Shown: positions 1 through 64,000 of the stretch, in pieces
Numbering within the stretch: the first letter of the stretch is position 1
Layout of the letters: the number at the start of each line of letters is the position of its first letter
Assembly: GCA_963792575.1 (NCBI GenBank)
Contig: CAWBWZ010000010.1
Coordinates: forward strand, 136,359-200,358
Direction of reading: 5' to 3'
Origin: an uncultured Acidobacteriota bacterium
GTDB lineage: Bacteria > Acidobacteriota > Thermoanaerobaculia > Multivoradales > UBA5704
DNA length: 64,000 nt
Notes under the pieces: generated by a model
What the model was told of the DNA's origin: nothing
Database searches by the model: none
Seen by the model: the letters and a program-made list of their open reading frames with translations, nothing else
Made by a program: the position numbers and the translations under genes

Positions 1-235
1 TCAGGATGTTGTAGCCGTAATCACATCGGAAAGACGGCTTCAGGACCGAGCCGCGGCCGAAGTTGCCGAAGAGCTCCATGAGAAGCGCCAGCCACTCCTC
101 GGCGGCATCGGCTCTCGTCGCGTTGAACTGATAGAGGAGATTTTGCGCGTGAAGATGATCAGCGACGAGCTCCGGGTCTGTTGAGCTGTAGAGCTCGCCG
201 GCTAGCATTTTCTGTTTTTCGCTTATCCATGTCAT
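1..235 (-). CDS. maltose/galactoside O-acetyltransferase family (hexapeptide-repeat), N-terminal part only; C-terminus lies beyond the window start
   Basis: Minus-strand translation from ATG at 235 gives MTWISEKQKMLAGELYSSTDPELVADHLHAQNLLYQFNATRADAAEEWLALLMELFGNFGRGSVLKPSFRCDYGYNIL, which resembles the Mac/LacA N-terminal domain. The ORF runs off the window edge. Confidence 0.55.
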   Translation of the reverse strand, partial: MTWISEKQKMLAGELYSSTDPELVADHLHAQNLLYQFNATRADAAEEWLALLMELFGNFGRGSVLKPSFRCDYGYNIL

Positions 236-320
236 GAGCCATCTTCAATCAATAGACGCTTTTTGGATAAAGGGAAGCTCGGTCTATAGTCCGCATCCTA
301 ACGGTATGGCAATTCCCCGG

Positions 321-906
<586 letters not shown>

Positions 907-932
907 CTATGCAGTTGAATCATTATCGCCCC

Positions 933-2952
933 CTACTTCCCCAACACCTCTTCCGCATGCCGCACCACATCCTCCGGCAAGAACCCGAGCTCCTTCTGGA
1001 TCTGCTTGTAGGGCGCCGAGGCGCCGAAGCGCTGGATGCCGTGGACGTCACCGTCGAGGCCGGCGTACTTATGCCAGCCCATGGGGGCGGCGGCTTCGAT
1101 GGCGAGGCGCTTGCGGATCTTGGCCGGCAGCACGGATTCCTTGTAGTCGTCCGGCTGCGCGTCGTAGAGCTCCCAGGAGGGCATGCTCACCACGCGGACG
1201 CGGCGCCCCTTGGCGGTGAGCTGCTTGGCGGCTTCGAGCGCCAGCCAGACCTCGGAGCCGGTGGCGATCAGGATGATCTCCGGCTCCCCCTCGGACGGAT
1301 CGGCAAGGATGTAGCCGCCGCGCGGCACCCCCTCGCGGGCCTTCTCGGCGGTCTCGGCCAGGATCGGCAGGTTCTGCCGGCTCAGCGCGAAGGCGATCGG
1401 GCCGTGCCGATGCTCGACGGCCACCCGCCAGGCCTCGGCCGTCTCGTTGGCGTCCGCCGGACGGAGCACCGTCAGGCCGGGGATGACGCGCAGCGAGGCG
1501 AGCTCGCCGATCGGCTGGTGGGTGGGGCCGTCCTCGCCCAGGAAGATGGAGTCGTGGGTGTAGACGAAGATCGACTGCAGCTTCATCAGCGCCGCCAGGC
1601 GGACCGTCGAGCGCATGTAGTCGGAGAAGACCAGGAAGGTGCCGCCGTAGGGGATCCAGATCCGGGAGAGGGCGATGCCGTTCAGGATCGCCCCCATGCC
1701 GTGCTCGCGGACGCCGAAGCGGAGGTAGAGCCCCTCGGAGTTGGCGGCCTCGAAGTCGGTGCGACCCTCGATGGCGGTGTTGTTCGAAGGCGTCAGGTCC
1801 GCCGATCCGCCCACGAGCTGCGGCAGCTTGGGGACGATGGCGTTGAGCACCTTGCCGGAGGCGGCGCGGGTGGCGATCGGCTTGTCCTTGGGATCGAAGG
1901 TCGGGATGGCCTCCTGCCAGCCCGTCGGGGAGCTTGCCGGAGAGCCGCTGGTCCAGCTCGGCCGCGATGTCGGGGTGGGCCTCGCGGTAGCGTTGCATCA
2001 GCTCTTCCCACTTCCGCTCCAGCTCCTGGCCGCGCTTGCGCGCCTCGTCGAAGGGGGCCTTCGCCTCCTCCGGCACCAGGAAGGTGGGCTCGAGCGGCCA
2101 GCCGAGGTTGTTCTTGGTGGCGGCGGTCTCCTCCGGTCCCAGGGCCTCGCCGTGCGCCTTGGAGGTCCCCTGCCGGTGCGGGCTGCCGTAGCCGATGATG
2201 GTGCGGACGATGACCAGCGTCGGCTGGCTGTCCTCGGCCTCGGCCGTCTGCATGGCGGCGTTGAGCTGGGTCAGATCGTTGCCGTCCTCCACCCGCAGCA
2301 CGCGCCAGCCATAGGCCTCGAAGCGCTTGCCGACGTCCTCGGAGAAGGAGAGGGAGGTGGGGCCGTCGATCGAGACCTTGTTGTCGTCGTAGAAGACCTT
2401 GAGCCGGCTGAGCTTGAGGTGGCCGGCGAGGGAGCAGGCCTCGTGGGAGACCCCCTCCATCATCTCGCCGTCGCTCATGATCACCCAGATCCGGTAGTCG
2501 AGCACGGGGTATCCCTCGCGGTTGAAGCGCTGGGCGCTCATGCGCTCGGCGATCGCCATGCCGACGGAGTTGGCGATCCCCTGGCCGAGCGGGCCGGTGG
2601 TCACCTCGACGCCGCGGGTCAGCTCGTGCTCGGGGTGTCCGGGGGTCTTGGAGCCGAACTGGCGGAAGTGCTTCAGCTCCTCGATCGGCAGATCGTAGCC
2701 GGCGAGATGGAGCAGCGAGTAGAGCAGGGCCGAGGCGTGGCCGCAGGAGAGCACGAAGCGGTCGCGGTTCGGCCAGTCGGGGTTCTCCGGGTTGTGGCGC
2801 AGGAAGCGCGTCCAGAGGAGGTAGGCGAGCGGCGCCTGCCCGAGCGGCGCGCCGGGGTGCCCCGATTGCGCGGCCTCGACCTGGTCGACGGAGAGGAACC
2901 GGATCGTGTTGATGGCGAGTTGATCGACGGTCTGCGAGTCTTGATCGGGCAT
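933..2952 (-). CDS. tkt: transketolase, interrupted by a 1-bp insertion near 1921-1923 (extra C in a C-run)
   Basis: N-terminal ORF 1069..2961 ([38 protein letters not shown]...) and C-terminal ORF 933..1850 (...[25 protein letters not shown]...GK) are contiguous transketolase halves in adjacent frames. The expected [27 protein letters not shown] is restored by removing one C near 1921-1923. ATG at 2952 has a GGAGGGAG RBS. Confidence 0.8.
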
Positions 2953-3039
2953 GGCAGGCACTCCCTCCGCGGATAGGCCCCTTGGGGCGAGGGTAGTCTA
3001 TCGCGGAGGCCGGGAGGGGAGGTGCCCGGCAAAGCTGAA

Positions 3040-3147
3040 AAAAAGGACATAAAGGACAGCAAGGACGTAAAGGACAAAAACACGGACGAGACCGCGGCTC
3101 TTTGTTTCTATGTCCTTGTCGTCCTTGCTGTCCTTTGCGTCCTTTCC
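3040..3147. repeat. AAGGAC-repeat long hairpin, copy 1, in the divergent tkt/peptidase promoter region
   Basis: Left arm AAGGACATAAAGGACAGCAAGGACGTAAAGGACAAAAACACGGACGAG, loop ACCGCGG, and a right arm that is its imperfect reverse complement. Confidence 0.6.
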
Positions 3148-3264
3148 TGGTTTCTCCCCGAGGCTCCCCAGATCTCCCGGCGCGCACCCTCTTGGATAAC
3201 ACCCGCGCAGCTCTGGCCCGCGGCAAGCAGCCGCGGGCCTCCGGGAAGATCGGAGGAAATGGGT

Positions 3265-5340
3265 ATGACACGCAAGCTCGTCTGGCTTCTGCTGTTCGCC
3301 TTCGGCAGTGCGGTACACGCCGCCCCGCAGGACGCCGTCCCCACCGCCGCCAAGCACGCCGTGCTCGACGTCAGCCGTCTGGACTCCGTTCTCCCCTCGA
3401 AACTGGACCTGGCGAAGCTCGGGGAAGAGGACGCTTTGAGCGACCGCAAGGGGACGCCGCCGCGGTTCGCGGTTCCGGAGCAGGTCTCCGTCACGCCGGA
3501 CCGTCAGGGTACCTGGGAGAACCTGGGCAACGGCCAGCTGCTCTGGCGCCTGCGCATCATCGGCCGCGAGGGTACGACGTCCCTGAACCTCGGCTTCACC
3601 CGCTTCAAGATGACGCCGAACGGACGCCTGATGGTCTACTCGGCGGACGGCCAGCAGGTGCTGAGGCCCTTCACGGCGGCGGACAACGCGGCGCACGGAG
3701 AGCTGTGGACGCCGGTCGTCACTACCAGCGATCTCGTCGTGGAGCTCACCGTGCCGCGGCGGGAGCGGAAGCAGGTGGAGCTCAAGCTCGGCTGGATCAA
3801 CCAGGGCTACCGCGGCTTCGGGACGCTGTCCGGCGTGGAGTATCAAAAATCCGGCAGCTGCAACCTGGACGTCGAGTGCCTGGCCGCCGGCGATACGTGG
3901 CGCGACACGATGCGGGCGGTGGGCGTGATCTCGACCGGCGGCTCCAGGTTCTGCACCGGGTCGCTGCTCAACGACACCGCCGGCGACCACAAGATGTACT
4001 TCATCACGGCCAACCACTGCAGCATCACCTCCGGGAACGCGGCCTCGCTGGTGGTCTACTGGAACTATCAGAACTCCTTCTGCCGGACGCCTGGCAGCGC
4101 GGCCAGCGGGCAGGCCGGCAACGGCCCTCTCACCCAGTTCCACACCGGCTCCTTCTTCCGCGCTGCCAGCGCCGCCTCGGACTTCACGCTGGTGGAGCTC
4201 GACGATCCGCCGGTCGCGGCCTACAACCATCGCTGGGCGGGCTGGGACCGTTCGACGGGCAACTTCGCGTGCAGCGCGGCGACCCCCTGCGCGTCGATCC
4301 ACCACCCGAACACCGACGAGAAGCGGATCACCTACGTCATCACCACCACGGCGACGACCAGCTACAACAACCCGGCCTCACCGGGAGATGGCTCCCACAT
4401 CTGGGCGCACTGGGCGACCGACCCTCCGGGAACCTTCACGGTGCCGGGCGTGACCGAGCCCGGCTCCTCCGGCTCGCCGCTCTACAGCCAGGCGGGGCGC
4501 TTCATCGGCCAGTTGCACGGCGGACCCTCCGCCTGCGGCGCCACGGGCGACAGCCTCTCGGACTACTACGGACGCTTCAGCGTCTCCTGGACCGGCGGCG
4601 GCACCAACAGCACCCGCCTCTCCAACTGGCTCGACGCGGGAGGCACCGGCGCGACCACCGTCGACGGCATCGACGGCTCCACCGGCCCCTGCACGCCGCC
4701 GGCGGCACCGACCGGCGTAACCGCCACGGCCACCTCGCAGACGCAGATCAACCTCACCTGGACCGCCGCCGCCGGGGCGTCCTCGTACACGATTTTCCGC
4801 GCGACGACCAGCGGCGGACCCTACACGTCGGTGGGAACCTCGGCCACCACCTCGTTCTCGAACACCGGCCTCGCCTGCAACACCACCTACTACTACGTGG
4901 TGACGGCGTCGAACGGCACCTGCGCCTCCGGCAACTCGACGCAGGCGTCGGCGACGACCCAGGCCTGCACGGCCTGCAACGCGGTCGCCGATACCGAGCC
5001 GAACAACAGCCGCACCGCGCCGCAGGCGATCTCAGGGGTCTGCAACCAGATCTCGGGGACCTTCCTCAACGACGCGGCGTCGCAGCAGAACGACTACTTC
5101 CGCCTGAGCCTGCCCGCGGGCAGCACGGTGACGGCGCTGCTCAACGGCCTGACGGTGGACTACGACGTCTACATCTACAACTCGACGACGGGCACCGAGG
5201 TGGCGAGCTCGCTGAACGGCGGCACCACCGCGGACCAGGCTTCCTGGACCAACACGGGCGCCTCGGCGATCAACGTCTATATTCGCGCGTATCGCTTCTC
5301 GTCGACCCGGACGACCTATCAGCTGAAGGTCAGCTACTGA
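3265..5340 (+). CDS. secreted S1-family (trypsin-like) serine peptidase with fibronectin type III and C-terminal pre-peptidase (PPC) domains
   Basis: Signal peptide MTRKLVWLLLFAFGSAVHAAPQ is followed by His-site motif YFITANHC and Ser-site motif EPGSSGSPL. An FN3-like segment (SYTIFRATTSGGPYTSVG...TYYYVVTASNG) and a PPC-like tail (NDYFRLSLPAGSTVTALLNG...YDVYIY) follow. GGAGG RBS lies 8 nt before ATG 3265; the upstream part of ORF 3022 is an artefact of a hairpin repeat. Confidence 0.75.
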   Translation: MTRKLVWLLLFAFGSAVHAAPQDAVPTAAKHAVLDVSRLDSVLPSKLDLAKLGEEDALSDRKGTPPRFAVPEQVSVTPDRQGTWENLGNGQLLWRLRIIGREGTTSLNLGFTRFKMTPNGRLMVYSADGQQVLRPFTAADNAAHGELWTPVVTTSDLVVELTVPRRERKQVELKLGWINQGYRGFGTLSGVEYQKSGSCNLDVECLAAGDTWRDTMRAVGVISTGGSRFCTGSLLNDTAGDHKMYFITANHCSITSGNAASLVVYWNYQNSFCRTPGSAASGQAGNGPLTQFHTGSFFRAASAASDFTLVELDDPPVAAYNHRWAGWDRSTGNFACSAATPCASIHHPNTDEKRITYVITTTATTSYNNPASPGDGSHIWAHWATDPPGTFTVPGVTEPGSSGSPLYSQAGRFIGQLHGGPSACGATGDSLSDYYGRFSVSWTGGGTNSTRLSNWLDAGGTGATTVDGIDGSTGPCTPPAAPTGVTATATSQTQINLTWTAAAGASSYTIFRATTSGGPYTSVGTSATTSFSNTGLACNTTYYYVVTASNGTCASGNSTQASATTQACTACNAVADTEPNNSRTAPQAISGVCNQISGTFLNDAASQQNDYFRLSLPAGSTVTALLNGLTVDYDVYIYNSTTGTEVASSLNGGTTADQASWTNTGASAINVYIRAYRFSSTRTTYQLKVSY

Positions 5341-5360
5341 TCTGAAGGATAGGAACCTGG

Positions 5361-5399
5361 AGGGGGGCGGAGCTCATTGGGGAGCTCCGCCCCCCTTGT
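5361..5399 (+). terminator. Rho-independent terminator after the peptidase gene
   Basis: GGGGGGCGGAGCTC-ATTGG-GGAGCTCCGCCCCCC is a perfect 14-bp stem followed by TTGTTTT. Confidence 0.7.
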
Positions 5400-5400
5400 T

Positions 5401-5429
5401 TTGACTCCAAACCCAGTTACCCCTACAAT
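5401..5429 (+). promoter_or_regulatory. sigma70-like promoter for tRNA-Ser (TTGACT-N17-TACAAT)
   Basis: TTGACT at 5401-5406, a 17-nt spacer and TACAAT at 5424-5429 sit about 24 nt upstream of the tRNA 5' end. Confidence 0.5.
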
Positions 5430-5452
5430 CTCACCTCCCTGTCGGGCCTTAC

Positions 5453-5546
<94 letters not shown>

Positions 5547-5652
5547 CATTTCCCTCTGCAAGCATCCCGGCCCGGAGGTTGCAGCACTCTGAGGCCGCTC
5601 GCGTTTCCTCGGAGCCCTCCAGGGTGCGCGTGGGCAGATGTGGAGGACGGAC

Positions 5653-7016
5653 ATGTTGAAGGCCATCAATCCCGCCACCGGCGAGACCCTCCGCGAAGTT
5701 CCCGAGCACGACGAGCAAGAGGTCAACGAGCGGCTGGAGGCTGCCGAGGTGGCCTTCAAGTCCTGGCGGCGCTTCGATTTCGAGGAGCGGGCCCGGCATC
5801 TGACCAGCGTCGCCGACCTGCTGCGCGAGAACATGGCGGACTTCGCCCGGCTGATGACGGAGGAGATGGGCAAGACCCTCGCCTCCGCCGAGTCCGAGGT
5901 CGACAAGTGCGCCTGGGTCTGCGATTTCTACGCCGAGAACGCCGAGCGCTTCCTCGCCAATGAGCCGGTGGCGACCGACGCCGCAAAGAGCTTCATCCGC
6001 TACGAGCCGCTCGGACCGGTGCTCGCCATCATGCCGTGGAACTTCCCGTTCTGGCAGTTCTTCCGCTTCGCGGCGCCGGCGCTGATGGCAGGCAACGTGG
6101 CGCTGCTGAAGCACGCGGCGAACGTCCCCGGCTCGGCTCTCGCCATCGAGGCGGTGTTCCGCGAGGCGGGCCTGCCGGACGGCGTGGTGACCACCCTCCT
6201 GGTCTCCTCGGCGCGGGTCAAGTACCTGATCAGCAACCCCGTGGTGCGGGCGGTGACTCTCACCGGCAGCGACCGCGCCGGCATGGAGGTGGCCGCGGAG
6301 GCGGGGCGGTGCCTGAAGAAGGCGGTCCTCGAGCTGGGCGGCTCCGACCCGTTCATCGTGCTCGTCCGACGTCGATCCCGCCGAGGCGGGCCGGCAGGCG
6401 GCGAAGGCGCGCACGATCAACAACGGTCAGAGCTGTATCGCCGCCAAGCGCTTCATCGTCATCGACGACATCGCCGACCGCTTCGAGGAGGAGTTCGTCC
6501 GCGCCGTGGAAGGGCTCAAGGTGGGCGATCCCATGGAGCGGAGCACGGACGTCGGCCCGATGGCGCGCGAGGATCTGCTCGACTCCCTCGACGATCAGGT
6601 GAAGCGCTCGGTCGCGGCCGGGGCCCAGCTGCGAACCGGCGGCAAGCGGCTGGAAGGGAACGGGCTGGTACTACGCGCCGACGGTGCTGACCGGCGTCCA
6701 GCCCGGCATGGCCGCCTTCGACGAGGAGACCTTCGGGCCGGTGGCGGCGGTGATCCGGGCGCGCGACGCCGCGGAGGCGATCGAGCTGGCGAACCGCTCG
6801 CGGTTCGGCCTCGGCGCCAGCATCTGGACCGCCGACGCCGCCCGCGGCGAGGATCTGGCGGCCGAGATCGAGGCCGGCTGCGTGTTCGTGAACGGCACCG
6901 TCAAGTCCGACCCCCGCCTCCCCTTCGGCGGCGTCAAGAGCTCCGGCTACGGCCGCGAGCTCTCCGAGGTGGGGATCCGCGAGTTCGTGAACATCAAGAC
7001 AGTCTGGATCAAATAA
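5653..7016 (+). CDS. NAD(P)-dependent aldehyde dehydrogenase (succinate-semialdehyde dehydrogenase-like); at least three 1-bp indel frameshifts near ~6365, ~6420 and ~6664
   Basis: ORFs 5638..6690, 6506..7030 and 6684..7016 together read as one ALDH: [11 protein letters not shown]...LELGGSDPF | ...[11 protein letters not shown]...GKRLEGNG | [15 protein letters not shown]...[22 protein letters not shown] precedes ATG 5653. Confidence 0.75.
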
Positions 7017-7036
7017 ACCGGATCAAGTAGGCCGGA

Positions 7037-7951
7037 TCAAGTAGGCAGCCGGATCGTCATCACCGGACAGGGGGCGTGCTCGACGGCCCGTTCGGCGGTG
7101 CTGCCCATCAGCAGATGGCGCAGGCCGGAGAGCCCGCGGGTGCCCATGGCGATCAGGTCGGCGCCGCGCTTCTCGGCCTCCTCGGCGATGACGTGCGCCG
7201 GGTCCCCCTCGCGGGCGACCGTCTCCACCGTCAGCCCTTCCCGCTGCAGCGCCTGCGCGGCCTCATAGAGCCGCCGCTCGGCCTCCAGGCCCGTGTCCTC
7301 GAGATAGCGGAGAGAGGTCGGGATCACCCCATAGGCGGTGTACTCGATCGGCAGGTTGAAGGCGTGCAGCAGGATGAGCCGGGCGTCCTGCTCCAGCGGC
7401 GCCAGCAGCCGGTGGGCGGTGGCGATGGCGAGCTCGGCGGCCGGCGAGAAATCGGTGGGCACCAGGATGGTGCGGATCACGCGGTGCTTGCCGAAGTCGC
7501 CCGGATGGACCGTCAGCACCGGACAGTGGGCGTCGTGGACCACCCGCTGAGCGGTGCTCCCCAGCAGCAGATGGCGCAGGCTGGTCAGCCCGCGCGTGCC
7601 GAGGACGATCGCCAGCGGCGAGATCGCATCGGCGCGGTCGAGGATCACCTGTGAAGGCGTGCCGGCCCGCAGGAAGGTCGTGACCTCGCCCCCCCTGCCG
7701 CCCAACGCCGCGGCGGCTTCCGCCAGCCGGGCCTCGGCCGCCTGGGTCACCTCTTCCTGGAAGTTCTCCGCGGAGGGAACGTAGCCCGGAATGGAAGGGG
7801 GTATGGTGACGGCGTGGACCAGCTCGACGCTCCCACCCTGCTGGCGCGCGAGCTCGACAGCCCAGTCGAGCGCGGCGGAGGCGGTGGCCGAGAAGTCGGT
7901 CGCCGCCAGGATCATGGGTTTGCTGCGGGTCACTGGTTCCATGGGTTCCAT
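7037..7951 (-). CDS. tandem universal stress protein (UspA) domain protein
   Basis: Two Usp domains: ILAATDFSATASAALDWAVELA...LGTRGLTSLRHLLLGSTAQRVVHDAHCPVLTV and ILVPTDFSPAAELA...MGTRGLSGLRHLLMGSTAERAVEHAPCPVMTI. GGGAGGGG RBS precedes ATG 7951. Confidence 0.8.
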   Translation of the reverse strand: MEPMEPVTRSKPMILAATDFSATASAALDWAVELARQQGGSVELVHAVTIPPSIPGYVPSAENFQEEVTQAAEARLAEAAAALGGRGGEVTTFLRAGTPSQVILDRADAISPLAIVLGTRGLTSLRHLLLGSTAQRVVHDAHCPVLTVHPGDFGKHRVIRTILVPTDFSPAAELAIATAHRLLAPLEQDARLILLHAFNLPIEYTAYGVIPTSLRYLEDTGLEAERRLYEAAQALQREGLTVETVAREGDPAHVIAEEAEKRGADLIAMGTRGLSGLRHLLMGSTAERAVEHAPCPVMTIRLPT

Positions 7952-7982
7952 GTCGTCCCCTCCCGCCTCCCATTCTAGACCG

Positions 7983-8744
7983 CTAGGCCGGTGCCCTGGC
8001 GCCGCGCCGGGCCGAGAAGATGAAGATGTGCTGGGCGGGGAGGGTCTCCAGCCGGTTCACCAGCTCGAAGCCCGCCGCGTTCCACTCGGAGAGCACCTGC
8101 TCGACCGACATCCGGTGCTTGATGTTGATGTGGGAGGCGGTGTTCCCCTCGAGGCGGTACTCGACCAGGGCGACGGTGCCGCCGGGCGCCAGGCTGTCGC
8201 GGATATGGGCGAGCATCGGCTCGGGCTTCTGGAACTCGTGGTAGACGTCGACCAGGAGGATGCGGTCGATGCCGCGCGCGGGGAGCTTGGGGTCGGTCTC
8301 GGTGCCGAGGACGGTGATGATGTTCTGCACCCCCTCCCTGGCGGTGTACTGCTTGAGCAGGTCGATCATCTGGGGCTGGATGTCCTCGGCGTAGACCTTG
8401 CCCGTGGGTCCCACCACCCTGCCGATCCGGCGGCTGAAAAAGCCGGTGCCGGCGCCGATCTCGGCGACGTTCATCCCTTCCCTGAGCTCCATCGCCTGGA
8501 TCACCAGCTCCGGCTTCTCCAGCTCGGCGCGCCCGTCGCGCTCCAGCCAGTCGGCGTGCTCGTAGCTCATCACGTTGGCCGGCTCGCGCTTTTCGACGGG
8601 CACGGCACTCAGGCGGGCGCCGCCCGGGCGGTGGCCAGCTCCCGGCTCGGCACAGGCGGCGAGCAGCAGGAGCAGGAAGCCGAGCCAGGCCCGCCAGGTC
8701 AGGCCGCGGACGGAAAGAGGCGAGGGGGTGCGGTGAAAGTTCAT
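7983..8744 (-). CDS. secreted class I SAM-dependent methyltransferase
   Basis: N-terminal signal/lipoprotein-like segment, then SAM motif VAEIGAGTGFFSRRI and a methyltransferase fold (ILLVDVYHEF...GGTVALVEYR). Confidence 0.7.
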   Translation of the reverse strand: MNFHRTPSPLSVRGLTWRAWLGFLLLLLAACAEPGAGHRPGGARLSAVPVEKREPANVMSYEHADWLERDGRAELEKPELVIQAMELREGMNVAEIGAGTGFFSRRIGRVVGPTGKVYAEDIQPQMIDLLKQYTAREGVQNIITVLGTETDPKLPARGIDRILLVDVYHEFQKPEPMLAHIRDSLAPGGTVALVEYRLEGNTASHINIKHRMSVEQVLSEWNAAGFELVNRLETLPAQHIFIFSARRGARAPA

Positions 8745-8857
8745 GGGCGGTCTCCCGACGAGCGGTCTTGGGAAGAGAACATAGTCTGTCAGGAGAACCA
8801 GAAGCCGGAGCGCCTCATTTCTCCTGAAGTGCGATACTGGTTCCGGTGATACTTCCG

Positions 8858-10495
8858 ATGATCGACACCGCCGAAGCCCGAAAAGCCCGCGGCGCCTTCT
8901 TCACCCCCGCGGAGCTTACGAACTTCGTCGCGGGATGGGCCGTCCGCTCCACGGCGGACCAGGTCCTCGAACCGTCGTGCGGCGAGGCCGCCTTCCTGAT
9001 CTCGGCGGGCGAGAAGCTGAAGGCCCTGGGGGCGGCGCGGCTCGGAGAGGGGCAGCTCCAGGGGATCGAGATCCATGAAGCCTCGGCCCGGAGCGCCGCG
9101 GCCCTGGTGGCGGACTACGGGCTGGAGGCCCGGATCCGGACCGGCGACTTCTTCGACGCCGACCCCGCCGAGCTCTTCGACGCCGTGATCGGCAATCCCC
9201 CTTATGTGCGCTACCAGCAGTTCACAGGGAAAGTGAGGGCCAAGGCGCAGCAGATCGCCCTGAAGCAGGGGGTCCGGCTGGCCGGGCTGGCGAGCTCGTG
9301 GGCGGCGTTCGTGGTCCATGCCTCCTCCTTCCTCAAGCCGGGCGGGCGTCTCGGGCTGGTCCTGCCGGCCGAGCTGCTGACGGTGAACTACGCGGCCCCG
9401 GTGCGCGAGTTTCTGATGCGGCGCTTCGCCCAGGTGCGGATCGTTCTCTTCGAGGGGCTGGTCTTCCCCGGCGTCCTCGCCGAAGTCATCCTGCTGCTGG
9501 CGGAGGGCACCGGCCCGACCGACCATTGCGAGCTGTACCAGGCCCGGGACCTATCCTCCCTCGAAACCCTGAGCTGGCGCAGCTGGGTCCCCGAGAATCC
9601 CAAGCAGAAGTGGATCGACGGCCTGCTCCCGGCGGAGGCCGCCGGGCTCTACGCCAGGATCCGCTCGGGCCCCGGCGTCGCCGAGCTGCGCGAGTGGGGG
9701 AAAACCGACCTCGGGATCGTCACCGGCAACAACCGCTATTTCGCGCTGGACGCCGCCACGATCAAGGCGCTGAAGCTGCCGGCCCGCGAGCTCCTCGCCA
9801 TCTCGCCGCCGAGCTCCCGCCACCTCCGGGGTCTCGCGTTCGCTTCGGAAGACTGGGCCGGGATGACGTCCCAGGGCGCCCGGACTCATCTCTTCTATCC
9901 GGCCGCGGAAAAACCCTCGGCGGCGGCGCGCCGGTACATCGACCAGGGGGAACGGGAGGGGGTCCACGAGGCCTACAAGTGCCGCGTCCGCAACCCCTGG
10001 TGGCGAGTGCCGCTGCTGCCCGCGGCGGATCTCTTCCTCACCTACATGAACCACGACACGCCGCGCTTGGTGGCCAACCTGGCGGGGGTGCGCCATCTCA
10101 ACTCGGTCCACGGGGTCGCCCTGAAAAAGCCTCTCCGGCGGCTGGGGATGGGAACTCTACCGCTGGGGATGCTCAACAGCCTGACCCTCCTCGGAGCGGA
10201 GCTGGTCGGCCGTTCCTATGGAGGCGGGATTCTCAAGCTGGAGCCCAGGGAGGCGGACAAGCTGCCGCTCCCCTCTCCGGAGTCCCTGCGACGGATCGCC
10301 CCCGCGCTCCGGAAGCTCCGGTCCGAGGTCGGGCCGGCGTTTCGCAACGGCGAGCTGATGAAGGTCGTCGAACAGGTCGACCGCGTTCTGCTCGCCGGGC
10401 ACCTGCGGATCAGCCCGGACGACATCCTCATCCTCCGGCGAGCCCGGCAGGCACTCTTCGAACGGCGCGTGCGGCGCGGGGAAGACAAGCCATGA
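8858..10495 (+). CDS. gamma-class N6-adenine DNA methyltransferase (M.TaqI/Eco57I-like) with C-terminal target-recognition domain; apparently solitary
   Basis: Motif I EPSCGEAAFL and motif IV GNPPYVRYQQF, with a TaqI_C-like tail (GGGILKLEPREADKLPLP). ATG at 8858 aligns with the M.TaqI N-terminus, while the longer ORF begins at GTG 8846. No restriction endonuclease is adjacent. Confidence 0.7.
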   Translation: MIDTAEARKARGAFFTPAELTNFVAGWAVRSTADQVLEPSCGEAAFLISAGEKLKALGAARLGEGQLQGIEIHEASARSAAALVADYGLEARIRTGDFFDADPAELFDAVIGNPPYVRYQQFTGKVRAKAQQIALKQGVRLAGLASSWAAFVVHASSFLKPGGRLGLVLPAELLTVNYAAPVREFLMRRFAQVRIVLFEGLVFPGVLAEVILLLAEGTGPTDHCELYQARDLSSLETLSWRSWVPENPKQKWIDGLLPAEAAGLYARIRSGPGVAELREWGKTDLGIVTGNNRYFALDAATIKALKLPARELLAISPPSSRHLRGLAFASEDWAGMTSQGARTHLFYPAAEKPSAAARRYIDQGEREGVHEAYKCRVRNPWWRVPLLPAADLFLTYMNHDTPRLVANLAGVRHLNSVHGVALKKPLRRLGMGTLPLGMLNSLTLLGAELVGRSYGGGILKLEPREADKLPLPSPESLRRIAPALRKLRSEVGPAFRNGELMKVVEQVDRVLLAGHLRISPDDILILRRARQALFERRVRRGEDKP

Positions 10496-11948
10496 ACAGT
10501 CTGCGTCTGATCCTCCTCCTCGTCCTCGGGCTCCTGCCGCTGTCCTCGGGGCGGTCCGGCCAGCCCGGCGCGGCGCGGGCAGGGGCGGATACCCGCCCCG
10601 ATACTCGCCCCAACATCCTGGTGATCATGACGGACGACCAGACGGTCGAGCAGATGCGCGCCCTGCCGAAACCCGGGCGCTGCTGGCGGCGCGGGGCACC
10701 TCGTTCGCGAACAGCTTCGTCGACTTCTCGCTCTGCTGCCCCTCGCGCGCGACCTTCCTCACCGGCCAGTACGCCCACAACCACGGCGTGCTCGCCAACG
10801 GCGGACCGCATGGCGGCTACCCGCACCTCGACCACACGAACACGCTGCCGGTCTGGCTCCAGGAGGCCGGCTACTACACCGCCCACGTCGGCAAATACCT
10901 CAACAACTACGGGGTGAGCTCCCCCGAGCCCCCTCCGGGGTGGTCGCGCTGGTTCGGGCTGATCGATCCCACGACCTACCGGCTGTTCAACTACACGGTG
11001 AGCGACGACGGCACGCCGGTGAACTACAAGAGCGCCGCCAAGGATTATCAGACGGATGTGATCGCGGCCAAGGCCGACGAGGTCCTCCGCTCGCGGGCGA
11101 GCTCCGGCCAGCCGTTCTTCCTCACCGTGGCGCCAACCTCGCCGCACCTTGAAAGGCTCACCCGCAACGGCGACCAGATCCCGCCGCGGCCGGCTCCGCG
11201 CTTCGCGGGGAAGTTCGGCGCGGAGCCGCTGCCGGTGAAATCGTCGTTCGACGAGGCCGACATCGCGGACAAGCCGGCCCACATCAGCAACCGGCCGCGG
11301 CTCAGCCCGGCGAAGAAGGCCCACGTGGCGGAGACCTACCGCGCCTGCCTCGCCTCGCTTCTCGCCGTCGACGACCTCGTCGAAAAGCTGGTCAGAACCC
11401 TCGACGACACCGGCCAGCTCGGCCGCACAATCATCATCTTCACCTCGGACAACGGCTTCTTCTTCGGCGAGCACCGCGTCACCGAGGGCAAATACCTCCC
11501 CTACGAGGAGTCGATCCGGGTGCCGCTCATCGTCTTTGACGGACGAGGCGCCGCCGGCGGTTTCCCGGCCGGGGCCACGGTCACGCAGCCGGTCTCCAAC
11601 ATCGATCTCGCGCCGACCATCGTGGCCCTGACCGGCGCCCGCGCCCGCCGGGTGATGGACGGCCAGCCGCTGCTCCCCCTGGTCCTCAACCCCGGACAGG
11701 GGAAGAGCCGGACGCTGCTGATCGAGGGCTTCGGCGAGGGCGGCGGCAAGCCGCCGTTCACCGCGCTGCGCGATCCGCGCTGGTTCTACGCCGAGTACAA
11801 GAACGGCGACCGCGAGCTCTACGATCTTCAGACCGATCCGAACGAGCTGCGCAGCCTGCATGCCGACCCCGCGTTCGCGGCGGTCCGGAAGGACCTCGCC
11901 AGCCGTCTGGCGAAGCTGCGGGCCTGCTCGGGCGCGAGTTGCCGGTAG
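10492..11948 (+). CDS. sulfatase (arylsulfatase family, Cys-type CxPxR), one 1-bp deletion frameshift near ~10665
   Basis: Signal peptide MNSLRLILLLVLGLLPLSS, then NILVIMTDDQ, then (after the frameshift) SFVDFSLCCPSRATFLTGQY...IIFTSDNGFFFGEH...SIRVPLIVFDG. Its ATG overlaps the methyltransferase stop as ATGA. Confidence 0.75.
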
Positions 11949-11949
11949 A

Positions 11950-12042
11950 AAAAAGAAGAAAGGACGTAAAGGACGACAAGGACTGCAAGGACACCGGAAT
12001 TCGTCCTTTGCGTCCTTGCAGTCCTTTACGTCCTTTCTTCTA
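11950..12042. repeat. AAGGAC-repeat long hairpin, copy 2 (tandem 9-nt NNNAAGGAC units paired with their complement)
   Basis: Left arm GAAGAAAGGACGTAAAGGACGACAAGGACTGCAAGGACACCGG, loop AATT, and a right arm that is its near-perfect reverse complement. It lies between the sulfatase stop and the add start. Confidence 0.6.
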
Positions 12043-12214
12043 AATCGACCCCCACCATCGCCGGCTCTTCTGCACCAGCCGGTGCAGATGCCGCCAGAAG
12101 GCGTGGCGTCGGCGCCTCCGGCGCAGCAATCGTAAGACTCTCATGTCGGCGCTCTGGTAGACGGACGGACACGCGAATCTCTGATCCCGTAAGATTCCGC
12201 CGGGAGGAGAACGA

Positions 12215-13201
12215 ATGCGCGACGGATATCCGCTGGTCGAGCTGCACCGCCACCTGGACGGCAACGTCCGGATCGAAACCGTGCTGGACCTCGCCCGGCG
12301 GCATGGTCTGGAGCTGCCGGCCTGGACGGTGGAGGAGCTGCGCCCCCACGTCCAGATCACCGAGCGCGAGCCGAGCCTCGTCCACTTCATCGCCAAGTTC
12401 GCGCTGCTGCGCCGGGTGATGGTGGACTACGACGCCGTGCGCCGGATCGTGCGCGAGAACCTGGAGGACGCGGCCCGCGAGGGGATCGACTACATCGAGC
12501 TGCGGTTCAGCCCCTACTTCATGGGCGAGGAGCACGGGCTCGACACCTTCGGGGTGGTCGACGCCGTCTGCGACGCGCTGGAGGCGGGGCGGGGGACGAT
12601 CCCGGTGCGGGCGAAGCTGATCGGCATCATCTCCCGCCACTACGGGCCGGAGATCGGCCGCATCGAGCTGGCGGCGGCGATCCGCGGCCGGGACCGCGGG
12701 GTGGTGGCGCTCGACCTCGCCGGCGACGAGGCGAACTTCCCCGGGGAGCTGTTTGTCTCCCACTTTCAGGAGGCCCGCGAGGCGGGGTTGCGCACGATCG
12801 CCCACGCCGGCGAGGCGGCGGGGGCCGCGAGCGTCCGCCAGGCGGTGCTCGGCCTCGGGGCCGAGCGGATCGGCCACGGCATCCGCGCCATCGAGGACCC
12901 GGCGGTGCTCGACCTGCTCGCCGAGCGCGGCGTGCCGCTGGAGGTCTGCCCGACGAGCAACCTGCACACCAGCACCGTGCGGGACTACCGGTCCCACCCG
13001 CTGCCCGCCCTGCTGCGGCGGGGGCTCCGCTGCACTCTCAACACGGACGACCCGAGCATCAGCGGCCTCGATCTTGCTCACGAGTACCGGGTGGCCGCCA
13101 CAGAGCTGGACCTCTCGGCGGCGGAGATCCGCCGGATGCAGGAGACCGCGGTCGAGGCCGCCTTCCTCTCTGTCGAGGAGAGAGAAGAGTTGCTGGCTTG
13201 A
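12215..13201 (+). CDS. add: adenosine deaminase
   Basis: ELHRHLDG, HAGE and TLNTDDP metal-binding motifs. GGGAGGAG RBS precedes ATG 12215. Confidence 0.85.
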   Translation: MRDGYPLVELHRHLDGNVRIETVLDLARRHGLELPAWTVEELRPHVQITEREPSLVHFIAKFALLRRVMVDYDAVRRIVRENLEDAAREGIDYIELRFSPYFMGEEHGLDTFGVVDAVCDALEAGRGTIPVRAKLIGIISRHYGPEIGRIELAAAIRGRDRGVVALDLAGDEANFPGELFVSHFQEAREAGLRTIAHAGEAAGAASVRQAVLGLGAERIGHGIRAIEDPAVLDLLAERGVPLEVCPTSNLHTSTVRDYRSHPLPALLRRGLRCTLNTDDPSISGLDLAHEYRVAATELDLSAAEIRRMQETAVEAAFLSVEEREELLA

Positions 13202-13229
13202 TATGGTTTGAGCAAGGAGGGAGATGAGA

Positions 13230-13553
13230 ATGGCGAAGACGGGTATCGATCTTTCGAAGCTTTCCCTGGAAGAGCTGCAGAGCCTGGCGCGGGACATCGA
13301 GACGGAGGTCGTGGGCCGCCGCGAGGCGGATCGGGAACGGGTGCTGAATCAGATGCGGGAGCTGGCGGGGAGCCTCGGCATGACCCTCGAGGAGGTCGTG
13401 CGCGGCGAGAAGGGCAAGGGCGTGCCGGTGCCGGTGAAGTACCGCAATCCCGACAACCCCATTCTCACCTGGTCGGGGCGCGGGAAGCGGCCGGCCTGGG
13501 TCAACGAGGCGCTCGCCTCGGGCAAGTCGCTCGAGGACCTCGCGGCGTCCTGA
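13230..13553 (+). CDS. H-NS family nucleoid-associated protein
   Basis: C-terminal DNA-binding signature KYRNPDNPILTWSGRGKRPAWV (the TWxGRGRxPxW motif) with a coiled-coil N-terminus. AAGGAGGG RBS lies 9 nt before ATG 13230. Confidence 0.7.
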   Translation: MAKTGIDLSKLSLEELQSLARDIETEVVGRREADRERVLNQMRELAGSLGMTLEEVVRGEKGKGVPVPVKYRNPDNPILTWSGRGKRPAWVNEALASGKSLEDLAAS

Positions 13554-13566
13554 GGAGGACCGAACG

Positions 13567-13884
13567 ATGCGTAAGCTGCTCTACCTGCCCATGGCCCTGA
13601 TCCTGGCCGTCGCGGCCTGCGCCGCGAATCAACCCTCCGATCCAGCGGCGGCGGTCTGCGGCGGCCTCCGGGGGGCGGCCTGTCCGGAGGGGAAGTTCTG
13701 CGATCTGCCCGCCGGCCAGTGCCGGTCGGCCGACCTCCAGGGCACCTGCGTGGAAAAGCCGGACGCCTGCACCAAGGAGTACCGGCCGGTCTGCGGCTGC
13801 GACGGCAAGACCTACGGCAATGACTGCATGCGGCGGGCCGCCGCGGTCCAGAGGGACCGCGAGGGGGCGTGCCCGCAGGGGTGA
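13567..13884 (+). CDS. Kazal-type serine-protease-inhibitor domain lipoprotein
   Basis: Lipobox LAVAAC, then Kazal signature YRPVCGCDGKTYGNDCMRRAA. GAGGAGG RBS precedes the start. Confidence 0.65.
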   Translation: MRKLLYLPMALILAVAACAANQPSDPAAAVCGGLRGAACPEGKFCDLPAGQCRSADLQGTCVEKPDACTKEYRPVCGCDGKTYGNDCMRRAAAVQRDREGACPQG

Positions 13885-13887
13885 CGC

Positions 13888-15417
13888 CTACCCCGCATAG
13901 GAATCGTCCTGCTCGATCTTCGACAGGACCCAGTCGAACTCGCCGCTGGTGATCTTGGCGCCGCAGTGCTCGCACTGGCCGGCCATGTTGACGTCGAGCG
14001 GCGCGCCGCAGTTGGGGCAGCTCTTGTCGGCGCGCGGCGTACCCTTCACCCCGGCGCCGCGGATCAGCGTCCAGTATTCGGAGTAGAGGCGGTCGCGCCG
14101 GGGGTCGCCCGAGACGACCTCCCCGGCCGCCTCGCGCACCGTGGTGTCCCGCCCCGAGCCCCAGAGCCGGACGGTCAGCGAGTCATAGTGGCGGTCGCGC
14201 ACGATCTTGACCGTCTTCCAGTCGACGATCCGCATCCCCTCCAGGACGTTGCGCAGCCCCTGCTTCTCATAGGCGGCGATCCAGTACTGCAGGTAGTTGA
14301 AAAGGCCATCCGAGACGAAGGGGCGGACGCCCGCGAGGTCGCGGCGGGACCACCCGCCGTTGAGCTCGCCGTAGATCAGCTGGAGCCGGGCGTTGAGCCC
14401 CTCCTGGGTCACGCCGGGGTCCTCGCGCACCAGCTCCGCCCAGCGGGCATTCAGCTGGGGGTGGAAGATCGTCGGGAAGTCCGTCCCCGCCTCCTGGACG
14501 TTGGAGGTGAGGGCCGGGGGTCGCTCCTCCAGCCGCGCCAGATCGATCGCCTCGACGCTCCAGTCGAACCGGCCGCCCGAGACCACCTCGCCGCAGTACT
14601 GGCAGCGGTCCCCGCCCTCGGGGCCGAACGGCGCGCCGCAATTGGGGCACTGGAAGGAGAGCGCCCGCTCCGGCGGCTTGCTCCGCACATTGGCGTCGCG
14701 CTCCAGGCGCCAGACCTCCTTGACGTAGTGGGTGCTCTCCGCCCCGGCAGCTCCCACCGTCATGTTGGCCTCGAACTCCAGGGTCACCACCGCGCGCGGC
14801 GGCGGTCCTCCCGGCGCGGCCGGCGCGGCGCTGCTGGCCGGCGGCATCGACAGCGCGACGACCCGCATCGCCCCGATCACCACCCCCGAGACCGGGGCGC
14901 CCACCGGCGGGCGCTGGGCAAGCTGGGCGCGGACCGCCAGGGAGAGGTAGGGCGAGAGCGCCTCGAGGTCCCGCTCGCTGGAGCGCGCCTGGTGGGCGCG
15001 GGCGAACAGGGCATAGGCGAAGTCCTCGAAGAGCACCACCGAGAACTCGGGGTCGAGCGTGCGCAGGTCGTCCAGATCGCGCGAGGCCCGCGGCGCCGGA
15101 GCGGCCCGGGGCGGCGCCGAGTCCCAGCGCTGGGAGCCGGCCGCGCCCGTGCGCTTCTGGTACTTGATGAAGGCGTAGACGATCACGATCGTCAACGGGA
15201 TGCCGATCACCGGATGATGGATGATCAGCCAGAACAGCAGCCGGATCAACAGGTAGATGAGGCCGCCGCCATCGCCGCCCCCGCCGCCGCTGCTGCTCCC
15301 TCCCGAATAGCTCTCGCCACCCCCCGCCCGGGCGAACGCCGCGGCGGGCGCCAGCAGAAGGGCGAGGAATCCCAGGAAGGGGAGGAGATGACGGAGCGGC
15401 CGGAGGGAAGACTTCAC
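13888..15417 (-). CDS. Tim44-like domain protein with paired zinc-ribbon motifs; signal peptide, Gly/Ser-rich linker and a transmembrane segment
   Basis: CPNCGAP...CQYCGE and CPNCGAP...CEHCGA zinc ribbons flank two Tim44-like regions (FPTIFHPQLNARWAELV...LFNYLQYWIAAYEKQGL). The upstream 225 codons of the 735-aa ORF are Arg-rich shadow sequence. The GTG start at 15417 follows a GAGG and sits 2 nt after the stop of the upstream gene. Confidence 0.5.
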   Translation of the reverse strand: MKSSLRPLRHLLPFLGFLALLLAPAAAFARAGGGESYSGGSSSGGGGGDGGGLIYLLIRLLFWLIIHHPVIGIPLTIVIVYAFIKYQKRTGAAGSQRWDSAPPRAAPAPRASRDLDDLRTLDPEFSVVLFEDFAYALFARAHQARSSERDLEALSPYLSLAVRAQLAQRPPVGAPVSGVVIGAMRVVALSMPPASSAAPAAPGGPPPRAVVTLEFEANMTVGAAGAESTHYVKEVWRLERDANVRSKPPERALSFQCPNCGAPFGPEGGDRCQYCGEVVSGGRFDWSVEAIDLARLEERPPALTSNVQEAGTDFPTIFHPQLNARWAELVREDPGVTQEGLNARLQLIYGELNGGWSRRDLAGVRPFVSDGLFNYLQYWIAAYEKQGLRNVLEGMRIVDWKTVKIVRDRHYDSLTVRLWGSGRDTTVREAAGEVVSGDPRRDRLYSEYWTLIRGAGVKGTPRADKSCPNCGAPLDVNMAGQCEHCGAKITSGEFDWVLSKIEQDDSYAG

Positions 15418-15419
15418 GG

Positions 15420-16040
15420 TCAGCACACCTCGTTCGGCAGCTCGTCGACGTCGTTCTCGCCCCGCGCCAGGGCGGGACTCAGAAGGGGGGCGAGGGCGCG
15501 GATCCGCGCCGCCACCGCGACCCCGTCCTCCTTGTTGCGGACCGCCTGCTCGATCTCTCCAATCGCGCGCTGCCACGCCTCCGTGGCGGCCAGGGCCTCG
15601 ACCCCGACGTCGGCCACGAAGGCCGCCTCGCGCTCGAGCACGGAAACATAGAAAAGGATGCCCGTCCGTCCGGCCGTGCCGTGGACGCGCCGCTCGACAA
15701 AGGTGGACCGGGCGGCGGCCTCGACCCGCTGCCGGCGCTCGCGCCAAGGCGTGAACGCCCGCCGCAGGCGCGCGCTCCGCGAGCCCACGAGCCCCGCCAG
15801 GGCGCCGATCAGGACGGGATCGACCAGGACCCAGACGGGCGCGAAGATCCAGGGCGAGAAGAGGAGCACCGCGAGCGCCACGAGCCCCATCAGGAGGCCG
15901 AAGCCCAGGCCGGCGTGCAGATACGAGCCGGTCCGCGGCCGGACCGCGATCACCAGCTCGGCGCTGCTGCACGACTCGACCGCGCTCACCGCTTCGGAGA
16001 GCGCGGCCTTGGATTCGTCGTTGAGAAAGGGTTTGGCCAT
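15420..16040 (-). CDS. hypothetical membrane protein (two TM helices followed by a TPM/YgcG-like soluble region), first gene of an operon with the Tim44-like gene
   Basis: ATG 16040 gives MAKPFLNDESKAALSEAV..., hydrophobic segments LHAGLGFGLLMGLVALAVLLF and VWVLVDPVLIGALAGLVG, then GILFYVSVLEREAAFVADVGV. Confidence 0.45.
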   Translation of the reverse strand: MAKPFLNDESKAALSEAVSAVESCSSAELVIAVRPRTGSYLHAGLGFGLLMGLVALAVLLFSPWIFAPVWVLVDPVLIGALAGLVGSRSARLRRAFTPWRERRQRVEAAARSTFVERRVHGTAGRTGILFYVSVLEREAAFVADVGVEALAATEAWQRAIGEIEQAVRNKEDGVAVAARIRALAPLLSPALARGENDVDELPNEVC

Positions 16041-16288
16041 GAGCGTTCCGGTCGTGGAGGGAGTTTATCCCAGGCCTGAGGGTGGAGGACGGCAAAGCCG
16101 CGACATGTCAGGACATGCCCTTTGTTGCGCCTCTTGACAACACGGCCGGAATTTGGCTATCTTGGGTCTCGGCAGGCATGCGCGGGGGAAACTTCTGGTC
16201 GCTCTGGTAGCGGCAGCCCCTTTGGGGGTGGGATCCTGAAGCCCGGGGCCTGCTTATTCTTCTCCCTCTAGAATTTCGCGTACCCAGC

Positions 16289-17044
16289 TCAATCTTTTAT
16301 CGGCGAGAGATCTCTCGCTAAGCCGCGGCCAGAACTTGAGTCGTGATCCTGGCAGGTCTCACCCTTCCGATACAAGACCGTCTCGAGCATCCTGGCGTAC
16401 CGATCCTCGGTATGGCCGTACTGCGTTGGCTCGACCGCTTTGAAGAATCCGCTGGCCACGGCATCGGCGACCTGAAGACCCATCCTCCGGCCAGCCGTGT
16501 GAGAGTAAATCTGATCGTGGCGGATCGGCGCCCCTTCGAATTGGGGGGTGCGGATCGAATCGATCAAGTCTTCATAGCTCATCCCAGACCGATTCGAAAA
16601 GATGACGTCGGCGGTACCGTCCCCTCCACGCGGCCGGGCATCCCGGCAGAGCAAGCTCACGCGTTCCAACAAGTCGTGTACGGCACGAAAGTAGAGGGCG
16701 CTGCCCTGCCGCAGGTCCTCCGGGTTCGGAACAGACGGTTTATGGACCAGCAAAGTTACGACTCGTAGCGAAGCGCGAGAGATCTCGGCGATGAGGGGGA
16801 GCCGATGCTCGTGGCGAAGATCCCGGAAATGGAGCGGCTTGTGATCAGGCCGGCCCAACATCTTGCGGACACGGTCCACCAGACCCACGACTTCCATGTC
16901 TTCCGCCTTCAGCGTAACGACCGCCGAGAGCACGAACCATTCCGAGCAGCCGCCTCCAAAGGCAAACCCCTCGTCTCCCGACTCGTCGATGTAGACCACG
17001 AAGCTGCAGGGCATGGGGAGGTGAGTATACTTCCGTCCACCCAT
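16289..17044 (-). CDS. DUF3800 domain protein
   Basis: N-terminal VVYIDESGDEGF is the DUF3800 signature. The gene sits in a locally lower-GC patch. The alternative start at 17014 (MPCSFVVYIDESG) would avoid a start-codon overlap with the divergent gene. Confidence 0.6.
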   Translation of the reverse strand: MGGRKYTHLPMPCSFVVYIDESGDEGFAFGGGCSEWFVLSAVVTLKAEDMEVVGLVDRVRKMLGRPDHKPLHFRDLRHEHRLPLIAEISRASLRVVTLLVHKPSVPNPEDLRQGSALYFRAVHDLLERVSLLCRDARPRGGDGTADVIFSNRSGMSYEDLIDSIRTPQFEGAPIRHDQIYSHTAGRRMGLQVADAVASGFFKAVEPTQYGHTEDRYARMLETVLYRKGETCQDHDSSSGRGLARDLSPIKD

Positions 17045-17699
17045 GATTTTTTCCCACCCCGTCCCCCGGCGCCCCGCCTCCTGGGACCTCGCCGATCCCG
17101 GCTCCTGGGCCTGGGACGAGATCCCCGCCCTGCCCCCCTTTCGTCTCGCCGATGGCAGCGGCCCGGCGGTTCAGCAGACACAGGGGCGCCTCTGCTGGGA
17201 CGAGATGGCGCTCCACGTCCGCTTCGACTGCGAGGACCGCGACGCCTGGGGGACCTTCCGGCAGCGGAACGATCCGGTCTCTCAGGAGGAGGCGGTGGAG
17301 ATCTTCCTCGCTCCGGGGGAGGAGGACCCCGTCCGCTACTTCGAGCTCGAGGTGAGCCCGCTCGGCACCCTCTTCGACGCCACGATCCACAACCCCACCT
17401 CTCTGCGGGCCGACATGACGGGCGATCCGTCCTGGGACTGCCCCGGGCTGCGCTGGGCGGCGGGATCCGGCGAGATCAGGCAGGACTGGTGGGCCTGGCT
17501 CTCCATCCCCTGGGAAGGGATCTCATCCACGGAACGGCCGCCGCGGATCTGGCGGGCCAACCTCTACCGGATCGAGCGCCCCAGCGGCGGCGAGCCCGAA
17601 TTCAGCGCCTGGTCTCCGACCCTGACCCGTCCGGCCGACTTTCACAAGCCGGCCCGCTTCGGATTCCTGGAGCTCGCCGGCGGATCGAGCAGCCGGTAG
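17043..17699 (+). CDS. carbohydrate-binding family 9-like (DOMON-like) domain protein; start uncertain
   Basis: CWDEMALHVRFDCEDRD...YFELEVSPLGTLFDATI resembles CBM9-like domains. The ORF's ATG at 17043 overlaps the divergent DUF3800 ATG, so the true start may be downstream. Confidence 0.45.
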   Translation: MIFSHPVPRRPASWDLADPGSWAWDEIPALPPFRLADGSGPAVQQTQGRLCWDEMALHVRFDCEDRDAWGTFRQRNDPVSQEEAVEIFLAPGEEDPVRYFELEVSPLGTLFDATIHNPTSLRADMTGDPSWDCPGLRWAAGSGEIRQDWWAWLSIPWEGISSTERPPRIWRANLYRIERPSGGEPEFSAWSPTLTRPADFHKPARFGFLELAGGSSSR

Positions 17700-19399
17700 A
17701 CCCAGTCGCCGCCGTCCTGGTAGACGCGCTCCACCCGCCGACTCTCTCCCGCCGCGAACCGCCCCTCCCAGTCCCGCAACGCCGCCGCCCTTCCCGGCGA
17801 CTGGGCGTGGACCACCAGATGCGAGATCCGCAGGTCCCGCAGCAGATCGAGCCCAACGGTGTCCGGGAGGAAGCGAATGCGCCCGGTCAGCCGCCGGTGG
17901 GATTCCGGTATATAGCCGCTGTAACCGTTGGCCAGCGGCTTCCAGTGCAGGGTGGAGTAGTAGATATAGAGGTTTTCCCGCACATCGTCATGAATGGGCA
18001 GCTCTACCAGGGCTCGCACCGCCGGTTCCCGGGCGATCCAGCGATAGACGGCGGGGAACGCCTCCTCGCGCGGCAGGGGCTTCCCCCACCGGACAGGCCG
18101 TGGCGCCAGCTCCAGGAGGAGCCCGGCCGCGAGCGCCGCGACGAGCGCCGCGCGGGTCCGCGGCCCGCGCATCCTCTCCCGCAGGACGTCCACCCCGCGC
18201 CCGGCGAAGTACACGAGCGTGAGCGAGACGAAAGCGTAGAAGCGCGTGGGGACGCGCATGCCGCTCATCCCGGGGACGATCCGCATCAGCGGCGCGTAGA
18301 TCCAGGGGAAGGTGAGCAGGAAGCAGAGGAGGCCGGAGAGGACGAGCCCTCGTTCCCAAAGGTCCGGCGGAGCCTCCCGGCGCCGGCGCCAGCGGGCCGC
18401 GGCGCCCACGAAAAAGAGAGCCGTGGGCAGGAAGCCGGCGAACAGCTCCCCCTCGGGCCGGGAGAAGGCCCGGGCTCGGGCGCCGAACGCCGCGTGCAGC
18501 AGGTGCCGCCCCTCGATCCCGAAATAGAGATTCGACCGCGACGGGCTCAGATAGCTCACGGGCGTGGCCCCGAACTCCCTGATCTCCTCGTCCGTGCGGA
18601 CCAGTCCCAGCGACTTCGAGACCCTCAGATACGGCAGGAAGAGAACCAGGATGGCCGCCCCGGCGATCAGGCCCACGGGAACGAGACGCCGGAGCGACCG
18701 GGGCGAGAGGAGCGCCCGGCCCTCGCTCGCGGCGCGGTTGGCGAACAGCGCCAGCAGCGGAAAATGGATCATGTAGGCGAGGTAGCACCCGCCCGTCAGG
18801 TTCAGCAGATAGAAGGTGAGGAACAGAGCGGCGTTCCGGGTCGTGCGCTCGGCGAGCAGGCGATCCCAGAACCAGAGCGTCAGGGGAGCCCACTGCACGA
18901 TCAGCACCTGGATGTGGGTCATCTGCGCCAGACGGAACGGCGTGAAGGCGTACATCCAGCCCGCCAGCAGCGCGGCCGCCCAGGAGAGGCCGGCCCGCCG
19001 GCAGATCCAGCAGACGGCGAGCGCGCTCGCCACGAACGAGGTGACGAAGAGGAAGTTGTAGCCGGCGATCGCGTTGGGCACGATCCACAGGAAGAGGACG
19101 AGCTGCGCCGCCGGTCCCAGCAGGTGGTCCGAGAGGGCGAGCGTCCCCCGGGTGGGATAGAAGAGGTTGGCGTTCCAGAGGTCGGGAAGCCCGAGCCGGA
19201 TCTGGTGAGCGCTCCACTTCAGGACATAGAGATTGAAGATCGGGTCACCCTGGCTGAAGGGGAGGAAATCCCCGCCGACGCGCCAGATCGGACGCAGGTA
19301 GATCAGCGTCAGGAGTGTGTAGGCCGCCGCGGCCGCGGCCCACGCGAGCCACCGCGCCGCTCCGGCGGGACCGGGCGAAACCGTTCTCTGGGGGTCCAT
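17642..19399 (-). CDS. polytopic membrane protein, GT-C-fold glycosyltransferase-like (ArnT/PMT-like) with periplasmic C-terminal domain
   Basis: About 10 predicted TM helices are followed by a soluble tail. ATG 19399 gives MDPQRTV..., while the longer ORF begins at GTG 19423. Confidence 0.5.
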   Translation of the reverse strand: MDPQRTVSPGPAGAARWLAWAAAAAAYTLLTLIYLRPIWRVGGDFLPFSQGDPIFNLYVLKWSAHQIRLGLPDLWNANLFYPTRGTLALSDHLLGPAAQLVLFLWIVPNAIAGYNFLFVTSFVASALAVCWICRRAGLSWAAALLAGWMYAFTPFRLAQMTHIQVLIVQWAPLTLWFWDRLLAERTTRNAALFLTFYLLNLTGGCYLAYMIHFPLLALFANRAASEGRALLSPRSLRRLVPVGLIAGAAILVLFLPYLRVSKSLGLVRTDEEIREFGATPVSYLSPSRSNLYFGIEGRHLLHAAFGARARAFSRPEGELFAGFLPTALFFVGAAARWRRRREAPPDLWERGLVLSGLLCFLLTFPWIYAPLMRIVPGMSGMRVPTRFYAFVSLTLVYFAGRGVDVLRERMRGPRTRAALVAALAAGLLLELAPRPVRWGKPLPREEAFPAVYRWIAREPAVRALVELPIHDDVRENLYIYYSTLHWKPLANGYSGYIPESHRRLTGRIRFLPDTVGLDLLRDLRISHLVVHAQSPGRAAALRDWEGRFAAGESRRVERVYQDGGDWVYRLLDPPASSRNPKRAGL

Positions 19400-19452
19400 T
19401 TCCGCGAGAGAGTATCTTTCCACCGGCCCTTTTCGCTACCCTGCGCAGTCGC

Positions 19453-20880
19453 ATGAGCGCTCCGCTCCCTCATCGGCTAAACGACCGGCTCACGCCGGCG
19501 GCCGCGTCCCGCATCGTCTGGGCCCTCTTCGCCGCCGGGCTGGCGATCGCCCTCCTGATGCTGGCCCGCAGCCAGGTGGCGGGCGACCAGCTCAACCTGC
19601 TCGCCCGCGGCTGGCTGCTGGCCGCCAAGGGGCACTGGATCTCCTACGGCAACCCACTGTCCACGGGGGGCAAGGCGCCGGGGGGGATCACCAGCCTGCT
19701 CGTCGGCCTGCCGCTCTTCCTCTGGCGGGACCACCGGGCGGCGAGCGCCCTCGTGCTGCTCTTCCATGTCCTCGCCTACCTGATCCTGGACGGCACGCTC
19801 AAGCGCATCCTCTCTCCCCACGAGCGGGTGCTGCTCGCCCTCTTTTACTGGCTGAACCCCTGGCAGCTCTACTTCGCCTCGTTCCTCTGGAACCCGAACT
19901 ATCTCTTCCTGGCCGGGGCGATCCACCTCTGGAGCGCTCTCGTCCAGCGCGATCGGGCGCGCTTCTGGCCCTCCTTCCTGCACGCCGCCGCGCTGGGACT
20001 GGCGTTCCAGATCCACCCGTCCTGCCTGCTGCTGGCGGTCGCCTCCCTCCTGCTCTGGCAGCGCCGGTTCTTCCGGGTGCACTGGACGGGGGGCATCCTC
20101 GGCGGACTGGTCGCGGCGATCCCCCTGATCCCCTGGGCGATCGAGGTCACGACCCATCCCGCCATCGTCACCGAGGCCAGCAAGGGGTTTCTCGGCCGCG
20201 GCCTGATCCTCGTCTTCCCGCTGGCGCGGGGCCTTCTGTACTGGCTGCGCTACGCCTCGCTCTCGGTCGCGGGGAGGATCGGGGACTTCAACTTCTCGGA
20301 CCTTCTCGGCTCCGACCCCTGGCTGGGTCCCGGGCTCACCCGCCTCGGTCAGGGGCTCGGCGTCACCCTCGTCATCCCCTTGCTCGCGAACCTCTATCTC
20401 TGGCGCCGGAGGGAGCGCCGGAAACCGTGGCTCCATTGGCTCTGGCGGCGGAAGCTGTCGCCCGGCACGACCGGCCGCTCGTGGCTCGCGGGGTACGCGC
20501 GGGTCTGCTTCGTCGCGGCGGTGATCGTCTACGCGCTCTCGCCGACGACGGTCATGATGTGGCAGGGGCTGATCCTGCTCCACGCGGCCATCCTGCCGGT
20601 GATCCTCTGGGCGGGCGCGCTCAGCCGGTCCCGCCTGGCGCCGCGGAGCCTGACCGCGACCCGGATCTATGCCGCCGCGGCGATCGTCTTCCTCGTCGCC
20701 ATGGCCCTCGGCAGCTCGCAGTACCGTTGCGGCGGTCACACCGGCAAGGACGGCTTCGGCTTCAATCTCCGCTACGACAGCCCGATGTTCCGCGAGCTGC
20801 GCATCCAGCAGACCTGCCCGTGGCCCGTGAACGTTCCGGGAGGGTGGTGGCCGGATGTGCTGCCGCGGCCCGGGGAGTGA
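19453..20880 (+). CDS. polytopic membrane protein, GT-C-fold glycosyltransferase-like, divergent paralogue-like neighbour
   Basis: MSAPLPHRLNDRLTPAAASRIVWALFAAGLAIALLML starts a protein with many TM helices and a Cys-containing C-terminal tail. Confidence 0.5.
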   Translation: MSAPLPHRLNDRLTPAAASRIVWALFAAGLAIALLMLARSQVAGDQLNLLARGWLLAAKGHWISYGNPLSTGGKAPGGITSLLVGLPLFLWRDHRAASALVLLFHVLAYLILDGTLKRILSPHERVLLALFYWLNPWQLYFASFLWNPNYLFLAGAIHLWSALVQRDRARFWPSFLHAAALGLAFQIHPSCLLLAVASLLLWQRRFFRVHWTGGILGGLVAAIPLIPWAIEVTTHPAIVTEASKGFLGRGLILVFPLARGLLYWLRYASLSVAGRIGDFNFSDLLGSDPWLGPGLTRLGQGLGVTLVIPLLANLYLWRRRERRKPWLHWLWRRKLSPGTTGRSWLAGYARVCFVAAVIVYALSPTTVMMWQGLILLHAAILPVILWAGALSRSRLAPRSLTATRIYAAAAIVFLVAMALGSSQYRCGGHTGKDGFGFNLRYDSPMFRELRIQQTCPWPVNVPGGWWPDVLPRPGE

Positions 20881-20944
20881 AGGGTCTGAAATAAAACGGG
20901 GCCGCCCGCCGGCAGCCCCGTTCACCCCAACGATCCGAACCGCT

Positions 20945-21646
20945 CTACTTCTTCCGCGCCTTGTGGATCTCCCGCTCCTCGAAGACGTACTTGTAAAGCA
21001 CGCCGGCGAGAATGCCGCCGAGGACCGGTCCGATGAGGTAGACCCAGAGGTTGTCGAAGTTGCCGGTCGCGACTGCGGGGCCGATGCTGCGGGCCGGGTT
21101 GAGGCTGGCGCCGGTCAACGGGCCGCCCATCAGGATGCAGAAAACCAGCGTCATGCCGATCGCGAGACCGCCGGGGATCGTCGCCTTGCCGCTGATGCCG
21201 GCGTTCATCACCGCGTTGACCAGAAAGAAGGTGAGGATCGCCTCGAGGACCATGCCGACGAGCGGCGTGATGGTGATCGACGCGCCGTTCACGTTGAGGT
21301 CGCGGGCGAGCTGGGTCAACCCCAGGCCGGTTCCCGTGCCGCCGAGGATCCCGCGCAGAGCGAGCGCGCCGACGATCCCCCCCGCGAGCTGAAAGACGAT
21401 GTACGAGCCGGCGCGCGCGGCGTCGATCTTGCCGGCCGCCCAGACCCCCAGGGTCACCGCCGGGTTGATGTGCGTGCCCGAGATGTGCCCGTAGGAGTAG
21501 GCGAAACCCAGGACGACCAGACCGTGGGCCAGGGCCACCCCGACCAGCCCGCCGATTCCCAGGGCGCCGGCGCCGGCGCCGATGAAGATCAGCGCGAAGG
21601 TGCCGATGAACTCGGCGAGCAGAGACGTCGAGAGCTTGTGATACAT
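20945..21646 (-). CDS. aqpZ: aquaporin Z (MIP family water channel)
   Basis: Two NPA boxes, SGTHINPAVTLG and GASLNPARSIGPA, with the six-TM architecture. Confidence 0.85.
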   Translation of the reverse strand: MYHKLSTSLLAEFIGTFALIFIGAGAGALGIGGLVGVALAHGLVVLGFAYSYGHISGTHINPAVTLGVWAAGKIDAARAGSYIVFQLAGGIVGALALRGILGGTGTGLGLTQLARDLNVNGASITITPLVGMVLEAILTFFLVNAVMNAGISGKATIPGGLAIGMTLVFCILMGGPLTGASLNPARSIGPAVATGNFDNLWVYLIGPVLGGILAGVLYKYVFEEREIHKARKK

Positions 21647-21721
21647 GCAAGACCCCCCTTTGGGATACAGAATGGATGAAGCTGCTGAGCAGAGCTTACC
21701 AGCCTCACGGCTGTTCCGGGA

Positions 21722-22528
21722 TCACTGCCGGCGCTCCTGCATGCGCTTGACGATTCTGGTGGCGAGCGAGCGGGGGGAGATGCGGATCGACTGCACGCCC
21801 ACCTTGTTGAGCAGGCCGGGGATGACGATCCGCTTGCCGGCGCGGAACCCCTCGTAGCCGGCGCGGGCAACGGCGGCGGCGTCCGCCACCTGCATCACCC
21901 CCGAGAAGAGCTTCGACGCCTCCATGCCGGCCCGCCGCTGAAAGCCGGTGGCGGTCGGGCCCGGGCAGAGCACCGAGACGGTGACACCGGTGCCGCTCAG
22001 CTCCTCGGCGAGCGCCTCGGAAAAGGAGATCACGTAGGCCTTGGTGGCGTAGTAGACGGCCATCAGCGGCCCGGGCTGGAAGCCGGCCGTGGAGGCCAGG
22101 TTCAGCACCCCGCCCCGGCGGCGGGCGAGCATGCCGGGGAGGAGCTTCTTGGTGAGGTGGGTGAGAGTGACGACGTTGAGCTGCAGCTCCTCCAGCTCCT
22201 TCTGGAGATCGGTCTCGGCGAACGGCCCGTAGGTCGCGAACCCCGCGTTGTTGACCAGCACGTCGACCGCCACCCCCGCCGCCTCGAGCTCGCGGAAGAC
22301 CTCCTCCGGCGACTCGGGGCGGGCGAGATCCTTCGCCAGCACCCTGACAGCGGCGCCGTGCTTCCGGAGCTCGCCCGCCAGCTCCTCCAGCTTGGTCGTG
22401 CTCCGCGCCACCAGCACCAGGTCATACCCGCCGGCCGCGAACAGCCGCGCCAGCTCCAGCCCGATGCCGCCCGACGCCCCGGTGATCAGGGCCGTCTGAC
22501 GTCCGCCCGCACCCGTTCCGTTCGCCAT
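21722..22528 (-). CDS. SDR-family short-chain dehydrogenase/reductase
   Basis: TGASGGIG Rossmann motif, NNAG, and YxxxK catalytic pair (YYATKAY). Confidence 0.8.
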   Translation of the reverse strand: MANGTGAGGRQTALITGASGGIGLELARLFAAGGYDLVLVARSTTKLEELAGELRKHGAAVRVLAKDLARPESPEEVFRELEAAGVAVDVLVNNAGFATYGPFAETDLQKELEELQLNVVTLTHLTKKLLPGMLARRRGGVLNLASTAGFQPGPLMAVYYATKAYVISFSEALAEELSGTGVTVSVLCPGPTATGFQRRAGMEASKLFSGVMQVADAAAVARAGYEGFRAGKRIVIPGLLNKVGVQSIRISPRSLATRIVKRMQERRQ

Positions 22529-22545
22529 GCGCCGATTCTACATCC

Positions 22546-24036
22546 CTACTTCGCTCCCTTCTCCTCCTTCGGCGGTTCCAGCACGAACGGCGTCATCTGG
22601 ATCTTGCCCACGCAGGAGAGGTCGAGCCCATCGCCGGAGCCCTTCTCGATGAAGCTCACCGTGAGCTGATTCCGGCACGGTTCCTCGCCACCGTGGCTGC
22701 CCCAGGGGATGACGACGCGGCCCGCGTGGGTCATCGCGCGGGTCACCCGCGGTCCGAAGTCGGGGGGCGTCACCGGGTCGCGCTCGCCGTTGATCACCAG
22801 GACCGGGAGGTCCGAGGCGACCGGCTCGCGGTGGCTCGGCTCGATCCGGGCGCGCGGCCAGGCGCCGCAGGCCGCCGTCTGCTGCGCGACCCGGTAGTCG
22901 CCGAGGAACGTGTTGGCCGTGCGCGCCGGTACCTGGGCGGGATCGATGAACGGGATGTCCTCGGCGCAAGTGACGGAGAAGAACAGGCCCATGGTGATCC
23001 CGTCGATGGCGCCGAGGCGCGAGTTGACACTCGCCTGGGCGAGCGGCGCGAAATCGCCGGCGGCCGCCTGGTGGATCATCAGCGGCAGCCAGGAGCTCGG
23101 CCTGGGGGAGTAGAGGGCCCAGCGGACGCCGTCCGCCACGACGTTCCAGGCGACCTTCACCTGCACTGGTTTGCCCGTCCGCGGGTGCTTGACCTCCACC
23201 GTCGCCGGCTCCCGCCGGAGCTGGCTCATCACCGTCTGGAACTCCTGCCGGAATTCCGGGAACTTGCCATGGCAGGCCGCGTCCTTCTCACACCATTCGG
23301 TGAGCAGGTCCAGCGAGCGCTGGCCGGCGGCGGCATGGGTGATGGGGAGCGTCTCGTCCATCGGCACCGCGCCGTCGAGGACCACGGAGCGCACCGACCC
23401 CGGATGGCGCCGCAGATAGACCTGCGCCGCCCGCGTGCCGTAGGAACCGCCCACGACGTTGATCTTGCCGTAGCCCAGCCAGGCCCGCGCCTGGTCGAAG
23501 TCGTCGATCGCCATGTCGGTGGTGTAGAGCGTCAGATCGTGCGTCTTCGCCAGGCGCTCGCGGCATTCGCGGACGGCGGCGACGGGGAACATCTCCCCGA
23601 GATAGCTCTGGAGGTCGTCCTCGTGGCCGCCGAGCTCGCAGGCCAGCTTGTCCGGCTCCCCCGTGCCGCGCTGGTCCACGAAGACGAGGTCGCGGTCGCG
23701 GCGCAGCTCGCTATCCGCGAGATAACCCGCCTCCGCGGCGATCGCCTCGCCCGGGCCGCCGCCGAAGAAAAACACCGGATCCGGCTTCGGCGCCGCCGAC
23801 CTGGCGGGGAGGACGACGACCTTCAGACGGATCTTGCGGCCGGACTTCGCCTCCCGGTTCTCCCAGACCTCGAGGAGGCCGCAGCGGGCGGTGACCTTGT
23901 CCTTCGCTCCCGGCACCTTGCAGGGCTTGAGTTTGGCAGCGTAAGGATGGACAGACGGCTTGGCGCCGGCGGGGAGCGCGACGGCTACGAGGGTCAGGGC
24001 GAGAAGGGCGGGCTTCAGTAACTTCCGAAAGATCAT
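22546..24036 (-). CDS. secreted alpha/beta-hydrolase peptidase (S33/TAP-like tripeptidyl aminopeptidase family)
   Basis: Signal peptide MIFRKLLKPALLALTLVAVALPAGA and nucleophile elbow VVGGSYGT. The 495 aa are typical of TAP-like proline/tripeptidyl peptidases. Confidence 0.7.
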   Translation of the reverse strand: MIFRKLLKPALLALTLVAVALPAGAKPSVHPYAAKLKPCKVPGAKDKVTARCGLLEVWENREAKSGRKIRLKVVVLPARSAAPKPDPVFFFGGGPGEAIAAEAGYLADSELRRDRDLVFVDQRGTGEPDKLACELGGHEDDLQSYLGEMFPVAAVRECRERLAKTHDLTLYTTDMAIDDFDQARAWLGYGKINVVGGSYGTRAAQVYLRRHPGSVRSVVLDGAVPMDETLPITHAAAGQRSLDLLTEWCEKDAACHGKFPEFRQEFQTVMSQLRREPATVEVKHPRTGKPVQVKVAWNVVADGVRWALYSPRPSSWLPLMIHQAAAGDFAPLAQASVNSRLGAIDGITMGLFFSVTCAEDIPFIDPAQVPARTANTFLGDYRVAQQTAACGAWPRARIEPSHREPVASDLPVLVINGERDPVTPPDFGPRVTRAMTHAGRVVIPWGSHGGEEPCRNQLTVSFIEKGSGDGLDLSCVGKIQMTPFVLEPPKEEKGAK

Positions 24037-24110
24037 AGATTTCTCCTGTCGTCTTTTCGATTTACGCAGGATAGCGGAAGGGTGTTTCAGATCCGGATAC
24101 AATCCGCCGC

Positions 24111-25163
24111 ATGGCACTGTTCCGGCGCAAGTTCCGCCTCACCGCCTGCGCGACCACCGGCGGCTGAGCGGCCAAGATAGGTCCGGGGGACCTTTCAACG
24201 ATGATCTCTCCGCTCGTCCGGCTCTTCGGACGGGATGAGAGGATCCTCGTCGGCGCGGAGACCGGCGATGACGCCGGAGTCTACCTCCTCGGCGACCGCG
24301 CCCTGGTCGCCACCGCCGACTTCATCACCCCGGTCTGCGACGATCCACACCGCTTCGGCCGCGTCGCCGCCGCCAACGCCCTCTCGGACGTCTATGCCAT
24401 GGGTGGCCGGCCGCTCTTCGCCCTCAACCTCTGCTGCTTCCCGGAGCTGGACGAGGAGGGGGACAAGGCGCTGGCGGGGGTCCTGCGCGGCGCCGCCGAA
24501 GCCCTGGTGGACGCCGGCGCCGTGCTGCTCGGCGGCCACTCGGTGCGCGACCCCGAGCTGAAGTTCGGCCTGTCCGTCATCGGCGAGGCCGATCCCAAAC
24601 GCCTGCTCACCAACGCCGGAGCGCGGGCGGGGGACCGGCTGCTGCTCACCAAGCCGCTCGGCACCGGCATCCTGATCAATGCCTTCAAGGTCGACAAGAT
24701 CGACGAGGAGGGCCTCGAGCCCGCCCTCCGCGAGATGGAGCGGCTGAACGACGTGGCGAGCCGGCTGGCCCTCGAGCACGGCGCCCACGCCGCCACCGAC
24801 GTCACCGGCTTCGGCCTGACCGGCCACGCGCTGGGCATGGCCAAGGCCTCGCAGGTCGCCGTCCGCTTCATCTTCGAGCAGCTGCCGGTCCACGCGGAGG
24901 TCTACCGGCTGATCAAGGCGGGGGTGACCACCGGCTGCACCGTGGCCAACGAGGAGAACGTGAGCGCCGTCCTCAGCGACTTCGCCAAGCTCGACCGCAT
25001 CCGGCGCGAGGTGCTCTTCGATCCCCAGACCTCGGGGGGGCTCCTCCTCGCCGTGCCCGCCGGGAACGCTCCCGCTCTCCTCGCCGCCCTGCTCGCCAGC
25101 GGCCATCAGGCGGCCGATGTCGGCGAGGTGCTGGAAGGGCCGGCGCGGATCGAAGTGACTTAG
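24111..25163 (+). CDS. selD: selenide, water dikinase (selenophosphate synthetase) containing an in-frame UGA selenocysteine codon at 24165-24167
   Basis: The annotated ORF (24201..) lacks the catalytic N-terminus. Extending in frame to ATG 24111 gives MALFRRKFRLTACATTGG-U-AAKIGPGDLSTMISPLV, which aligns with E. coli SelD HGAGCGCKISPKVL, with the UGA at the Cys17 position. A hairpin GGTCC-GGG-GGACC lies 12 nt downstream. Confidence 0.75.
24165..24191 (+). promoter_or_regulatory. candidate bacterial SECIS element directing Sec insertion in selD
   Basis: UGA followed after 11-12 nt by the stem-loop AGGTCC-GGG-GGACCT with a G-rich apical loop, the position typical of bSECIS. Confidence 0.5.
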
Positions 25164-25177
25164 AAGGTATTTGGAAA

Positions 25178-25362
25178 GTGGCGATTCCGTTTGGCACCCT
25201 CACTGTAGAGACGCCCCGTGGGGCGTCTCCGAGGCGGAGAGGAAGATCCTCATTGCCACAGAGCACCCGCGGGGGCGTCCAAGGGAGCATGGCCGACGTT
25301 CGCTGCCCTGGAGACGCCCCACGGGGCGTCTCTACAGTGGAGGGGCACCCCTTTCCAAACAC
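25178..25362. repeat. MITE-like element: ~50-bp imperfect terminal inverted repeats, including a perfect 27-bp inverted pair, around an ~80-bp core
   Basis: CTGTAGAGACGCCCCGTGGGGCGTCTC (25203-25229) is exactly reverse-complemented at 25311-25337. Flanking TTTGGAAAG...GGCACCC extends the inverted repeat, and each 27-mer is itself palindromic. Confidence 0.45.
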
Positions 25363-25378
25363 CCTCTTAGACGTGCTT

Positions 25379-25447
25379 CTGTAGGGGCGGCCCTATGTGG
25401 CCGCCCTGGGTGCCGGAGCAGGGCGGCCACATAGGGCCGCCCCTACA
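25379..25447. repeat. perfect 29-bp inverted repeat hairpin (11-nt loop) at the convergent selD/yceH junction
   Basis: TGTAGGGGCGGCCCTATGTGGCCGCCCTG ... CAGGGCGGCCACATAGGGCCGCCCCTACA. No U-tract follows. Confidence 0.5.
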
Positions 25448-25455
25448 AGCGCTGC

Positions 25456-26112
25456 CTACACTCCAAGCTGCTTTTTTAATTCCTCCAGCTCCGCCGCCAG
25501 CCGCTCGACGATCTCCTCCAGACGCTGCACCCGCGAGGCGAGGCCCGGCCGTGGGGGCGCGGACGGATCGGCGGCGGCCTCGAAGATCTCCTCGGGCTCC
25601 GGCTCCGGGGACGCCTCTCCCACCAGATGAGTCCAGCGCGCCTCCTTCTGGCCGGGCCGGCGGGGGAGCTCCATCACCAGCGGCTCGTCGTCCGCGGCCA
25701 GGCGGCGGAGCGCCTCCTCGGTCTCCTCCAGCGAGGCGAAGGGGTGAAGGCGCTCGCTGCGGGTGCGCAGCTCGCCCGCCGTCTGCGGACCGCGCAGCAG
25801 CAGGAGCGTGATCAGCGCCTTGCCCGCGCGGTCCAGCCCCCAGCGGCGCACCACGCTCTGCTGCCAGCGCTCCGTGCGCGCCCCCTCCGAGCGCCAGGCG
25901 AGCACCTCCTGCCGCATCCAGTCGAGGGCGGTGACCACCTGGTCCTCGGTGAGCTGCATCACCGGCTCGCGATTGGTCTTCTGGTTGCAGGCGGCGATCA
26001 GGGCATTGATGGTCATCGGCACGGTCTCAGGGTTCGTCTGCTCCTTCTCCAGAAGCGAGCCGAGCACCCGTACCTCCACGGCATCGAGCTTTCTTGGAAT
26101 GCGTGTCGACAT
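25456..26112 (-). CDS. yceH: YceH/DUF480 family protein
   Basis: LDAVEVRVLGSLLEKEQTNPETVPMTINALIAACNQKTNREPVM...LITLLLLRGPQTAGELRTRSERL matches the E. coli YceH pattern. Confidence 0.7.
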   Translation of the reverse strand: MSTRIPRKLDAVEVRVLGSLLEKEQTNPETVPMTINALIAACNQKTNREPVMQLTEDQVVTALDWMRQEVLAWRSEGARTERWQQSVVRRWGLDRAGKALITLLLLRGPQTAGELRTRSERLHPFASLEETEEALRRLAADDEPLVMELPRRPGQKEARWTHLVGEASPEPEPEEIFEAAADPSAPPRPGLASRVQRLEEIVERLAAELEELKKQLGV

Positions 26113-26535
26113 CCCCGGATCTTACCGGATGGCGTCCTCTTGATTTCTGTGTCCGGAGATGCCATAGTCCTTCGAAACACCGAGTGGCACAGAAAAGGTT
26201 GGTAGCGGTTTCAAGAAGATTGCCCTGCCATAGACACATTCCCCCGCAGCAACCGACTCAGGTGCATACCTTGCCAGATACGACGCGGATCGCCCGGACT
26301 CCAAAGTAGCGAGAGGATTCAGCAAACCCGGACAGCGAACCGAGCGCAACACGCTCCCGAAGCGCACTCCTTGCAGCCATGCAACGCCAGATCCCATCGG
26401 GGTCATCCGTAGAGGAGAGAGCCGGCCGGAGTTTCTCGATTGAAGCCAATGATTTGGCCCCCTTGTGGGGTGGAGGATGCCGTCTAAACCGCGGCAAGAA
26501 CAACAACCCTGTTTCATGTTGCAAGGAGCAAACGT

Positions 26536-26742
26536 ATGTCTGAGCAAGGTACCGTGAAGTGGTTCAACGACGCCAAGGGTTATGGTTTCATCGTGCGGGA
26601 GCGCGGCGCGGACGTCTTCGTCCACCACGCCTCGATCATCGCCGAGGGATTCCGCACCCTTGCCGAAGGCGATCGCGTCAGCTTCGACGTGGTCGAGGGC
26701 CCGAAGGGTCTGCAGGCCAAGAACGTCGTCAAAATCTCCTGA
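26536..26742 (+). CDS. cspA: cold-shock protein (CspA family)
   Basis: [19 protein letters not shown]...VFVHHSAI carries the RNP1/RNP2 motifs. It is preceded by a ~410-nt leader. Confidence 0.9.
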
Positions 26743-26764
26743 GCCGCTTCCCGTCTCGATAGCC

Positions 26765-26815
26765 ACGCCCTGCCGGTCCCGCCGGTGGGGCGTTGTCGTG
26801 TTTGTTACAATCCCC
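26765..26815 (+). terminator. probable intrinsic terminator after cspA
   Basis: Imperfect stem ACGCCCTGCCGG-TCCCG-CCGGTGGGGCGT is followed by TGTCGTGTTTGTT. Confidence 0.45.
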
Positions 26816-26820
26816 GTCTG

Positions 26821-27807
26821 ATGATCGAGATCGGCCCCCTCCGCATCGACCCGCCGCTCTGGCTCGCGCCCATGGCCGGGGTGACCGACCGCGACTTCCG
26901 CCTGATCGTGCGGCGGATCGGCGGCATCGGCGTGGTGACGATGGAGTTCATCTCCTCCAAGGCGATCGTCAGCGGCAACAAGCGGACGCGCGAGATGATG
27001 CACTTCAGCGCCGAGGAGCGGCCGCTCTCCATCCAGATCTACGGCTCCGACGTGGCCACCATGCGCGAGGCCGCCCTGGTCGTCGAGGAGCTCGGGGCCG
27101 ACATCTGCGACATCAACATGGGGTGCCCGGCCAACAAGGTGCTCAAGGGGTGCGCGGGCGCCGCCCTGATGGGGGACCTCAAGCTCGCCGAGTCGATCGT
27201 CCGCACCGTGCGCGACGCCATCACGATCCCGCTGACCGTCAAGTTCCGGCTCGGCCTCGACGACTGCCGCCGCAACTACCTCGAGCTGGGAAAGATCTGC
27301 GAGGCCAACGGCGTCGCCGCCGTCGCGATGCACGCCCGCACCGCCCGCCAGATGTTCGCCGGCGAGGCCGACTGGAGCCATCTCGCCCGGCTCAAGGAGA
27401 CCCTCGCGATCCCGGTGATCGGCAACGGCGACATCAAGGAGCCTGAGGACGCTCTGCGCATGCTGGCCGAGACCGGCTGCGACGGCGTCATGGTCGGCCG
27501 CGGCGCCACCCGCAATCCCTGGATCTTCCGGCAGATCGCGGCCCGCCTGGAAGGGAGCCAGATGGGCGAGGCGACCCTCGCCGACCGCCGCGACCTGATC
27601 CTCGAGCACTTCCGCATGGTGGCCGAGCGGGAAGACTCCCTGTTCGCCCTGCACAAGCTGCGGAAGTTCACCGGCTGGTACACCCACGGCCTGCCCAATG
27701 GCCGCAAGCTGCGCCAGGCGATCAACCAGATCCCCGACGTCCCGACCTTCCTCGCCACGGTCGAGGCGTTCCTCGGCGAGATCCTCGTCGAGGAAGCCGC
27801 GGCCTGA
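26821..27807 (+). CDS. dus: tRNA-dihydrouridine synthase (DusB-like)
   Basis: LWLAPMAGVTDRDFRLI...CDINMGCPANKV...KFRLG is the Dus family signature. The start ATG 26821 (MIEIGPL) aligns with Dus N-termini. Confidence 0.85.
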   Translation: MIEIGPLRIDPPLWLAPMAGVTDRDFRLIVRRIGGIGVVTMEFISSKAIVSGNKRTREMMHFSAEERPLSIQIYGSDVATMREAALVVEELGADICDINMGCPANKVLKGCAGAALMGDLKLAESIVRTVRDAITIPLTVKFRLGLDDCRRNYLELGKICEANGVAAVAMHARTARQMFAGEADWSHLARLKETLAIPVIGNGDIKEPEDALRMLAETGCDGVMVGRGATRNPWIFRQIAARLEGSQMGEATLADRRDLILEHFRMVAEREDSLFALHKLRKFTGWYTHGLPNGRKLRQAINQIPDVPTFLATVEAFLGEILVEEAAA

Positions 27808-27808
27808 C

Positions 27809-28264
27809 ATGGCGGTGGTGGAGCACTCGATCGGCATGGACGTCCCTCCGGCGGGGGCCCTCGCGGCTCTCCGGCGGACGGCCGAGGATCTGGGGGCCGA
27901 GTTCCAGGCGGACGGAACCGGCGGCAAGCTCCACCTTCCCGTGCTGGCGGGGCTCCGCAGGGGGCTCGTCAGCGGCGACGTCGAGATCCTGCCGGCTCCC
28001 GGGGGCTCCCGGCTGGTCTTCCGGCCGGAGACGGCGGTCTACCACGTTCAGACCCAGGCCGTGATGATCCTCCTCTTCGCCACCGCGGGCGCCCTGCTCA
28101 CCGTCCTCTGGCCCTTCTTCCCGGGGCTGCTGCAGGTGGCCCCGTTCGGCGCCCTGATCGCCCTCGGCGGCTGGTTCCTGGTGATCTCGCGCCTGCGCAC
28201 CAGCGGCCCGGACGAGTTCCTGAAAGCCGTCGCGGCGCGGGAAGACGCCCCCGAAGCTCCTTGA
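27809..28264 (+). CDS. hypothetical small membrane protein (two C-terminal TM helices)
   Basis: ATG follows the dus stop by 1 nt. The product is MAVVEHSIGMDVPP...VMILLFATAGALLTVLWPFFPGLLQVAPFGALIALGGWFLVISRL. No recognisable domain was found. Confidence 0.4.
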   Translation: MAVVEHSIGMDVPPAGALAALRRTAEDLGAEFQADGTGGKLHLPVLAGLRRGLVSGDVEILPAPGGSRLVFRPETAVYHVQTQAVMILLFATAGALLTVLWPFFPGLLQVAPFGALIALGGWFLVISRLRTSGPDEFLKAVAAREDAPEAP

Positions 28265-28680
28265 GACGTCACGCCACAAGCTTGCGGCGCCTCGGCCAGG
28301 CCTGAGCCGTGACGCACTGAGCCTGTGGCGCTTCGGGGCAAGCCTGAGGCGGTCCTCGCCAAGGATTCCGCGCCTCGCATCAGGGTTTCAGCGCCACATC
28401 CAGGCTTGGGACGAGAGGGAGGAAGCTCCCGCCGTCACGTTCAAGCCTGGGGCTCTCCACTGCGAGCCTGGAACGTCCCGAGCCAGGCTTGCGGTGACTC
28501 GGCTGAGCCTGCCTGGGAGGCAGAGCGAGCTTGGGACGGCCCGCGCCACGCTTGGTTGGAGCCAGCCAGGGTCGCGACGTCTCGCCGCAGACCCGGCGGC
28601 GGGCGGTCAGGCCTGGCCGTGCCCGCCTAAGCTCGCGGAGAGGCGTCTCAAGGGATCGGCATGACGCCACAAGCTCGACC
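28265..28680. repeat. degenerate AGCCTGG/CCAGGCT-type repeat tract (~14 copies) bounded by a 13-bp direct repeat ACGCCACAAGCT(T/C)
   Basis: Motifs AAGCCTGAGG, CAGGCTTGGG, AAGCCTGGGG, GAGCCTGGAA, CAGGCTTGCGG, GAGCCTGCCTGGG and GAGCTTGGG recur every 20-40 bp. The flanking direct repeats lie at 28269-28283 and 28663-28676. Confidence 0.4.
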
Positions 28681-28745
28681 CCGGGAATGCTCTCTTCCCC
28701 ATCCTGGTTTATACTCCTGCAAGCAGTACGGTTCTTTGGCAATTT

Positions 28746-29100
28746 GGGGGTGTACCGGTTTCGACGGGGAACAAAGCGGAGCAGTGGGCGGCGTGTCGAG
28801 CTTCCGCTCGTAACACTGGAAAAATAACTGCGAACGATAACTTCGCCCTCGCGGCCTAAAAAGGGCTCGTGACGTTCCGATGGTGGGCCTTGATTCGCGG
28901 CGCCCACCGGAACGACGCTAAAGCGGATCAATGGGTGCGGCGGCCTTGTGACGCATCCTGATATAAAGCAAGGCTGGCTACCGTGCCAGGTTGGCCTTCT
29001 TCCAGAGCACGGTGGCGAGACTTAGAATAGAGGGATACACACGTAGATGCTCCTGATACGCGTTTCTCGGACGTGGGTTCGACTCCCACCACCTCCACCA
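28746..29100 (+). ncRNA. ssrA: tmRNA (SsrA), tag peptide (A)ANDNFALAA
   Basis: 5' GGGGGTGTACCGGTTTCGACGGGG pairs with 3' ...GGACGTGGGTTCGACTCCCACCACCTCCACCA. The internal tag reading frame GCG AAC GAT AAC TTC GCC CTC GCG GCC TAA is present. Confidence 0.85.
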
Positions 29101-29305
29101 AAGCCAGCTTTCCTTCCAGACAGTTCCATTCTCGGGGATCTACGACTCAGAGTCCGTCTCATCCTGCTCCTCGGGGTGCGCTTCCCTTGACGCAGCGCCG
29201 ACAACGCTGCATACTAACCATCGGCTGTGTACAGAGTGGCCAATTTGGCCCCGATCCACTGGACCGCCCGCGAGTCAACGCAGGGTCTTACCGGCGCAGC
29301 CAGTT

Positions 29306-30175
29306 TTAGATCCTCCAACGGACGCGCGTCCGAAGGGGGATTTTTCCTACCCCAAACCCCTGAACTCTGCCGTCTGGCCCCTTCCGGAACTTTGTAAGTA
29401 TCCGCAAGAACCAGTCATAGGATGGAAGACTCGGCAACCCGCGCGTCTCCCACTCCTCGCCGTATTCACGGAACTGCCGATAGACGTTATAAGCCACTAC
29501 ATCTGCGACCTGCAGCAACTCGGATTGTTTCGAGTCCACAAACCGCAAGTCCTTCAGGTGCTCGAAGGTGAGCCCTTTCCACAGCGTAGAGCCAGTCTTT
29601 CTTAACTGTCCGTGGTGTCGGCGAAGATTCTCACGGTACTGGTTTCCCTTCGGTGTCGCCCCACTCATGTCGTCCACAACTACGGAAAAAGAACGCGAAC
29701 CGCCCACTGAATCACGATCAACGATTTCAGCATGGGCTCGCTGAAGGAGCAGCTCATAGGCCGCGGCAGGTGGATACCAGGCGCGGTCGCCGTAATCCTC
29801 CCGCATGTGAACCTTGTCTACCACACACGCAATGAGCACCAGCTCACTGTCTAATATGGCTTGGTAAAATCGCTCCACAAAGCGTGTAAGGCCAGCTTCC
29901 GACAGGCCAAATCTTCGCAGATACCGGGATGTTCTTTCGTTTTCCAGGCGCAGCCAGTTTGACTTGATTTCTACGTTCTCAGTCCTGAATGTTTCCACCT
30001 TTAAGCGTCGGATCTGTGCCGTGAGCCTTCTCGCGTTTTCTATCCCTAAAAATGGACCTCCGAATACGAAGTAGCGCGTATTTCCCGCTCCGTAAGCCCC
30101 GGAGGGCGAAGACTCCTTGGTCCCGGAATCGTCTACATATAGGATGTGGGTCTCTTCCTCATCTTCCTTTGACAT
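29306..30175 (-). CDS. DUF3800 domain protein within a lower-GC islet immediately 3' of tmRNA
   Basis: MSKEDEEETHILYVDDSGT carries the DUF3800 N-terminal signature. The region 29100-30300 is visibly AT-richer than its flanks. Confidence 0.6.
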   Translation of the reverse strand: MSKEDEEETHILYVDDSGTKESSPSGAYGAGNTRYFVFGGPFLGIENARRLTAQIRRLKVETFRTENVEIKSNWLRLENERTSRYLRRFGLSEAGLTRFVERFYQAILDSELVLIACVVDKVHMREDYGDRAWYPPAAAYELLLQRAHAEIVDRDSVGGSRSFSVVVDDMSGATPKGNQYRENLRRHHGQLRKTGSTLWKGLTFEHLKDLRFVDSKQSELLQVADVVAYNVYRQFREYGEEWETRGLPSLPSYDWFLRILTKFRKGPDGRVQGFGVGKIPLRTRVRWRI

Positions 30176-30300
30176 TAGCAAATTCGGGTCTCGGCCCGCG
30201 GCATATCTCCGGCGGACCAGACAGAGTCTCCTCAATATAAATGTTAAGGTAAATTAACCTCGGAGGCGTGGTGCGTCGACCTTCCTCCGGCGGAGTCCGC

Positions 30301-31374
<1,074 letters not shown>

Positions 31375-31481
31375 CTTATCTCTCCTTTCGCCCCTCTGGC
31401 TCCGATGGGCTCCTGATAGAATGTTCCAAGTCACGAGCGCCGTTTTATTCTTCCCCAGCAATCTTTCGCGAATCGAGGATT

Positions 31482-32649
31482 TTGACTTTGAAAGCCGATC
31501 CGAGGAACTTTGGCTTCTCTACCCGCGCCGTCCACGCCGGCCAGAAACCCGACCCCCGCACGGGCTCGGTGGCGGTGCCGATCTATCAGACGTCCACCTA
31601 CGTGCAGGAGCACCTGGGCGAAGCGGTCGAGTATCGAATACGCCCGGGTGCAGAACCCCACCCGCGAGGCGCTCGAGGAGCAGATCATGATCCTCGAGGG
31701 CGGGGTCTCCGGCCACGCCTTCGCCTCCGGCATGGCGGCCATCGCCTGCCTGATGACCGTGCTCCAGGCGGGCGATCACGTGGTGGTCTCGCGCAACGTC
31801 TACGGCGGCACCTTCCGCTACTTCACCCGCATCCTGGAGCGCTCCGGCCTCACCTTCTCGTGGGTCGACACCACGGACCTCGCGGCGGTCGAGGCGGCGA
31901 TCCGGCCGGAGACGAAGATGGTCTACATCGAGACGCCGACGAACCCGGTGATGGACATCACCGACATCGCCGCCGTCGCCGGGATCGCCCACGCCCACGG
32001 CGCGCGCGTGGCGGTGGACAACACCTTCCTGACCCCATATCTCCAGCGGCCGCTGGCCCTCGGGGCGGACTTCGTCGTGCACTCGGCGACCAAGTTCCTG
32101 AACGGCCACAGCGATTCGATCTGCGGCGTGCTGATCGCGTCGACGCAGGAGGACGCCGACTGGTTCGCGCTGGTCCAGAAGTCGTCAGGCGCGATCCTGT
32201 CGCCGTTCGACTGCTTCCTGGTGATGCGCGGCATCAAGACGCTCGTCGTCCGCATGGACCGGCACGAGCGGAACGCGCGGCGGATCGTCGAGTACCTCGT
32301 CGAGCACCCGAAGGTGGAGCGGGTGCTCTATCCCGGGCTGCCGGACCACCCCGGCCACGAGATCCAGAAGCGCCAGGCTTCCGGGTTCGGCTCGATGATC
32401 ACCATCGAGATGGGGAGCTTCGAGGCGGCCAAGAAGATGCTCGAGGCCATGGTGGTGATGAGCTTCGCGGAGAGCCTGGGAGGCGTCGAGAGCCTGATCT
32501 CCCACCCCGCCTCGATGACCCACGCCTCGATTCCCGCCGAGCGGCGGGCCGAGCTGGGCCTGACCGACGGCATGGTGCGGATCTCGGTGGGGATCGAGAA
32601 CGTCGAGGACCTGCTGGCCGACCTGGATCAGGCGCTGGCGAAGGTGTAG
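31482..32649 (+). CDS. PLP-dependent trans-sulfuration enzyme (cystathionine gamma-synthase/beta-lyase, O-acetylhomoserine sulfhydrylase family); 1-bp insertion frameshift near ~31635
   Basis: [29 protein letters not shown] | (shift) | ...NVYGGTF...[17 protein letters not shown] start with a GAGGA RBS. Removing one C in GAGTATCGAATAC restores [14 protein letters not shown]. Confidence 0.75.
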
Positions 32650-32668
32650 GGCAGGGAGAGAGGAGGGG

Positions 32669-33064
32669 CTAGTCGTCGTCGGAATCGACGCCCGCGTAGG
32701 CCAGCCCCTCTTCCTCCTCGTCGTCATCGTCGTCCCCGAAGTCGGCGTCCTTGTCGACGCTCCCCGCGATCCAGTCGAGGAAGCCGCGCTCGCCCTCCGC
32801 GACGTTGAAGGAGAGGATCTCGGGCAGCTCATAGCTATGGAGCTCGCGGATGGTGGCCGCGACCCCCTCGAACTCCCCTTCGAGGGTCTTGACGAGGAGC
32901 ATCAGCTCCCCGTCCTTGCAGATCTTCCCCTTCCAGCGATAGATCGAGCGGACGCCGGGGAGGATGTTGACGCACGCGGCCTGACGCCGCGCGACGATCT
33001 CGCGCGCGATAAGGTACGCCTGCTCTTCGGTTCCAACGGTGGTGACAACGACAATCGCGCGCAT
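32669..33064 (-). CDS. cutA: divalent-cation tolerance protein CutA
   Basis: [46 protein letters not shown] is followed by an acidic tail. Confidence 0.75.
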
Positions 33065-33096
33065 GAAACCAAGGTACTGCACTCGTTCCGAGCGAG

Positions 33097-33693
33097 TCAA
33101 TCACGCCAGACCCGCCGCTCGGGATCCCAGGTGAAGACCCGCATCCTGCCGGCGTTGTTGGCGACGCGCACGACGGCGAGCCGGCGCAGGCCGTCGCTCA
33201 GGTAGAGCGAGCCGGGCGTCGAGGTGCCCAGCGGGCTGAACGAGGCGAGGTCGGACTGGTTGAAGCGGATCGGATCGCTGGTCGGCACCCGGTGCCCGGG
33301 CGAGCCAGGATCGGGCACCGGCGGCCCGGGCGGAAAACCGAAGCCAAAGCCGCGCCCGAGGTTGGAGAGCCGCCGCGGCGGCTCGACCTGCGGGTCCACG
33401 CCGGCGTCGATGTCGCGGTTGAGCACGCCGTCGCCATCGCCGTCGCGATAGAGCGTGTAGGTGACCGCGCCGTCACGGGCGGTGCGGAACTTCACCGCCA
33501 CGTTGGCGTTGTGCCGCACGGCCCAGGAGCGTGCCAGTCGAAGGACGCCCACCAGCTCGGCCGTGCCCAGCCGCAGCCGCAAGTCGCCGGAGGACCGCAG
33601 CAGCGGCGGTAACCCGAGGGTCACGAGGAAGGCGAGCACCGCCAGGGCGACGGTGAGCTCGGCCAGTTGAAAGCCTTTCGGATGGGAGGTCAT
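33097..33693 (-). CDS. type II secretion/type IV pilus pseudopilin (GspH/FimT family, prepilin N-terminal methylation motif)
   Basis: KGFQLAELTVALAVLAFLV is a prepilin-type leader plus hydrophobic helix, followed by a GspH-like body. Confidence 0.55.
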   Translation of the reverse strand: MTSHPKGFQLAELTVALAVLAFLVTLGLPPLLRSSGDLRLRLGTAELVGVLRLARSWAVRHNANVAVKFRTARDGAVTYTLYRDGDGDGVLNRDIDAGVDPQVEPPRRLSNLGRGFGFGFPPGPPVPDPGSPGHRVPTSDPIRFNQSDLASFSPLGTSTPGSLYLSDGLRRLAVVRVANNAGRMRVFTWDPERRVWRD

Positions 33694-33757
33694 CGCACGG
33701 CCCCGGAAAGAAGCCCGGGCGGGGCGGAGCTCCAGGCCCCACCCCGCCCGGCGCTCT

Positions 33758-34180
33758 TCAGCGGGACGACTCCGGCTTGTCCGGCTTGGCCGCGGATTTG
33801 GAATCGGGCTTGCCGTCGGACTTACCGCCGGACTTGGACGAGGGGGACGAGCCGGAGCGGCTGCCCTTCACCTTCTCCCGCAGCGTCGTCTCGCCGGCGG
33901 TCGCGACGTAGGGCTTGATGAGCTCGAAGGTCTTTTCGCCGATCCCCTGTACCAGCATCAGGTCTTCGGCCTTCTTGAACGCGCCGTTCTGCTTGCGGTA
34001 ATCGACGATGCGGCCGGCGACGCTCGGGCCGACCCGCGGCAGCATGGCGAGCTGCGAGGCGTCGGCGTTGTTGATGTTGACCTTCTTGGCGTCCGCGCTC
34101 CAGACGGGCAGGGTGTTGGCGAGGAACGCGAGGGCCAGCAGACCGGCGATGGCGCGATGGGCGCGATGGGCATGCTTCAT
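33758..34180 (-). CDS. comEA: competence protein ComEA (helix-hairpin-helix DNA-binding)
   Basis: Signal peptide MKHAHRAHRAIAGLLALAFLA, then VNINNADASQLAMLPRVGPSVAGRIVDYRKQNGAFKKAEDLMLVQGIGEKTFE, a tandem HhH. Confidence 0.7.
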   Translation of the reverse strand: MKHAHRAHRAIAGLLALAFLANTLPVWSADAKKVNINNADASQLAMLPRVGPSVAGRIVDYRKQNGAFKKAEDLMLVQGIGEKTFELIKPYVATAGETTLREKVKGSRSGSSPSSKSGGKSDGKPDSKSAAKPDKPESSR

Positions 34181-34401
34181 GGGGGTGCTCCTTTGGGTTG
34201 CGTGATGCGTTGGTTTTGCGACGGTTCGTCGAGGTCCCTTTCCGTTTGCTTTTTCAGCTCCGTGTCTCTCTGGGCGCCACCTCCTCTCGGGTTGACGCCG
34301 GCCCTGGAGATCAAGTCCCCTGCCAGATCGGCGACAGCGGCCTAAGTACCTGGATTTAAAAGGGTTGCTGGAAAAGGCGGAGCTCCGGCCCAGGGGGCCG
34401 G

Positions 34402-34488
34402 TGTCAAAGGATCTGGCGGGGAATCGGGGCTGGGGGAGCGAGAATCGAGGCGGGCCGGGCGTTTGCCGGCATGTCAAAGGATCTGGCG
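34402..34488. promoter_or_regulatory. 17-bp direct repeat TGTCAAAGGATCTGGCG x2 (70 bp apart) in the comEA/lepB divergent promoter region
   Basis: Exact copies occur at 34402-34418 and 34472-34488, each preceded by CCGG. Confidence 0.3.
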
Positions 34489-34540
34489 CCGCGCGTGATC
34501 TTTTGCGGCGCGCTGGCCTTTCGAGTACAGTAGCCGCGCC

Positions 34541-35260
34541 ATGGCGGAAGAACGGGTGGAAAAACGCGCGGACGAACGGTCAGTCTGGCGGGAATACATC
34601 GAGGCGTTGATCATCGCCGCGGTGTTCCTGCTGTTCACGAACACCTTCGTCGTGCAGACCTTCTACATTCCGAGCGGCTCGATGGAGGACACCCTCCTCA
34701 TCGGCGACCATCTGTTCGTCAACCGGTTCATCTACGGCCCGACGCCGACTGGGGTGGAGAAGGGGGTGCTGCCGTTCCGCCCGGTGCACCGCGGCGACAT
34801 CGTGGTCTTCCGCTCGCCCGAGAACCCGGCCCTCGACCTCGTCAAGCGCTGCGTGGCGGTGGGCGGCGACACGGTCCAGGTGATCGATCAGCAGCTCTAC
34901 ATCAACGGCAAGGCGGTCAAGGACGCGAGCTACGCCTTGCACAAGAACCCCGAGCCGGTGGGCTTCTTCGTCGATCCGCGCATGCAGCTGCGGGACAACT
35001 ACGGCCCTTACCAGGTGCCCGCCGGCCACTACTTCTGCATGGGCGACAACCGCGACAACTCCTATGACTCGCGGTTCTGGGGGCCGCTGCCCGCCCATCT
35101 CGTCAAGGGGCGGGCGCTCTTCATCTACTGGTCCTATGGCGGGAAGACCTCGACGGGCCAGTGGGAAGGGGTGGGATCGAAGGTCAAGGACCTGGCGGAG
35201 ACCGCGCTCGGATTCTTCTCAAAGACCCGTTGGGAGAGGTCGTTCCGCCTGATCCGCTAG
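34541..35260 (+). CDS. lepB: signal peptidase I
   Basis: Catalytic IPSGSMEDTL and GDNRDNSYDSRFWG boxes. Confidence 0.85.
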   Translation: MAEERVEKRADERSVWREYIEALIIAAVFLLFTNTFVVQTFYIPSGSMEDTLLIGDHLFVNRFIYGPTPTGVEKGVLPFRPVHRGDIVVFRSPENPALDLVKRCVAVGGDTVQVIDQQLYINGKAVKDASYALHKNPEPVGFFVDPRMQLRDNYGPYQVPAGHYFCMGDNRDNSYDSRFWGPLPAHLVKGRALFIYWSYGGKTSTGQWEGVGSKVKDLAETALGFFSKTRWERSFRLIR

Positions 35261-35270
35261 CCGTCGCAGT

Positions 35271-36005
35271 ATGGACGACGCAGGTACTCACGCAGGTATG
35301 CACGCCGAGAAATCCCTGCTCCGGGAGTACCTGGAGGCCCTGCTCATCGCGGTGATCTTCGCGACCTTCGCCCGCACCTGGGTGCTGCAGGCGTTCAAGA
35401 TCCCGTCCGGGTCGATGGAGAAGAACCTGCTGATCGGCGATCACATCCTGGTCAACAAGTTCGTCTACGGGCCGACGATCTCCCCGCTGGAGGAGAAGCT
35501 GCTGCCGATCCGCAAGGTGCGGCGGGGGGACATCGTGGTCTTCAAGTACCCCGAGGACCCCAACCGCGACTTCATCAAGCGGTGCATGGGCCTGCCCGGG
35601 GACACGATGAAGATGATCGACAAGGACCTCTACATCAACGGCAGGCACATCGACGACTCCTCGTTCACCTACTACGCCGACTCCGAGAGCTACCCGCGCG
35701 ACCTCTTCTTCCACGCCAAGCGGGTGCGCGACAACTTCGGCCCCAAGAGCGTCGCGCCCGGCACCTACTTCTGCATGGGCGACAACCGCGACAACTCCAA
35801 CGACTCCCGCTACTGGGGGACGGTGCCCGAGCGCTACGTCAAGGGGCGGGCGTTCATGGTCTACTGGTCCTTCGCCAGCGACGACGAAACGAGTGAGGGT
35901 GGGGAGTGGCCGGGCTATGGCGGCAAGCTGCGGCAGATCGGCGGCGTGGCCCTGAATTTCTTCTCGCTGACCCGGTGGGATAGAACCTTTCGCATCGTGC
36001 GATAA
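35271..36005 (+). CDS. lepB: signal peptidase I, second tandem paralogue
   Basis: IPSGSMEKNL and GDNRDNSNDSRYWG boxes. Confidence 0.85.
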   Translation: MDDAGTHAGMHAEKSLLREYLEALLIAVIFATFARTWVLQAFKIPSGSMEKNLLIGDHILVNKFVYGPTISPLEEKLLPIRKVRRGDIVVFKYPEDPNRDFIKRCMGLPGDTMKMIDKDLYINGRHIDDSSFTYYADSESYPRDLFFHAKRVRDNFGPKSVAPGTYFCMGDNRDNSNDSRYWGTVPERYVKGRAFMVYWSFASDDETSEGGEWPGYGGKLRQIGGVALNFFSLTRWDRTFRIVR

Positions 36006-36040
36006 ACTACCCTCCAACGAATCCTTAACGGAGGGAGCCA

Positions 36041-36412
36041 ATGCCACGACGGAGTTCCGAACGGGGCGAGGGGAATCTCGGGTGTATCCTCTGGTTGCTC
36101 GCGCTGGGCCTCGCGGCCCTGATCGCCTGGAAAGCGGTGCCGGTCAAGATCCAGAGCACCCAGCTCTACGACTACATGGACGAGCTGGCCAAGTTCTCGG
36201 CTGCCCGTACGCCGCCTGACGAGCTCGCGAAACAGATCGTCAGCCGCGCCCGGCAACTCGACATTCCGCTCGAGAAGAAGGACGTCAAAATCGTGCGGGA
36301 CGGGGATCGCATCTTCATGGAGCTCGACTACACCGTTCCGGTGCAGTTCCCCGGCTATACGTACCAGTGGCACTTCCACCAGAAGCTCGACCGGCCGATC
36401 TTCATCGTCTGA
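36041..36412 (+). CDS. DUF4845-like small membrane-anchored protein, conserved downstream of lepB
   Basis: N-terminal TM anchor LGCILWLLALGLAALIAWKA and a ~120-aa size. Its position after lepB matches the lepB-DUF4845 synteny seen in proteobacteria. Confidence 0.5.
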   Translation: MPRRSSERGEGNLGCILWLLALGLAALIAWKAVPVKIQSTQLYDYMDELAKFSAARTPPDELAKQIVSRARQLDIPLEKKDVKIVRDGDRIFMELDYTVPVQFPGYTYQWHFHQKLDRPIFIV

Positions 36413-37995
36413 TGCGCGGCTGGCTGGCGATCCTCGGGGGTGGCTTCGCCCCCGGGGCGCTCGCCGGGGTCCAGCTCGCCGGGCTGATCTTCTACCTCAA
36501 TCCGCACCTGCCGTTCGCCTTCGGCCCGGTGCTGCGCGGGAGCCTGATCTACGGCACCCTGATCGGCACGATCAGCCTGGCGCTGCACCTGCCGTTCACC
36601 TGGAGGCGGCCGCGGCGAGCCCGGCGCGCGCTCGCCTGGACCTTCACGGCCGCGCTCGCGGTCTCCGCCCTGCTCGACTGGGCCCACGCCTCCTACTTCG
36701 CCTATTTCCTCCCCCCCGGCATCAACGACCGCCTGATCAAGACCGCCCTCTGGCTCACCCTCGGCACGCTGATCGCCTTCTACACTGCGCTGCTGCACTC
36801 GCTCAGCCGCCGCCGCTACGGCCGGCGCAGCCGCTGGGGGCTGACACTGATCGCGGCGCTCTCGATCTACGCCATGGTCGAGCGCCGGGAGGCGTTTCAC
36901 CCGCGACCCGCGACCACCCCCCGCCCCGCGGCGGTGGAGGCCGGCCAGCGGCCGAAGCTGTGGGTGATCGGCATCGACTCGGCGACGCTCGACGCCATCC
37001 TCCCCCTGGCCGGCCAGGGGCGCCTGCCGTTCCTCGCCACGGTGCTCCAGAACGGCGCCTACGGCCGGCTGAGCTCGATCGTGCCGACGCGGCGCGACGC
37101 GCTGTGGACCACGCTCGCCACCGGCAAATACCCGTTCAAGCACGGCATCACCGGCCGGCGCTCCTACCCCGCCCCCTTCCTCGCTCCCGGCGCCGAGCTG
37201 CGCCTCCTCCCCACCGGGATCTCCTTTCAGCGCTGGGGCGTGCTGGGCGCCAGGCCCATGCCGGCAGGCACGCCGCGGCGCGAAGCGCTGGCGCTCTGGG
37301 AGATCCTGCCGCGACTCGGCGTTCCAGCCGGCGTCGTCGGCTGGCCGGCGGCCAACCCGGAGGCCGGCGAAGCCACCTTCGCGCTCGGGGAAGACCTCTT
37401 CACCGGCGCTCCCGACCCGGACCTCAGGCGGCAAACGATGGCCCTGAAGCTCGCCGGCGAAAACCCGCGCGTAGAGGCGGTCTTCCTGCTGCTGCCGGGG
37501 TTGCGGGGGGTGTCGCGGCGCTGGTTCGGCGGCTTCAACGCCGTGCAGTTCGAGGGCCGCCAGGAAGGGGAGGCGGCCCGCGCCGCGGCCGATCGGGTGG
37601 CCGATGCCTACACGCAGCTCGACGGCCTGCTGGCGGAGGCCTGGGCGCAAGGCCAGGGCCCGAGGCTGCTCGCGGTCATCTCCCCCTACGGGGTGAACCC
37701 TCCGGGGTGGCTGAGGCGGCAGATGGCGCCGGGAGCGGCGCTCGGCGGTGAGTTCCAGGGTGGACCGGACGGCGTTCTGCTCCTCTACGGCGAGGGGATC
37801 CGCCCCGGGGCCCTGCTCACCGGCGCCCGGCTGGTCGACGTGGCGCCCACGCTGCTCTACGGCCTGGGATTTCCCGTCTCACGCGAGCTCGACGGCCAGG
37901 TGCTCACGTCGGCGTTCGAGAAGAGCTTCCTGGCGCGGAATCCGGTGGCGGTTTTTCCCTCGTACGAGGGGCTGGCGCGGGCCGCAAGAAACTAA
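36412..37995 (+). CDS. membrane-anchored alkaline phosphatase/nucleotide pyrophosphatase-phosphodiesterase family protein
   Basis: Four N-terminal TM helices, then KLWVIGIDSATLDAI (a type I phosphodiesterase-like metal site) and LLYGEGIRPG. The ATG overlaps the upstream stop as TGATG. Confidence 0.5.
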   Translation: MRGWLAILGGGFAPGALAGVQLAGLIFYLNPHLPFAFGPVLRGSLIYGTLIGTISLALHLPFTWRRPRRARRALAWTFTAALAVSALLDWAHASYFAYFLPPGINDRLIKTALWLTLGTLIAFYTALLHSLSRRRYGRRSRWGLTLIAALSIYAMVERREAFHPRPATTPRPAAVEAGQRPKLWVIGIDSATLDAILPLAGQGRLPFLATVLQNGAYGRLSSIVPTRRDALWTTLATGKYPFKHGITGRRSYPAPFLAPGAELRLLPTGISFQRWGVLGARPMPAGTPRREALALWEILPRLGVPAGVVGWPAANPEAGEATFALGEDLFTGAPDPDLRRQTMALKLAGENPRVEAVFLLLPGLRGVSRRWFGGFNAVQFEGRQEGEAARAAADRVADAYTQLDGLLAEAWAQGQGPRLLAVISPYGVNPPGWLRRQMAPGAALGGEFQGGPDGVLLLYGEGIRPGALLTGARLVDVAPTLLYGLGFPVSRELDGQVLTSAFEKSFLARNPVAVFPSYEGLARAARN

Positions 37996-38078
37996 GAACA
38001 CGGACAGACACGGACGTAGAGGACGAACACGAGGCCCAGGCGTGTTCGTCCTTTACGTCCGTGTCTGTCCGTGTTCTT
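37994..38078. repeat. AAGGAC/CACGGAC-repeat long hairpin, copy 3, wedged exactly between convergent stop codons
   Basis: AAGAACACGGACAGACACGGACGTAGAGGACGAACACG, loop AGGCCCAGGC, then CGTGTTCGTCCTTTACGTCCGTGTCTGTCCGTGTTCTT. The stem is a near-perfect 37 bp. Confidence 0.6.
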
Positions 38079-38461
38079 TAAGCCTTGGCCACCAGCTTGG
38101 GGCCTGCCGGCCGGGCTTCACGGTTCATCGAGCAGCGCCCTTCGAAAGTGGCGCCGTCTTCAATGATCAGCGAAGGCGTATCGATCTCGGCGAATACTTT
38201 ACCGCTGGGGGCAATTTGAACCTTGCGAAGGGCACGAATAATGCCTTTAACCGTGCCGGAGATGAAAACCTGTCCAGCCCGGACCTCGCCGTCCACCTCC
38301 CCGGCTTCCCCGACGATCAGGTCCCCTTCCGACTCCACCGTGCCGGTGAGCTTGCCGTCGACACGGAACGAGGCGTCGAAGCGCAGCTCCCCCTGGAGAT
38401 GACTGCCACCGTCGAGAAAGCCATTGAGGTCGCTCTGCTTACCGTCCGACTTGAAGATCAT
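38078..38461 (-). CDS. bactofilin (DUF583 polymer-forming cytoskeletal protein), translationally coupled to parB
   Basis: MIFKSDGKQSDLNGFLDGGSHLQGELRFDASFRVDGKLTGTVESEGDLIVGEAGEVDGEV... is a beta-helical bactofilin repeat. Its ATG overlaps the parB TGA as ATGA. Confidence 0.75.
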   Translation of the reverse strand: MIFKSDGKQSDLNGFLDGGSHLQGELRFDASFRVDGKLTGTVESEGDLIVGEAGEVDGEVRAGQVFISGTVKGIIRALRKVQIAPSGKVFAEIDTPSLIIEDGATFEGRCSMNREARPAGPKLVAKA

Positions 38462-39364
38462 CGGTTCTCTCCCCGCTCGATCAGTACGTCGAAAAGCCGC
38501 ATCAGCTCCTCCTCCGAGTGGAAGTGGATGCGGAGCTGCCCACGCTGGCCACCCTTGCCCTGTCGCATGATCTCGACCCGGGTTTGCAGGCGGCGGGTGA
38601 GCCGCTCCTCGGCGGCGGCGGTATGGACCTCGACCGGACGGTCCGGCTTCTTGGTTTTGGGACGCTCCTCCCGGGGGGCGGCGGCCAAGCCGCTCGAGAT
38701 CGCGCGCGGAGAGCCCGTCGCGCACCGCGCTGTCGGCGAGCCGGATCTGCTCCTCCTGATCCTGCAGGCCGAGCAGCGGGCGCGCCTGGCCGGCGGTGAG
38801 CCTGCCCTCGCGCAGCAGGTCGAGCACATCGTCCGGCAGGCGCAGCAGGCGCAGCGAGTTGGTGACCGTGGTGCGCGCCTTGCCGACGCGGGCGGCCACC
38901 TCCTCCTGCGAGAGGCCGAACTTCTCCTGGAGGGCGGCGTAGGCTTCGGCCTCCTCGATCGGATTGAGATCGCTGCGCTGCAGATTCTCGACCAGGGCGA
39001 GCTCCAGCAGCTCGCGATCGTCGGCGACCTGGCGAACGACCACCGGAACCGATTCGAGCCCCGCTTTCCGGGCCGCCCGCCAGCGGCGTTCGCCGGCGAT
39101 GATGGCGTAGCCGTCCCCCTCGGCCGTCACCACCAGCGGCTGAATGACTCCCTGGGTGCGGATCGACGCCGCGAGGTCCTCGATCGCCGCATCGTCGAAG
39201 CGGGTGCGCGGCTGGAAGCGGTTGGGGTGCAGGCGATCGATGGGGAGTGTGCGCACCGGCTCGTCCGGCTTCGGCTCGGCCTTCTCGATCAGCGCGTCGA
39301 GGCCGCGGCCGAGCCCACGCTTCTTGCCAGCGGTTTTGCTTTCCGTAGTGCTGCTGGCCATCAT
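38458..39364 (-). CDS. parB: chromosome partitioning protein ParB; 1-bp insertion frameshift near ~38690
   Basis: N-terminal GLGRGLDALI and ParB-box IIAGERRWRAA...LVENLQR with an HTH, then (after the shift, ORF 38458..38829) the C-terminal dimerisation segment ...GQLRIHFHSEEELMRLFDVLIERGE. Confidence 0.85.
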
Positions 39365-40114
39365 GCCGCCCTCCGCAGGAACTCGCGCGCGAGCGCGAGG
39401 TAGGCCACGGCGCCGCGCGACTTGATGTCGTACTGGAAGATCGGCAGGCCGTGGCTCGGGGCCTCGGCCAGCCGGATGTTGCGGGGGACCACCGTCTCAA
39501 AGACCTTGCCGGCGAAGTGAGAGCGGATCTCCTCGGCCACGTCCTTCGACAGGTTGGTGCGGTCGTCGTACATCGTCAGCAGGATGCCGGCGATCTGGAG
39601 GCGCCGGATTGAGGCTCCCCTGGATGCGCTGGACGGTGGCCAGCAGCTCGCTGATCCCCTCCAGGGCGAAGTACTCGCACTGGAGCGGCACCAGAATGCC
39701 GTCCGCGGCGGTGAGAGCGTTCACCGTCAGGTGGCCGAGCGACGGCGGGCAGTCGAGCAGGATGGTGTCGTAGCGGTCCGCGACCTCGGCGAGAACGCCC
39801 TTGAGGCGCTGTTCCCAGCCGCTCTCGCCGACGAGCTCCACCTCGATGCCGACGAGGTCGCGCTGCGCCGGGACGAGATCGAGATTGGGGAACCCGGAGG
39901 GGCGGATCGCCGCCGAGATCGGCACCTCGCCCGACAGGGCATGGTAGAGGTGCGGCTCGGTCGCCCGGACGCCGAGGCCGCGCGTGGCGTTCCCCTGCGG
40001 ATCGCTGTCGACGAGCAGGACGCGCCGCTCGAGGGCGCCGAGGCCGGCGCCGAGGTTGATGGCGGTGGTGGTCTTGCCGACCCCACCTTTCTGGTTCGCG
40101 ATGGCGAGAATCAT
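39361..40114 (-). CDS. parA: chromosome partitioning ATPase ParA (Soj); 1-bp frameshift near ~39600
   Basis: MILAIANQKGGVGKTTTAINLGAGL Walker A and DCPPSLG, then the C-terminal piece ...MYDDRTNLSKDVAEEIRSHF in ORF 39361..39573. Confidence 0.85.
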
Positions 40115-40776
40115 GGTTCGGTTTGGCCCAGGGGCTCGGGAGAGGCGCGGCGCAGCGCCAGGATGCGCCGTTTCTCGCTCCCCGCGAGCGGCAGGCTGCC
40201 GCAGGAGACGAGCTCCGCCGGCAGCTCGGGATCGTGCTCACCCGCCCAGAGGAGGACGCGCCCGTCCGCGTCCAAGCGGTTCGCGAGGGCTCTCCAGGTC
40301 TCGGGATCGAGGCGCAGGGCCCGCGAGGTGATCACATCGATGCTCTCCGGCAGGCCGGAGGGCAACGGAACCTGGACTCTAGCATCGAGGCACCGGCAGG
40401 GCAAAGCGGCCTTGCGGGCGGCGGCGGAGAGGAAGGCCCACTTGCGCTCCCGCGCCTCGACCAGCGTCATTTCCAGCCCGGGACGGGCGGCGGCGAGGAC
40501 CAGACCGGGAAAGCCGGCGCCCGAACCGAGGTCGAGCCCGCGCCGGGCGCCCGCCGGCATCAGAGGGAGCGCTGCGAGCGACTCGCCATAGTGGCGGGCC
40601 AGGATCTCATCCCGGGTGCCCGGCCCGATCAGGTTCGTCCGCCGGTTCCAGAGCGCGAGCTCGCGGTAATGGGCAAGAAGAGCGTCGATCGCCCGCTCGT
40701 CGAGCGGCTCCGGAGAGAGCTGGCGGATCGCCTTGGCGAAATTGGCGCGCGAGATGTCGGGGAGGACGAAGGCCAT
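40111..40776 (-). CDS. rsmG: 16S rRNA (guanine527-N7)-methyltransferase RsmG (GidB)
   Basis: DLGSGAGFPGLVLA SAM motif and RsmG family pattern. Its stop overlaps the parA start. Confidence 0.8.
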   Translation of the reverse strand: MAFVLPDISRANFAKAIRQLSPEPLDERAIDALLAHYRELALWNRRTNLIGPGTRDEILARHYGESLAALPLMPAGARRGLDLGSGAGFPGLVLAAARPGLEMTLVEARERKWAFLSAAARKAALPCRCLDARVQVPLPSGLPESIDVITSRALRLDPETWRALANRLDADGRVLLWAGEHDPELPAELVSCGSLPLAGSEKRRILALRRASPEPLGQTEP

Positions 40777-40802
40777 GGGAGTGGGATCTTAGAACGGGTG
40801 AA

Positions 40803-40818
40803 TGTTTCACGTGAAACA
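40803..40818. other. parS: parS centromere site (perfect palindrome TGTTTCACGTGAAACA)
   Basis: Exact match to the canonical parS consensus TGTTNCACGTGAAACA, 27 bp upstream of rsmG. Confidence 0.8.
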
Positions 40819-40841
40819 AGGGGCAGAGAGCTGAAGCGGCA

Positions 40842-40857
40842 TGTTTCACGTGAAACG
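40842..40857. other. parS: second parS site (TGTTTCACGTGAAACG, 15/16)
   Basis: Located 39 bp from the first site, in the same intergenic region. Confidence 0.75.
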
Positions 40858-40862
40858 TCGCC

Positions 40863-40893
40863 AAAAAGAAAAGCCGGCTAAAAAGCCGGCTCT
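40863..40893 (-). terminator. Rho-independent terminator downstream of jag (minus strand)
   Basis: Minus strand reads GAGAGCCGGC-TTTTTA-GCCGGCTTTTCTTTTT. Confidence 0.6.
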
Positions 40894-40917
40894 CTCACGA
40901 TCGCTACCGTGAGGCTG

Positions 40918-41971
40918 CTACGCCGGCCGGACCATGATCCGCTTGAAGTAGCCGTCCCCTTCGCTCTCGGTGACCACGTTGGGGTCATCCGCCAGGGTGG
41001 TGTGGATGATGCGGCGGTCGCCCGGGTTCATGGGCTCCAGGACCCGCGGCTTGCCACGCTTGCGGACCTCCTCGGCCACCCGCTGGGCCAGGCTGCGCAG
41101 ACGCTCCTCCCGGATCTCGTGGAAGTTGTCGCAATCCACCCGCACGGCAGTGGTCTCGCCGCCACTCAGGGAGCGGATCATCCGCGGCAGCAGGTGCTCG
41201 ATCGCCATCAGGATCTCGCCGTCGTCGGCGAAGCACCAGTCCACATCCTCTCCCACGAGGTCCACCTCCAGCCGCTCCTCCCCCTGGAAGACCCGCGGCT
41301 TGAGATCCAGACCCCGCGACGCGGACTAGCAGGTTCGCCGCCTTCGCCGCGGCTTCACCCATCGGTCCAGTCGCCTCCGGATAGCGCTCGGAGATTCCCC
41401 GCGGCCGCTCCGGCAGGGTCACCAGATCACCCTCCGGATTTACCTGCGGGCCCGCCTCGCGCCTGGCGGAACGGCTCCGCCTCCGGCAGGCGCGGCGACC
41501 GCGGCGCGAAATCCCGCTCGCGGCGGCGAGGCCGCTCGCCGCCACGGTCCCCGCCACGCCGCCTCCGCGGCCTCCGCGATCCCCGCGCAGCCGGTCTCCA
41601 CGGGGCTCGCGCGGCGGACGGGCTTCCCGCGCCTCCGGCGCTCGCGGCGGCGGCGCGGCCGCGGGTGCAGGCGCTTCCCCTTCCACATCGGCCTGGGGAA
41701 GGGGGCTCGCCTCCGGTCGCGTCCGGTACTCGGATGGCACCGGCGGTGGGAGGGTGCGGGTTGCCGCGGGGACCGACACCGGCGTCTCGCGGCGCGGGTT
41801 CTCGGGGTCAACCTCGATGACCACCTTGCGGCGGGTCTTCAGGAAGCCGTGCTTCTTCTCGAGGCTGCGGTAGGCGACATAGCTGGGGTCGAGATTGAAA
41901 TAGTTGGCGGCCTGAACCAGAGCCTGTTGCAGGGTGTCGCCGGAAAAATAGCGTCGCTTGGCGTCGTTCAT
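40918..41971 (-). CDS. jag: RNA-binding protein Jag/KhpB (Jag_N, low-complexity linker, KH and R3H domains); frameshifted
   Basis: N-terminal MNDAKRRYFSGDTLQQALVQAANYF is the Jag_N domain. The C-terminus in ORF 40918..41265 (...GETTAVRVDCDNFHEIREERLRSLAQRVAEEVRKRGKPRVLEPMNPGDRRIIHTTLADDPNVVTESEGDGYFKRIMV) carries the KH/R3H domains. Confidence 0.7.
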
Positions 41972-42000
41972 AGGGATAGGTCTCTCAGGGGAAGGCGTGC

Positions 42001-43707
42001 TCACGCCTCACGCTTCCGCAAACTGTTGTAAACCTGAAGTTGGATGATGGTCAAGATGTTGTTGGTGAGCCAGTAGAGCACCAGCCCGCTGGGAACGCCG
42101 AGGAAGAAGAAGGTCATCGCCACCGGCATGATCTGGAACATCCGCCGCTGCATCGGATCGCCCGCCTGCGGGCCCATGCGGACCTGGATGAGCTGCGAGA
42201 CGCCCATGATGATCGGCAGCGCGAGGTAGGGGTCCGCCGCCGAGAGGTCGTGAATCCACAGCATCCAGGGCGCGTGGCGCAGGTCGACCGCCGTCGACAG
42301 CAGGCGGTAGAAGGCGAACAGGATCGGCATCTGGATGAGCAGCGGCAGGCATCCGCCCGCCGGATTCACCCCCGCCTCCTTGTAGATCCCCATCACCTCC
42401 TCGTTCATCTTGCGCTGCGCCTCAAGGTTCGGCTTGCCCGCCTTGTCGCGCAGCTTCTGCCGGTAGCGGTCGCGGACCGCCTGCACCTTAGGGTTGAGGT
42501 CCTGCATCTTCCGCATCGACACCGTGCTGCGATGGGTCAGCGGCAGGAGCACCAGCTTGATCAGGATCGTCAGCAGCACGATCGCCCATCCATAGTTGGC
42601 GACGATGTTGTTGTGGATCCAATGCAGGGCGATGAGCAGCGGCACCACCAGCGGCTTGAGGGTGCCGAGCTCGATCGTCTCGTCGAGGCCGTAGGGGAGG
42701 GCCTTCAGCCGGTTGTAATCCTTCGCTCCCCAGTAGGAGGCGAGCGCCATGTGGTCCCCGGCCGGCCGCAGCATGGCGACGAACTCGCGGGGGAGCTTCT
42801 TCTCATCACTGGAGATCTGGTCCTTGCCCGGCACCGGCAGGAACTTTGGCGCGCCCCCCTTTTCGCCAGCCTGCACCATCACCGGCACGAGGATCGCGCG
42901 GTCGATCGCCCCCTGCGGAACCGCGGCAGAAAGGTAATAAGTGTCCCCGATACCTATCCAGGCGAGCGAGCGACCGGGGATCTCGACGGGGTCGAACGCG
43001 CTGCCCGGATCGACGGTCTCGTAGTCGCCGCCGGCCTTGTAGACGGCCCGCCGGTGCTCATAGCGGCTCTTCATCTCCTCGGCCGAGGGGTTGCGCACGC
43101 CGGGACCGAGCAGCAGCCCCCAGTCGGCGCGGCCAGGCACCCGGACGTCGGCCGCCAGGAGCCCCCGGTCGTCGAACCGGAAGGTCTTCTCGGCCACCCC
43201 TAGCGGACCGCTGTAACGAAAAGTAACCGAACGGCCGTCCGCCCCCTGCTCGGCCTTGAACAGCGCCTGGTTCAGCGGGCTCGGCTGGAGGCCGTCGGCG
43301 GTGGTGAGGGAGTAGGGGTAGTCGAGGCCCGCCCGCTGGCGTACCAGCTCCAGAACGCCGCCCTTCGGGTCCGACTTCTCCGGCGCCATCATCGAGAGGA
43401 GCTGCGCGCCGCGGTTGGTGAATACCGCCTGGGTCCGGCCGGACTGGAGGGTGACCTTCTCCTCGGCCGCCGCCGCGACCGGGGCGACGGGAGCGGGCGC
43501 AGCCACCGTCGCCGCGGGCTGGCCCGGAACGGTGGCGGGAGCCGACAGCACCGAAGGAGCGCCCGGCGCGGGGGCGACGGGGGCCGCCTGCCGGCTCTGG
43601 GCCGCCGGCTCCGGCGGCTTCGGCTTCGCCGGCGGAAAGAGGGTGTACCAGATGGCGATGACCGCCAGCGAGAGCACGAAGGCAAGAAGCAACCGGCGAG
43701 TTTCCAC
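42001..43707 (-). CDS. yidC: membrane protein insertase YidC
   Basis: N-terminal TM, a large periplasmic domain, then the conserved C-terminal five-TM core (...LLIQMPILFAFYRLL...WLTNNILTIIQ). Confidence 0.85.
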   Translation of the reverse strand: METRRLLLAFVLSLAVIAIWYTLFPPAKPKPPEPAAQSRQAAPVAPAPGAPSVLSAPATVPGQPAATVAAPAPVAPVAAAAEEKVTLQSGRTQAVFTNRGAQLLSMMAPEKSDPKGGVLELVRQRAGLDYPYSLTTADGLQPSPLNQALFKAEQGADGRSVTFRYSGPLGVAEKTFRFDDRGLLAADVRVPGRADWGLLLGPGVRNPSAEEMKSRYEHRRAVYKAGGDYETVDPGSAFDPVEIPGRSLAWIGIGDTYYLSAAVPQGAIDRAILVPVMVQAGEKGGAPKFLPVPGKDQISSDEKKLPREFVAMLRPAGDHMALASYWGAKDYNRLKALPYGLDETIELGTLKPLVVPLLIALHWIHNNIVANYGWAIVLLTILIKLVLLPLTHRSTVSMRKMQDLNPKVQAVRDRYRQKLRDKAGKPNLEAQRKMNEEVMGIYKEAGVNPAGGCLPLLIQMPILFAFYRLLSTAVDLRHAPWMLWIHDLSAADPYLALPIIMGVSQLIQVRMGPQAGDPMQRRMFQIMPVAMTFFFLGVPSGLVLYWLTNNILTIIQLQVYNSLRKREA

Positions 43708-43757
43708 GGGGATCAGGGTCCTTTTCGTTCGTATGTTCTACAGGGGGCTCGGGGCCG

Positions 43758-43964
43758 CTACGGCAGGTCGAGGCCGCCCGGATGAAAGGGCTGGCAGCGC
43801 ATCAGCCGGCCCGCGGTGAGAAACCCGCCGCGCCAGGGGCCGTGCTTGAGAATGGCGAGGCGGGCATATTCGGAGCAGGTCGGAGTAAACCGGCAGGAGC
43901 GGGGCAGCAGCGGCGAGAGGCGCCGTTTGTAGACCCCGAGCAGATAGACGAGCAGGCGCGTCAT
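43758..43964 (-). CDS. yidD: membrane protein insertion efficiency factor YidD
   Basis: [64 protein letters not shown]. Confidence 0.75.
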
Positions 43965-44365
43965 CTGGCCGGCTCCCGCCGCTCGCGCAGGCCTCCGAAC
44001 AGCCGCAGCAGCTCCGCCCGCAGCGCCGGAAAGTCGCTCTTGCCGGCTTCCGGCTTCAGATGGACCACCAGGTCGAGCGCGGGGAGGCTGCCGCGGTCCT
44101 GCCATCGCCGGTAGACCTCTTTGATCCTGCGCTTGAGCCGGTGGCGCACCACCGCCTTGCCGACCTTCCGGCTGGCGGTGATTCCGATCCGGGGGTGCCC
44201 GAGCTGATTGGGAACGAAGTAGAGGATGGCGAACGATCCGTGCCGCCGGCGACCTGTCCGGTAGCAGCCGAGGTAGTCCTTCCGTCGCCGCAGTCTCTCT
44301 TCAGAGGTCAGGCGTTCGCCCGCCGCGCCCGCGATAGGCCCCGGCGGGAGACGATCGCCCGCCAT
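43961..44365 (-). CDS. rnpA: ribonuclease P protein component
   Basis: [28 protein letters not shown]...[28 protein letters not shown]. Its ATG overlaps the rpmH stop as ATGA. Confidence 0.75.
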
Positions 44366-44499
44366 CAGACGCTCAGGCGCTTGCGTCCCTTCTGGCGCCG
44401 CCGCGCGATCACCGCGCGACCGTTGCGGGTGCGCATGCGCACCAGGAAGCCGTGGGTCCGCTTGCGCCGACGGTTGTTGGGCTGAAAAGTCCGTTTCAC
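44365..44499 (-). CDS. rpmH: 50S ribosomal protein L34
   Basis: GTG-initiated [44 protein letters not shown]. The ORF track missed it because it is nested in a longer shadow ORF. Confidence 0.8.
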
Positions 44500-44653
44500 G
44501 TGTGGCCGCCTTCTTCGAAGTCGAGGTCATGGATCGCGGGACCGCCGGCTGGTCCGGAACCGCCCGCTCGGTTGGAACGAAACCCGTAAAGTATTGCACC
44601 GCAGGGGAGTACGTCAAGGACGCCCGTCCTCCAGCGGCAGATGGTACAGCGAA

Positions 44654-44743
44654 TGGCGGAGAGGGTGGGATTCGAACCCACGGACCGGTTGCCCGGTCAA
44701 CGGTTTTCGAGACCGCCCCATTCGACCGCTCTGGCACCTCTCC
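44654..44743 (-). tRNA. tRNA-Ser (anticodon CGA)
   Basis: The reverse complement is GGAGAGGTGCCAGAGCGG...GGCGGT-CTCGAAA-ACCGT...GGTTCGAATCCCACCCTCTCCGCCA, with a long variable arm. Confidence 0.85.
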
Positions 44744-44767
44744 GGTTGTCTTATTCGTTTGAATCGA

Positions 44768-44857
44768 TGGCGGAGAGAGTGGGATTCGAACCCACGGTAG
44801 AGTTTCCCCTACACACGCTTTCCAAGCGTGCTCCTTAAGCCACTCGGACATCTCTCC
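44768..44857 (-). tRNA. tRNA-Ser (anticodon GGA)
   Basis: The reverse complement is GGAGAGATGTCCGAGTGG...CACGC-TTGGAAA-GCGTG...GGTTCGAATCCCACTCTCTCCGCCA. Confidence 0.85.
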
Positions 44858-44883
44858 CGATCCTTCCAAAGAACCCTGCCGCC

Positions 44884-45321
44884 TCACGGCCTGCGCCGCA
44901 GCGACGCGAAGAAGCCGCGCAACAGCGCGGCGCTCTCACTCTCCATCACGCCGGCCGTCACTTCCAGCCGGTGGTTCAACCGCGGATCCTGGACCACGTT
45001 GCCCAGGGTGCCGCAGTAGCCGGCCTTCGGATCGGGCGCCCCGTAGACCAGCCGCTCGACGCGGCCGTTCACCAGGGCTCCGGCGCACATGGCGCACGGC
45101 TCGAGGGTCACGTACATCGTGCACCCGGCGAGCCGCCATCCGCCGACGACCGATGCCGCCTGCCGGATCGCCAGGATCTCGGCGTGCGCCAGCGGATCGC
45201 CGTCGATCTCGCGGCGATTGTGGCCTCTCCCCACCACCACCCCATCCCGGACCACCACCGCCCCGATCGGCACTTCGCCGATCCCGGCGGCTCGCCTCGC
45301 CTCGGCGAGGGCCTCCGTCAT
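44884..45321 (-). CDS. tadA: tRNA-specific adenosine(34) deaminase TadA
   Basis: HAEILAI and the TLEPCAMCAGAL zinc-binding CDA motifs. The start is at MTEALAEARRAAGIGEVPIG. Confidence 0.8.
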   Translation of the reverse strand: MTEALAEARRAAGIGEVPIGAVVVRDGVVVGRGHNRREIDGDPLAHAEILAIRQAASVVGGWRLAGCTMYVTLEPCAMCAGALVNGRVERLVYGAPDPKAGYCGTLGNVVQDPRLNHRLEVTAGVMESESAALLRGFFASLRRRP

Positions 45322-45496
45322 CCAGACCTGATCTTCGGGTCTTTCCAAGTAGATGCCGCCGCCCCGCCCAGACGGGAACGCGTATGTTACCCGAGAAGAA
45401 GCTTCTCGCAAAGCGTCCGGCGTTCGACCCACAGTCGAAAAGCCTTGTGCATGGACAGAAATGCTTAGGTTCAAAGGCTGAAAAGTTCCCTACGCT

Positions 45497-45525
45497 TGAC
45501 TTACGCTATGGTGTGGCGAATAATT
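45497..45525 (+). promoter_or_regulatory. candidate promoter TTGACT-N17-AATAAT for the PanA/RelE-like module
   Basis: An AT-rich segment sits 35 bp upstream of ATG 45560. Confidence 0.4.
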
Positions 45526-45559
45526 CCAAAACCGTCCTTGCTAAGCATGGAGGCCCACC

Positions 45560-46102
45560 ATGGCGAATATTCGGCCCAACGACCAGAAACTCCGGGAGCT
45601 GATCCTTTACGTCTCGCGACGGTGTGAGCAGGATCCCAACTTCGGCAAGACCAAGCTGAACAAGATCCTCTTCTACTCCGACTTTATCGCCTATGCCCGG
45701 ACGGGCGAGCCGATCACGGGGCAGGAGTACATGCGGATCGAGCACGGGCCGGGAGCGCGCAGGCTCAAACCAGTCCTGGAAGGCATGCAGGGGCGAGGCG
45801 AAGTGCGGATCAAGAGGGAGAGAAAGATCGACCATGACCAGCAGCGGGTACTGGCCCTTCGCGATCCCCAGCTGGAAGGATTGTTTTCCGATCACCATCT
45901 CGGCATCGTGAACCAGGTCATTCAATACCTGTGGGGGCGGACCAACCGCCAAGTCAGCGCCCTGTCCCATGCCGACATTGGCTGGCAGACGGCTCGCCAC
46001 AAGGAAACGATCCCCTACGAGACAGTGTTCCTCTCCGACCGTCCCCTCACCGAGGCGGAGCTCGAGTACGGTCGGCAACTGGCAGCCGAGCTTGGACGAT
46101 AG
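45560..46102 (+). CDS. Panacea-domain (DUF4065) protein, PanA/SocA-like antitoxin
   Basis: KTKLNKILFYSDFIAYARTGEPITGQEYMRIEHGP matches the Panacea domain core (KLNKLLYF(A)D...G.P). The region is lower in GC and carries its own promoter. Confidence 0.6.
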   Translation: MANIRPNDQKLRELILYVSRRCEQDPNFGKTKLNKILFYSDFIAYARTGEPITGQEYMRIEHGPGARRLKPVLEGMQGRGEVRIKRERKIDHDQQRVLALRDPQLEGLFSDHHLGIVNQVIQYLWGRTNRQVSALSHADIGWQTARHKETIPYETVFLSDRPLTEAELEYGRQLAAELGR

Positions 46103-46118
46103 CCCCCTCCGCGTCCTC

Positions 46119-46373
46119 GTGGAGTCCCTCCGCTTTACGCGAGAGCGGGGGAAGATCGTCTCGGATGTCCGGCGCTTCGACAATGCCATGCGGGCCATCG
46201 ACTTCAGGCTGTGCAGGGATCCCGAGAGCGGCATTCAGATTTCCAAGGGTGGACTGTACGCGACCTGCGTCAGCTTTCCCGACGGAACCACCTTCGCCAT
46301 CTACTATACGTTCGACGACCACGAGGTCGTGCTTGAGTCCGTCCGTCGCGACAGCTCGGTCTCCGATTGGTAG
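46119..46373 (+). CDS. RelE/ParE-superfamily toxin-like protein, partner of the Panacea protein (start uncertain: TTG 46092 or GTG 46119)
   Basis: ...RDPESGIQISKGGLYATCVSFPDGTTFAIYYTFDDHEVVLESVRR follows the RelE/ParE pattern (p.sG.....g.ly..r...g.yRiiY..dd..v.il.v.hR). It overlaps the PanA stop. Confidence 0.5.
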   Translation: MESLRFTRERGKIVSDVRRFDNAMRAIDFRLCRDPESGIQISKGGLYATCVSFPDGTTFAIYYTFDDHEVVLESVRRDSSVSDW

Positions 46374-46497
46374 ACCACTCTTAATGGTCAGGGAATGGGG
46401 ACAACCCCAATCCGGTTGTCGACATAACGGACGGCGGCTGGTCTTCCCAAGTGGTGTTCTTTACTTCCGCGATCCCACGACATAGCATGAGGGCCTT

Positions 46498-46626
46498 GCA
46501 GTGGCCCACGAAGGGTTCGGGTCCTGTGCATCGGCCACTACCGAACCTCGTCAGGCCCGGAAGGGAGCAGCGATAAGGTATGCGGTCGAGTGCCGCAGCT
46601 TCACCGGAACCCTTCGTAGACCACTC
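46498..46626 (+). ncRNA. ffs: SRP RNA (4.5S RNA, ffs), immediately upstream of dnaX as in B. subtilis scr
   Basis: Conserved domain-IV motif GTCAGGCCCGGAAGGGAGCAGC (consensus GUCAGGUCCGGAAGGAAGCAGC). 5' CGAAGGGTTC pairs with 3' GAACCCTTCG to close the long hairpin, and an outer AGTGG/CCACT pairing extends it. Confidence 0.65.
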
Positions 46627-46642
46627 GTCATCTCCCCAGAAT

Positions 46643-48358
46643 CCCATGACGTACCAGGTCCTCGCGCGCAAGTGGCGCCCGCAGAATTTCTCCAGCCTCG
46701 TCGGCCAGGAGCCGATCGTCACGGCTTTGCGCAACGCCCTGCAGGAGGGGCGCATCGCGCAGGCCTATCTCTTCTCCGGCATCCGCGGCGTCGGCAAGAC
46801 GACGGCGGCCCGCGTGCTCGCCAAGGCGCTCAACTGCGAGCGCGGCCCGGCCGCCGACCCCTGCAACGAGTGCATGCCCTGCATCGAGATCACCCGCGGC
46901 TCGGACCTCGACGTCATCGAGGTCGACGCCGCCACCTACTCGAAGGTCGAGCAGGTGCGCGATCTCACCGAGAGCCTGAAGTACGGCCCGGCGCGCAATC
47001 GCTACAAGGTGGTGGTGCTCGACGAGATCCACCGCCTGTCGCGGCAGGCGTTCGACGCCCTGCTCAAGATCGTCGAGGAGCCGCCGCCGCACCTGGTCTT
47101 CATCTTCGCCACCACCGAGATCGACGCCGTGCCGGCGACGATCCTGTCGCGCTGCCAGGAGTTCCACTTCCGGCGCGTGCCGTCGCCGGCCCTCGCGGCG
47201 CACCTGCGGACGATCTGCGAGGCGGAGGCGATCCAGGCGAGCGACACGGCGTTGCGGCTGATCGCCCGCGCCGGCGAGGGGAGCGTGCGCGACTCGGTCG
47301 CCCTGCTCGACCAGCTCGCCACCTTCGGCTCTGGCGCGATCGCCGACGAAGATGCCGTGCGGCTGCTGGGCGGCCTCGACACCGCCCTCTTCCAGACCCT
47401 GATCGCCGGGATCCTCACCGGGGATTCCGCGGCGGTGAGCACCGCCGTCCGCCGGGTTGAGGATGAAGGCTGGGATCCGCGCCACGTCTACGGCCAGTTT
47501 CTCGCCTTCTGCCGCGACGCGCTCCATCTCGCCATGGGCGGCTCGCCCGGGCAGGTGGACCTCCCCGGCGAGGAGGCCCAGGCGCTCGCCACGACCGCCC
47601 GCGCCAGCGGCTACGAGAACCTGCTCCGGCTGATGAACCTGCTGCTGACCAGCGAGCCGATCGTGCGCCGCAGCGACACCGGCGCGCTGGCGGTCGAGAT
47701 CGCCTGGCTGCGCGCCGCCGAGCTGCCGAAGCTCACCCGGGTGGAGGAGATCCTCGCCGGCTCGCTGGCCACCGGGGGCGCCGAGAGTGGGCGGTCCGCG
47801 GCGGCGCCGAGATCCGCTCCGGCGCCCGCGCCCGCTCCTCCACGGAGCCGCCCCCCCGAGCCGCCTCCCCGGGCCGCCGCGCCGCCGCCGCAACAGCAGC
47901 CGGCGCCGAAGCCCGCGGAGACGCCGGTCTGGGTTGAGGCGCAGCCGCCGCGGCCCGCCGCCGCGCCGCCGACGCCAAGCCGGCCGGGCGATCCGATCAC
48001 CGCCTTCAAGGAAGAGGCCGGCAAGCGCAAGCAGAACATCGGCGGCTTCCTCGACGCCGCCGAGGACATCCGCTTCGAGGACGGCCGGGTCACGGTCCTC
48101 TGCCCGAGCGGAGACACCTATCTGCGGACGCGGCTGGACGCCAATCGCGCGATCCTGGCGGAAGCCGCGGCCACGGTCTGGGGTCCGGGGACCCGGCTTG
48201 ATATCCTGGAGAGCCGCAACGCGCCCAAGGCCGCCGCGGAGGCGAAGACCGGGCCGGTCCAGCAGGTGGAGCAGAGCCCGACAGTGCAGGCCGTCCTCGA
48301 TATCTTCAAGGGGCGGATCGAAACGGTGGAAGAGCACGGCAGCTATACGGAGGATTGA
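46643..48358 (+). CDS. dnaX: DNA polymerase III subunits gamma/tau
   Basis: MTYQVLARKWRPQNFSSLVGQEPIV...YLFSGIRGVGKTTAARVLAKALNCE...VVLDEIHRLS. A Pro-rich tau linker is present. Confidence 0.85.
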   Translation, partial: PMTYQVLARKWRPQNFSSLVGQEPIVTALRNALQEGRIAQAYLFSGIRGVGKTTAARVLAKALNCERGPAADPCNECMPCIEITRGSDLDVIEVDAATYSKVEQVRDLTESLKYGPARNRYKVVVLDEIHRLSRQAFDALLKIVEEPPPHLVFIFATTEIDAVPATILSRCQEFHFRRVPSPALAAHLRTICEAEAIQASDTALRLIARAGEGSVRDSVALLDQLATFGSGAIADEDAVRLLGGLDTALFQTLIAGILTGDSAAVSTAVRRVEDEGWDPRHVYGQFLAFCRDALHLAMGGSPGQVDLPGEEAQALATTARASGYENLLRLMNLLLTSEPIVRRSDTGALAVEIAWLRAAELPKLTRVEEILAGSLATGGAESGRSAAAPRSAPAPAPAPPRSRPPEPPPRAAAPPPQQQPAPKPAETPVWVEAQPPRPAAAPPTPSRPGDPITAFKEEAGKRKQNIGGFLDAAEDIRFEDGRVTVLCPSGDTYLRTRLDANRAILAEAAATVWGPGTRLDILESRNAPKAAAEAKTGPVQQVEQSPTVQAVLDIFKGRIETVEEHGSYTED

Positions 48359-48364
48359 AACGAT

Positions 48365-48661
48365 ATGAGCAGCATGCAGAAACTGATGAAGCAGGCCCAG
48401 GAGATGCAGGAGCGCCTGCAGCGCGAGCTGAACGAGCTGGTCGTCGAGTCCAGCGTCGGCGGCGGCATGGTGACCGTCAAGATGAGCGGCCACAAGCAGC
48501 TCGTCGGCTGCAAGATCGACCCTGAGGCGATGGACAAGGATGATCCGTCGATGCTCGAGGACCTGATCGTCGCGGCCGTCAACGAGGCCGGCCGCAAGAT
48601 CGAGGAGACGATGCAAGGCAAGATGGGGTCGATGGCGTCGAGCATGCCGGGCCTCTTCTAG
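48365..48661 (+). CDS. ybaB: nucleoid-associated protein YbaB/EbfC
   Basis: MQKLMKQAQEMQERLQRELNELVVESSVGGGMVTVKMSGHKQLVGCKIDPEAM. Confidence 0.85.
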   Translation: MSSMQKLMKQAQEMQERLQRELNELVVESSVGGGMVTVKMSGHKQLVGCKIDPEAMDKDDPSMLEDLIVAAVNEAGRKIEETMQGKMGSMASSMPGLF

Positions 48662-48675
48662 CCCGCATCGAGACG

Positions 48676-49260
48676 ATGTCCGACCCCCTGGCCCGGCTTA
48701 TCGGGGAGCTGTCCCGGCTTCCGGGGATCGGTCCCAAGACCGCGACCCGCCTCGCTCACTATCTCCTCAAGGTGCCGGCCTCGGAAGCCGAGGCCCTGGC
48801 GCAGGCCATCGTGGAGGTCAAGGAGAAGCTCTTCCACTGCTCGGTCTGCAACAGCATCACGGCCGTGGACCCCTGCCGCTACTGTGCCGACGAGCGGCGG
48901 GACCGGAGCCGGATCTGCGTCGTCGAGGAGGCGTTCAACCTCGAGCCGGTCGAGCGCACGGGCGAGTATCACGGCCTCTACCACGTCCTGCTCGGGGCCC
49001 TCTCCCCGCACCGGGGGATCGGCCCCGACCGCCTCGCCATCCCCGGCCTGCTCGCGCGGCTGGAGGGGATCGAGGAGGTGATCCTGGCCACCAATCCCAA
49101 CGTCGAGGGGGAGGCGACCGCCATGTATCTCGCCCGGCTGCTCAAGCCCCGGGGGGTGAAGGTCACCCGCCTGGCCTTCGGCATGCCGGTCGGCGGCGAC
49201 ATCGAGTACACCGACGAGGTGACGCTGGGCCGCTCGCTCGCCGGCCGGCGCGAGATGTGA
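48676..49260 (+). CDS. recR: recombination protein RecR
   Basis: HhH (LPGIGPKTATRLA), the C4 zinc finger CSVCNSITAVDPCRYC and a Toprim domain. Confidence 0.9.
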   Translation: MSDPLARLIGELSRLPGIGPKTATRLAHYLLKVPASEAEALAQAIVEVKEKLFHCSVCNSITAVDPCRYCADERRDRSRICVVEEAFNLEPVERTGEYHGLYHVLLGALSPHRGIGPDRLAIPGLLARLEGIEEVILATNPNVEGEATAMYLARLLKPRGVKVTRLAFGMPVGGDIEYTDEVTLGRSLAGRREM

Positions 49261-50537
49261 CTTTCGGCGACCTCCCCCCCGAGATCGTCGTCCCGCCGCC
49301 CGGGCCGCGCTCGCGCGAGCTGTCGGCCGCCCTCGGACGGTTCGAGGCTCCCGGGATCAATACGCTCGCCGGTGGCGAGCCCGCCATCCTCTGGGAGGAG
49401 GCGCGGGGCGCCAACGTCCGCGACGTCGACGGCAACCTCTATATCGACCTCACCTCGGGCTTCGGCGTCGCGGCGGTCGGCCATCGCCATCCGCGGGTGG
49501 TGGCGGCGGTGCGCGAGCAGGCCGGCAAGCTCCTCCACGCCCTGGGGGACGTCATGGCCCATCCGCTGCGCGTCGAGCTCGCGCGGCGGCTGGTGGAGAT
49601 CGCGCCGGTCGACGAGCCGCAGGTCTTCTTCGCGATCTCCGGCGCCGAGGCGGTCGAGATCGCCCTGAAGACCGCCCTGGGCGCCACCGGCAGGCCGGGC
49701 ATCCTCGCCTTCGAGCCCTCCTACCACGGCACGACGCTCGGGGCGCTCAACGTCACCTCGCGGGAGGAGTTCCGCGCCCCCTTCGCCGCCCATCTCCACG
49801 GCCACGTCCGGCGGCTCCCTTTCGGGGGCGATCTGGCGCGGGTGGAGGAGGTGCTGGCGGGCGGCGAAATCGGTGCCGCGATCGTCGAGCCGATCGTCGG
49901 CCGCGAGGGGGTGCTGATCCCTCCCGCCGGCTGGCTCTCCGGGCTCGCGGAGATCTGCCGGAAGCACGGAACGCTGCTGATCGCGGACGAGATCTTCACC
50001 GGCTTCGGACGCACGGGGTCCCTCTTCGCCGTCGAGCAGGAAGGGGTGCGGCCGGACATCCTCTGCTGCGGCAAGGCGCTGGGAGGCGGATTGCCGATCG
50101 CCGCGGTGATCGCCCGCCGCGAGCTCTTCCGCTGCTGGGAGACTTCGGGCGAGGCGCGCCACACCGCCACCTTCCTCGCCAACCCGCTCGCCTGCGCCGC
50201 CGCTCTCGCCGCGCTGGACGTCCTGCGGGAAGAGGACCTCGCCGCGCGAGCCGCCCGCGTCGGCGGCATCCTCGGCCGGCGCCTCGCCACCTGGCCAGAG
50301 CGCTTCCCCGCCGTCGAGGAGGTCCGCGGCCGGGGGCTCCTCTGGGGGGTTCAGTTCCGCACCAAGGAGGTCGCCAAGAAGTGGATGCTCGCCGCCTGGT
50401 CGCGCGGCGTCCTGATCCTCGCCGGCGGGCCGGAAGGGCGAGTCGCGCAGTTCGTGCCGCCGCTGACGGTAAACGAGGAGCAGCTGGAGGAGGCGATCAG
50501 GATCCTGGAGGAATCCCTGGCGGTCGGGAAACCGTAG
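49257..50537 (+). CDS. class III (PLP-dependent) aminotransferase, acetylornithine/GABA aminotransferase family
   Basis: LTSGFGVAAVGHRHPRVV...LIADEIFTGFGRTGSLFA...CCGKALGGG. The GTG start overlaps the recR stop. Confidence 0.75.
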   Translation: MTFGDLPPEIVVPPPGPRSRELSAALGRFEAPGINTLAGGEPAILWEEARGANVRDVDGNLYIDLTSGFGVAAVGHRHPRVVAAVREQAGKLLHALGDVMAHPLRVELARRLVEIAPVDEPQVFFAISGAEAVEIALKTALGATGRPGILAFEPSYHGTTLGALNVTSREEFRAPFAAHLHGHVRRLPFGGDLARVEEVLAGGEIGAAIVEPIVGREGVLIPPAGWLSGLAEICRKHGTLLIADEIFTGFGRTGSLFAVEQEGVRPDILCCGKALGGGLPIAAVIARRELFRCWETSGEARHTATFLANPLACAAALAALDVLREEDLAARAARVGGILGRRLATWPERFPAVEEVRGRGLLWGVQFRTKEVAKKWMLAAWSRGVLILAGGPEGRVAQFVPPLTVNEEQLEEAIRILEESLAVGKP

Positions 50538-50659
50538 CGCGGCGGAAATCTGCGTCCCCAGGTCTCCGTTTGCTTTGGAAACCGGCCATGAGGCCCGCCG
50601 CCGCCATTCTTCTCAGGATGGCCGTCGCTTTCACCGTCCGGAAGGCTTTTTTGGCTGGA

Positions 50660-50840
50660 TAACGCCGTTTTTCGTTGGATGGCGCCTTCCTTTAGCTGGA
50701 TAGGTGGCCGGCTTTCTTCCGGGCGGCCCATCCTGACGCTTCAGGTGTCCATCCTTCCATCCACGCCGCCATCTTTGCGAGACGGCGGGCCATCTTGCGA
50801 TCCTCAGCCTCCATCTTCGTTCCGGAGAGCTCATTTTTCT
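50660..50840. promoter_or_regulatory. cluster of about 7 TGGAT(A/G)(A/G) / (C/T)(C/T)ATCCA motifs (partial DnaA-box-like) in a 340-bp intergenic region
   Basis: GCTGGATAACGCC, GTTGGATGGCGCC and GCTGGATAGGTGGCC occur as direct repeats 23-24 bp apart. They are followed by the inverted-orientation CCCATCCTG, GTCCATCCTTCCATCCACG and CCATCTT. Confidence 0.3.
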
Positions 50841-50878
50841 TTGCGCGGGCTCGGCCGCCGATATACTGCGAGCCGGTC

Positions 50879-51454
50879 ATGCTCCGCACCTCCCGCTTCA
50901 AGATCGCCTTCATCGGCAGCCACGGCGTGGGAAAGACCACGCTCTGCTACGGGCTGGCGGCGCGGTTGAAGCGGCGGGACGTGGCGATCGAGGTGGTTCA
51001 CGAGGTGGCGCGGCGGTGCCCGCTGCCGATCAACGAGGAGACGTCGGTGGCGGCGCAGTCGTGGATCCTCCATACGCAGATCGCCGAGGAGCTGGTCGCC
51101 CAGACGCGGTATCCGGTCGTGGTCTGCGACCGCAGCGTCCTCGACAACTACGTCTACCTCCTCCTCGCCGCCGGCCGGCAGGATGGGCCGGAGCGGCTGG
51201 TCGAGTACTGGCTCCAGGGGTATGACCTGCTGGTCCACGTCCCGATCGTCGAATCCCTGAGCCCGGACGGCGTCCGCTCCTCCGATCCCGGGTTCCAGCG
51301 CGCCGTCGAGGAGCGCTTGGTCCAGGAGGTCGCCGAGCGGCGGCTCCCCGTGCTGCAGCTCGACCCCGGGGCGCGGCAGGACTGGCTGGACACGGTCGAG
51401 CGCGCCGCCTGGGAGCGGCTGAGGCCGGCCCAGCTCCCGCTGCCATCCGTATAG
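50879..51454 (+). CDS. P-loop NTPase, AAA_28/NadR-like ATPase domain protein
   Basis: KIAFIGSHGVGKTTL Walker A and hhhhDR Walker B (VVVCDRS). Confidence 0.5.
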   Translation: MLRTSRFKIAFIGSHGVGKTTLCYGLAARLKRRDVAIEVVHEVARRCPLPINEETSVAAQSWILHTQIAEELVAQTRYPVVVCDRSVLDNYVYLLLAAGRQDGPERLVEYWLQGYDLLVHVPIVESLSPDGVRSSDPGFQRAVEERLVQEVAERRLPVLQLDPGARQDWLDTVERAAWERLRPAQLPLPSV

Positions 51455-51502
51455 CTGCCTTCCTTATAGAAAGCGCCCGACTGCGGCTACAATAGGCGCA
51501 CC

Positions 51503-52507
51503 TTGGGAATTGAGAACCTTCTTCGCCGGTGGGAGATCTTCGCCCACTTCACGGACGAGCAGCTTGCCCAGCTCGCCCAGTGCGCCACGCGCAACCGTTT
51601 CCCGGCCGGCGCCATGATCGTCAAGGAGGGGGAGGAGACGCAGGACGCCTACCTCATCGAGAGCGGCGGCGTGCGCATCCAGCGCAAGACCCCCTACGGC
51701 CACTTCAGCCTCGCGGCCCTGGAAGCGGGCACCCTGTTCGGCGAGACCTCCTTCGTCGACCGCGTGCCCCGTTCGGGGGACGCGGTGACGACGATGGAGA
51801 CAGAGCTGATCGGGCTCAATCCGATGGCGCTCTCGACCCTCATGGAGCGCGACCCGCGCTTCAAGCTGGCCCTCTACTGGGCGTTCTGGAAGAGCCTGTC
51901 GGCCAAGCTCCGGCAGACCAACGCCAACCTCACCCAGTTCTTCTCGGAGACCGGCAAGCCCCCCGACGCCGAGCCCGCCTCCGGCGACGAGCGGACGGCC
52001 GAGTTCCGCGTCGACCTCGCCTCCAAGCGCAAGCTGTTCCAGGAGCAGAAGCTCTCCAGCATGGAGATCAACTTCCTCTCCTCCCTCTCGAAGGAGCGGA
52101 AGTACGGTCCCCTTCAGGTGATCTTCCGCGAGGGGGAGATGGGCAACGAGATGTACGTGGTGCTCGAGGGGCGGGTGATGATCAGCAAGTTCATCCCCGG
52201 CGCCGGCGAGGAGGCTCTCGCCTTCCTCGAGCGCGGCGGCTACTTCGGCGAGATGGCGCTGATCGACAACGCGGCCCGCTCGGCCGACGCCAAGGCCCAC
52301 GAGGGGGGCGCCGTGGTGCTGGTGATCTCCCGCGAGGTGCTCGAGGGGATCCTCGACATCAACAAGCTGTCGTCGATCCGGCTGCTGACCATCCTCTGCA
52401 ACCTGGTGGCGAGCCGCCTGCGCGAGCTGGACGAGAAGATCATCGGCTGGTTCATCATCGCCGGCGGCTCGGGGATCTCCTGGCCGGTGCCGCCGCCGAT
52501 GGCCTAG
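51503..52507 (+). CDS. tandem cyclic-nucleotide-binding (cNMP) domain protein
   Basis: Two CAP-family cNMP folds, each with the GE..L.....R.A signature (FGETSFVDRVPRSGDAVT and FGEMALIDNAARSADAKA). Confidence 0.65.
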   Translation: MGIENLLRRWEIFAHFTDEQLAQLAQCATRNRFPAGAMIVKEGEETQDAYLIESGGVRIQRKTPYGHFSLAALEAGTLFGETSFVDRVPRSGDAVTTMETELIGLNPMALSTLMERDPRFKLALYWAFWKSLSAKLRQTNANLTQFFSETGKPPDAEPASGDERTAEFRVDLASKRKLFQEQKLSSMEINFLSSLSKERKYGPLQVIFREGEMGNEMYVVLEGRVMISKFIPGAGEEALAFLERGGYFGEMALIDNAARSADAKAHEGGAVVLVISREVLEGILDINKLSSIRLLTILCNLVASRLRELDEKIIGWFIIAGGSGISWPVPPPMA

Positions 52508-53573
52508 CCGGCCCGGTCAATCCCGAAGCTTCCAGCGCTCCCAGCACCTTCCCCACCAGCGACGACAGCGGCAGTTTGGCGCGCCCGGCTTCGTCGAAGA
52601 AGCCGGCGGCCATCCCCTCGCGCACTTCCCCACCCCAGGCGAGCTCCGCGCGGTGGACGTCGATCTCCAGATCGCGGTAGGTGATGCCGTGCCGCGCCCC
52701 GGCGATCCGCGGGCCCACGGTCCAGCGGCCGCCGTAGAGCTCGGCCAGGGCGGACTCAGGATCCCCGGGCTCGGGCACGCCGTTCCGCTCGCGGGTGGTC
52801 CATGGGAGCTCCCAGGTGCCGGCGAGGAGGGTGCTGTCCTCGGGGCGGCGGAAGAGGAGCACGCCGGACCCCTCCTCGACCACCGCCACCAGGAGCCGGT
52901 GCCGCTCCCCTTCGCGCTTCACCTTCGGGATCGGATACCGCTCGGGATCCCCCTCGCGCGCCGCCCGGCAGCCGGGGCGCAGGGGACAGAGCAGGCACTT
53001 GGGACGGCGCGGCGAGCAGAGGGTCGCCCCGAGCTCCATCAGGGCCTGGTTGCTGTCGCCGGGGCGGGCCGGATCGAGCAGCTCGGCCGCGGCGGCGAGG
53101 AGCTGGCGGCGCGCGCCGCTCGCTCGCGGGTCCTCGTCCAGGGCGAGACAGCGCGAGAGGACCCGCTCGACGTTGCCGTCCATCACCGGCGCGGCGACCC
53201 CGAAGGCGATGCTCGCCACCGCCGCCGCCGTGTAGGCGCCGATGCCCGGGAGCGCCAGCAACCCCTCGACGGTCGACGGGAACGCCTCCATCCCGGCGAT
53301 CTGGCGGGCGGCCGCGTGGAGCTGGCGCGCCCGCCGGTAGTAGCCGAGCCCGGACCAGAGGGTCAGCACTTCCTCGACCTCGGCCCGCGCCAGATCTCCC
53401 ACGCTGGGAAATCTTTCCAGGAACCGCTTGTAAAAAGGGAGTACTGTCTCTACCCGGGTCTGCTGAAGCATGACCTCGGAGAGCCAGATCTTGTAGGGAT
53501 CGCTCGTTCGCCGCCAGGGGAGGTCCCGGCGGTGCTGGTCGAACCAGGTCAGGAGGTCTTCGGCGCGCCGCAT
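52455..53573 (-). CDS. mutY: A/G-specific adenine DNA glycosylase MutY
   Basis: HhH-GPD with LPGIGAYTAAAVASIAFG, the 4Fe-4S cluster CxxxxxxCxxCxxxxxC (CSPRRPKCLLCPLRPGC) and a NUDIX-like C-terminal domain. Confidence 0.8.
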   Translation of the reverse strand: MRRAEDLLTWFDQHRRDLPWRRTSDPYKIWLSEVMLQQTRVETVLPFYKRFLERFPSVGDLARAEVEEVLTLWSGLGYYRRARQLHAAARQIAGMEAFPSTVEGLLALPGIGAYTAAAVASIAFGVAAPVMDGNVERVLSRCLALDEDPRASGARRQLLAAAAELLDPARPGDSNQALMELGATLCSPRRPKCLLCPLRPGCRAAREGDPERYPIPKVKREGERHRLLVAVVEEGSGVLLFRRPEDSTLLAGTWELPWTTRERNGVPEPGDPESALAELYGGRWTVGPRIAGARHGITYRDLEIDVHRAELAWGGEVREGMAAGFFDEAGRAKLPLSSLVGKVLGALEASGLTGPARPSAAAPARRSPSRRR

Positions 53574-53621
53574 CGCGTCATTCTAGACATGTACAACAGC
53601 CAATTTGGCAGACCAGGCGCC

Positions 53622-53655
53622 GAAAAAGAAAAAGCTCCCAGCTTTCGCTGGGAGC
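53622..53655 (-). terminator. strong intrinsic terminator on the minus strand, just upstream of the mutY start with no annotated gene feeding it
   Basis: Minus strand reads GCTCCCAGC-GAAAG-CTGGGAGC-TTTTTCTTTTT. Confidence 0.5.
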
Positions 53656-54180
53656 CCCCTCCTTCCCGAGGGAAGGAGGAAGTAGGGGGGGAGGCCCCAT
53701 CTCTCCGGGTTGGCTATTGTGGCTGTACCCCTGTATTTAGGGGATTATGGTTGGAGTCAAAGAGGTTGAGACCACTGAGGATCTCGTAAACAGGTAGGGT
53801 AGGTTAGGTTGGTCTGGAACTCTCCCCCTCGTCATTTCCTGTCTCTTATTGTCTGCAACAGTCGTGCCCGGCTTGGCATTCCGCTCCGGGACGGCCACTT
53901 GCTTCCTCAAGAACGTTGGGAGAGGCCGGTTCCCCTCACCCCTCTGCAGCCTAAAAACTCCCCATAAAAAGAGAGGCCCCCTGGCGCTTGGCCGGAGGGC
54001 TTAAGGGGGGAGGTTCCTGTTTCGGGTTGGGTTGGGTGGCTCTACCCCTGATCAGGGGATCAAGGTGGGGCTTTTTGAGGATGAGATCGCGTTAGGATCT
54101 CTAAAAGGATGGGATATAGGTTGGCTGGATGAAACGTCCCCCTCGGTTCCGACTAATTTGTACCCTGCTTTGTCTGCAAG
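53650..54180. repeat. two diverged (~65-70 percent) direct copies of a ~170-bp non-coding element (53660-53840 and 54000-54180) in a 780-bp lower-GC intergenic region
   Basis: Conserved blocks: TAGGGGGGGAGG; CGGGTTGG; GGCT(G/C)TACCCCTG(T)AT...AGGGGAT; AGG(A)T(A)GGG(A)TAGGTTGG(T)CTGGA; CTCCCCCTCG; TTGTCTGCAA. Copy 1 carries a stop where copy 2 has an ORF, so conservation is at the DNA/RNA level. Confidence 0.45.
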
Positions 54181-54352
54181 CCATATGCCAGAGAGAGCCC
54201 GATGCCCGGGAGCCCATGAAATACGCTTTTAAGCGAAGCTCCCCCTGAATGCCGGGCCGGGACCCTCGGCCAATCCTTCTCATTCGTACAAATGCATTCC
54301 TCCGAGTTAGGCATTTCTACATAGGGTCGTCCGCTCCAAGAGGAGATGGGAG

Positions 54353-54847
54353 ATGTCAGAGTTTCGGGAAGTCCGGACTGTCGGCTGGAAGGAGCACCTC
54401 GATCTTCCCGAGCTGGGGATCGTCCGCATGAAGGCCAAGGTGGACACCGGGGCCCGCACCTCGACGCTGCACGTCGATTCCATCCGGCTGCTGGAGGTGC
54501 TCGCGGACGGCTCCGAGCGGGTGGAGCTCGACTTTCGTCCCGACCGCCGCCGGCCGGACTGGCGGGTCCAGGCTGAGGCGCGGGTGCTGCGGCGGATGCG
54601 TGTCGTCGACTCGGGCGGACACCCCGAGGTGCGGCCGGTGATCGAGACGGAGATGGTGCTCGGGCCGGTGCGCAAGAAGATCCTGCTCACGCTGACCAAC
54701 CGCTCCGGCATGCTGTTTCGTATGATCCTCGGCCGGAAGGCCCTGGAGGGGGACTTCCGGGTGGACGTCGCCGGCAAGTACCTGCTTCGCGAATGGCACC
54801 CCCGGAGGTCGCGCAGGACGCACGGGCGAGAGGCGGAGAACCGATGA
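54353..54847 (+). CDS. RimK-associated retropepsin-like aspartic protease (DUF785/ATP-dependent zinc protease family)
   Basis: KAKVDTGARTSTLHV carries the D-T/S-G aspartyl-protease motif. Its position immediately upstream of rimK is typical. Confidence 0.6.
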   Translation: MSEFREVRTVGWKEHLDLPELGIVRMKAKVDTGARTSTLHVDSIRLLEVLADGSERVELDFRPDRRRPDWRVQAEARVLRRMRVVDSGGHPEVRPVIETEMVLGPVRKKILLTLTNRSGMLFRMILGRKALEGDFRVDVAGKYLLREWHPRRSRRTHGREAENR

Positions 54848-55749
54848 AGATTGCCATCCTGTCGCGCAAGGCGACGCTGTATTCGACCTCGCGCCTGATC
54901 GAGGCCTGCCGCCAGCGGGGCGCCGACGTGACGGTGCTCGACCCGCTGCAGTGCGTGGTCAAGGTGTCGAAGAAGCGGCCGGAAGTCTTCCATGACGGCG
55001 AGCGGGTGACCGGCATGGACGGGGTGGTGCCGCGCATCGGTGCCTCGATCACCTTCTACGGCCTCGCCGTGCTGCGGCAGTTCGAGATGATGGGGGTCTT
55101 CCCCGCCAACGAGAGTCAGGCGATCTCGCGCAGCCGCGACAAGCTGCGCAGCCTGCAGCTCCTCTCGCGCTACGACATCGGCATTCCGCCCACCGCCTTC
55201 GCCCGCCGCCGCGAGGATGTGCGCTCGGCCATCCGCCGGGTCGGCGGCGCGCCGGTCATCCTCAAGCTGCTGGAGGGGACGCAGGGGATGGGCGTCATTC
55301 TGGCGGAGTCGGCCAAATCGGCCGAGTCGGTGCTCGACGCCATGAGCTCGCTGGGGCAGAACATCCTCATCCAGGCCTTCATCGCGGAGGCTCACGGCAC
55401 CGACTACCGCGCCATCGTCATCGGCGGCAAGGTGGTGGCGGCGATGGCGCGCCAGGCCGGCGAGGGGGAGTTCCGCAGCAATCTCCACCGCGGCGGCACC
55501 GCCACCGGCGTCGAGCTCGAGGAGTCCTACGTCCAGACGGCGATCCACGCCGCCGAGGTGCTCGGCCTCAACATCGCCGGGGTGGACATGATCCCTTCCA
55601 AGGACGGCCCGATGGTGCTGGAGGTCAACAGCTCCCCCGGCCTGGAAGGGATCGAAGGGGCGACCGGCGTCGACGTCGCCGGCGCCATGATCGGCTTCGT
55701 CCTCGAGCGCGCGCCGCAAGGGCACCCGCGCACCCAGGGCCGTGGATGA
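54844..55749 (+). CDS. rimK: RimK-family alpha-L-glutamate ligase (ATP-grasp)
   Basis: MKIAILSRKATLYSTSRLIEACRQRG...PVILKLLEGTQGMGV...DYRAIVIGGKVVAAM...GVDMIPSKDGPMVLEVNSSPGLEGIE. Confidence 0.8.
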   Translation: MKIAILSRKATLYSTSRLIEACRQRGADVTVLDPLQCVVKVSKKRPEVFHDGERVTGMDGVVPRIGASITFYGLAVLRQFEMMGVFPANESQAISRSRDKLRSLQLLSRYDIGIPPTAFARRREDVRSAIRRVGGAPVILKLLEGTQGMGVILAESAKSAESVLDAMSSLGQNILIQAFIAEAHGTDYRAIVIGGKVVAAMARQAGEGEFRSNLHRGGTATGVELEESYVQTAIHAAEVLGLNIAGVDMIPSKDGPMVLEVNSSPGLEGIEGATGVDVAGAMIGFVLERAPQGHPRTQGRG

Positions 55750-56797
55750 CCGGGAAGAGATGATGCCGGCGCGCGAGCCGCTCTCCTTCGCCGGCACCCC
55801 CGTCGCCCTCGGCGAGACGGCCGAGCTGCGGCTGCGGGTGGCCGAGTCCTACGCCGCCGAGCCGGTGGCCGTGCCGGTGACGGTCGTCCGCGGCGCGCCC
55901 GGTCCCACCCTGTTCGTCACCGCCACGGTCCACGGCGACGAGCTCAACGGCGTCGGCATCCTGCGCGGCCTGCTCAACGACACCGACTTCAGCGCCCTGA
56001 AGGGAACGCTGATCGCCGTGCCGGTCGTCAACGTCCCCGGCTTCCTCAACCAGGACCGCCGCCTCCCCGACCGCCGCGACCTCAACCGGAGCTTCCCCGG
56101 CAGCCGCAAGGGGTCGCTCACCGCCCGGCTGGCCGACGTCCTCTTCCGCGAGGTGATCCGCCAGAGCGACTTCGGGCTCGACCTGCACACCGCCGGCGGA
56201 GAGCGCACCAACTATCCGCAGATCCGTGCCGATCTGACCAACCCCGCCGTGGTGGAGCTCGCCGGGGCGTTCGGCTGCCCGCTGATCGTCGACGGCGCCG
56301 GCCCCGAGGGGTCGCTGCGGCAGACGGCGGTGGCGGCGGGGGTGCCGACTGTGGTCTACGAGGCGGGGAGCGCCCGCCGCTTCGAACGGCCGTTCATCGA
56401 GGTCGGCATCCAGGGGGTGCTCAACGTCCTGCGCCACCTGAAGATGATGCCGGGGGAGCCCGCCTCGCCGCCGCTGCAGCTGTGGATCGAGCGCACCCGC
56501 TGGATCCGCTCCCGCAAGGGGGGGATCCTCGAGCTCAAGGTGGATCTCGGGGCGCCGCTGCGCCGCGGGCAGGCGATCTCGACCAACAGCAACCCCTTCG
56601 GCCGCGAGCGTAGCGTGCTCAAGGCGCCCTGCGCGGGGATCGTCCTCGGCCTCACCCAGCTCCCTCTCGTCCACCCCGGCGACGCGATCTGCCACGTCGC
56701 CCGCGTCGACCCCCAGGAGATGGACGCCTGGCAGGCTTATTGGGAAATGACCAGGAAACTGCCGGGAAGAAGACAAGCGGATAGGATGCCGCCATGA
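55742..56797 (+). CDS. succinylglutamate desuccinylase/aspartoacylase (AstE/AspA, M14-like deacylase) family protein
   Basis: FVTATVHGDELNGV zinc-binding H..E motif, then LDLHTAGGE. The start is either GTG 55742 or ATG 55760. Confidence 0.65.
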   Translation: MDDREEMMPAREPLSFAGTPVALGETAELRLRVAESYAAEPVAVPVTVVRGAPGPTLFVTATVHGDELNGVGILRGLLNDTDFSALKGTLIAVPVVNVPGFLNQDRRLPDRRDLNRSFPGSRKGSLTARLADVLFREVIRQSDFGLDLHTAGGERTNYPQIRADLTNPAVVELAGAFGCPLIVDGAGPEGSLRQTAVAAGVPTVVYEAGSARRFERPFIEVGIQGVLNVLRHLKMMPGEPASPPLQLWIERTRWIRSRKGGILELKVDLGAPLRRGQAISTNSNPFGRERSVLKAPCAGIVLGLTQLPLVHPGDAICHVARVDPQEMDAWQAYWEMTRKLPGRRQADRMPP

Positions 56798-58509
56798 AGA
56801 AGCTGCTCCTGATCTTCCTGTTCCTGCTCGGCGTGGCGGTGCTGGCGACCGTCGCCGGCATCCTGATGGGCGGGAAGGGGAGCGCCGTGGGCGAGGGCCC
56901 GACAGTCCTCGTCTGGCGCCTCGCCGGACCGGTGCTGGAGCAGCGGGCGCCGCGCCTCCCCTTCAGCGACGACGCGGCGCCGGTCAGCATCGCCGAGCTC
57001 TACCCGGCGCTGCGCGCCGCCCGCCAGGACTCCGGCGTGCGCGGCCTCGCCGTCTACATCCAGGAAGCCGATCTCGGCCTCGCCAAGGCCCAGGAGCTGC
57101 GCCGCCAGATGATGGCCCTGCGGCGGGCCGGCAAGTTCGTCGAGTGCTACCTGGAGACCGCGGGCGAGGGGTCGAACGGCACCCTCGCCTACTACCTCGC
57201 GACCGCCTGCGAGAAGATCTACCTCGCCCCCGCGGGGGACCTCAACCTGCTCGGGCTCTACTCCGAGAGCCGGTTCCTGCGCGGCGCGCTCGACAAGCTC
57301 AAGATCGACCCGAACTTCAACCGCGTCGGCCGCTACAAGAGCGCCGTCGAGTCCTACACCGAGAACCAGTACAGCCCCGAGGCCGAGGAGGCGATCGCCG
57401 CGGTGCTCGACGGCTACTTCGCGCAGATCGTCGCCGCGATCGCCGAGGCGCGCCACAAGAGCGGCGCCGAGGTGCGGGCGCTGATCGACGGCGCCCCCTG
57501 GTCGGCCGAGGAGGCGCTGGCGCGCGGCCTGGTCGACCGGCTCTCCTACCCGGACGAGTTCAAGGACCACCTGGAGAAGCGCGCCGGGCGCAAGCCGTCC
57601 TACGTCGCCGTCGAGGACTATCAGCCCCGTCCGGTCCTCGCCGGCAAGCGGGTGGCCATCGTCTTCGCCCTCGGCACCATCGTCCGCGGCGACGGCGGCT
57701 CGGCCCCCTGGACGCAGGAGACCTACCTCGGCTCGGACGACTTCGCGGACGTGCTGCACGACGTCCGCGACGACCGCTCGATCGCCGCGGTCGTCCTGCG
57801 TATCGACAGCCCCGGCGGCTCAGCTCTGGCCTCCGACTTCATGCTGCGCGAGATCGAGAAGCTCAAGGAGAAGAAGCCGGTCGTGGTCTCGATGTCCGAC
57901 GAGGCCGCCTCGGGCGGCTACTACATCGCCGCCAAGGCCAGCAAGATCGTGGCGGAGCCGGCCACCCTGACCGGTTCGATCGGCATCTTCGGCGGCAAGT
58001 TCGTCACCCGCCGCTTCGAGGAGGAGATCCTCGGGATTGGCCACGCCATCCAGAAGCGGGGAGCCAACGCCGACATCTACTCCTCTCTCCAGCCCTATAC
58101 GCCGCAGCAGGAGGCGCGGATCCAGCAGCTGATGGACCACACCTACCAGACCTTCATCGGCCACGTCGCCACCGGCCGCAGGATGAGCCGTTCGGCCGTC
58201 GAGGGGATCGCCAGCGGCCGGGTCTGGACCGGCGCCGCGGCCCAGAAGATCGGGCTGGTGGACGAGCTCGGCGGGCTCGACCGCGCCGTCGAGATCGCCC
58301 GCCAGCAGGCGCGGATCGGCGCCGGCGAGACGGTCGGCCTCGACTTCTACCCCTCGCCGCCGTCGTGGCTCGACCTCTTCCTGGAGAAACGGCAGCCACG
58401 CCTCCCGACAGCTCTGGCGGAGGTTGTCAAGAGGCTTGAAACCTCCCCTCCCAGGCTGCTGGAACTGCCGCTGGAAGTGTCCAGAATCGCCCGCCCCTTT
58501 CAACCCTAA
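56794..58509 (+). CDS. sppA: signal peptide peptidase SppA, 67K type (S49)
   Basis: N-terminal TM, then two S49 domains with catalytic-Ser context SMSDEAASGGYYIA. Confidence 0.8.
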   Translation: MKKLLLIFLFLLGVAVLATVAGILMGGKGSAVGEGPTVLVWRLAGPVLEQRAPRLPFSDDAAPVSIAELYPALRAARQDSGVRGLAVYIQEADLGLAKAQELRRQMMALRRAGKFVECYLETAGEGSNGTLAYYLATACEKIYLAPAGDLNLLGLYSESRFLRGALDKLKIDPNFNRVGRYKSAVESYTENQYSPEAEEAIAAVLDGYFAQIVAAIAEARHKSGAEVRALIDGAPWSAEEALARGLVDRLSYPDEFKDHLEKRAGRKPSYVAVEDYQPRPVLAGKRVAIVFALGTIVRGDGGSAPWTQETYLGSDDFADVLHDVRDDRSIAAVVLRIDSPGGSALASDFMLREIEKLKEKKPVVVSMSDEAASGGYYIAAKASKIVAEPATLTGSIGIFGGKFVTRRFEEEILGIGHAIQKRGANADIYSSLQPYTPQQEARIQQLMDHTYQTFIGHVATGRRMSRSAVEGIASGRVWTGAAAQKIGLVDELGGLDRAVEIARQQARIGAGETVGLDFYPSPPSWLDLFLEKRQPRLPTALAEVVKRLETSPPRLLELPLEVSRIARPFQP

Positions 58510-58576
58510 TTGTGGTCGTAAATCATTGATTTTTATAAGCTTGCAGAACTTTTCAAAGATTGGTCCCAGGGGGCTT

Positions 58577-58605
58577 GCGGGCGGTCGTGGCTGTGCTATG
58601 ATCTC
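58577..58605 (+). promoter_or_regulatory. candidate dnaA promoter TTGCGG-N16-TATGAT
   Basis: It sits upstream of the DnaA-box cluster and dnaA. Confidence 0.35.
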
Positions 58606-58657
58606 TCAGGTCGCAGTCACCTAAGCCGCTTCAGAAACAATCCTCTTCAAGGCAAGG

Positions 58658-58689
58658 ATTTCCACAGCCTGTGGAAATTGTGTGGAAAA
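58658..58689. promoter_or_regulatory. three DnaA-box-like 9-mers (ATTTCCACA; TGTGGAAAT; TGTGGAAAA) immediately upstream of dnaA
   Basis: Consensus is TTATCCACA, with 7-8/9 matches in alternating orientation within 32 bp. Interpreted as an autoregulatory/incA-like cluster. Confidence 0.5.
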
Positions 58690-58723
58690 AATAGTCTGAT
58701 TATCGTTCGTTGTTAGAGGTCTC

Positions 58724-60029
58724 ATGTCGCAATCCTATTGGTCTCTCCTCCAGAGACAGCTTCAGCAGCAGCTCGATCCCGACGAGTTCGCCACCTGGTT
58801 CCGCCCCTTGCGAGTGGGTGACGAGGATGGCCGCCGGCTGGTGCTGGTGGCTCCCAACTCGCGCTTCCTCCACACGCTGGAGGAGAGCTACCGGCCGATG
58901 GTCGACCGGGCGGTGGCGGGCCTGGCGGACTCCGGCGTTCGAGGTGCTGTTCTCGCTCGACGACATCGAGGTCGCCGCTTCCCCGGAAGAGCCGATCACG
59001 CCGTCGAGCTTCAACCCCAAGTACATGTTCGCCAGCTTCGTCGAGGGCAAGTCCAACGAGTTCGCCCTCGCCGCCGCCAAGCGCGTGGCCGAGAACCCGT
59101 CGCTCTCCTACAACCCGCTCTTCCTCTATGGCGGCGTCGGCCTCGGCAAGACCCATCTGCTGCACGCCATCGGCTCACGAGATCCAGCGCAGCCGGCCGC
59201 AGCTGCGCGTGCTCTACCTGGCCGGCCGAGCAGTTCGTCAACGAGCTGATCAACTCGATCCGCTTCGACCGCATGCCGGCTTTTCGCGAGCGCTACCGCA
59301 CGATCGACGTGCTGATGATCGACGACGTGCAGTTCCTGGCCAACAAGGAGCGGACGCAGGAGGAGTTCTTCCACACCTTCAACACGCTCTACACCAGCCA
59401 GAAGCAGATCATCCTCTCCTCCGACTCCTCGCCGCGGAACATCCCGACGCTGGAGGAACGGCTGCGCAGCCGCTTCGAGTGGGGGCTGATCGCCGACATC
59501 CAGCCGCCGGACCTGGAGACCAAGGTGGCGATCCTGCAGCGCAAGGCCTCGCTCGAGGACATCCAGCTTCCCGAGGAGGTGGCGCGAGTTCATCGCCCAG
59601 CAGGTGAAGTCGAACATCCGCGAGCTCGAGGGGTTGCTGACGCGGGTGATGGCCTTCTCCTCGCTCACCGGCAAGCCGCTCTCGCCGGCGCTCGCCCGCG
59701 AGACGCTCAAGGACATCCTCCCCGAGGAGGGGAAGAAGCCCCGCCGCGGCCGAGATCATCAAGGTCGTGGCCCGGCACTACGACCTCAAGGTCTCCGAGA
59801 TCAAGAGCAAGAGCAACTCGCGGCAGATCGTCATCCCGCGGCAGGTGGCGATGTACCTCTGCAAGCGCGCTGACGGATCTCTCCTACCCGGAGATCGGCA
59901 AACTTTTCAACGACAAGCACCACTCGACGGTCATGTACTGCGGTCGAGACGGGCATCGAAGAAGCGCGACGCCGAGCGATCCGCGACTTCGACCGCACCC
60001 TCAAGGCCTTCGAGCAGCACTTCAAGTAG
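58724..60029 (+). CDS. dnaA: chromosomal replication initiator DnaA, broken by at least six 1-bp indels
   Basis: Pieces lie in three frames: [29 protein letters not shown] (domain I); [21 protein letters not shown] (Walker A); [10 protein letters not shown]; [10 protein letters not shown]; domain [18 protein letters not shown]. Confidence 0.85.
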
Positions 60030-60298
60030 GCCGTGACAGGCGGAAGACCGCCTGCGGGAAAGCCTGTGGAGAGGCGCCGCGACAAGCGTTGTGGAAAATC
60101 TGCGGAATTTTTCTCGGCCTTACGGGCTTTTCCGCACCGCCTCCACAACCCGTCCACAGGTTACCCACAGCCCTGCCGAAGACCTAAGGTTTGCCACTCT
60201 GACAGAGGCTTAGGTCCGGTTTTCCGCATTTCCGCGGCGCCTATCTACTACTACTGCTATGCTATATATTCAGATGTCTTCTAGAGGAGGAAGAGTGA
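60030..60298. other. oriC: candidate oriC: DnaA-box cluster plus AT-rich unwinding element in the dnaA-dnaN intergenic region
   Basis: Boxes TGTGGAGAG (60065), TGTGGAAAA (60090), CTCCACAAC (60141), TCCACAGG (60154), TTACCCACA (60161, 8/9) and TTTTCCGCA (60220). These are followed by the 45-bp AT-rich CTATCTACTACTACTGCTATGCTATATATTCAGATG containing (TAC)3. Confidence 0.6.
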
Positions 60299-61399
60299 AT
60301 GGAGATCCGCGTCACCCGTAGCGAGTTCCTGGGCGAGCTGGCCCCGATGCAGGGCATCGTCGAGCGCAAGACCACCATCCCGGTCCTCTCGCACCTGCTG
60401 CTGACGGCGCGCGGGGACAAGCTCCACCTGGCGGCCACCGACCTCGACGTCTCGCTCACCTCCTGGTGCGAAGCGGAGGTCAAGCGCGAGGGCGGCATCG
60501 CCGTCCAGGCCAAGAAGCTGGTGGAGATCATCCGCTCGCTGACCGGCGAAGAGGTGCTGCTCGTCCAGGAAGAGCCGCGCGTGCTCTCCATCCGCGCCGG
60601 CAAGTCGCGCTTCAAGATCCACGGCCTGGCGCCGGACGATTTCCCGACCCTCCCCGACGGTCGAGGACGGGCGCCGGGTCGACATCCCGTTCGCCGACTT
60701 CCGCCGCATGGTCGGCCAAGATCCTCTTCGCCGTCTCGGCCGAGGAGTCCCGCTTCCAGTTGAACGGCGCCCTGCTGAAGCTCAAGGACGGCTCGCTGGA
60801 GATGGTGGCGACCGACGGCCACCGCCTCGCCCTGGTCGAGGGGGGGCTCGAGAGCGCCGGCGGCGAGGACTCCGTCCTGGTGCCGCGCAAGGCCCTCCAG
60901 GAGCTGCAGCGCTTCGAGGGGGAGGGCAAGCTCTCCTACGGCCGCGGCGAGCACCACCTCTCCTTCGGCCTCGGCCGGCGGGAGCTGATCTGCCGCATCC
61001 TCGAGGGGACCTTCCCGGACTACGAGCGGGTGATCGCCAAGGACAACGACAAGAAGGTCCTGCTTCGACCGCAAGAACCTGGTCGACGCCGTGCAGCGCG
61101 CCGCGCTGATGACCGGCGACCGGGCGCGCGCCGTGCGCCTGCAGTTCGCGCCCGACCAGGTGGTGATCTCGGCCGTCAACTCCGACCTCGGCGAGGCGAT
61201 CGAGGAGGTCGCCTGCGACTACGACGGTCCCGAGTTCCGGGTGGGGATCAACCCCGACTACCTGCGCGAGTTCCTCTCCGCCGTCGAGACCGAGAAGGTC
61301 CGGCTGGAGCTCAAGGACGAGAATACGCAGTGCGTCGGCTATCCGCAGGACGGGCCCGACACCCGGTATCTCTGCGTGATCATGCCGATGCGAATCTGA
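60299..61399 (+). CDS. dnaN: DNA polymerase III beta sliding clamp; several 1-bp indels
   Basis: MEIRVTRSEFLGELAPMQGIVERKTTIPVLSHLLL...; middle LNGALLKLKDGSLEMVATDGHRLAL; C-terminal ...PDYLREFLSAVETEKVRLELKDENTQCVGYP...VIMPMRI. GAGGAGG RBS. Confidence 0.85.
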
Positions 61400-61440
61400 C
61401 GTAGCGCCGATCGCCGGGGATGCGACCATGATCCCCGGCG

Positions 61441-62512
61441 ATGCTCACCCACCTCACCGCCCGCGACTTCCGCAACCTGGAGCCCCTCTCCTGGCGCCCT
61501 TCGGCGGGGTCCCATCTCCTGCTGGGCGGCAACGGAGCCGGCAAGACGAGCCTTCTGGAGGCCGTCTACGCGCTGGCCACCACCCGCAGCTTCCGCGCCT
61601 CCCAGATCGGCGACTGCGCCCGGCACGGCGCCGGCTCCTTCCACATTCAGGGGGAGATCGAGACCGACCGCCGCTCCACCCTGGAAGTAGGCTGGATGGA
61701 GGGGCAGCGGGTGCGGGCGCTCAACGGCAAGGTGACGCCGCTCGCCGAGCACCTGGCCGTGCTCCCGGTGGTGGCCTGGACGGCCGCGGCGGAGGCCGAG
61801 GTGCTGGTGGGGGCTCCCAAGGCGCGCCGCCGCTTCATGGATCGCGGCGTCGTGGGAATCCGGCCCGTGGCCCTGGAAGTCCTCGGCCGCTACCGCGAGG
61901 CCCTGCGGCAGAAACGGGGGCTCCTGCTCTCCGACGGCGCCGGCATCGAGATCTGGAACGAGATGCTGGCCGCCACCGCCGCGGACGTCATCGCCCAGCG
62001 CCATCGCTACGTCGAGCTCCTCAAGGTCCAGCTCGCCCAGGTCCTCGACGCTTCCGGGCTCCAGTTTCCCGCCGATCGAGCTGCGCTACCGCCCCTCGCC
62101 CGCCAGCGGCCTCGAAGGGCAGACGGTCATCGCCGACGCTCTCGACCGCATCGCCGACCGCGAGCGCCGGCGCCAGACGCCTCTCCTCGGACCTCACCGC
62201 GACGAGCTGGAGATCCTCTGGGGGGGGCATGAGATCCGGCGCGTGGCCTCGGCCGGCGAGCGCAAGGCCCTCTCCCTGATGCTCCTGGCCGCCCACGGAA
62301 AGGTCATGGAGGAAGCCGGGAGGCCCCCCCTCTACATGCTCGACGACATGGACGCCGAGCTGGCGCCGCCGACCGTGACCGCCGTCTGGGGGATCTTCCG
62401 TGGCGCGGCCCAGCTCTTCGCCACCTCCAACCGCCCGCAGGTCTGGCTGACCCTGGACGTCGGCGACGATCTGGGAGATGGAGCGGGGCGAGCTGAGGCT
62501 CCTCTCCGAGTA
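61441..62512 (+). CDS. recF: DNA replication and repair protein RecF; frameshifted
   Basis: LLLGGNGAGKTSLLEAVY Walker A, the signature SAGERKALSLMLLAA, and Walker B LYMLDDMDAELA in a second frame. Confidence 0.8.
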
Positions 62513-62689
62513 GGAAGCCGGCGGGAAACCGGGAATCCGCTTCGGGGAATCTTTACCCTTCGTTTTTTTGTTGAAGTGGTACCCGAGGGTCCCGCCCGGC
62601 GCTGTTTACGGGGCCCTTCAAGGCTGGCCAAAATCGGGCCTAAGCTGTTGAAATTTCAGCGCTAATAAGGCTCGTAAGAAGGCTTCTTT

Positions 62690-62699
62690 CGTGGTATAA
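62690..62699 (+). promoter_or_regulatory. extended -10 promoter element TGGTATAAT for gyrB
   Basis: TG-n-TATAAT at 62691-62699. The palindrome AAGAAGGCTTCTT overlaps the -35 region. Confidence 0.4.
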
Positions 62700-62770
62700 T
62701 TTTCACATTCTTGGACCCCCCTTCCGCGGGGTTTCCACCCAAGCTCAGGGATAGAACGGAGAATCCTGTT

Positions 62771-64000
<1,230 letters not shown>

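Follow-up and report, generated by a model that had tools for sequence, protein, structure and literature searches.

Three long hairpins in a 64-kb window (the whole stretch of DNA analysed here, from a Thermoanaerobaculia genome of the Acidobacteriota) are built from tandem units ending in GGAC. With moderate confidence, we regard them as members of a family of small non-coding palindromic insertions that resembles REP and MITE elements and would also act as bidirectional transcript-end hairpins. The family appears lineage-restricted, to Thermoanaerobaculia and other Acidobacteriota.

Three stable hairpins in the window

The inverted repeats proposed by an earlier sequence-only reading lie where it placed them, at 3042-3145, 11954-12041 and 37994-38078. 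The hairpins measure 85-110 bases, and a search for a fourth copy in the 64-kb window found none. Their arms are 83-97% complementary, so that the description "near-perfect" suits copy 3 but not copies 1 and 2, and the proposed loop of 4-10 nt fits copies 2 and 3 but not copy 1, whose arms are 20-36 nt apart. The parts of each copy are listed below by window position.

Copy 1
3038-3044: A7 run abutting the 5' arm; on the minus strand, U7 right after the stem
3042-3083: 5' (purine) arm, 42 nt, 83% complementary to the 3' arm; units AAAAAGGAC ATAAAGGAC AGCAAGGAC GTAAAGGAC; GGAC at 3045, 3054, 3063 and 3072
3081-3087: extra degenerate unit CACGGAC, spanning the boundary of arm and spacer
3084-3103: spacer with a small inner stem, dissimilar to the loops of the other copies
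3104-3145: 3' (pyrimidine) arm, GTCCTTGTC GTCCTTGCT GTCCTTTGC GTCCTTT; GTCC at 3112, 3121, 3130 and 3139
Minus strand, by RNA fold: the folded copy ends ...GUCCUUUUUUUCAGC

Copy 2
11949-11954: A6 run abutting the sulfatase stop TAG (11946-11948); on the minus strand, U6 after the stem
11954-11992: 5' arm, 39 nt, 87% complementary to the 3' arm; AGAAGAAAGGAC GTAAAGGAC GACAAGGAC TGCAAGGAC; GGAC at 11962, 11971, 11980 and 11989
11993-12002: loop, 10 nt, ACCGGAATTC
12003-12041: 3' arm, GTCCTTTGC GTCCTTGCA GTCCTTTAC GTCCTTTCTTCT

Copy 3
37994-38031: 5' arm, 38 nt, 97% complementary to the 3' arm; AAGAACACGGAC AGACACGGAC GTAGAGGAC GAACACG; begins within the TAA stop (37993-37995) of a phosphodiesterase-family gene
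38032-38040: loop, 9 nt, AGGCCCAGG
38041-38078: 3' arm, CGTGTTC GTCCTTTAC GTCCGTGTCT GTCCGTGTTCTT; ends in the stop codon of the parB-bactofilin ORF (38078-38080, minus strand)

The 9-nt GGAC periodicity that had been noted was borne out: copies 1 and 2 carry eight GGAC at this spacing against 1.0 +/- 1.1 expected from shuffles, and the nine matches observed in total were not equalled in any of 100 shuffles. The AAGGAC unit pattern does not extend to copy 3, which has CACGGAC and AGAGGAC at 10- and 9-nt spacing, and the core GTCCTTTACGTCC, thought common to all three, occurs in copies 2 and 3, with GTCCTTTGCGTCC in its place in copy 1. Folded as RNA from either strand, the three hairpins have minimum free energies between -59.5 and -77.6 kcal/mol, with z between -7.9 and -13.9. 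These hairpins are real and extremely stable when single-stranded. All three are intergenic, in the contexts first described: copy 1 between a divergent transketolase and peptidase pair, copy 2 between a co-directional sulfatase and adenosine deaminase, and copy 3 fitted exactly between the convergent phosphodiesterase and parB-bactofilin genes, whose stop codons both lie at the stem base.

An interspersed family beside stop codons

We scanned genomes with the tandem unit alone, without demanding the inverted partner arm, and found at least 119 loci carrying it. The partner arm was nevertheless present at 22 of the 31 acidobacterial loci, which bears out the proposal of an interspersed, multi-copy extragenic family. 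Chlamydiota, Planctomycetota, Verrucomicrobiota and other groups also have similar hairpins, and no viral copy was found. Searches of Rfam 15 gave no family at the gathering threshold, the sub-threshold matches being generic long-hairpin microRNA precursor models. Hairpins of other tandem 7-8-mers also occur in the same and other genomes.

The family lies almost always outside genes, and most of 39 hairpins from other genomes lie 5-30 nt downstream of a stop codon. About 7 lie between convergent genes, about 16 between co-directional genes beside the upstream stop, and 4-5 between divergent genes. Copies 2 and 3 and about 23 of the 28 classifiable hairpins elsewhere stand at the end of a transcription unit; copy 1, L101, L079 and L106 do not. 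No recurrent neighbour gene or transposase was found within 3.5 kb of the 39 hairpins. Some arrays depart from the paired form: L012, L023 (two) and L090 have solo arms with no partner, L037 has an in-frame solo arm within an NRPS gene, and at L050, L085 and L105 the arrays bracket unique non-coding segments of 80-190 nt.

The unit consensus is the nonamer NN(C/A)AAGGAC, with 3-6 nonamers in each arm. Its 7-nt core (C/A)AAGGAC is 85-100% conserved per position, including unit positions 3-5, which were not part of the detection pattern and are at least 85% conserved, and the remaining two or three bases vary almost freely. All 22 acidobacterial hairpins have the purine arm 5', as do 16 of 16 acidobacterial cases under strict criteria, and either strand of the element reads 5'-(AAGGAC)n-loop-(GUCCUU)n-3'. 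A unit order is also common across genomes, with xGAAA-GGAC outermost, followed by GTA/CCA/CTA-AAGGAC and then TGC-AAGGAC. Loop sequences have nothing in common between copies, and AAGGAC is not enriched outside the hairpins. Compensatory change, suggested earlier as a sign of RNA function, is weakly borne out: pairing at the variable positions reaches 56% inside a hairpin and 49% when unrelated hairpins are compared, covariation scores 0.153 where shuffles score 0.101, and there is no bias of G:U over A:C in the sense orientation (58 against 62). Such weak covariation of the arms, with no G:U bias, does not demonstrate selection on RNA pairing.

Gain among relatives and origin of the copies

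Copy 3 occurs in L120 but not in L121-L125, whose convergent genes either abut or overlap, and L126-L133 lack copies 1 and 2 even though their flanks still align at about 90%. In about 150 kb of relatives chosen independently of the pattern, the sole such hairpin was the L120 ortholog of copy 3; the 3' arms of these two are nearly identical, and about 10 of 31 positions differ between their 5' arms. Because the copies are missing at the same sites in close relatives, with copy 3 found in one and its arms diverged, all three were, as judged from these comparisons, gained recently and in a lineage-specific manner. In this respect they resemble inserted elements. Several results count against the insertion reading. 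Alignment of filled and empty sites showed no target-site duplication around whole hairpins or around single arms, and flank-flank and flank-loop similarity is at the control level. The lack of a recurrent neighbour gene or transposase at the 39 loci and of any common loop sequence points the same way. In addition, the youngest two copies of the window differ clearly enough to fall short of near-identity, which is unexpected under copy-and-paste from a master element.

The hairpins could instead have been born in situ, an A-rich or GGAC seed by a stop codon expanding through 9-nt slippage and intrastrand template switching, and neither exchange among loci, a dedicated enzyme nor a selected function would be involved. 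We consider this somewhat unlikely. It would account for adjacent identical units at about twice the chance frequency, for the alternative pairing register that the inverted-repeat search also detected in the arms of copy 2, for the apparent rewriting of one arm between the window and L120, and for unique loops with neither target-site duplication nor transposase; the other tandem 7-8-mer hairpins and the unit-like residues at empty sites (TAAAGGACTCC in L129, GGTAGGATCTTTCT in L126, TAAGGACC in L122) also favour it. However, many genomes from several orders have the same core and polarity and arrange their units alike (GTA then TGC), which independent births would not reproduce. The empty site of copy 1 holds no unit-like seed, the AAAGGAC in L129 is explained, on alignment, by a local deletion relative to L126-type sequence, and the variable bases of the units are non-identical, unlike the exact repeats left by recent slippage.

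Alternatively, the selected feature may be the (C/A)AAGGAC motif itself, repeated every 9 nt and read by an oligomeric protein on RNA, single-stranded DNA or duplex DNA, with the hairpin secondary. The putative reader could be a protein of CsrA/Rsm type, a DNA binder of the ribbon-helix-helix type or a recombinase belonging to the element. CAAGGA fits CANGGA, the motif of CsrA/RsmE. The conserved core at fixed spacing among almost free bases, the low complementarity at variable positions (0.56 within hairpins, 0.49 between), the fixed polarity and the solo arms at L012, L023 and L090 are all consistent with a binding array, and the arrays at L050, L085 and L105 resemble terminal repeat arrays. 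Nonetheless, we judge this reading unlikely: in a hairpin the motifs are buried in a stem of -60 to -78 kcal/mol, the copies, inserted beside unrelated genes and variable between strains, are no conserved regulatory sites, AAGGAC shows no enrichment elsewhere, 9-bp phasing would put successive duplex sites on different helix faces, and no candidate protein is linked to the 39 hairpin loci.

Transcript ends and known repeat families

The dismissal of a terminator role for want of a U-tract rested on an incorrect premise, since the minus strands of copies 1 and 2 have U7 and U6 straight after the stem. Plus-strand tails are U-rich, UUUCUUCU in copy 2 and UUCUUU in copy 3. Two observations tell against a transcript-end role: in copies 1 and 2 the strongest U-tract faces the strand with no gene upstream, and the four or five copies between divergent genes, copy 1 among them, leave a terminator nothing obvious to terminate. 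A consensus terminator scanner calls none of the hairpins, whose stems exceed 20 bp or whose loops exceed 8 nt. In E. coli, Rho-terminated 3' ends are protected by stable stem-loops that lack U-tracts (PMC6061677). On their sequence and position, the hairpins probably mark transcript ends. They resemble bidirectional terminators and protective stem-loops in standing right after a stop codon between an A-rich leader and a U-rich tail, and in occupying convergent-gene sites. Those structures have stems of about 5-15 bp, whereas the stems here are 38-42 nt, periodic with regularly spaced mismatches, recently inserted, unconserved at orthologous sites, and in some cases located in divergent promoter regions.

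That the hairpins are simply vertically inherited intrinsic terminators with long periodic stems, immobile and kept by 3'-end selection, is quite improbable. Their usual distance of 5-30 nt from stops, the exact fits between convergent stops, the U-rich tails and A-rich leaders, and a polarity that gives a U-rich 3' sequence in both directions all agree with this explanation. Against it, all three copies are missing at orthologous sites in close relatives, and therefore they are not conserved gene features. Between divergent genes there are 4-5 copies; one solo arm lies in a coding region; the stems are 3-4 times the usual length, and the scanner makes no call. Canonical GC-rich terminator-like hairpins also stand elsewhere in the window (e.g. 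5360-5397), a further point against this explanation. An assembly or sequencing artefact (fold-back chimeras or low-complexity misassembly) is hardly credible: frameshift-like parB errors in the window and L120 do suggest long-read assemblies, but same-type hairpins lie inside contigs of many independent assemblies (megahit k141, SPAdes NODE, long-read), copy 3 occurs in two of independent origin, and the flanks are collinear with relatives.

The proposed likeness to REP/BIME elements holds for the interspersed, extragenic and insertion-like character of the copies and not for their structure. Each REP is a 20-40-nt self-complementary stem-loop with an unpaired GTAG or CGTC at one end (PMC3733652). 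The arms here are tandem nonamer arrays that are not self-complementary, and they have no such unpaired tag; across 48 termini, the 16 nt beyond the last unit hold no conserved tag. Loops are not conserved either. Membership was therefore rejected, also because canonical GTAG REPs sit elsewhere in the window, as doublets at 25194-25452 that form a separate family. What the hairpins share with REPs and REPINs is a small, non-coding, multi-copy and extragenic nature, two inverted halves that yield a hairpin of about 100 nt in single-stranded DNA or RNA, no target duplication, and a presence that varies among related genomes. REPs lie mostly downstream of genes and sometimes within them (PMC3733652), as the hairpins do, with the in-frame solo arm in the NRPS gene of L037 as the parallel to intragenic REPs. 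Roles in termination and mRNA stabilisation have been proposed for REPs, as here (PMC3116915, PMC3733652). REPINs are REP doublets, two inverted copies and a spacer whose hairpin replicates as a unit, and are mobilised by RAYT transposases (HUH tyrosine enzymes), whose genes the repeats flank; the REPIN-type hairpin architecture is present here alongside solo arms, and no RAYT association was seen within 3.5 kb at 39 loci.

MITEs, such as Correia/NEMIS, ERIC and RUP, are likewise small elements with terminal inverted repeats, insertion-polymorphic, often at gene ends and forming hairpins in transcripts. The present arms (83-97% complementary) and the variation of copies 1-3 between related genomes match this description; the lack of target-site duplication between filled and empty sites and of conserved internal sequence, the divergence among copies and the periodic-array ends do not. 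We know of no full-length insertion sequence related to the hairpin family.

The cyanobacterial STRR heptamers and the TAACTGA repeats of Beggiatoaceae, Cyanobacteria and Bacteroidetes are 7-nt direct repeats located mostly just upstream of starts (PMC4679880). They too consist of a short specific unit in intergenic tandem, patchy across phyla; how they are mobilised is not known, and a role as binding sites is suspected (PMC4679880). This type was rejected given the period of 9 with two free positions, the inverted pairs and the location mostly downstream of stops. In Neisseria, inverted pairs of DNA uptake sequences form terminators, again a short motif on both strands, inverted, downstream of genes and giving a terminator-like hairpin. 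Uptake sequences contribute one motif per arm and are strongly over-represented genome-wide, whereas each arm here carries 3-6 phased motifs and the motif is not enriched elsewhere. A protein-titrating RNA of CsrB/Rsm type, which exposes multiple A(N)GGA motifs in loops or unpaired stretches, was rejected as well, all CAAGGA motifs lying inside the predicted stem and Rfam giving no match.

The second arm is the nonamer array of the first in inverted form. Under the insertion-family reading, the common unit grammar suggests that the copies derive from one another and have therefore spread as non-autonomous elements, REPIN- or MITE-like. Arrays would later change as units are duplicated or lost and as one arm is copied onto the other, the latter supported by the near-identical 3' arms and diverged 5' arms of the window and L120 copies. 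When transcribed, the element is predicted to fold into 7-bp helices separated by small internal loops, and its A-rich 5' and U-rich 3' flanks may let it act at transcript ends in both directions, as an intrinsic terminator or as a block to 3'-5' exonucleases. Since the core can pair in any register, the hairpin would tolerate gain and loss of units, which would hold the core constant and let the two or three variable bases drift. The hairpins behave like small extragenic palindromic repeats of a kind not described before.

Three hairpins in the window and their gene context

The safest statement of our results is that the nonamer hairpins, whose arms consist of tandem 9-nt NN(C/A)AAGGAC units with the second arm inverted (GTCCTT), form a family of small palindromic elements, non-coding and extragenic, that one Thermoanaerobaculia lineage has recently acquired at gene ends; related elements are found across Acidobacteriota, and other phyla have look-alikes. 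The window has a G+C content of 61-73%, and its proteins are most similar to those of Thermoanaerobaculia (Acidobacteriota) MAGs, with identities of up to 97% for the adenosine deaminase and 89-90% for ParB, the latter in the N-terminal half only. The sequence-only reading had placed inverted repeats at three sites, and all three were found exactly there:

Copy 1, arms 3042-3083 and 3104-3145: 42 nt, 83% complementary, 20 nt between arms
Copy 2, arms 11954-11992 and 12003-12041: 39 nt, 87% complementary, 10 nt between arms
Copy 3, arms 37994-38031 and 38041-38078: 38 nt, 97% complementary, 9 nt between arms

Except for a cluster at 25.2-25.45 kb, these are the longest short-range inverted repeats of the window. 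GGAC recurs at exact 9-nt spacing in copies 1 and 2 (8 matches versus 1.0 +/- 1.1 by chance); the units of copy 3 are CACGGAC/AGAGGAC, spaced 10 and 9 nt apart. Folded as RNA from either strand, the copies reach -59.5 to -77.6 kcal/mol (z -7.9 to -13.9). Relaxed searches revealed no further nonamer hairpin in the 64-kb window. An origin from coding repeats was rejected for these copies, which fall outside ORFs with Pfam support.

A transketolase gene (minus strand, 1069-2961) and a trypsin-like/fn3 peptidase gene (plus strand, from 3262) start divergently on either side of copy 1. The start of copy 2 is one base past the TAG of a sulfatase gene (stop at 11946-11948), with an adenosine deaminase gene on the same strand 174 nt beyond the hairpin. 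Copy 3 occupies the entire gap between the stops of a convergent pair, a phosphodiesterase-family gene and a parB-bactofilin ORF, and both stop codons fall at the base of its stem. The hairpins were initially described as having no U-tract, which proved incorrect: on the minus strand, U7 follows copy 1 (plus-strand A7 at 3038-3044) and U6 follows copy 2 (A6 at 11949-11954), while the tail of copy 3 is UUCUUAGUUUCUU. On the plus strand, the tails are UUUCUUCU for copy 2 and UUCUUU for copy 3. A simple terminator scanner missed all three only because of its limits on stem (20 pairs) and loop (8 nt).

Given a hairpin of -60 to -78 kcal/mol, a few bases from a stop codon and with A-rich/U-rich flanks, we infer that transcripts would be stopped or delimited by it in both directions. 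[quoted passage not shown] Elsewhere, 39 hairpins were classified by codon-usage score. About 7 lie in convergent-gene gaps, several reaching within 9-16 nt of both stops, and about 16 in co-directional gaps close to the upstream stop (median distance ~17 nt); 4-5 occupy divergent-gene gaps, namely window copy 1, L101 (read directly), L079, L106 and possibly L116. The same distribution has been reported for REPs (PMC3733652), and that expected of pure terminators is close to it, although not exactly the same.

Several other features of this region deserve mention. The 428-aa parB-bactofilin ORF (38078-39364, minus strand) is a parB that changes frame after about residue 240 and continues into the downstream bactofilin frame, whereas in relatives parB (294 aa) and bactofilin (127 aa) are separate genes with a 4-nt overlap. 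L120, which is syntenic around copy 3 and has a fused parA as well, shares the Arg/Pro/Gly-rich stretch that is read in the wrong frame; the frameshift may be real and common to both, or it may be a long-read indel error. A DUF3800-VII RNA (Rfam RF02967, 78 bits) lies at 16171-16259, directly behind a promoter-like TTGACA-18-TATCTT (16134-16163), and the syntenic position in L101, a divergent intergenic region, holds a nonamer hairpin instead. Rfam also matched a tmRNA (163 bits), a small SRP RNA and three long-variable-arm tRNAs in the window (28746-29100, 46515-46613, 5453-5542, 44657-44857).

Empty orthologous sites and recent gain

Six relatives (L120-L125) share the gene order rnpA-yidC-jag-gidB-parA-parB-bactofilin, with the phosphodiesterase gene convergent to it. 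Five of them (L121-L125) have no hairpin at the copy 3 site, and the convergent genes overlap or stand 13 nt apart; L120 carries a hairpin at the same place. Likewise, five relatives with an adenosine deaminase 95-97% identical to that of the window (L126-L130) share its gene order from transketolase to deaminase, and both copy 1 and copy 2 are missing while the flanks align base for base. Three more relatives, recovered from metagenomes by scanning for a conserved 30-mer a short way downstream, all lack copy 2. No other GGAC array occurs in ~150 kb of relatives unselected by the pattern, versus three in the 64-kb window. Comparison of these sites indicates that copies 1-3 are recent gains.

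Window copy 3 and its L120 counterpart have nearly the same 3' arm, while about 10 of 31 positions are different in the 5' arm, and the stem of L120 is poor compared with 37/38 pairs in the window. This suggests that one arm is occasionally re-copied from the other. At the transketolase/peptidase site of copy 1, L129 (3400-3717) carries a different palindromic element of ~150 nt (GCCCGGGATTGAAATCCCGGGC ... GCCCGGGATTTCAATCCCGGGC), which marks the site as a hotspot for palindromic insertions. No target-site duplication was detected for whole elements or single arms, flank/loop similarity being equal to that of the control; by-eye duplications (TA...TA, CTG...CTG, a loop resembling the flank junction) were discarded on the same ground. 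AAGGAC is present at the empty sites of L129 and L122; the notion of such a motif as a seed is weakened by L129 being a local deletion of L126-type sequence and by a copy 1 empty site that has no seed.

Two further observations concern these relatives. Ahead of the adenosine deaminase gene, ~170 nt (window 12042-12214) are conserved at the nucleotide level in all of L126-L133, including CTGGTAGACGGACGGA...TAAGAT, which suggests a conserved leader or promoter element. Paired parS-like TGTTTCACGTGAAACA sites lie upstream of gidB in this origin-proximal region (L121 3532-3577, L122 3402-3448, L125 3514-3569); copy 3, with its inner GAACACG/CGTGTTC, has a different sequence there, and the identity of this inner part as parS was rejected.

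Unit architecture and relatives in other genomes

One genome per species was scanned with the pattern AAGGACNNNAAGGACNNNAAGGAC, which did not demand an inverted partner, so that the hairpin status of each match is an independent test. The scan matched at least 119 loci, its copy numbers and taxonomic proportions being lower bounds. The matches listed include 31 acidobacterial loci, mostly Thermoanaerobaculia with some Holophagales and Vicinamibacterales, and in 22 of these 31 an inverted GTCCTT array lies at most 70 nt away. The reading of the hairpins as an interspersed, multi-copy family is supported by these matches. Many non-acidobacterial matches (Streptomyces, Micromonospora) are one-sided coding Lys-Asp-X (KDx) repeats, unrelated to the hairpins. 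Outside Acidobacteriota, the following hairpins were found:

Hairpins of tandem GGAC units in other phyla
Same build, Parachlamydiaceae and other Chlamydiota: L027, L043, L105, L117
Same build, Pirellulaceae: L050
Same build, Verrucomicrobiaceae: L116
Same build, Chlorobiaceae: L064
Same build, Sumerlaeota: L078
Same build, Hydrogenedentota: L085
Same build, Rhodanobacteraceae: L040, L119
Opposite polarity, Lentisphaeraceae: L070, three near-identical copies within a larger repeat
Opposite polarity, Phycisphaerae: L008
Opposite polarity, Bacteroidales: L094, L113

The sharing of AAGGAC across phyla is partly a matter of ascertainment because the scan pattern fixed this motif. The full unit (G/A)TAAAGGAC, which the pattern did not demand, occurs in Acidobacteriota, Planctomycetota, Chlamydiota, Hydrogenedentota and Sumerlaeota.

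Acidobacterial units follow NN(C/A)AAGGAC. In the 5' arm (83 units), C or A fills position 3 in 79 units and A fills position 4 in 81; at position 5, 71 units have A and 12 have G. The seed excepted, these positions were not used for detection. The purine arm is 5' in 16/16 strict acidobacterial cases, so transcription either way yields 5'-(AAGGAC)n-loop-(GUCCUU)n-3'. Different genomes share a loose unit order (outer xGAAA-GGAC, then GTA/CCA/CTA-AAGGAC, then TGC-AAGGAC), and identical neighbouring units occur at about twice the chance frequency. The loops show no similarity between copies, and the 16 nt beyond the outermost unit hold no conserved tag or terminal motif, only purine richness. 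Solo arms, that is GGAC arrays with no inverted partner, are found in L012, L023 (two) and L090. In L037 (6821-6856), four GTCCTT units (PSLQSLPSFMSLP) stand in frame within an NRPS adenylation domain, just before its A3 motif LAYVMYTSGSTGRPKG; the arm keeps the reading frame because the unit is 9 nt long.

In the best gapless register, picked to maximise pairing, core positions pair at 86-97% and the two free positions at 66-71%. With register controlled, variable triplets match in 56% of cases within a hairpin versus 49% between unrelated hairpins (p ~0.04). Across 18 hairpins in an anchored alignment, paired cells make up 83.1% versus 79.4% in shuffles, and the covariation score is 0.153 versus 0.101, values that 0/500 shuffles reached. 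A stem conserved by compensatory change, which the sequence-only reading had raised, is weakly supported by this small excess of pairing and covariation, and no G:U bias accompanies it. Strand-specific RNA selection was rejected: read in the sense of the upstream gene, the hairpins contain 58 G:U and 62 A:C mismatches. The main reason that a hairpin forms is that its two arms repeat one and the same conserved core. Its typical structure is a series of 7-bp helices with small internal loops between them; near-perfect stems are those of copy 3, L043 (68/69 pairs) and L001 (43/46). Since the core can pair in every register, a hairpin would survive the gain or loss of units, and such register-free pairing would leave the core frozen while spacer bases drift freely.

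Viral contigs gave zero matches in both polarities, with no sign of phage carriage. Rfam searches at gathering and permissive thresholds returned no family, only generic microRNA-precursor-like hairpin matches. When the ORFs up to 3.5 kb away from 39 hairpins were compared all against all by BLAST, no gene family recurred. AAGGAC/GTCCTT is not enriched outside hairpins, which disposes of a genome-wide motif resembling Chi or an uptake sequence. The literature searched contains no description of nonamer hairpins; its coverage is incomplete, so novelty is not proven.

Some loci show related arrangements. In L050 (1129-1347, 1920-2118; Pirellulaceae), L085 (1148-1374; Hydrogenedentota) and L105 (3829-4017; Parachlamydiaceae), unique 80-190-nt segments lie between inverted GGAC arrays of up to 10 units, among them GTAAAGGAC, like a cargo between terminal repeat arrays. 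Hairpins with other tandem units occur in several phyla, often sharing an 8-kb locus with a GGAC hairpin (L106 2881-2981 and 7460-7568; L116 5901-5997; L031 1483-1568; L044 4199-4264; L027 4945-5037). Their units are the heptamers AGCGTTC, CACCGTT, GAATGAC, GACGAGT and GAGTTAT, plus an 8-mer. Palindromes made of tandem repeats seem to form a general class that has attracted little notice.

Origin, known kinds and significance

We argue from the shared core, polarity and unit order that the copies probably descend from one another, with a REPIN/MITE-like spread by a putative mechanism. This mechanism is not established, as there is no target duplication, conserved loop, linked enzyme or near-identical young copy. 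A serious rival is growth in situ by slippage and template switching, instead of spread between loci. As an alternative, the phased heptamer may be a protein-binding array; in its favour, the CAAGGA of the units fits CANGGA, the CsrA/RsmE motif. A bolder proposal, which we hold to be rather unlikely, is that the hairpins represent a new class of mobile or self-propagating palindrome, in which phased (C/A)AAGGAC arrays (every 9 nt, with free spacer bases) are read by a putative protein and the unit (G/A)TAAAGGAC recurs across phyla by horizontal spread of the system rather than by coincidence. Such a protein might be a recombinase or nuclease spreading the hairpins, or an oligomeric RNA- or ssDNA-binding protein using them.

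The nonamer hairpins resemble REPINs/MITEs and bidirectional terminators, yet none of these kinds fits them fully. The early likening to REP/BIME elements does not hold, since they have neither a GTAG/CGTC tag nor a self-complementary REP unit, and true GTAG REP doublets stand elsewhere in the window. Unlike MITEs, they have no target duplication; of an intrinsic terminator, they present the canonical stem and U-tract in some orientations only. We file them as a variant of the extragenic-palindrome kind, outside any named family. The canonical GTAG-tagged doublets are of two REPIN-like kinds, located between convergent ORFs (25194-25452), and further Thermoanaerobaculia loci carry these REPs as well (L082 7682-7783, L123 2752-2848):

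REP doublet, first kind: CTGTAGAGACGCCCCGTGGGGCGTCTC, inverted partner 25300-25346
REP doublet, second kind: CTGTAGGGGCGGCCCTATGTGGCCGCCCTG, partner 25419-25447

If confirmed, the nonamer hairpins would be a structurally distinct addition to the few small non-autonomous bacterial repeats (REPINs, MITEs), in a phylum, Acidobacteriota, that is abundant in soil and little studied. The frozen 7-nt core, 9-nt phasing and any-register pairing bear on how such elements originate, persist and are converted to transcript-end signals. If a specific binding protein exists, it would constitute a new nucleic-acid recognition system. The hairpins also show which intergenic sites are hypervariable and have potential as strain markers. 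They create or move gene 3' ends, as in copy 3, which provides both stops of a convergent pair that abuts or overlaps in relatives.

Follow-up and report, generated by a model that had tools for sequence, protein, structure and literature searches.

Does the UGA codon that interrupts the selD reading frame of this locus end translation, or is it decoded as selenocysteine (Sec) within a full-length enzyme? The gene lies in a 64-kb stretch of DNA, hereafter the window (the whole of the stretch that was analysed, 64,000 nucleotides). The initial annotation had held that the ORF supplied for this gene starts downstream of the Gly-rich catalytic loop, and had proposed instead the frame that opens at ATG 24111, with an in-frame UGA at the catalytic Cys/Sec site and a SECIS-like hairpin behind it. 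Translation of 24111-25163 on the plus strand gave MALFRRKFRLTACATTGG*AAKIGPGDLSTMISPL..., with a single internal stop (TGA, 24165-24167) and a terminal TAG at 25161-25163 (Table 1). An in-frame TAG stands 13 codons 5′ of ATG 24111, which is the first start codon after that TAG.

Table 1. Features of the selD locus; positions are counted from the first nucleotide of the window.
Feature	Position	Strand	Basis
Divergent secreted alpha/beta hydrolase flanking selD	22546-24117	-	
-10-like hexamer TACAAT, 7 nt 5′ of the selD ATG (putative promoter)	24098..24103	+	motif conservation
Full-length selD (selenide, water dikinase), 350 codons + TAG	24111..25163	+	profile, domain, PDB and tblastn matches
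18 codons 5′ of the UGA, MALFRRKFRLTACATTGG, translated N-terminus with Gly-rich loop	24111..24164	+	conserved peptide and synonymous variation
UGA predicted to be read as selenocysteine, residue 19	24165..24167	+	conserved TGA; alignment to the Cys/Sec site
Lys22 codon, equivalent of catalytic Lys20 of E. coli SelD	24174..24176	+	3u0o and 2yye alignments
Putative bSECIS apical hairpin A-GGUCC-GGG-GGACC-U, also coding for (I)GPGDL	24179..24193	+	folding, alignment consensus fold, constraint, comparison
Internal ATG (Met31), start used for the 320-aa ORF call	24201..24203	+	mechanical ORF list
Second hairpin, CUCGUCCG-GCUCUU-CGGACGGG	24213..24234	+	folding; uncertain relevance
Convergent DUF480 gene flanking selD	25456-26112	-	

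The translated protein belongs to the SelD family. With U written as C, it scored 348.1 bits against TIGR00476 (selD, NCBIfam; cutoff 125), in an alignment that runs through the UGA and pairs residues 9-317 with profile positions 1-308, and the whole protein, written in the same way, scored 302.6 bits against NF002098 (cutoff 299). An AIRS domain (PF00586, 86.3 bits) and an AIRS_C domain (PF02769, 71.4 bits) were detected. The best match in the PDB was Aquifex aeolicus SelD (2yye/2zod, E=2.5e-65), aligned from residue 10, and E. coli SelD (3u0o) was matched with E=4.2e-58. In related genomes, tblastn matches to the protein span residues 1-350. The TIGR00476 and PDB alignments bear out the frame from ATG 24111 as the genuine SelD N-terminus, downstream of which the supplied start indeed falls; an alternative N-terminus containing Cys, in another frame or from an upstream start, was looked for and none was found. 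G+C content at codon positions 1, 2 and 3 of selD in the plus frame is 0.76, 0.45 and 0.93, and an antisense ORF (24195-25106) was rejected as a gene, being a shadow of this G+C-rich coding strand. As judged from its sequence, 24111-25163 is a complete selD (selenophosphate synthetase gene) of an uncultured Thermoanaerobaculia bacterium (Acidobacteriota), and family membership predicts that its product carries out ATP-dependent selenophosphate synthesis from selenide.

In E. coli SelD, Cys17 and Lys20 are needed for activity. This ortholog carries the catalytic loop GAG-C17-GC-K20, followed by ISPKVL, which aligns with TGG-U19-AA-K22 and IGPGDL of the window protein; the A. aeolicus construct 2yye/2zod aligns over the same residues as SSG-C-AAK-VGPGDL, its Cys standing in for the native Sec13. 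The UGA (residue 19) is thereby placed opposite both E. coli Cys17 and the A. aeolicus Sec13Cys position, and Lys22 opposite Lys20, so that the UGA occupies the Cys/Sec site as had been proposed. The E. coli protein differs in having Cys in place of Sec, with neither a UGA nor a SECIS in its gene, and the Cys-type genes sampled below likewise lack the hairpin. A. aeolicus SelD resembles the window protein in family, in its N-terminal motif G-U-AAK-[IV]-GPGDL and in having Sec three residues before the catalytic Lys. This likeness is at the protein level. The window SelD comes from another phylum, begins with MALFRRKFRLT and is probably translated from a leaderless mRNA.

We then compared the locus with its relatives. 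With each species represented by a single genome, a scan gave 62 loci, of which all except three are MAGs of Thermoanaerobaculia or Acidobacteriota, with tblastn identities to the window SelD of 64-97%; the two nearest (L049 and L002) share ~93% nucleotide identity with the window. Complete genomes are available for the clade, an example being OY969112.1, which encodes a SelD of 94% identity. TGA was found at the same codon in all 57 related species loci that cover the region, and in 54/54 full-length genes; one locus each from Rubrobacter and Desulfobacteraceae likewise carries an in-frame TGA at this column. The peptide MALFRRKFRLTACATTGG, then TGA, then AAK[IV]GPGDL is almost invariant in the 57 loci, down to a SelD identity of 64%, and none of the relatives has another residue in place of Lys22, whose codon falls after the UGA but before the miscalled start. 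When the 54 full-length genes were aligned by codon, each of the 17 degenerate codons before the TGA varied synonymously, with 2-4 codons apiece, and 15 of the 17 residues that they encode were invariant, the other two (positions 12 and 13) being 93% and 96% conserved. This combination of synonymous variation and constant residues indicates purifying selection on a translated peptide. GC3 of the 18 upstream codons is 16/17, matching the rest of selD (0.93). Both flanks of the UGA are translated sequence.

No stop codon is used more often in the window than TGA, with which 29 of 54 predicted genes terminate. On this ground a reassigned UGA (genetic code 4 or 25) was ruled out, and since TGA serves as an ordinary stop in the window, the UGA of selD would be recoded specifically in that gene.

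The hairpin proposed as a bacterial SECIS (bSECIS) starts exactly 12 nt after the UGA and was predicted both by folding and by the consensus fold of the relatives' alignment. It consists of GGTCC (24180-24184), a GGG loop (24185-24187) and GGACC (24188-24192), with an optional sixth pair between A24179 and U24193; position and sequence are exactly those given in the initial annotation. The bSECIS model, as set out in the legend to Fig. 2 of a 2026 review (PMC13188914), comprises a loop of 3-9 nt, a stem of 4-16 bp, a G in the first two loop positions, a distance of 16-37 nt from UGA to loop and an energy of at most -7.5 kcal/mol. The geometry of the hairpin fits this description, with a loop of 3 nt that begins with GG, a stem of 5-6 bp and 17 nt from UGA to loop. 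Whether it passes the energy limit depends on the segment folded: the 15-nt hairpin alone gave -7.4 kcal/mol and the UGA plus 33 nt, a segment that includes a 2-bp extension of the hairpin, gave -10.3 kcal/mol. Neither value is striking for DNA of 68% G+C, with z = -1.7 for the 15-nt hairpin (24 of 200 shuffles fold equally well) and z = -0.9 for the longer segment. By folding energy alone the hairpin is unexceptional, and its significance comes from comparative data.

Searches with the Rfam SECIS families gave no match at the gathering threshold, nor at E <= 10 on 24100-24300, which is no argument against function because curated models are poor at capturing short bSECIS hairpins. Elsewhere in the 64-kb window, the hairpin motif GGTCCGGGGGACC occurred at chance level only. 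A second hairpin further downstream (Table 1) folds at -10.6 kcal/mol (z = -3.1), is 81% paired in relatives and has four pairs that change on both sides. It was rejected as a part of the SECIS, given that slid controls score similar covariation and that the structure is not conserved in more distant Thermoanaerobaculia, and it probably lies outside the SECIS.

Within Thermoanaerobaculia, the 14 nt of hairpin GGTCCGGGGGACCT were invariant in 58 sequences. The codons flanking the hairpin drift, with GCG/GCC/GCA, AAG/AAA, ATA/ATC/GTA/GTC/GTG and CTT/CTG/CTC/CTA all in use. The gene has 104 degenerate columns in which the residue is invariant; in 13 of these the codon, too, is the same in every species, and four of the 13 are the consecutive GGT CCG GGG GAC of the hairpin, which form the only run of selD codons without synonymous change across the 54 species. 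When four- or six-fold degenerate columns were considered, five of 73 were single-codon columns, three of them inside the hairpin. GGT is, moreover, rare in this gene, accounting for 2 of its 38 Gly codons. To judge from these codon patterns, the hairpin is constrained at the nucleotide level, beyond what the protein imposes. Because the stem never varies within the clade, there is no covariation to be seen there, and support from covariation comes only from more distant SelD genes.

Such genes were obtained by a metagenome scan with a three-sequence SelD alignment, which yielded a diverse sample of 80 loci, mostly at 41-50% identity. The Sec column in this sample holds TGA in 64 of 77 cases and TGT/TGC in 13. 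Hairpins were searched for with a loop of 3-9 nt starting 16-37 nt after the codon, a stem of at least 4 bp and a G in the first two loop positions. Of 66 Sec-type genes, 64 had a hairpin of this geometry, with a mean energy of -8.0 kcal/mol, whereas the mean for the 13 Cys-type genes was -2.8 kcal/mol and four of them had no such hairpin (Sec versus Cys, Mann-Whitney p = 2.4e-5). The hairpin is associated with TGA. Loops of the Sec-type hairpins fell into three positional classes (+16/17, +20 and +33), the window belonging to the commonest, and the four pairs of the window's register could be formed in 43/66 Sec-type genes as against 0/13 Cys-type genes.

Of these 43 genes, 36 have a loop of three or five nucleotides and the other 7 a GGUC tetraloop. 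Pair 18-26 is formed by U-A in 33 genes, by G-C in 2 and by C-G in 1, with the encoded residue shifting accordingly (D, A or G); in the tetraloop class two pairs switch, one between G-C and A-U and the other between U-A and C-G. In the stem, the second base of codon 27 is paired with the wobble position of Gly24, so that a silent site and the identity of residue 27 (D, G or A) change together. The peptides encoded by the hairpin thus follow the RNA (GPGDL, GPAGL, GPGAL and SPVGL), whereas Cys-type genes with similar peptides (GPGTL, GPGEL and GPADL) lack the pairing. These compensatory base changes in distant Sec-type selD genes support the hairpin as an RNA element.

The SECIS of E. coli fdhF is an experimentally defined bacterial SECIS, an intra-CDS hairpin that starts ~11 nt after the UGA, has a loop starting with G and is bound by SelB. 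It is a longer element, has a bulged U and is capped by a GGUC-type loop; the element of the window selD, by comparison, has a short stem of 5-6 bp and a GGG triloop. The fdhF-like GGUC tetraloop was seen in other SelD genes, those of the SPVGL type. A closer counterpart is the SelD of Acetomicrobium mobile, an example entry of BSepDB (PMC13326102) with the sequence ...SGUAAKLGPADL and the predicted canonical SECIS UGAGCAGCCAAAUUGGGUCCGGCGGACCUC. It has the same GGUCC/GGACC stem at the same distance from the UGA, and differs in its GGC loop (Ala for the second Gly) in place of GGG and in its phylum, Synergistota as opposed to Acidobacteriota. The assignment of the window hairpin to the SECIS type is in keeping with this published entry, and in the comparison with Sec-containing SelD proteins that the initial annotation had suggested, both A. 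aeolicus and A. mobile share the motif around Sec.

Were the codon not decoded, it would be difficult to account for a UGA, two flanks and a hairpin that have all been conserved in at least 57 species. The above findings point to the window selD product being a selenoprotein, with UGA 24165 decoded as Sec and the hairpin serving as its SECIS, and we put the probability of this reading at about 0.93. Translation would begin at ATG 24111, probably on a leaderless mRNA, and the UGA at codon 19 would not be taken as a stop. The hairpin at 24179-24193 would bind SelB together with GTP and Sec-tRNA(Sec), and SelB would deliver Sec to the ribosomal A site once UGA 24165 arrives there. The resulting enzyme of 350 residues would carry Sec19 and Lys22 in its N-terminal Gly-rich catalytic loop, the Sec standing three residues before the Lys.

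By analogy with established bacterial Sec decoding, binding of SelB, incorporation of selenium and the presence of selA, selB and selC in the genome are to be expected. The window represents ~1% of a genome of roughly 7 Mb, a size taken from relatives' chromosomes (5.5-8.8 Mb). Neither ARAGORN nor Rfam found a tRNA-Sec in the 64-kb window, where only three tRNA-Ser, a tmRNA and an SRP RNA were seen, and a Pfam scan of 40 of the ~54 predicted window ORFs found no selA or selB. As a weak negative, tblastn with E. coli SelA and SelB sequences gave no match in the window or in the 62 loci; selA, selB and tRNA-Sec were not found within ±10 kb of selD in the 62 relatives either (loci of 4-21 kb). 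Scans of the window for in-frame TGA and GC3 periodicity, with or without a hairpin, found no second selenoprotein gene, these scans being of a kind that misses N-terminal Sec sites such as that of selD; the other in-frame TGA candidates in the window were rejected as adjacent same-frame genes or wrong-frame noise.

Two features of the Thermoanaerobaculia genes invite a more particular interpretation. In at least 57 species, 14 nt of their SECIS show no change in stem, loop or closing bases, which is more than pairing requires, and just 54 nt separate the UGA from the 5′ end of the apparently leaderless selD mRNA. One possibility is that SelB and the SECIS recognise each other with unusual sequence specificity, another that SelD, by depending on its own product for its synthesis, forms a self-referential control circuit; the Sec machinery might then be kept mainly for selD, or a tRNA-Sec-like tRNA(Cys) might insert Cys at the UGA under selenium scarcity. 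We regard this proposal as speculative and unlikely to hold.

Sequence data cannot separate Sec from Cys, and a UGA decoded through SelB could also receive Cys from a tRNA-Sec-like tRNA(Cys) with the anticodon UCA, or a mix of Sec and Cys set by selenium supply. A system with such a tRNA was reportedly described by Vargas-Rodriguez et al. in 2018 (RNA Biol 15:471), and Cys insertion would ease the bootstrap problem posed by a Sec-containing SelD, which needs selenophosphate for its own synthesis. A tRNA of this kind is, however, without evidence in the clade: the long tRNA-like calls made by ARAGORN near relatives' selD (95-96 nt, 'tRNA-Gly(UCC)' and 'tRNA-Ala(GGC)'), which were considered as tRNA-Sec or allo-tRNA, proved to be false positives inside G+C-rich coding DNA. 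Canonical Sec insertion is, furthermore, the rule for SelD genes of this type in the published surveys (PMC1794560, PMC13326102 and PMC13188914), which leaves insertion of Cys very improbable.

The UGA could also be a true stop that ends an 18-residue peptide, with a separate, truncated SelD starting at ATG 24201. The mechanical ORF list does place the start of this ORF at 24201, the Sec machinery was not seen in the window and database homologs are of about the length expected: in a collection of 5.8 billion proteins, the 120 closest homologs listed all cover 82-91% of the full-length query, at 76-90% identity, the lengths called being exactly 320 aa in 115 of them and, apart from one 289-aa fragment, within 313-323 aa in all. 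Against this, the 11 codons from the UGA to ATG 24201 encode the conserved AAKIGPGDLST, including the catalytic Lys, and the SelD profile is continuous across the UGA. A protein starting at Met31 would be devoid of the Gly-rich loop, the Cys/Sec and the Lys, and the 18 conserved upstream codons, with their synonymous drift, would be left unexplained. Met31 itself is conserved in 78% of the 54 relatives and swapped for another residue in 22%, and so is not a conserved initiation site. Termination at this codon strikes us as barely credible.

With the UGA decoded as Sec, the short database entries are to be seen as miscalled. Since the closest listed homologs are all called short, truncation is systematic, as the initial annotation had foreseen for any annotation that stops at the UGA, and the correct product very probably has 350 residues with U at position 19. 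Automatic pipelines would be mis-describing SelD, without its catalytic loop, across a whole class of abundant soil Acidobacteriota, and the main value of the present analysis is the correction of that annotation.

Finally, the TGA could stem from faulty sequencing or assembly or from a mutation that recently turned selD into a pseudogene, the hairpin being a by-product of the conserved GPGDL peptide and of G+C-rich codon usage. This would accord with the apparent frameshifts in other window genes (aldehyde dehydrogenase and dnaA) and with a hairpin energy that is unremarkable against shuffles, but it is refuted by the comparative data, since 57 species, each assembled independently, and 64/77 distant metagenomic homologs have the same TGA, the rare hairpin codons GGT and GGG never drift while their neighbours do, and Cys-type genes encoding similar peptides do not form the pairs.

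According to the 2026 review (PMC13188914), SelD ranks second among prokaryotic selenoprotein families in how widely it is distributed, and its Sec lies in an N-terminal flexible loop; an earlier survey had named FdhA and SelD as the most widespread bacterial selenoproteins (PMC1794560), and the bSECIS elements of SelD genes have been discussed (PMC4561486). Sec-containing SelD proteins are well known, and it is only for this lineage that the literature searched contains no report: a full-text search returned no paper naming both Thermoanaerobaculia and selenocysteine. The present gene would mark Thermoanaerobaculia as a selenocysteine-using lineage, and its data illustrate the mutual constraint of an RNA hairpin and a peptide motif; the current understanding of Sec decoding is unchanged by it.

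Upstream of selD, a -10-like hexamer was recognized (Table 1). The form TA[CG]AAT occurs 6-10 nt 5′ of the ATG in 49/57 related sequences and TAnnnT in 53/57, whereas just one of the 57 has a Shine-Dalgarno-like motif. A consensus promoter scan left TACAAT uncalled because a -35 match is absent. Its conservation suggests that TACAAT is the promoter of a leaderless or nearly leaderless selD mRNA. The two genes that flank selD lie on the opposite strand and are followed, farther out, by genes for an SDR, an aquaporin, a cold-shock protein and Dus and by the tmRNA gene; none of these neighbours is selenium-related. Elsewhere in the window, an aldehyde dehydrogenase gene is split over three frames, apparently by frameshifts, and dnaA matches its own profile only as fragments.

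A -10-like box, TACAAT or TAGAAT, was found to end 6-10 nt 5' of the selD ATG in 49 of the 57 related loci that contain the selD start region, and a Shine-Dalgarno-like motif before selD was detected in just one of these 57. The selD mRNA is probably leaderless or near-leaderless, in which case the Sec-UGA would lie only 54 nt from its 5' end.

Folding also revealed a second hairpin inside selD. This is a strong fold (-10.6 kcal/mol, z = -3.1), and its core forms part of an imperfect long hairpin of about 20 bp that spans the miscalled ATG at 24201. The second hairpin was kept in close relatives, with a G-C to A-U exchange in two related selD loci (L031 and L032), and was absent from distant clade members; when its covariation was scored, slid controls gave similar values.

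SECIS hairpins were compared among the metagenomic selD loci L065-L142 over the first 66 nt counted from the Sec codon. In these loci the hairpins fell into discrete positional classes, with the loop at +16/17, +20 or +33, and each positional class was observed to dictate its own peptide motif.

Features of the window and of selD loci from related genomes (L003, L006, L016) or metagenomes (L065-L142)
Feature	Location	Strand	Details
Split aldehyde dehydrogenase gene	window 5638-7016		
Gene for 735-aa protein	window 13888-16095	-	C-terminal Tim44-like domain (PF04280)
DUF3800-VII RNA motif	window 16171-16259	+	Rfam RF02967, 78 bits
Conserved -10-like box and selD start	window 24098-24113		conservation among relatives
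Second hairpin in selD	core 24213-24234, within 24198-24250		CUCGUCCG-GCUCUU-CGGACGGG; folding
selD-DUF480 intergenic inverted-repeat nest	window 25159-25447		
DUF3800 protein gene	window 29306-30235	-	
dnaA, fragmentary Pfam matches	window 58724-60187		
RecF/SMC-like gene, fragmentary Pfam matches	window 61441-62232		
Long ARAGORN tRNA call	L003 2055-2149		
Long ARAGORN tRNA call	L006 16589-16684		
Long ARAGORN tRNA call	L016 15389-15484		
SelD SECIS class, loop +16/17			GGUCC-GGN-GGACC, or NNCCC-GGUC-GGGNN with peptide SPVGL
SelD SECIS class, loop +20			example GUCCGGC-GGU-GCUGGAC
SelD SECIS class, loop +33			GCGCAG-GUC-CUGCGC with peptide AQVLR

Near selD in relatives, ARAGORN returned calls of 95-96 nt, labelled tRNA-Ala(GGC) or tRNA-Gly(UCC). 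Considered as tRNA-Sec or allo-tRNAs, these were rejected as false positives lying inside G+C-rich coding sequence.

The gap between selD and the DUF480 gene was found to hold 23-nt inverted-repeat arms at 25159/25348 and 47-nt arms at 25194/25300, each of the latter containing the palindrome GAGACGCCCC-NN-GGGGCGTCTC. Positions 25380-25447 are taken up by a 29-nt palindrome pair with perfect match. No related locus was found to carry the first inverted-repeat element, which may therefore be a MITE-like insertion. Further copies of the 25380-25447 palindrome occur elsewhere in the related loci L009, L023 and L037, and this palindrome is thus REP-like.

In the window, the aldehyde dehydrogenase gene is divided among three reading frames, and dnaA and the RecF/SMC-like gene gave only fragmentary Pfam profile matches. 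The state of these genes points either to pseudogenes or to assembly indel errors of the sort seen in long-read MAGs. The selD gene itself is unbroken across residues 1-350.

The DUF3800-VII RNA motif and the DUF3800 gene are 13 kb apart, the RNA not being beside its namesake protein gene. The gene for the Tim44-like protein has a GC3 of 0.81, below that of most window genes. Positions 38000-62300 carry parB-parA-gidB, yidC, two tRNA-Ser genes, the SRP RNA and then dnaX, followed by a small in-frame ORF (48365-48661), dnaA and the RecF/SMC-like gene; this appears to be a replication-origin-type neighbourhood. The ParB protein encoded here (38078-39364, minus strand), whose gene adjoins parA and gidB, joins ParB_N and HTH_ParB to a bactofilin domain at its C-terminus (PF04519, residues 317-411), a fusion that looks like an unusual architecture.

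Follow-up and report, generated by a model that had tools for sequence, protein, structure and literature searches.

A bactofilin gene overlapping parB at the origin-proximal ParABS locus of an uncultured acidobacterium

In ParABS systems, ParB-CTP clamps load at parS and then spread, and nucleoid-bound ParA-ATP pulls the ParB-parS complex, with the N-terminal peptide of ParB triggering ParA hydrolysis. Bactofilins are nucleotide-independent, beta-helical polymers. In Myxococcus xanthus, the gene that directly follows parAB and shares its transcript codes for the bactofilin BacM, and not for BacNOP (PMC3899335, PMC5703909); this co-transcription has been established experimentally (PMC3899335). 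Deletion of bacM leaves ParA and ParB localisation and segregation unaffected, and BacM acts in cell shape (PMC5703909, PMC3899335). The protein has 150 aa, of which a 27-residue N-terminal part is removed by processing (PMC4372379). In Bdellovibrio bacteriovorus, parA3-parB-bd3904 are co-transcribed as judged by RT-PCR, and two chromosomal parS sites lie near the operon (PMC10547168, PMC7186360). Bactofilins can also organise ParABS; the BacNOP polymer of M. xanthus is tied to the positioning of ParA and ParB-parS (PMC5703909). That scaffold needs PadC, a ParB-like CTP-binding adaptor, and three bactofilin paralogues that polymerise together, with BacP, which has a long tail, forming the core.

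We analysed a 64-kb stretch of acidobacterial DNA (the window) in which rsmG, parA, parB, and a bactofilin gene follow one another on the minus strand. The locus resembles M. xanthus parA-parB-bacM(-MXAN_7474), in which BacM is MXAN_7475, in that a small single-domain bactofilin follows parAB close to the origin. The two differ in phylum, and here rsmG leads the operon and neighbouring genes have 4-bp overlaps. Furthermore, whereas BacM is a processed protein of 150 aa, the bactofilin here has 127 aa and a 13-residue N-terminal tail containing DLNGFLD. Two BacM peptide strings, inferred from the primers in PMC4372379, were absent from all retrieved proteins, including the nearest 150 cluster representatives, which would argue weakly against close relatedness to BacM. 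The B. bacteriovorus order, bd3908 (rRNA methyltransferase)-bd3907-parA-parB-bd3904 (bactofilin), is the same succession of methyltransferase, parA, parB, and bactofilin (PMC10547168), except that B. bacteriovorus has one more gene, bd3907, separating parA from the methyltransferase gene. Likened by gene position alone, the bactofilin would correspond to BacM of M. xanthus and Bd3904 of B. bacteriovorus, and bacM and bd3904, not BacNOP/PadC, are the closest precedent.

Compared with canonical ParABS systems (B. subtilis Soj/Spo0J, C. crescentus, and T. thermophilus ParAB; parS consensus tGTTtCAcGTGAAAcA), the locus has the same parS sequence, the same ParB domains and GERRxR motif, a deviant Walker A motif in ParA, apparent proximity to the origin, and the rsmG(gidB)-parA-parB order. 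It departs from them in having an appended bactofilin and in carrying both parS sites in the spacer upstream of the operon, and nothing else about it is unusual.

The parS pair and the partition genes

The jag/rsmG intergenic spacer is exactly 40777-40920 (141 bp), and both parS sites lie inside it. The rsmG-proximal site 1 (40803-40818, TGTTTCACGTGAAACA) is a perfect 16-bp palindrome with 0 mismatches, and the rsmG-distal site 2 (40842-40857, TGTTTCACGTGAAACG) has 1 mismatch to the palindrome; the distance between them is 39 bp from start to start. A scan of the 64-kb window with the consensus TGTTNCACGTGAAACA, allowing up to 3 mismatches, returned these 2 sites only, against 0.05 expected, and none of 100 shuffled sequences reached two matches. 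The core of site 1 was invariant across 11 aligned intergenic regions, and the position of site 2 was kept in the aligned spacers of relatives. The initial annotation had pointed to two canonical parS sites 39 bp apart upstream of rsmG, and they are borne out as the unique matches in 64 kb.

That annotation had also taken the pair to mark the chromosomal centromere. dnaA (58724-60187, plus strand) is multiply frameshifted, with pieces over three frames giving partial matches to Pfam DnaA_N, Bac_DnaA, and Bac_DnaA_C, and is followed by dnaN, which begins at 60299. The parS pair is ~18 kb from the start of dnaA/dnaN, which marks the region of the replication origin, and the window has no further parS. 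Canonical sites at ~18 kb from dnaA make a chromosomal centromere the probable reading of the pair. The organism, an acidobacterium of the Thermoanaerobaculia type, has here an ordinary chromosome-partition (ParABS) locus close to the origin. The parS and ParAB part of the locus is textbook and serves only to mark the origin and centromere in this uncultured acidobacterial genome.

Besides the two parS sites, the sole conserved element in the spacer alignment is a -10-like hexamer, TAAGAT (40786-40791, minus strand), which precedes the rsmG ATG by ~10 nt and reads CTAAGAT or CTAGAAT in relatives. It is a candidate for the operon promoter, and the spacer would then hold a putative promoter for rsmG-parAB-bactofilin. 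parS site 1 overlaps a possible -35 element (TTCACG), in which case ParB may autoregulate its own operon through this site. The proposed -10/-35 pair matches the consensus at 8 of 12 positions, and a sigma-70 promoter scan of 37.9 to 41.1 kb gave nothing at the tool's threshold. Just past the jag stop codon, a terminator-like hairpin and T-run (40869-40894, minus strand; an 11-pair stem, GAGAGCCGGCTTTTTAGCCGGCTTTT, then CTTTTTGG) set jag apart from the rsmG-parAB-bactofilin unit. In the alignment, comparable GC hairpins stand at this jag-side position in some relatives only.

The identity of the operon parts is near certain. rsmG (40776-40111, minus strand) encodes a 221-aa 16S rRNA m7G527 methyltransferase with a Pfam GidB match of 98 bits and a score of 89.5 bits against TIGR00138, slightly below the cut-off of 99.5. 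parA (40114-39361, minus strand) encodes a Walker-type partition ATPase (Pfam AAA_31, 195 bits); with its reading frame corrected, ParA has 250 aa, contains the deviant Walker A motif KGGVGKTT, and is ~92 to 94% identical to L001 ParA, and it reached no NCBIfam equivalog cut-off. parB (39364-38458, minus strand) encodes the CTP-dependent centromere-binding clamp, matching Pfam ParB_N (113 bits), HTH_ParB (119 bits), and ParB_C (33 bits) and scoring 177 bits against TIGR00180 (cut-off, 58). Corrected ParB has 301 aa with KKRGLGRGLDALI, GERRWRAA, an HTH domain, and a C-terminal dimerisation domain. By direct reading, ATGA overlaps join rsmG to parA (40114-40111), parA to parB (39364-39361), and parB to the bactofilin gene (38461-38458). 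The gene order and ATGA couplings first described for this locus are therefore correct, and they are kept in relatives.

Both partition genes required correction. parB has an extra T at 38686/7 and parA has one extra base near 39601, each a single-base insertion with respect to four relatives. Because dnaA, dnaN, and jag in the same assembly are likewise frame-broken, the extra bases in parA and parB are most likely assembly errors. The initial annotation had allowed that its reading would fail if correction of the parB frameshift disrupted the bactofilin ORF. Corrected ParB ends in ...IERGENR followed by a TGA that overlaps the bactofilin ATG; the bactofilin ORF is intact, and on this point the reading survives.

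The bactofilin and its pairing with parB

The bactofilin gene (38461-38078, minus strand) encodes 127 aa and is preceded by a GGAGA Shine-Dalgarno-like motif 6 nt upstream of its ATG. The protein scores 92.9 bits with PF04519 (gathering score, 27.9) over profile positions 3 to 97 of 98. An AF2 model (pLDDT 84) has a beta-helix core at residues 14 to 107, and its two tails (13 residues at the N terminus and ~14 at the C terminus) are short and disordered, with pLDDT below 50. When this model was searched with Foldseek, the best PDB matches were TtBac 6rib (TM 0.89, rmsd 1.1 A) and BacA 2n3d; by sequence, the match to TtBac 6ria had an E value of 7e-10. TtBac (6RIA/6RIB) and C. crescentus BacA (2N3D) have the same six-winding right-handed beta-helix at 31 to 33% identity. 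At the level of the predicted structure, the bactofilin fold of the 127-aa protein is confirmed.

The bactofilin has the N-terminal motif DLNGFLD and the C-terminal tail GPKLVAKA. An MFSKKKK-type membrane-targeting sequence is the global bactofilin consensus, typical and not universal (PMC12448750). This consensus was absent from the bactofilin N terminus (MIFKSDGKQSDLNGFLD), which instead reads MIFKSDGKQSD, with hydrophobic residues at positions 2 and 3 but two Asp and only two Lys. N termini resembling the membrane-targeting sequence occurred in only 13 of 150 cluster representatives.

The order yidC-jag-rsmG-parA-parB-bactofilin was found in 22 of 22 related Thermoanaerobaculia/Holophagales MAG loci, and the ATGA-type junction was kept in at least 20 of 24 related loci. 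parS lay in the jag/rsmG spacer of 20 of 24 related 12-kb loci and nowhere else in them. A relative with 7.66 Mb has the operon intact, with 4-bp overlaps at all three junctions. Among distant bactofilins (36 to 52% identity), all seven sampled sit directly after parB, and two others do not. The other neighbours of these seven vary (RmlD, CxxCxxCC, GtrA, the atp operon, and lipA), and the parB linkage persists at 36 to 38% bactofilin identity and ~44 to 49% ParB identity with different flanks. In a neighbour-joining tree, all parB-linked bactofilins fell into one clade that excluded both unlinked ones; the C-terminal ...LVAKA tail is common to this clade, and the DLNGFLD motif was present in 120 of 120 close bactofilin homologues. 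All taxon names recovered for the clade were those of Acidobacteriota (Thermoanaerobaculia, Holophagales, and Acidobacteria). A protein search seeded with P0142 and aimed at other phyla gave 13 weak matches only, and a search seeded with P0138 led to Thermoanaerobaculia again. A bactofilin gene behind parAB has been described before, in Myxococcus and Bdellovibrio, and here the arrangement runs through an entire clade of acidobacteria.

Possible roles of the bactofilin

In the initial annotation, the coupling of the bactofilin to parB was read as a scaffolded segregation machinery of the BacNOP/PadC kind. Of this, the segregation link is plausible, given how deeply the adjacency to parB is conserved. 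The likeness to BacNOP/PadC was not supported: the parAB-linked bactofilin of Myxococcus is BacM, which is dispensable for ParABS positioning, and the adaptor, paralogues, and long tail were not found in the 64-kb window. A phmmer search with ParB against all ORFs of the 64-kb window, made for a PadC-like adaptor, found parB alone, and the same window holds no second bactofilin and no further ParA or ParB gene. The C-terminal tail of ~14 residues also differs from the long tail of the BacP type, and the bactofilin adjoins parB, whereas M. xanthus bacNOP-padC forms a separate operon away from parAB. The segregation link is therefore a plausible one that the Myxococcus precedent does not demonstrate.

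Because parB is the bactofilin's only constant neighbour across deep divergence, the reading that we favour, with a probability of about 45%, is that the bactofilin filament works with the partition machinery. The filament would serve the ParB-parS complex, or ParA, as a fixed landmark of the cytoskeleton or envelope, and the contact would be direct, without a PadC-type adaptor. Some observations speak against such a role. BacM, the only parB-linked bactofilin to have been genetically tested, is dispensable for ParA/ParB localisation (PMC5703909, PMC3899335); the gene for P0178, a near relative of the bactofilin (39% identity), comes right behind mreC-mreD-pbp2-rodA, an indication of a cell-wall theme; and the 64 kb hold neither a PadC-like adaptor nor a second bactofilin. 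The first two of these equally favour a BacM-like role in cell shape, in which the bactofilin would act in morphogenesis as a scaffold, positioning or modulating the synthesis or hydrolysis of peptidoglycan, and would be kept in the parAB operon for cell-cycle co-expression only, with no physical link to ParABS. The bacM gene occupies the same place in its genome, BacM has a shape phenotype, ParABS is unaffected when bacM is deleted (PMC5703909, PMC3899335), and morphogenesis is the job of most characterised bactofilins (PMC10945521, PMC12448750). However, the operon here contains no cell-wall gene, and the bactofilin gene stays next to parB, in many cases with the codons overlapping, even where all its other neighbours differ, which exceeds the usual need for co-expression. 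We consider the cell-shape role a serious possibility, though one to which we give less than even odds. A neutral explanation, that the adjacency is gene order inherited within one phylum-level lineage without any function shared with the partition genes, draws on the finding that the clade's recovered taxon names are all Acidobacteriota, so that vertical inheritance alone could explain much of the conservation. The persistence of the linkage at the low bactofilin and ParB identities given above, amid different flanks, together with the maintained 4-bp overlap and the reports of the same arrangement in Myxococcus and Bdellovibrio (PMC3899335, PMC10547168), makes this explanation improbable.

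The sequence as assembled also contains a 428-aa ORF (38078-39364) in which the N-terminal and HTH domains of ParB are in frame with the bactofilin, and this could be taken for a true ParB-bactofilin fusion or the product of a programmed frameshift, tethering DNA-bound ParB to the filament. Read-through into such a fusion needs the one extra T that is absent from the four relatives; ParB_C is perfectly preserved in another frame than ParB_N and HTH_ParB; relatives have a separate 299-aa ParB and a separate bactofilin; and the frame breaks in dnaA, dnaN, jag, and parA of the same assembly are typical of indel sequencing errors. With no counterpart to the T in the four relatives and an assembly rich in indels, the ORF is an artefact and the fusion is effectively refuted.

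Returning to the favoured reading of a filament that works with the partition machinery, a more specific form of it is that the parB-coupled bactofilins, with DLNGFLD and ...LVAKA, are an old and distinct clade that serves as a dedicated extra component of ParABS in Acidobacteriota, contacting ParB or ParA directly without PadC and anchoring or spacing the partition complex. We hold this form to be rather unlikely; if true, it would represent a simpler, and probably more widespread, bactofilin-guided segregation than that of Myxococcus BacNOP/PadC. More generally, a direct ParB-bactofilin or ParA-bactofilin contact would extend bactofilin-guided segregation beyond Myxococcus. What our comparison adds is that, within a large clade of acidobacteria, the parB-bactofilin pairing is near-universal, that it outlasts the rearrangement of every other neighbour, and that the parB-linked bactofilins have specific terminal motifs in common; these features therefore provide concrete candidates for interaction tests. 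They also bear on the question of why several unrelated phyla keep a bactofilin gene at the end of the parAB operon, given that BacM, the one case tested, lacks a segregation phenotype.

The downstream end of the operon

A near-perfect hairpin with stems of ~37 bp (37990-38080, minus strand; RNA fold, -73 kcal/mol; z, -10.4) begins at the bactofilin stop codon, between convergent genes, and is likely a bidirectional operon terminator. Because the genes overlap by 4 bp and no internal terminator precedes this hairpin, we infer that a single mRNA serves for both ParB and the bactofilin. We also considered the hairpin as a repeated element and rejected this, since it is unique in the window and its exact sequence is absent from all of the relatives' loci compared. 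A degenerate version of it is present in L003.

An overlapping gene string beside the origin region

On the minus strand, rsmG (40776-40111; Pfam GidB), parA (40114-39361; AAA_31 and CbiA), parB (39364-38458; ParB_N and HTH_ParB in one frame, ParB_C in another), and a gene for a 127-amino-acid bactofilin (38461-38078; PF04519, 92.9 bits against a gathering score of 27.9) follow one another. Reading the sequence directly, we found an ATGA overlap at all three junctions (40114-40111, 39364-39361, and 38461-38458), and with the Pfam identities this bears out the operon and the ATGA coupling described in the initial annotation. The bactofilin ATG is preceded, at 6 nt, by a GGAGA motif. The four genes are probably carried on one transcript, and the last overlap would couple translation of the bactofilin to that of ParB.

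Both jag, which stops at 40918, and rsmG, which starts at 40776, are on the minus strand, and the spacer that separates them (40777-40920) does hold the two parS sites that had been proposed upstream of rsmG: TGTTTCACGTGAAACA at 40803-40818 and TGTTTCACGTGAAACG at 40842-40857. These were the only matches with up to three mismatches in the 64-kb window (0.05 expected), and none of 100 dinucleotide-preserving shuffles reached two. With dnaA starting at 58724 and dnaN at 60299, the pair lies about 18 kb from replication-origin genes. One overlapping gene string beside the origin region combines a canonical parS pair with ParA, ParB, and a genuine bactofilin; the parS centromere itself is ordinary.

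As sequenced, parA and parB are each frame broken. Alignment with four relatives located one extra base in parA near 39601 (GGCGCCTCC versus GC-TCTCC) and one extra T in parB at 38686/7 (CGGCTTGGCC versus CGGC-TGGCC). The corrected ParA has 250 amino acids and contains KGGVGKTT. [quoted passage not shown] Because its C terminus (...IERGENR-TGA) falls exactly over the bactofilin ATG, the bactofilin reading frame is independent of the parB frameshift and survives the correction; its disruption at this step would have spoken against the reading in the initial annotation. The 428-amino-acid open reading frame at 38078-39364, which would read as a ParB-bactofilin fusion, is an artifact of the extra T. 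In the same assembly, jag is also frame changed (41313-41678), and in the dnaA-dnaN stretch (58724-60763) the pieces of dnaA fall in three or more frames and dnaN loses its frame after about 120 amino acids, whereas the closest related locus, L003 (93% DNA identity over 12.4 kb), lacks the breaks in parA, parB, and jag. Assembly indel errors, and not pseudogenes, are therefore the simplest reading of the breaks. So many single-base breaks in essential genes look like long-read indel error, and they make open reading frame-based annotation of the window unreliable.

Deep conservation of the gene string

The closest bactofilin homologues (72 to 94% identity) come from Thermoanaerobaculia and Acidobacteria metagenome-assembled genomes, and one 7.66-Mb relative has the operon intact as rpmH-rnpA-yidD-yidC-jag-rsmG-parA (250 amino acids)-parB (299 amino acids)-bactofilin, each of the three junctions being a 4-bp overlap. 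A synteny scan limited to a single genome from each species gave 23 loci, among them a distant match on a 1.6-kb Rhodoferax contig. In each of the other 22, labeled Thermoanaerobaculia, Holophagales, or Acidobacteriota and with a bactofilin 52 to 97% identical to ours, the order yidC-jag-rsmG-parA-parB-bactofilin is kept. Over the scanned loci, two loci found earlier, and the window, the parB/bactofilin junction was ATGA (once GTGA) in at least 20 of the 24 related loci. In 20 of the 24, the jag/rsmG spacer contained one or two parS sites (up to two mismatches), 2.3 to 2.6 kb upstream of the bactofilin start. No other parS site was found in these 12-kb loci at that threshold. The rsmG-parA-parB-bactofilin string is deeply conserved.

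To look further afield, we ran HMMER exhaustively against 1.84 billion cluster representatives and obtained 14,976 bactofilin matches; for nine of the best 150, the genomic neighborhood was then inspected. Seven (P0126, P0273, P0133, P0142, P0153, P0163, and P0231; 36 to 52% identity to the window protein) sit directly after parB, with a 4-bp overlap or a gap of at most 35 nt, and their other neighbors differ (RmlD, a CxxCxxCC protein, GtrA with a glycosyltransferase, the atp operon, and lipA). On its short contig, P0171 is not preceded by a ParB gene, and P0178 lies after mreC-mreD-pbp2-rodA and ahead of the atp operon. In a rough neighbor-joining tree (134 columns, 133 leaves, no bootstrap), all 10 parB-linked proteins fell in one clade of 68 leaves that holds every strict-motif sequence, with P0171, P0178, and TtBac outside. 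The taxon names recovered for this clade were all acidobacterial; L029 (72% GC) and L031 (56% GC) are metagenomic lineages that carry no taxon label. At L034 (4001-4456) and L035 (5001-5399), two related bactofilins lie just upstream of the ATP-synthase operon, one following mreC-mreD-pbp2-rodA and the other parA-parB, which suggests a rearrangement that swapped the upstream partner and kept the bactofilin-atp junction.

What the bactofilin may do

By sequence, the nearest solved relatives are the Thermus thermophilus bactofilin (6ria; E value, 7e-10) and Caulobacter crescentus BacA (2n3d; 1.5e-7). A 43-sequence alignment gave an AlphaFold2 model (mean pLDDT, 84) with beta strands over residues 14 to 107 and disordered tails at 1 to 10 and 117 to 127. 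Its best structural match was 6rib (target-normalized TM score, 0.89; root mean square deviation, 1.1 Å), followed by 6ria and 2n3d, and the structural search gave no other significant match. The N terminus, MIFKSDGKQSD, does not match the membrane-targeting consensus MFSKKKK described for most bactofilins (PMC12448750). Where the first winding starts, [DE]L[NSD]GF[LVI][DN] is present in all 120 closest homologues, and a conserved C-terminal tail, ...GPK[LR]VA[QK]KA or ...NLVAKA, occurs in both acidobacterial subfamilies. In the bactofilin alignment (A3), the N-terminal [DE]LNGFLD and the tail motifs of parB-linked proteins are short, terminal, and outside the beta-helix, and they are candidate client-binding or membrane-binding peptides.

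The initial annotation took the BacNOP/PadC scaffold of Myxococcus as precedent, but two nearer ones exist, in which, as here, a bactofilin gene follows parA-parB. Myxococcus xanthus bacM (MXAN_7475) is immediately downstream of, and cotranscribed with, parAB (PMC3899335, PMC5703909). Bdellovibrio bacteriovorus has bd3908 (rRNA methyltransferase)-bd3907-parA-parB-bd3904 (bactofilin), with parA3-parB-bd3904 on one transcript by reverse transcription-PCR (PMC10547168, PMC7186360). Two other phyla are thus already on record for this arrangement, to which the coupled bactofilin adds an acidobacterial member. The M. xanthus segregation scaffold, in contrast, consists of BacNOP and a ParB-like adaptor, PadC, and is encoded at another place in the genome (PMC5703909). 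These defining extras have no counterpart seen in the window: a profile from 150 bactofilin representatives found no second bactofilin in the 64 kb, and phmmer with ParA and ParB found no further ParA or ParB-like (PadC-like) gene. Two BacM peptide strings, inferred from published primers, were absent from every retrieved protein, which weakly suggests that BacM is not among the closest relatives. We found no published survey of parAB-bactofilin neighborhoods; the neighborhood survey in PMC10945521 concerns M23 peptidases. What is new is modest, namely, the breadth and tightness of the parB linkage, the clade-specific terminal motifs, and the lack of a PadC-type adaptor nearby.

ParB-CTP loads at parS to form a sliding-clamp partition complex, which nucleoid-bound ParA-ATP moves, and bactofilins polymerize independently of nucleotides into stable filaments that recruit client proteins. 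The window bactofilin may be a segregation-linked scaffold, an anchor or landmark that would hold ParB-parS or ParA with no adaptor. We give this reading a probability of about 0.45 and prefer it because parB is the sole neighbor that never changes; that the bactofilin is a neutral hitchhiker beside parB seems unlikely. Close behind the segregation-linked scaffold comes a role in cell shape like that of BacM, a real contender. The only genetic data on any parB-linked bactofilin speak for it, in that bacM deletion had no significant effect on ParA and ParB localization and BacM acts in cell shape (PMC5703909), as does the mreCD-pbp2-rodA context of the near relative P0178. A real ParB-bactofilin fusion is scarcely credible, since its reading frame arises from the extra T.

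Putative promoter and genomic surroundings

An alignment of 11 jag/rsmG spacers (A4) showed conservation only in the cores of the two parS sites and in one further motif, CTAAGAT/CTAGAAT, some 10 nt ahead of the rsmG ATG (40786-40818 in the window, together with parS site 1). This motif is a putative -10 element, and TTCACG, 18 nt further upstream within parS site 1, may be a weak -35; a promoter scan did not call this pair before rsmG. With a -35 inside parS site 1, ParB could repress its own operon, and such autoregulation of rsmG-parAB-bactofilin is possible. A -10-like motif so near the ATG implies that the leader is very short or missing.

Upstream on the same strand are two adjacent tRNA-Ser genes (anticodons cga and gga; 44654-44857), directly followed by rnpA, yidD, yidC, and then jag, after which comes a terminator-like hairpin with a T run (40894-40869). 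The signal recognition particle RNA (46515-46613) overlaps the listed start of dnaX (46580, at about 46.5 kb), which means that dnaX must really begin further downstream. The operon closes with a hairpin (37990-38080; ΔG, -73 kcal/mol; z score, -10.4) whose stems, of about 37 bp, pair almost perfectly. This hairpin begins at the bactofilin stop codon and lies between the bactofilin and a convergent plus-strand phosphodiesterase/nucleotide-pyrophosphatase-family gene (36367-37995). It occurs once in the window, with a degenerate copy at the same place in L003, and is far longer than an ordinary intrinsic terminator. After the phosphodiesterase-family gene come a 123-amino-acid open reading frame and two tandem S26 signal-peptidase genes (34358-36002), and most relatives (L001, L003, and L026 to L028) keep this downstream block as well. 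Elsewhere, the transfer-messenger RNA gene (28746-29100) and, directly after it, a minus-strand DUF3800 protein gene (29306-30235) lie in the lowest-GC stretch of the window (0.61), and a DUF3800-VII small RNA (16171-16259; Rfam RF02967, 78 bits) lies 13 kb away. An islet integrated at ssrA is a possible reading.

Follow-up and report, generated by a model that had tools for sequence, protein, structure and literature searches.

A Panacea-domain gene and an acidic RelE/ParE-fold partner form a conserved accessory cassette, putatively of the toxin-antitoxin type, between tadA and ffs in an uncultured Acidobacteriota bacterium

Between the gene for the tRNA adenosine deaminase (tadA) and that for the small SRP RNA (ffs), the contig of this uncultured Acidobacteriota bacterium carries an accessory insert of about 1 kb, with a promoter and two overlapping genes. 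The features of the locus are given below in the numbering of the window, i.e., the whole stretch of 64,000 nucleotides that was analysed.

44654-44743 and 44768-44857, reverse strand: two tRNA-Ser genes in the flank
44884-45321, reverse strand: tadA, left flank, divergent and outside the module (from the ORF listing)
45399-46390, no strand: accessory insert with promoter and both genes (bounds from BLAST against empty-site contigs)
45496-45524, forward strand: sigma-70-like promoter TTGACT-N17-AATAAT, matching the consensus at 10 of 12 positions
45549-45553, forward strand: ribosome-binding site GGAGG, 6 nt 5' of the Panacea ATG (read from the sequence)
45560-46102, forward strand: panA-like gene for a Panacea/DUF4065 protein of 180 aa that has no extra N-terminal domain; the ORF contains GKTKLNKILFYSDF
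46092-46373, forward strand: small partner gene (putative panT) for an acidic protein of 93 aa with a RelE/ParE fold, TTG start, 11-nt overlap with the panA stop; the frame contains GGLYATCVSFPDGTTFAIYYTFDDHEVVLESVRR
46460-46488: ffs promoter TTTACT-N17-TAGCAT, conserved in the window and in the related loci L007, L090, and L091
46515-46613, forward strand: ffs, right flank, outside the module (Rfam RF00169, 68.2 bits)

The accessory status of the cassette is evident from two related loci, L090 and L091, in which tadA and ffs are adjacent with nothing between them. BLAST homology to these empty sites ends at 45398 and is clear again from 46456, after a weakly similar stretch that starts at about 46392, and in L091 just 78 nt separate the flanks that match either side of the insert. 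The flanking tadA shares 83-90% identity with its counterparts in L007, L090, and L091, and the L007 ortholog contains the dCMP_cyt_deam_1 domain. The insert has a GC content of 0.591 (45399-46390) vs. 0.678 for the window, a value as low as that being reached by 2.9% of windows of equal size, while GC3 amounts to 0.78-0.83 in the cassette vs. 0.90-0.93 in tadA, dnaX, and yidC. The promoter TTGACT-N17-AATAAT is the sole such site in 1.4 kb, where 0.3 would be expected; the window, L007, and L010 share its -35 box and the flanking CGCTTGACTTACGC without change, and the -10 box is kept as nATAnT. The same three-way alignment shows TGGAGG at the ribosome-binding site to be invariant. The initial annotation, made from the sequence alone, had described an AT-rich module with its own promoter, inserted between tadA and ffs and flanked by two tRNA-Ser genes on one side and by the SRP RNA and then dnaX on the other, and all of this is borne out. 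The same cannot be said of its proposal that the tRNA-Ser genes served as an integration hotspot, since tadA separates the tRNAs from the insert, the two genes are the entire gene content of the insert and include no integrase, and a search for att-like or target-site direct repeats around it gave only short matches at chance level. The end of the small ORF resembles the 3' end of the SRP RNA over 19 nt, a similarity that was dismissed because L007 does not conserve it.

The first gene encodes a stand-alone Panacea protein. Its match to PF13274 (SocA_Panacea) scores 52.9 bits against a gathering cutoff of 25.7 (E = 8.2e-14) and spans residues 33-143, corresponding to the full model (1-113 of 113), which agrees with the domain first read from the sequence. 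Beyond the Pfam domain, residues 144-180 make up a C-terminal extension that is conserved and consists of an extended segment and one helix; the AlphaFold2 (AF2) model of the protein has a pLDDT of 92. The protein is basic (pI 9.3) and has 403 homologs. Comparison with the L007 ortholog gives a dN/dS of 0.09 for this gene and of 0.17 for the small gene, indicating that both are under purifying selection. The PanA model weakly matches PadR/MarR-like folds, and searches of PADLOC and PHROGs returned weak matches to DarG, PtuA, and one family of unknown function.

For the second gene, the conserved start is the TTG at 46092, as a TTG at the same offset of -11 is also found in L007, L008, L009, L012, L019, and L038, and R7, a residue conserved in 94% of the family, is encoded upstream of position 46119. 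The GTG at 46119, which had been taken as the start of an 84-aa product, must therefore be given up. The overlap of the two genes that was claimed along with it exists, at 11 nt, only from the TTG; from the GTG there is none. A longer reading from the ATG at 45969 (134 aa) was ruled out as well, because the homologs, with lengths of about 90 aa, begin to align at the TTG start. The family is large, with 213 profile matches at E ≤ 1e-3 among 1.84 billion cluster representatives. Nevertheless, the small protein of the window has no Pfam or NCBIfam match at E ≤ 1, PADLOC and PHROGs gave nothing for it, tblastn brought up no match in plasmid and phage collections, and a database look-up of the annotated 84-aa product returned no record. 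The profile of the family, run against PDB sequences, retrieved only noise of the TPR and coiled-coil type and no RelE/ParE chain. Among 86 relatives, 16 weakly match PF05016 (ParE_toxin), with a best E-value of 3.3e-4.

The relationship of the small protein becomes visible in its predicted structure. The AF2 model (pLDDT 79.9) has strands at residues 8-11, 48-51, 55-61, 67-74, and 78-87 and helices at 13-22 and 26-42. This is a beta-alpha-alpha-beta4 topology, in which an N-terminal strand and a two-helix hairpin precede an antiparallel sheet within about 90 aa, as in RelE/ParE proteins. Foldseek ranks 1-23 in the PDB are without exception toxins of the RelE/ParE superfamily (HigB2, RelE1, ParE2, YafQ), the best match being HigB2 of Vibrio cholerae (5ja8; E = 2e-4, TM 0.68, 24-27% identity). 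The model thus supports a RelE/ParE-like assignment at the level of the fold only: the initial annotation was right about the fold, to which the weak PF05016 matches of the relatives can be added, but the protein has no sequence-family match of its own.

The surface and the residues of the small protein are of a different kind from those of RelE-type mRNases. It has a pI of 5.0 and a net charge of -3, and its family is acidic throughout (median pI 4.87, 94% below 7, median net charge -5), so that an acidic small protein stands beside a basic PanA, the reverse of the usual arrangement. Judged by pI and charge, the positively charged surface for RNA or ribosome binding that characterises RelE-type mRNases is absent. 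The conserved positions of the family are R7, F15, D30, P44, G47, Y72, and V79. The family alignment contains no conserved basic residue or His on the sheet (frequency of K, R, and H at most 0.39) or in the C-terminal tail, which is acidic and variable. No conserved counterparts were found in the family for HigB2 Arg51, Arg64, Tyr82, and Lys84, nor for RelE K52, K54, R61, R81, and Y87. The position before AIYY, which corresponds to HigB2 Arg64 when aligned by motif and not by superposition, is L, V, F, or I and thus hydrophobic in about 99% of the members (K, R, or H at a frequency of 0.01). Going by its residues, the small protein would not be a RelE-type mRNase, as the catalytic residues are missing. 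A RelE/ParE fold lacking the catalytic residues of RelE fits the ParE gyrase poisons, though it is not specific to ParE.

The two genes form a conserved unit. In 80 genomes, gathered with an alignment of the Panacea protein, the small gene lies directly downstream on the same strand in 68 cases, a number that rises to 75 after one profile iteration, and these loci cover more than 10 phyla; in about five of the 80, a partner was not detected even after that iteration. Conversely, all seven look-ups of small-family proteins found Panacea directly upstream. The two genes typically overlap at stop and start or are separated by a short gap, most distances lying between -38 and +20 nt, and divergence in one protein goes along with divergence in the other (Mantel r = 0.65, p = 0.001). 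The small gene is therefore strongly kept beside Panacea homologues, the part of the expectation for it that was confirmed, while a significant HMM match, the other part, did not appear. The relatives of the cassette are found in varied genomic contexts, frequently next to IS1595 elements and in neighbourhoods rich in toxin-antitoxin (TA) genes. Departures from the pairing also occur. L010 shows a clean deletion of just the small gene, with the Panacea gene kept intact under purifying selection; this is the direction of loss that a TA module tolerates. An inverted small gene, convergent to Panacea and thus transcriptionally uncoupled from its supposed antidote, is present in L001-L004 and probably in L050. 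No convincing inverted repeats were found around the inverted gene of L001.

Among known systems the cassette is closest to PanAT. Complexes of PanA with PanT and the neutralisation of the toxin have been described for other toxin folds, while the ParE- and RelE/HigB-2-like PanTs are listed as predicted and unvalidated (Kurata et al., 2022; PMC8832971). A stand-alone Panacea protein can neutralise a toxin directly (Ernits et al., 2023; PMC10440598). The nearest relatives in the PanAT catalogue are the predicted clusters T14, T28, and T59, with HHpred similarity to HigB-2, YoeB, ParE, or RelE, together with the large antitoxin-first cluster T1, in which a Clostridium cadaveris member is labelled 'mRNase'; a comparison by names and accessions made no link between the small family and published PanT clusters (T1, T8, and others). 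Shared with PanAT are the stand-alone Panacea/DUF4065 protein devoid of an N-terminal domain, a partner of RelE/ParE-type fold, the accessory cassette, and the spread across phyla; shared with T1 are the antitoxin-first order and small overlaps (-1 to -17 nt). The locus also agrees with the filter for TA-likeness of Kurata et al. (2022), in that many species, and not just the two that the filter requires, have a conserved small partner on the same strand at a distance of no more than 100 nt. What sets the small family apart is its acidity and the absence of the catalytic residues of RelE. The antitoxin-first order noted by the initial annotation is indeed that of the window, but it is the minority order among NetFlax Panacea pairs, of which 78% are toxin-first (Ernits et al., 2023; PMC10440598).

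Other TA systems resemble the cassette in single respects. With ParDE and PaaA2-ParE2 it shares the fold (ParE2, 5cw7, TM 0.66), a length of about 90-100 aa, the antitoxin-first order, and the lack of the RelE catalytic residues, which are likewise absent from ParE toxins; the relatives matching PF05016 belong here too. It differs from these systems in having Panacea as antitoxin instead of a ribbon-helix-helix ParD or PaaA-type protein, and the sequence of the window protein does not match the ParE family significantly. HigBA2/RelBE provides the best structural match (HigB2) and a common I/A-I-Y-Y motif in strand beta3. The small family does not, however, conserve the catalytic Arg, Lys, and Tyr, and the cassette departs from HigBA2/RelBE in the acidic surface of the partner, in gene order, and in the type of antitoxin. 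The only solved structure resembling the PanA model is the DarTG complex of Mycobacterium tuberculosis (7yk3, chains B and D; E = 7.7e-4, TM 0.49), and the weak DarG HMM matches cover the same region of PanA. The part of DarG matched by the model is presumably its toxin-binding C-terminal domain. Unlike DarTG, the cassette has no macrodomain and no DarT-type ADP-ribosyltransferase, and the fold of the partner is unrelated. Finally, SocAB of Caulobacter, from which the SocA_Panacea name derives, also has a Panacea-domain antitoxin. In that system SocB blocks the beta-clamp, and SocA is its proteolytic adaptor for ClpXP; the small partner is unrelated to SocB, and no sign of adaptor-type neutralisation was seen.

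Taken together, the cassette probably represents a chromosomal, horizontally acquired type II toxin-antitoxin system of the PanAT class, in which the small protein is the putative toxin, a label given to it by analogy only. Tight bicistronic coupling, an own promoter, and a patchy accessory distribution are the traits of a type II TA operon that the locus displays. From these we infer the following mode of action. The single sigma-70 promoter would give rise to a bicistronic message, from which the stand-alone Panacea-domain protein (PanA) would be made first, and the second gene, with its 11-nt overlap and weak TTG start, would be translationally coupled to yield the 93-aa RelE/ParE-fold PanT. 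PanA would bind the small protein directly and hold it inactive, using for this either its globular Panacea core or the extension 144-180, which would then resemble the tails that RelB, ParD, and Phd wrap around their toxins. Depletion or triggering of PanA would free the small protein, which may then inhibit growth. In view of the acidity of the small family and the missing RelE/HigB2 catalytic residues, a ParE-like, non-nucleolytic action on a protein target such as DNA gyrase seems more likely than ribosome-dependent cleavage of mRNA.

An alternative, unlikely in our view though to be taken seriously, is that the two proteins form a conserved complex that does not arrest growth, with the small protein as a regulatory partner, adaptor, or decoy of Panacea, for example in sensing or defence; the acidic RelE/ParE-fold protein would then have lost its toxic activity or never had it. 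The acidity of the small family and its lack of RelE/HigB2 catalytic residues suit this reading, as does the inversion or deletion of the small gene elsewhere with the Panacea gene retained. What makes it less attractive is that the operon of overlapping genes, the patchy accessory spread, the IS1595 neighbours, and the TA-rich surroundings are typical of TA modules, that nearly all proteins described so far with this fold are toxins, and that ParE toxins, too, do without the RelE residues. Experience with PanTs speaks for it again: none of the six predicted 'mRNase' PanTs was validated, four being non-toxic, one toxic but not neutralised, and one unclonable (Kurata et al., 2022, Table S1; PMC8832971). 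Moreover, Panacea has been proposed to be mainly a sensor (Ernits et al., 2023; PMC10440598). Going further, the partner, acidic and without the known catalytic residues, might be no classical RelE or ParE toxin at all and instead constitute a new effector or regulator family that lacks a Pfam entry and, across more than 10 phyla, is tied obligately to a single clade of Panacea, perhaps with a new target or as a sensor-effector pair, e.g., in phage defence, and not as a simple poison with its antidote; this we consider rather speculative.

That the cassette is a genuine PanAT whose toxin is a HigB2/RelE-like ribosome-dependent mRNase with a divergent active site appears improbable. The best fold match with HigB2, the AIYY strand resembling IIYY of HigB2, and the notorious variability of active sites in the RelE family could be brought forward for it, and several such PanT clusters were labelled mRNases by Kurata et al. 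(2022). Against it stand the HigB2 and RelE catalytic residues that have no conserved counterparts, the scarcity of K, R, and H on the sheet, and the charge of the family, as the A-site-binding surface of HigB2/RelE-type enzymes is strongly positive and the active-site surface of HigB2 itself has been described as positive. It is very improbable that the roles are reversed or shared, i.e., that the basic Panacea protein, with a winged-helix-like subdomain, is harmful or binds DNA and the acidic small protein inhibits it. An acidic small and a basic large protein do look like an antitoxin/toxin pair in reverse, the PanA model has its weak PadR/MarR-like matches, and three PanAs were toxic in E. 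coli (Kurata et al., 2022, Table S1). Yet in every validated case Panacea is the antitoxin (Kurata et al., 2022; Ernits et al., 2023), the loss of the small gene in L010 beside an intact and selected Panacea gene would hardly be tolerated were Panacea the toxin, and Panacea occurs with no detectable partner in the few loci mentioned above. The notion that the downstream ORF is a spurious frame next to Panacea by chance, to which the many long ORFs in all frames of this high-GC window and the missing Pfam match might lead, is already refuted by the conservation data, i.e., the homologs, the dN/dS, the confident AF2 fold, and the position downstream of Panacea across genomes.

As a module, the cassette is a fairly ordinary further example of the catalogued PanAT class, and for the host genome it would be a routine accessory TA module with a putative toxin; what is unusual is the acidic, unannotated partner. 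Among antitoxin domains with many unrelated toxins as partners, Panacea is the best-known example, and its predicted RelE/ParE-type partners are exactly those that have failed experimental validation so far. The occupied site, the empty sites, the deletion of the small gene only, and the inverted small gene act as natural controls and make this a clean candidate locus for the toxicity of the partner, its target, and the neutralising role of Panacea or of its C-terminal tail. The small family itself is a large, tightly co-inherited group of Panacea partners that the public databases searched leave unannotated: the copies found there are all unnamed or called 'hypothetical protein', and nearly all of them come from MAGs or metagenomes.

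The two genes between tadA and the gene of the small SRP RNA (ffs) are rather likely to form a PanAT-type type II toxin-antitoxin module with a ParE-like partner, and the initial annotation, which had proposed such a pairing, is supported with regard to domain, fold, pairing and insertion. PanAT systems, as defined by Kurata et al. (2022; PMC8832971), are an already known and catalogued kind of which the present cassette is a further example, and it provides a well-controlled candidate for the hitherto unvalidated Panacea-RelE/ParE pairings. The locus is organized as follows:

44654-44743 and 44768-44857, minus strand: two flanking tRNA-Ser genes
44884-45321, minus strand: tadA, left flank
45496-45524, plus strand: sigma-70-like promoter TTGACT-N17-AATAAT (consensus scan)
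6 nt 5' of the Panacea ATG, plus strand: GGAGG ribosome-binding site (read from the sequence)
45560-46102, plus strand: Panacea ORF (PanA) of 180 aa, containing GKTKLNKILFYSDF (read from the sequence)
46092-46373, plus strand: second, small ORF with its frame stop at 46373, containing GGLYATCVSFPDGTTFAIYYTFDDHEVVLESVRR (read from the sequence)
46515-46613, plus strand: small SRP RNA (ffs), 68 bits, right flank
from 46646: dnaX, downstream of the SRP RNA

These flanks are as initially described, and the claims of an AT-richer segment and of an own promoter hold as well. The GC content of 45399-46390 is 0.591, against 0.678 for the window (equally low in 2.9% of same-size windows), and TTGACT-N17-AATAAT is the sole sigma-70-like match in a scan of 45300-46700, where 0.3 would be found by chance. 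GC3 is 0.78-0.83 in the cassette genes and 0.90-0.93 in the adjoining genes. The window and two relatives occupied at the same site, L007 (a Thermoanaerobaculia MAG) and L010 (a gp7 acidobacterial MAG), share an identical -35 box and ribosome-binding site. The ffs promoter, TTTACT-N17-TAGCAT (46460-46488), is kept in all four aligned relatives and was overlooked by the simple promoter scan because only 8 of 12 consensus positions match. A stretch of 19 nt at the end of the small ORF (46367-46385) resembles the 3' end of the SRP RNA (46613-46631) with 84% identity; this likeness is absent from L007 and is probably due to chance.

The Panacea domain of the first gene product was confirmed by a full-length match to PF13274 (SocA_Panacea; 52.9 bits, cutoff 25.7), and 403 homologs were found at E<=1e-5. 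The AlphaFold model (pLDDT 92) consists of the Panacea core and a conserved C-terminal extension (residues 144-180), modeled as an extended segment plus a single helix. The sole solved structure resembling this model, the M. tuberculosis DarTG complex (7yk3, chains B and D; E=7.7e-4), is consistent with weak DarG HMM matches of PanA. Direct toxin neutralisation by stand-alone Panacea has been shown, and C-terminal add-ons such as Phd-C are able to neutralise instead (Ernits et al., 2023; PMC10440598).

For the small gene, the start first proposed (GTG, 46119) gives 84 aa and no overlap with the Panacea gene. The conserved start is the TTG at 46092, which yields 93 aa and overlaps the Panacea gene by 11 nt; a TTG at -11 is shared by six relatives (L007, L008, L009, L012, L019, and L038), and R7, 94% conserved in the small family, falls 5' of 46119. 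The RelE/ParE-like character assigned to the product stands at the level of fold and not of sequence families, as neither Pfam nor NCBIfam yielded a match. A word-indexed search returned only four close homologs; an exhaustive profile search returned 213 relatives at E<=1e-3, nearly all of ~90 aa, and PF05016 (ParE_toxin) was weakly matched by 16 of 86 scanned relatives (best E=3.3e-4). All public copies found are unnamed or labeled 'hypothetical protein'. The AlphaFold model, based on 130 sequences (pLDDT 79.9), has the order strand-helix-helix-four strands, and its membership of the RelE/ParE superfamily is supported by a Foldseek comparison with the PDB, in which ranks 1-23 are all toxins of this superfamily, including HigB2 (E=2e-4, TM 0.68, 24-27% identity), M. 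tuberculosis RelE1, the Cami1 RelE domain, ParE2, YafQ, HP0894, T. thermophilus RelE, and BrnT.

The pairing was assessed in 80 genome loci encoding Panacea relatives (38-92% identity to the window protein), assigned by the titles of their records to over ten phyla (Acidobacteriota, Chloroflexota, Verrucomicrobiota, Planctomycetota, Proteobacteria, Gemmatimonadota, Binatota, Nitrospirota, Omnitrophota, Zixibacteria, Hydrogenedentota, Patescibacteria, and Armatimonadota). In 68 of them, and in 75 after one iteration, Panacea is directly followed on its own strand by a small-family HMM match, mainly with short overlaps or gaps at the junction; conversely, all seven small-family proteins looked up in reverse lie directly 3' of a Panacea gene. 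The divergence of both proteins is correlated over 67 pairs (Mantel r=0.65, p=0.001), the small protein being the faster evolver, and in comparison with the L007 orthologs Panacea has a dN/dS of 0.09 and the small gene one of 0.17. In one lineage (L001:4611-4886, minus strand, and L002-L004; Panacea identity 76%) an intact small gene stands in inverted orientation, convergent to Panacea, and is therefore transcriptionally uncoupled from it; inverted repeats around it were not found, and L050 (3041-3352, minus strand) probably has the same arrangement. Several distant pairs adjoin IS1595 transposases, and some distant pairs (L171:1797-1982, L173:2779-2964, L176:2094-2246, L177:2804-2992) have a third ORF of 50-62 aa overlapping or soon after the small gene, which the window cassette lacks.

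Conserved across the small family are R7, F15, D30, P44, G47, Y72, and V79, with no conserved Lys, Arg or His on the sheet and an acidic, variable C-terminal tail. In HigB2, Arg51, Arg64 (just before 65-IIYY-68), Tyr82, and Lys84 are experimentally important and the surface is positively charged. The strand corresponding by motif, without structural superposition, is F68-A-I-Y-Y in the small protein, and position 68 is hydrophobic in ~99% of the family, which is acidic overall (median pI 4.87, 94% below 7; median net charge -5). Because of the acidity, the hydrophobic position 68 and the sheet devoid of conserved basic residues, the family does not show the defining features of RelE-type mRNases, and by elimination our preferred guess is that the protein acts in a ParE-like, non-nucleolytic manner. 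The main alternative, that this acidic partner of PanA is no toxin at all, appears less likely. PanA of the window has a pI of 9.3, so that basic Panacea and the acidic family (alignment A3) reverse the usual toxin/antitoxin charge pattern.

ParE-like partners have been predicted before: CDD matches of predicted PanTs include ParE, and PanT clusters in Dataset S1 are HHpred-similar to HigB-2, YoeB, ParE, and RelE; cluster T1 is large, antitoxin-first, with small overlaps, and occurs in numerous phyla, Acidobacteria and Chloroflexi among them (Kurata et al., 2022). Table S1 of that study contains no validated 'mRNase'-type pair, four such toxins being without toxicity and one not clonable, while the T1 toxin of C. 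cadaveris was toxic and its neutralisation by its PanA failed. Among NetFlax Panacea pairs, 78% are toxin-first (Ernits et al., 2023).

Insertion between tadA and ffs, as initially proposed, is borne out by two metagenome contigs (L090, L091; tadA 83-88%, SRP RNA ~95% identical to the window), in which tadA and ffs are divergent neighbours and neither cassette gene is detectable. Their flank homology ends at window position 45398 and restarts at 46456, points just 78 nt apart in L091. Given these empty sites, the cassette is by sequence comparison an accessory block of ~1 kb, comprising the predicted promoter and two genes. The suggested tRNA-Ser integration hotspot did not find support, because no integrase, tRNA fragment or flanking repeats were present at the insert and tadA intervenes. 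L007 has the same order as the window (gidB-jag-yidC-yidD-rnpA-rpmH-tRNA-tadA, PanA-small, ffs-dnaX). At this site in L010, Panacea is intact (92% aa identity, dN/dS about 0.1) and ~240 bp of the small-gene body are cleanly deleted (L010:2180-2270, ~ window 46138-46364), leaving the first ~15 codons and the last two. GC-rich tandem-like repeats occur in the tadA-ffs or tadA-PanA spacer of L090 (60-700) and L007 (5045-5440) and are absent from the window. Six other Acidobacteriota genomes (L019, L021, L024, L026, L032, L079) carry a more distant pair (41-68% identity) ~2.2 kb 3' of dnaX, in the same neighbourhood on the opposite side of dnaX; around L024:2495-3308 the order is dnaX-ybaB-recR-aminotransferase-PanA-small-ATPase.

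Elsewhere in the window, a match to the DUF3800-VII RNA (Rfam RF02967, 78 bits) lies at 16171-16259 on the plus strand within a low-GC patch (16101-16700). The lowest-GC stretch of all (minimum ~0.52, to ~30500) comes after the tmRNA gene (28746-29100) and might represent an island inserted at ssrA. Other patches with GC <0.60 (window mean 0.68) at 1-1200, 25901-26700, 53401-54500, 58301-59000, 59801-60400, and 62401-63100 may be further accessory insertions.
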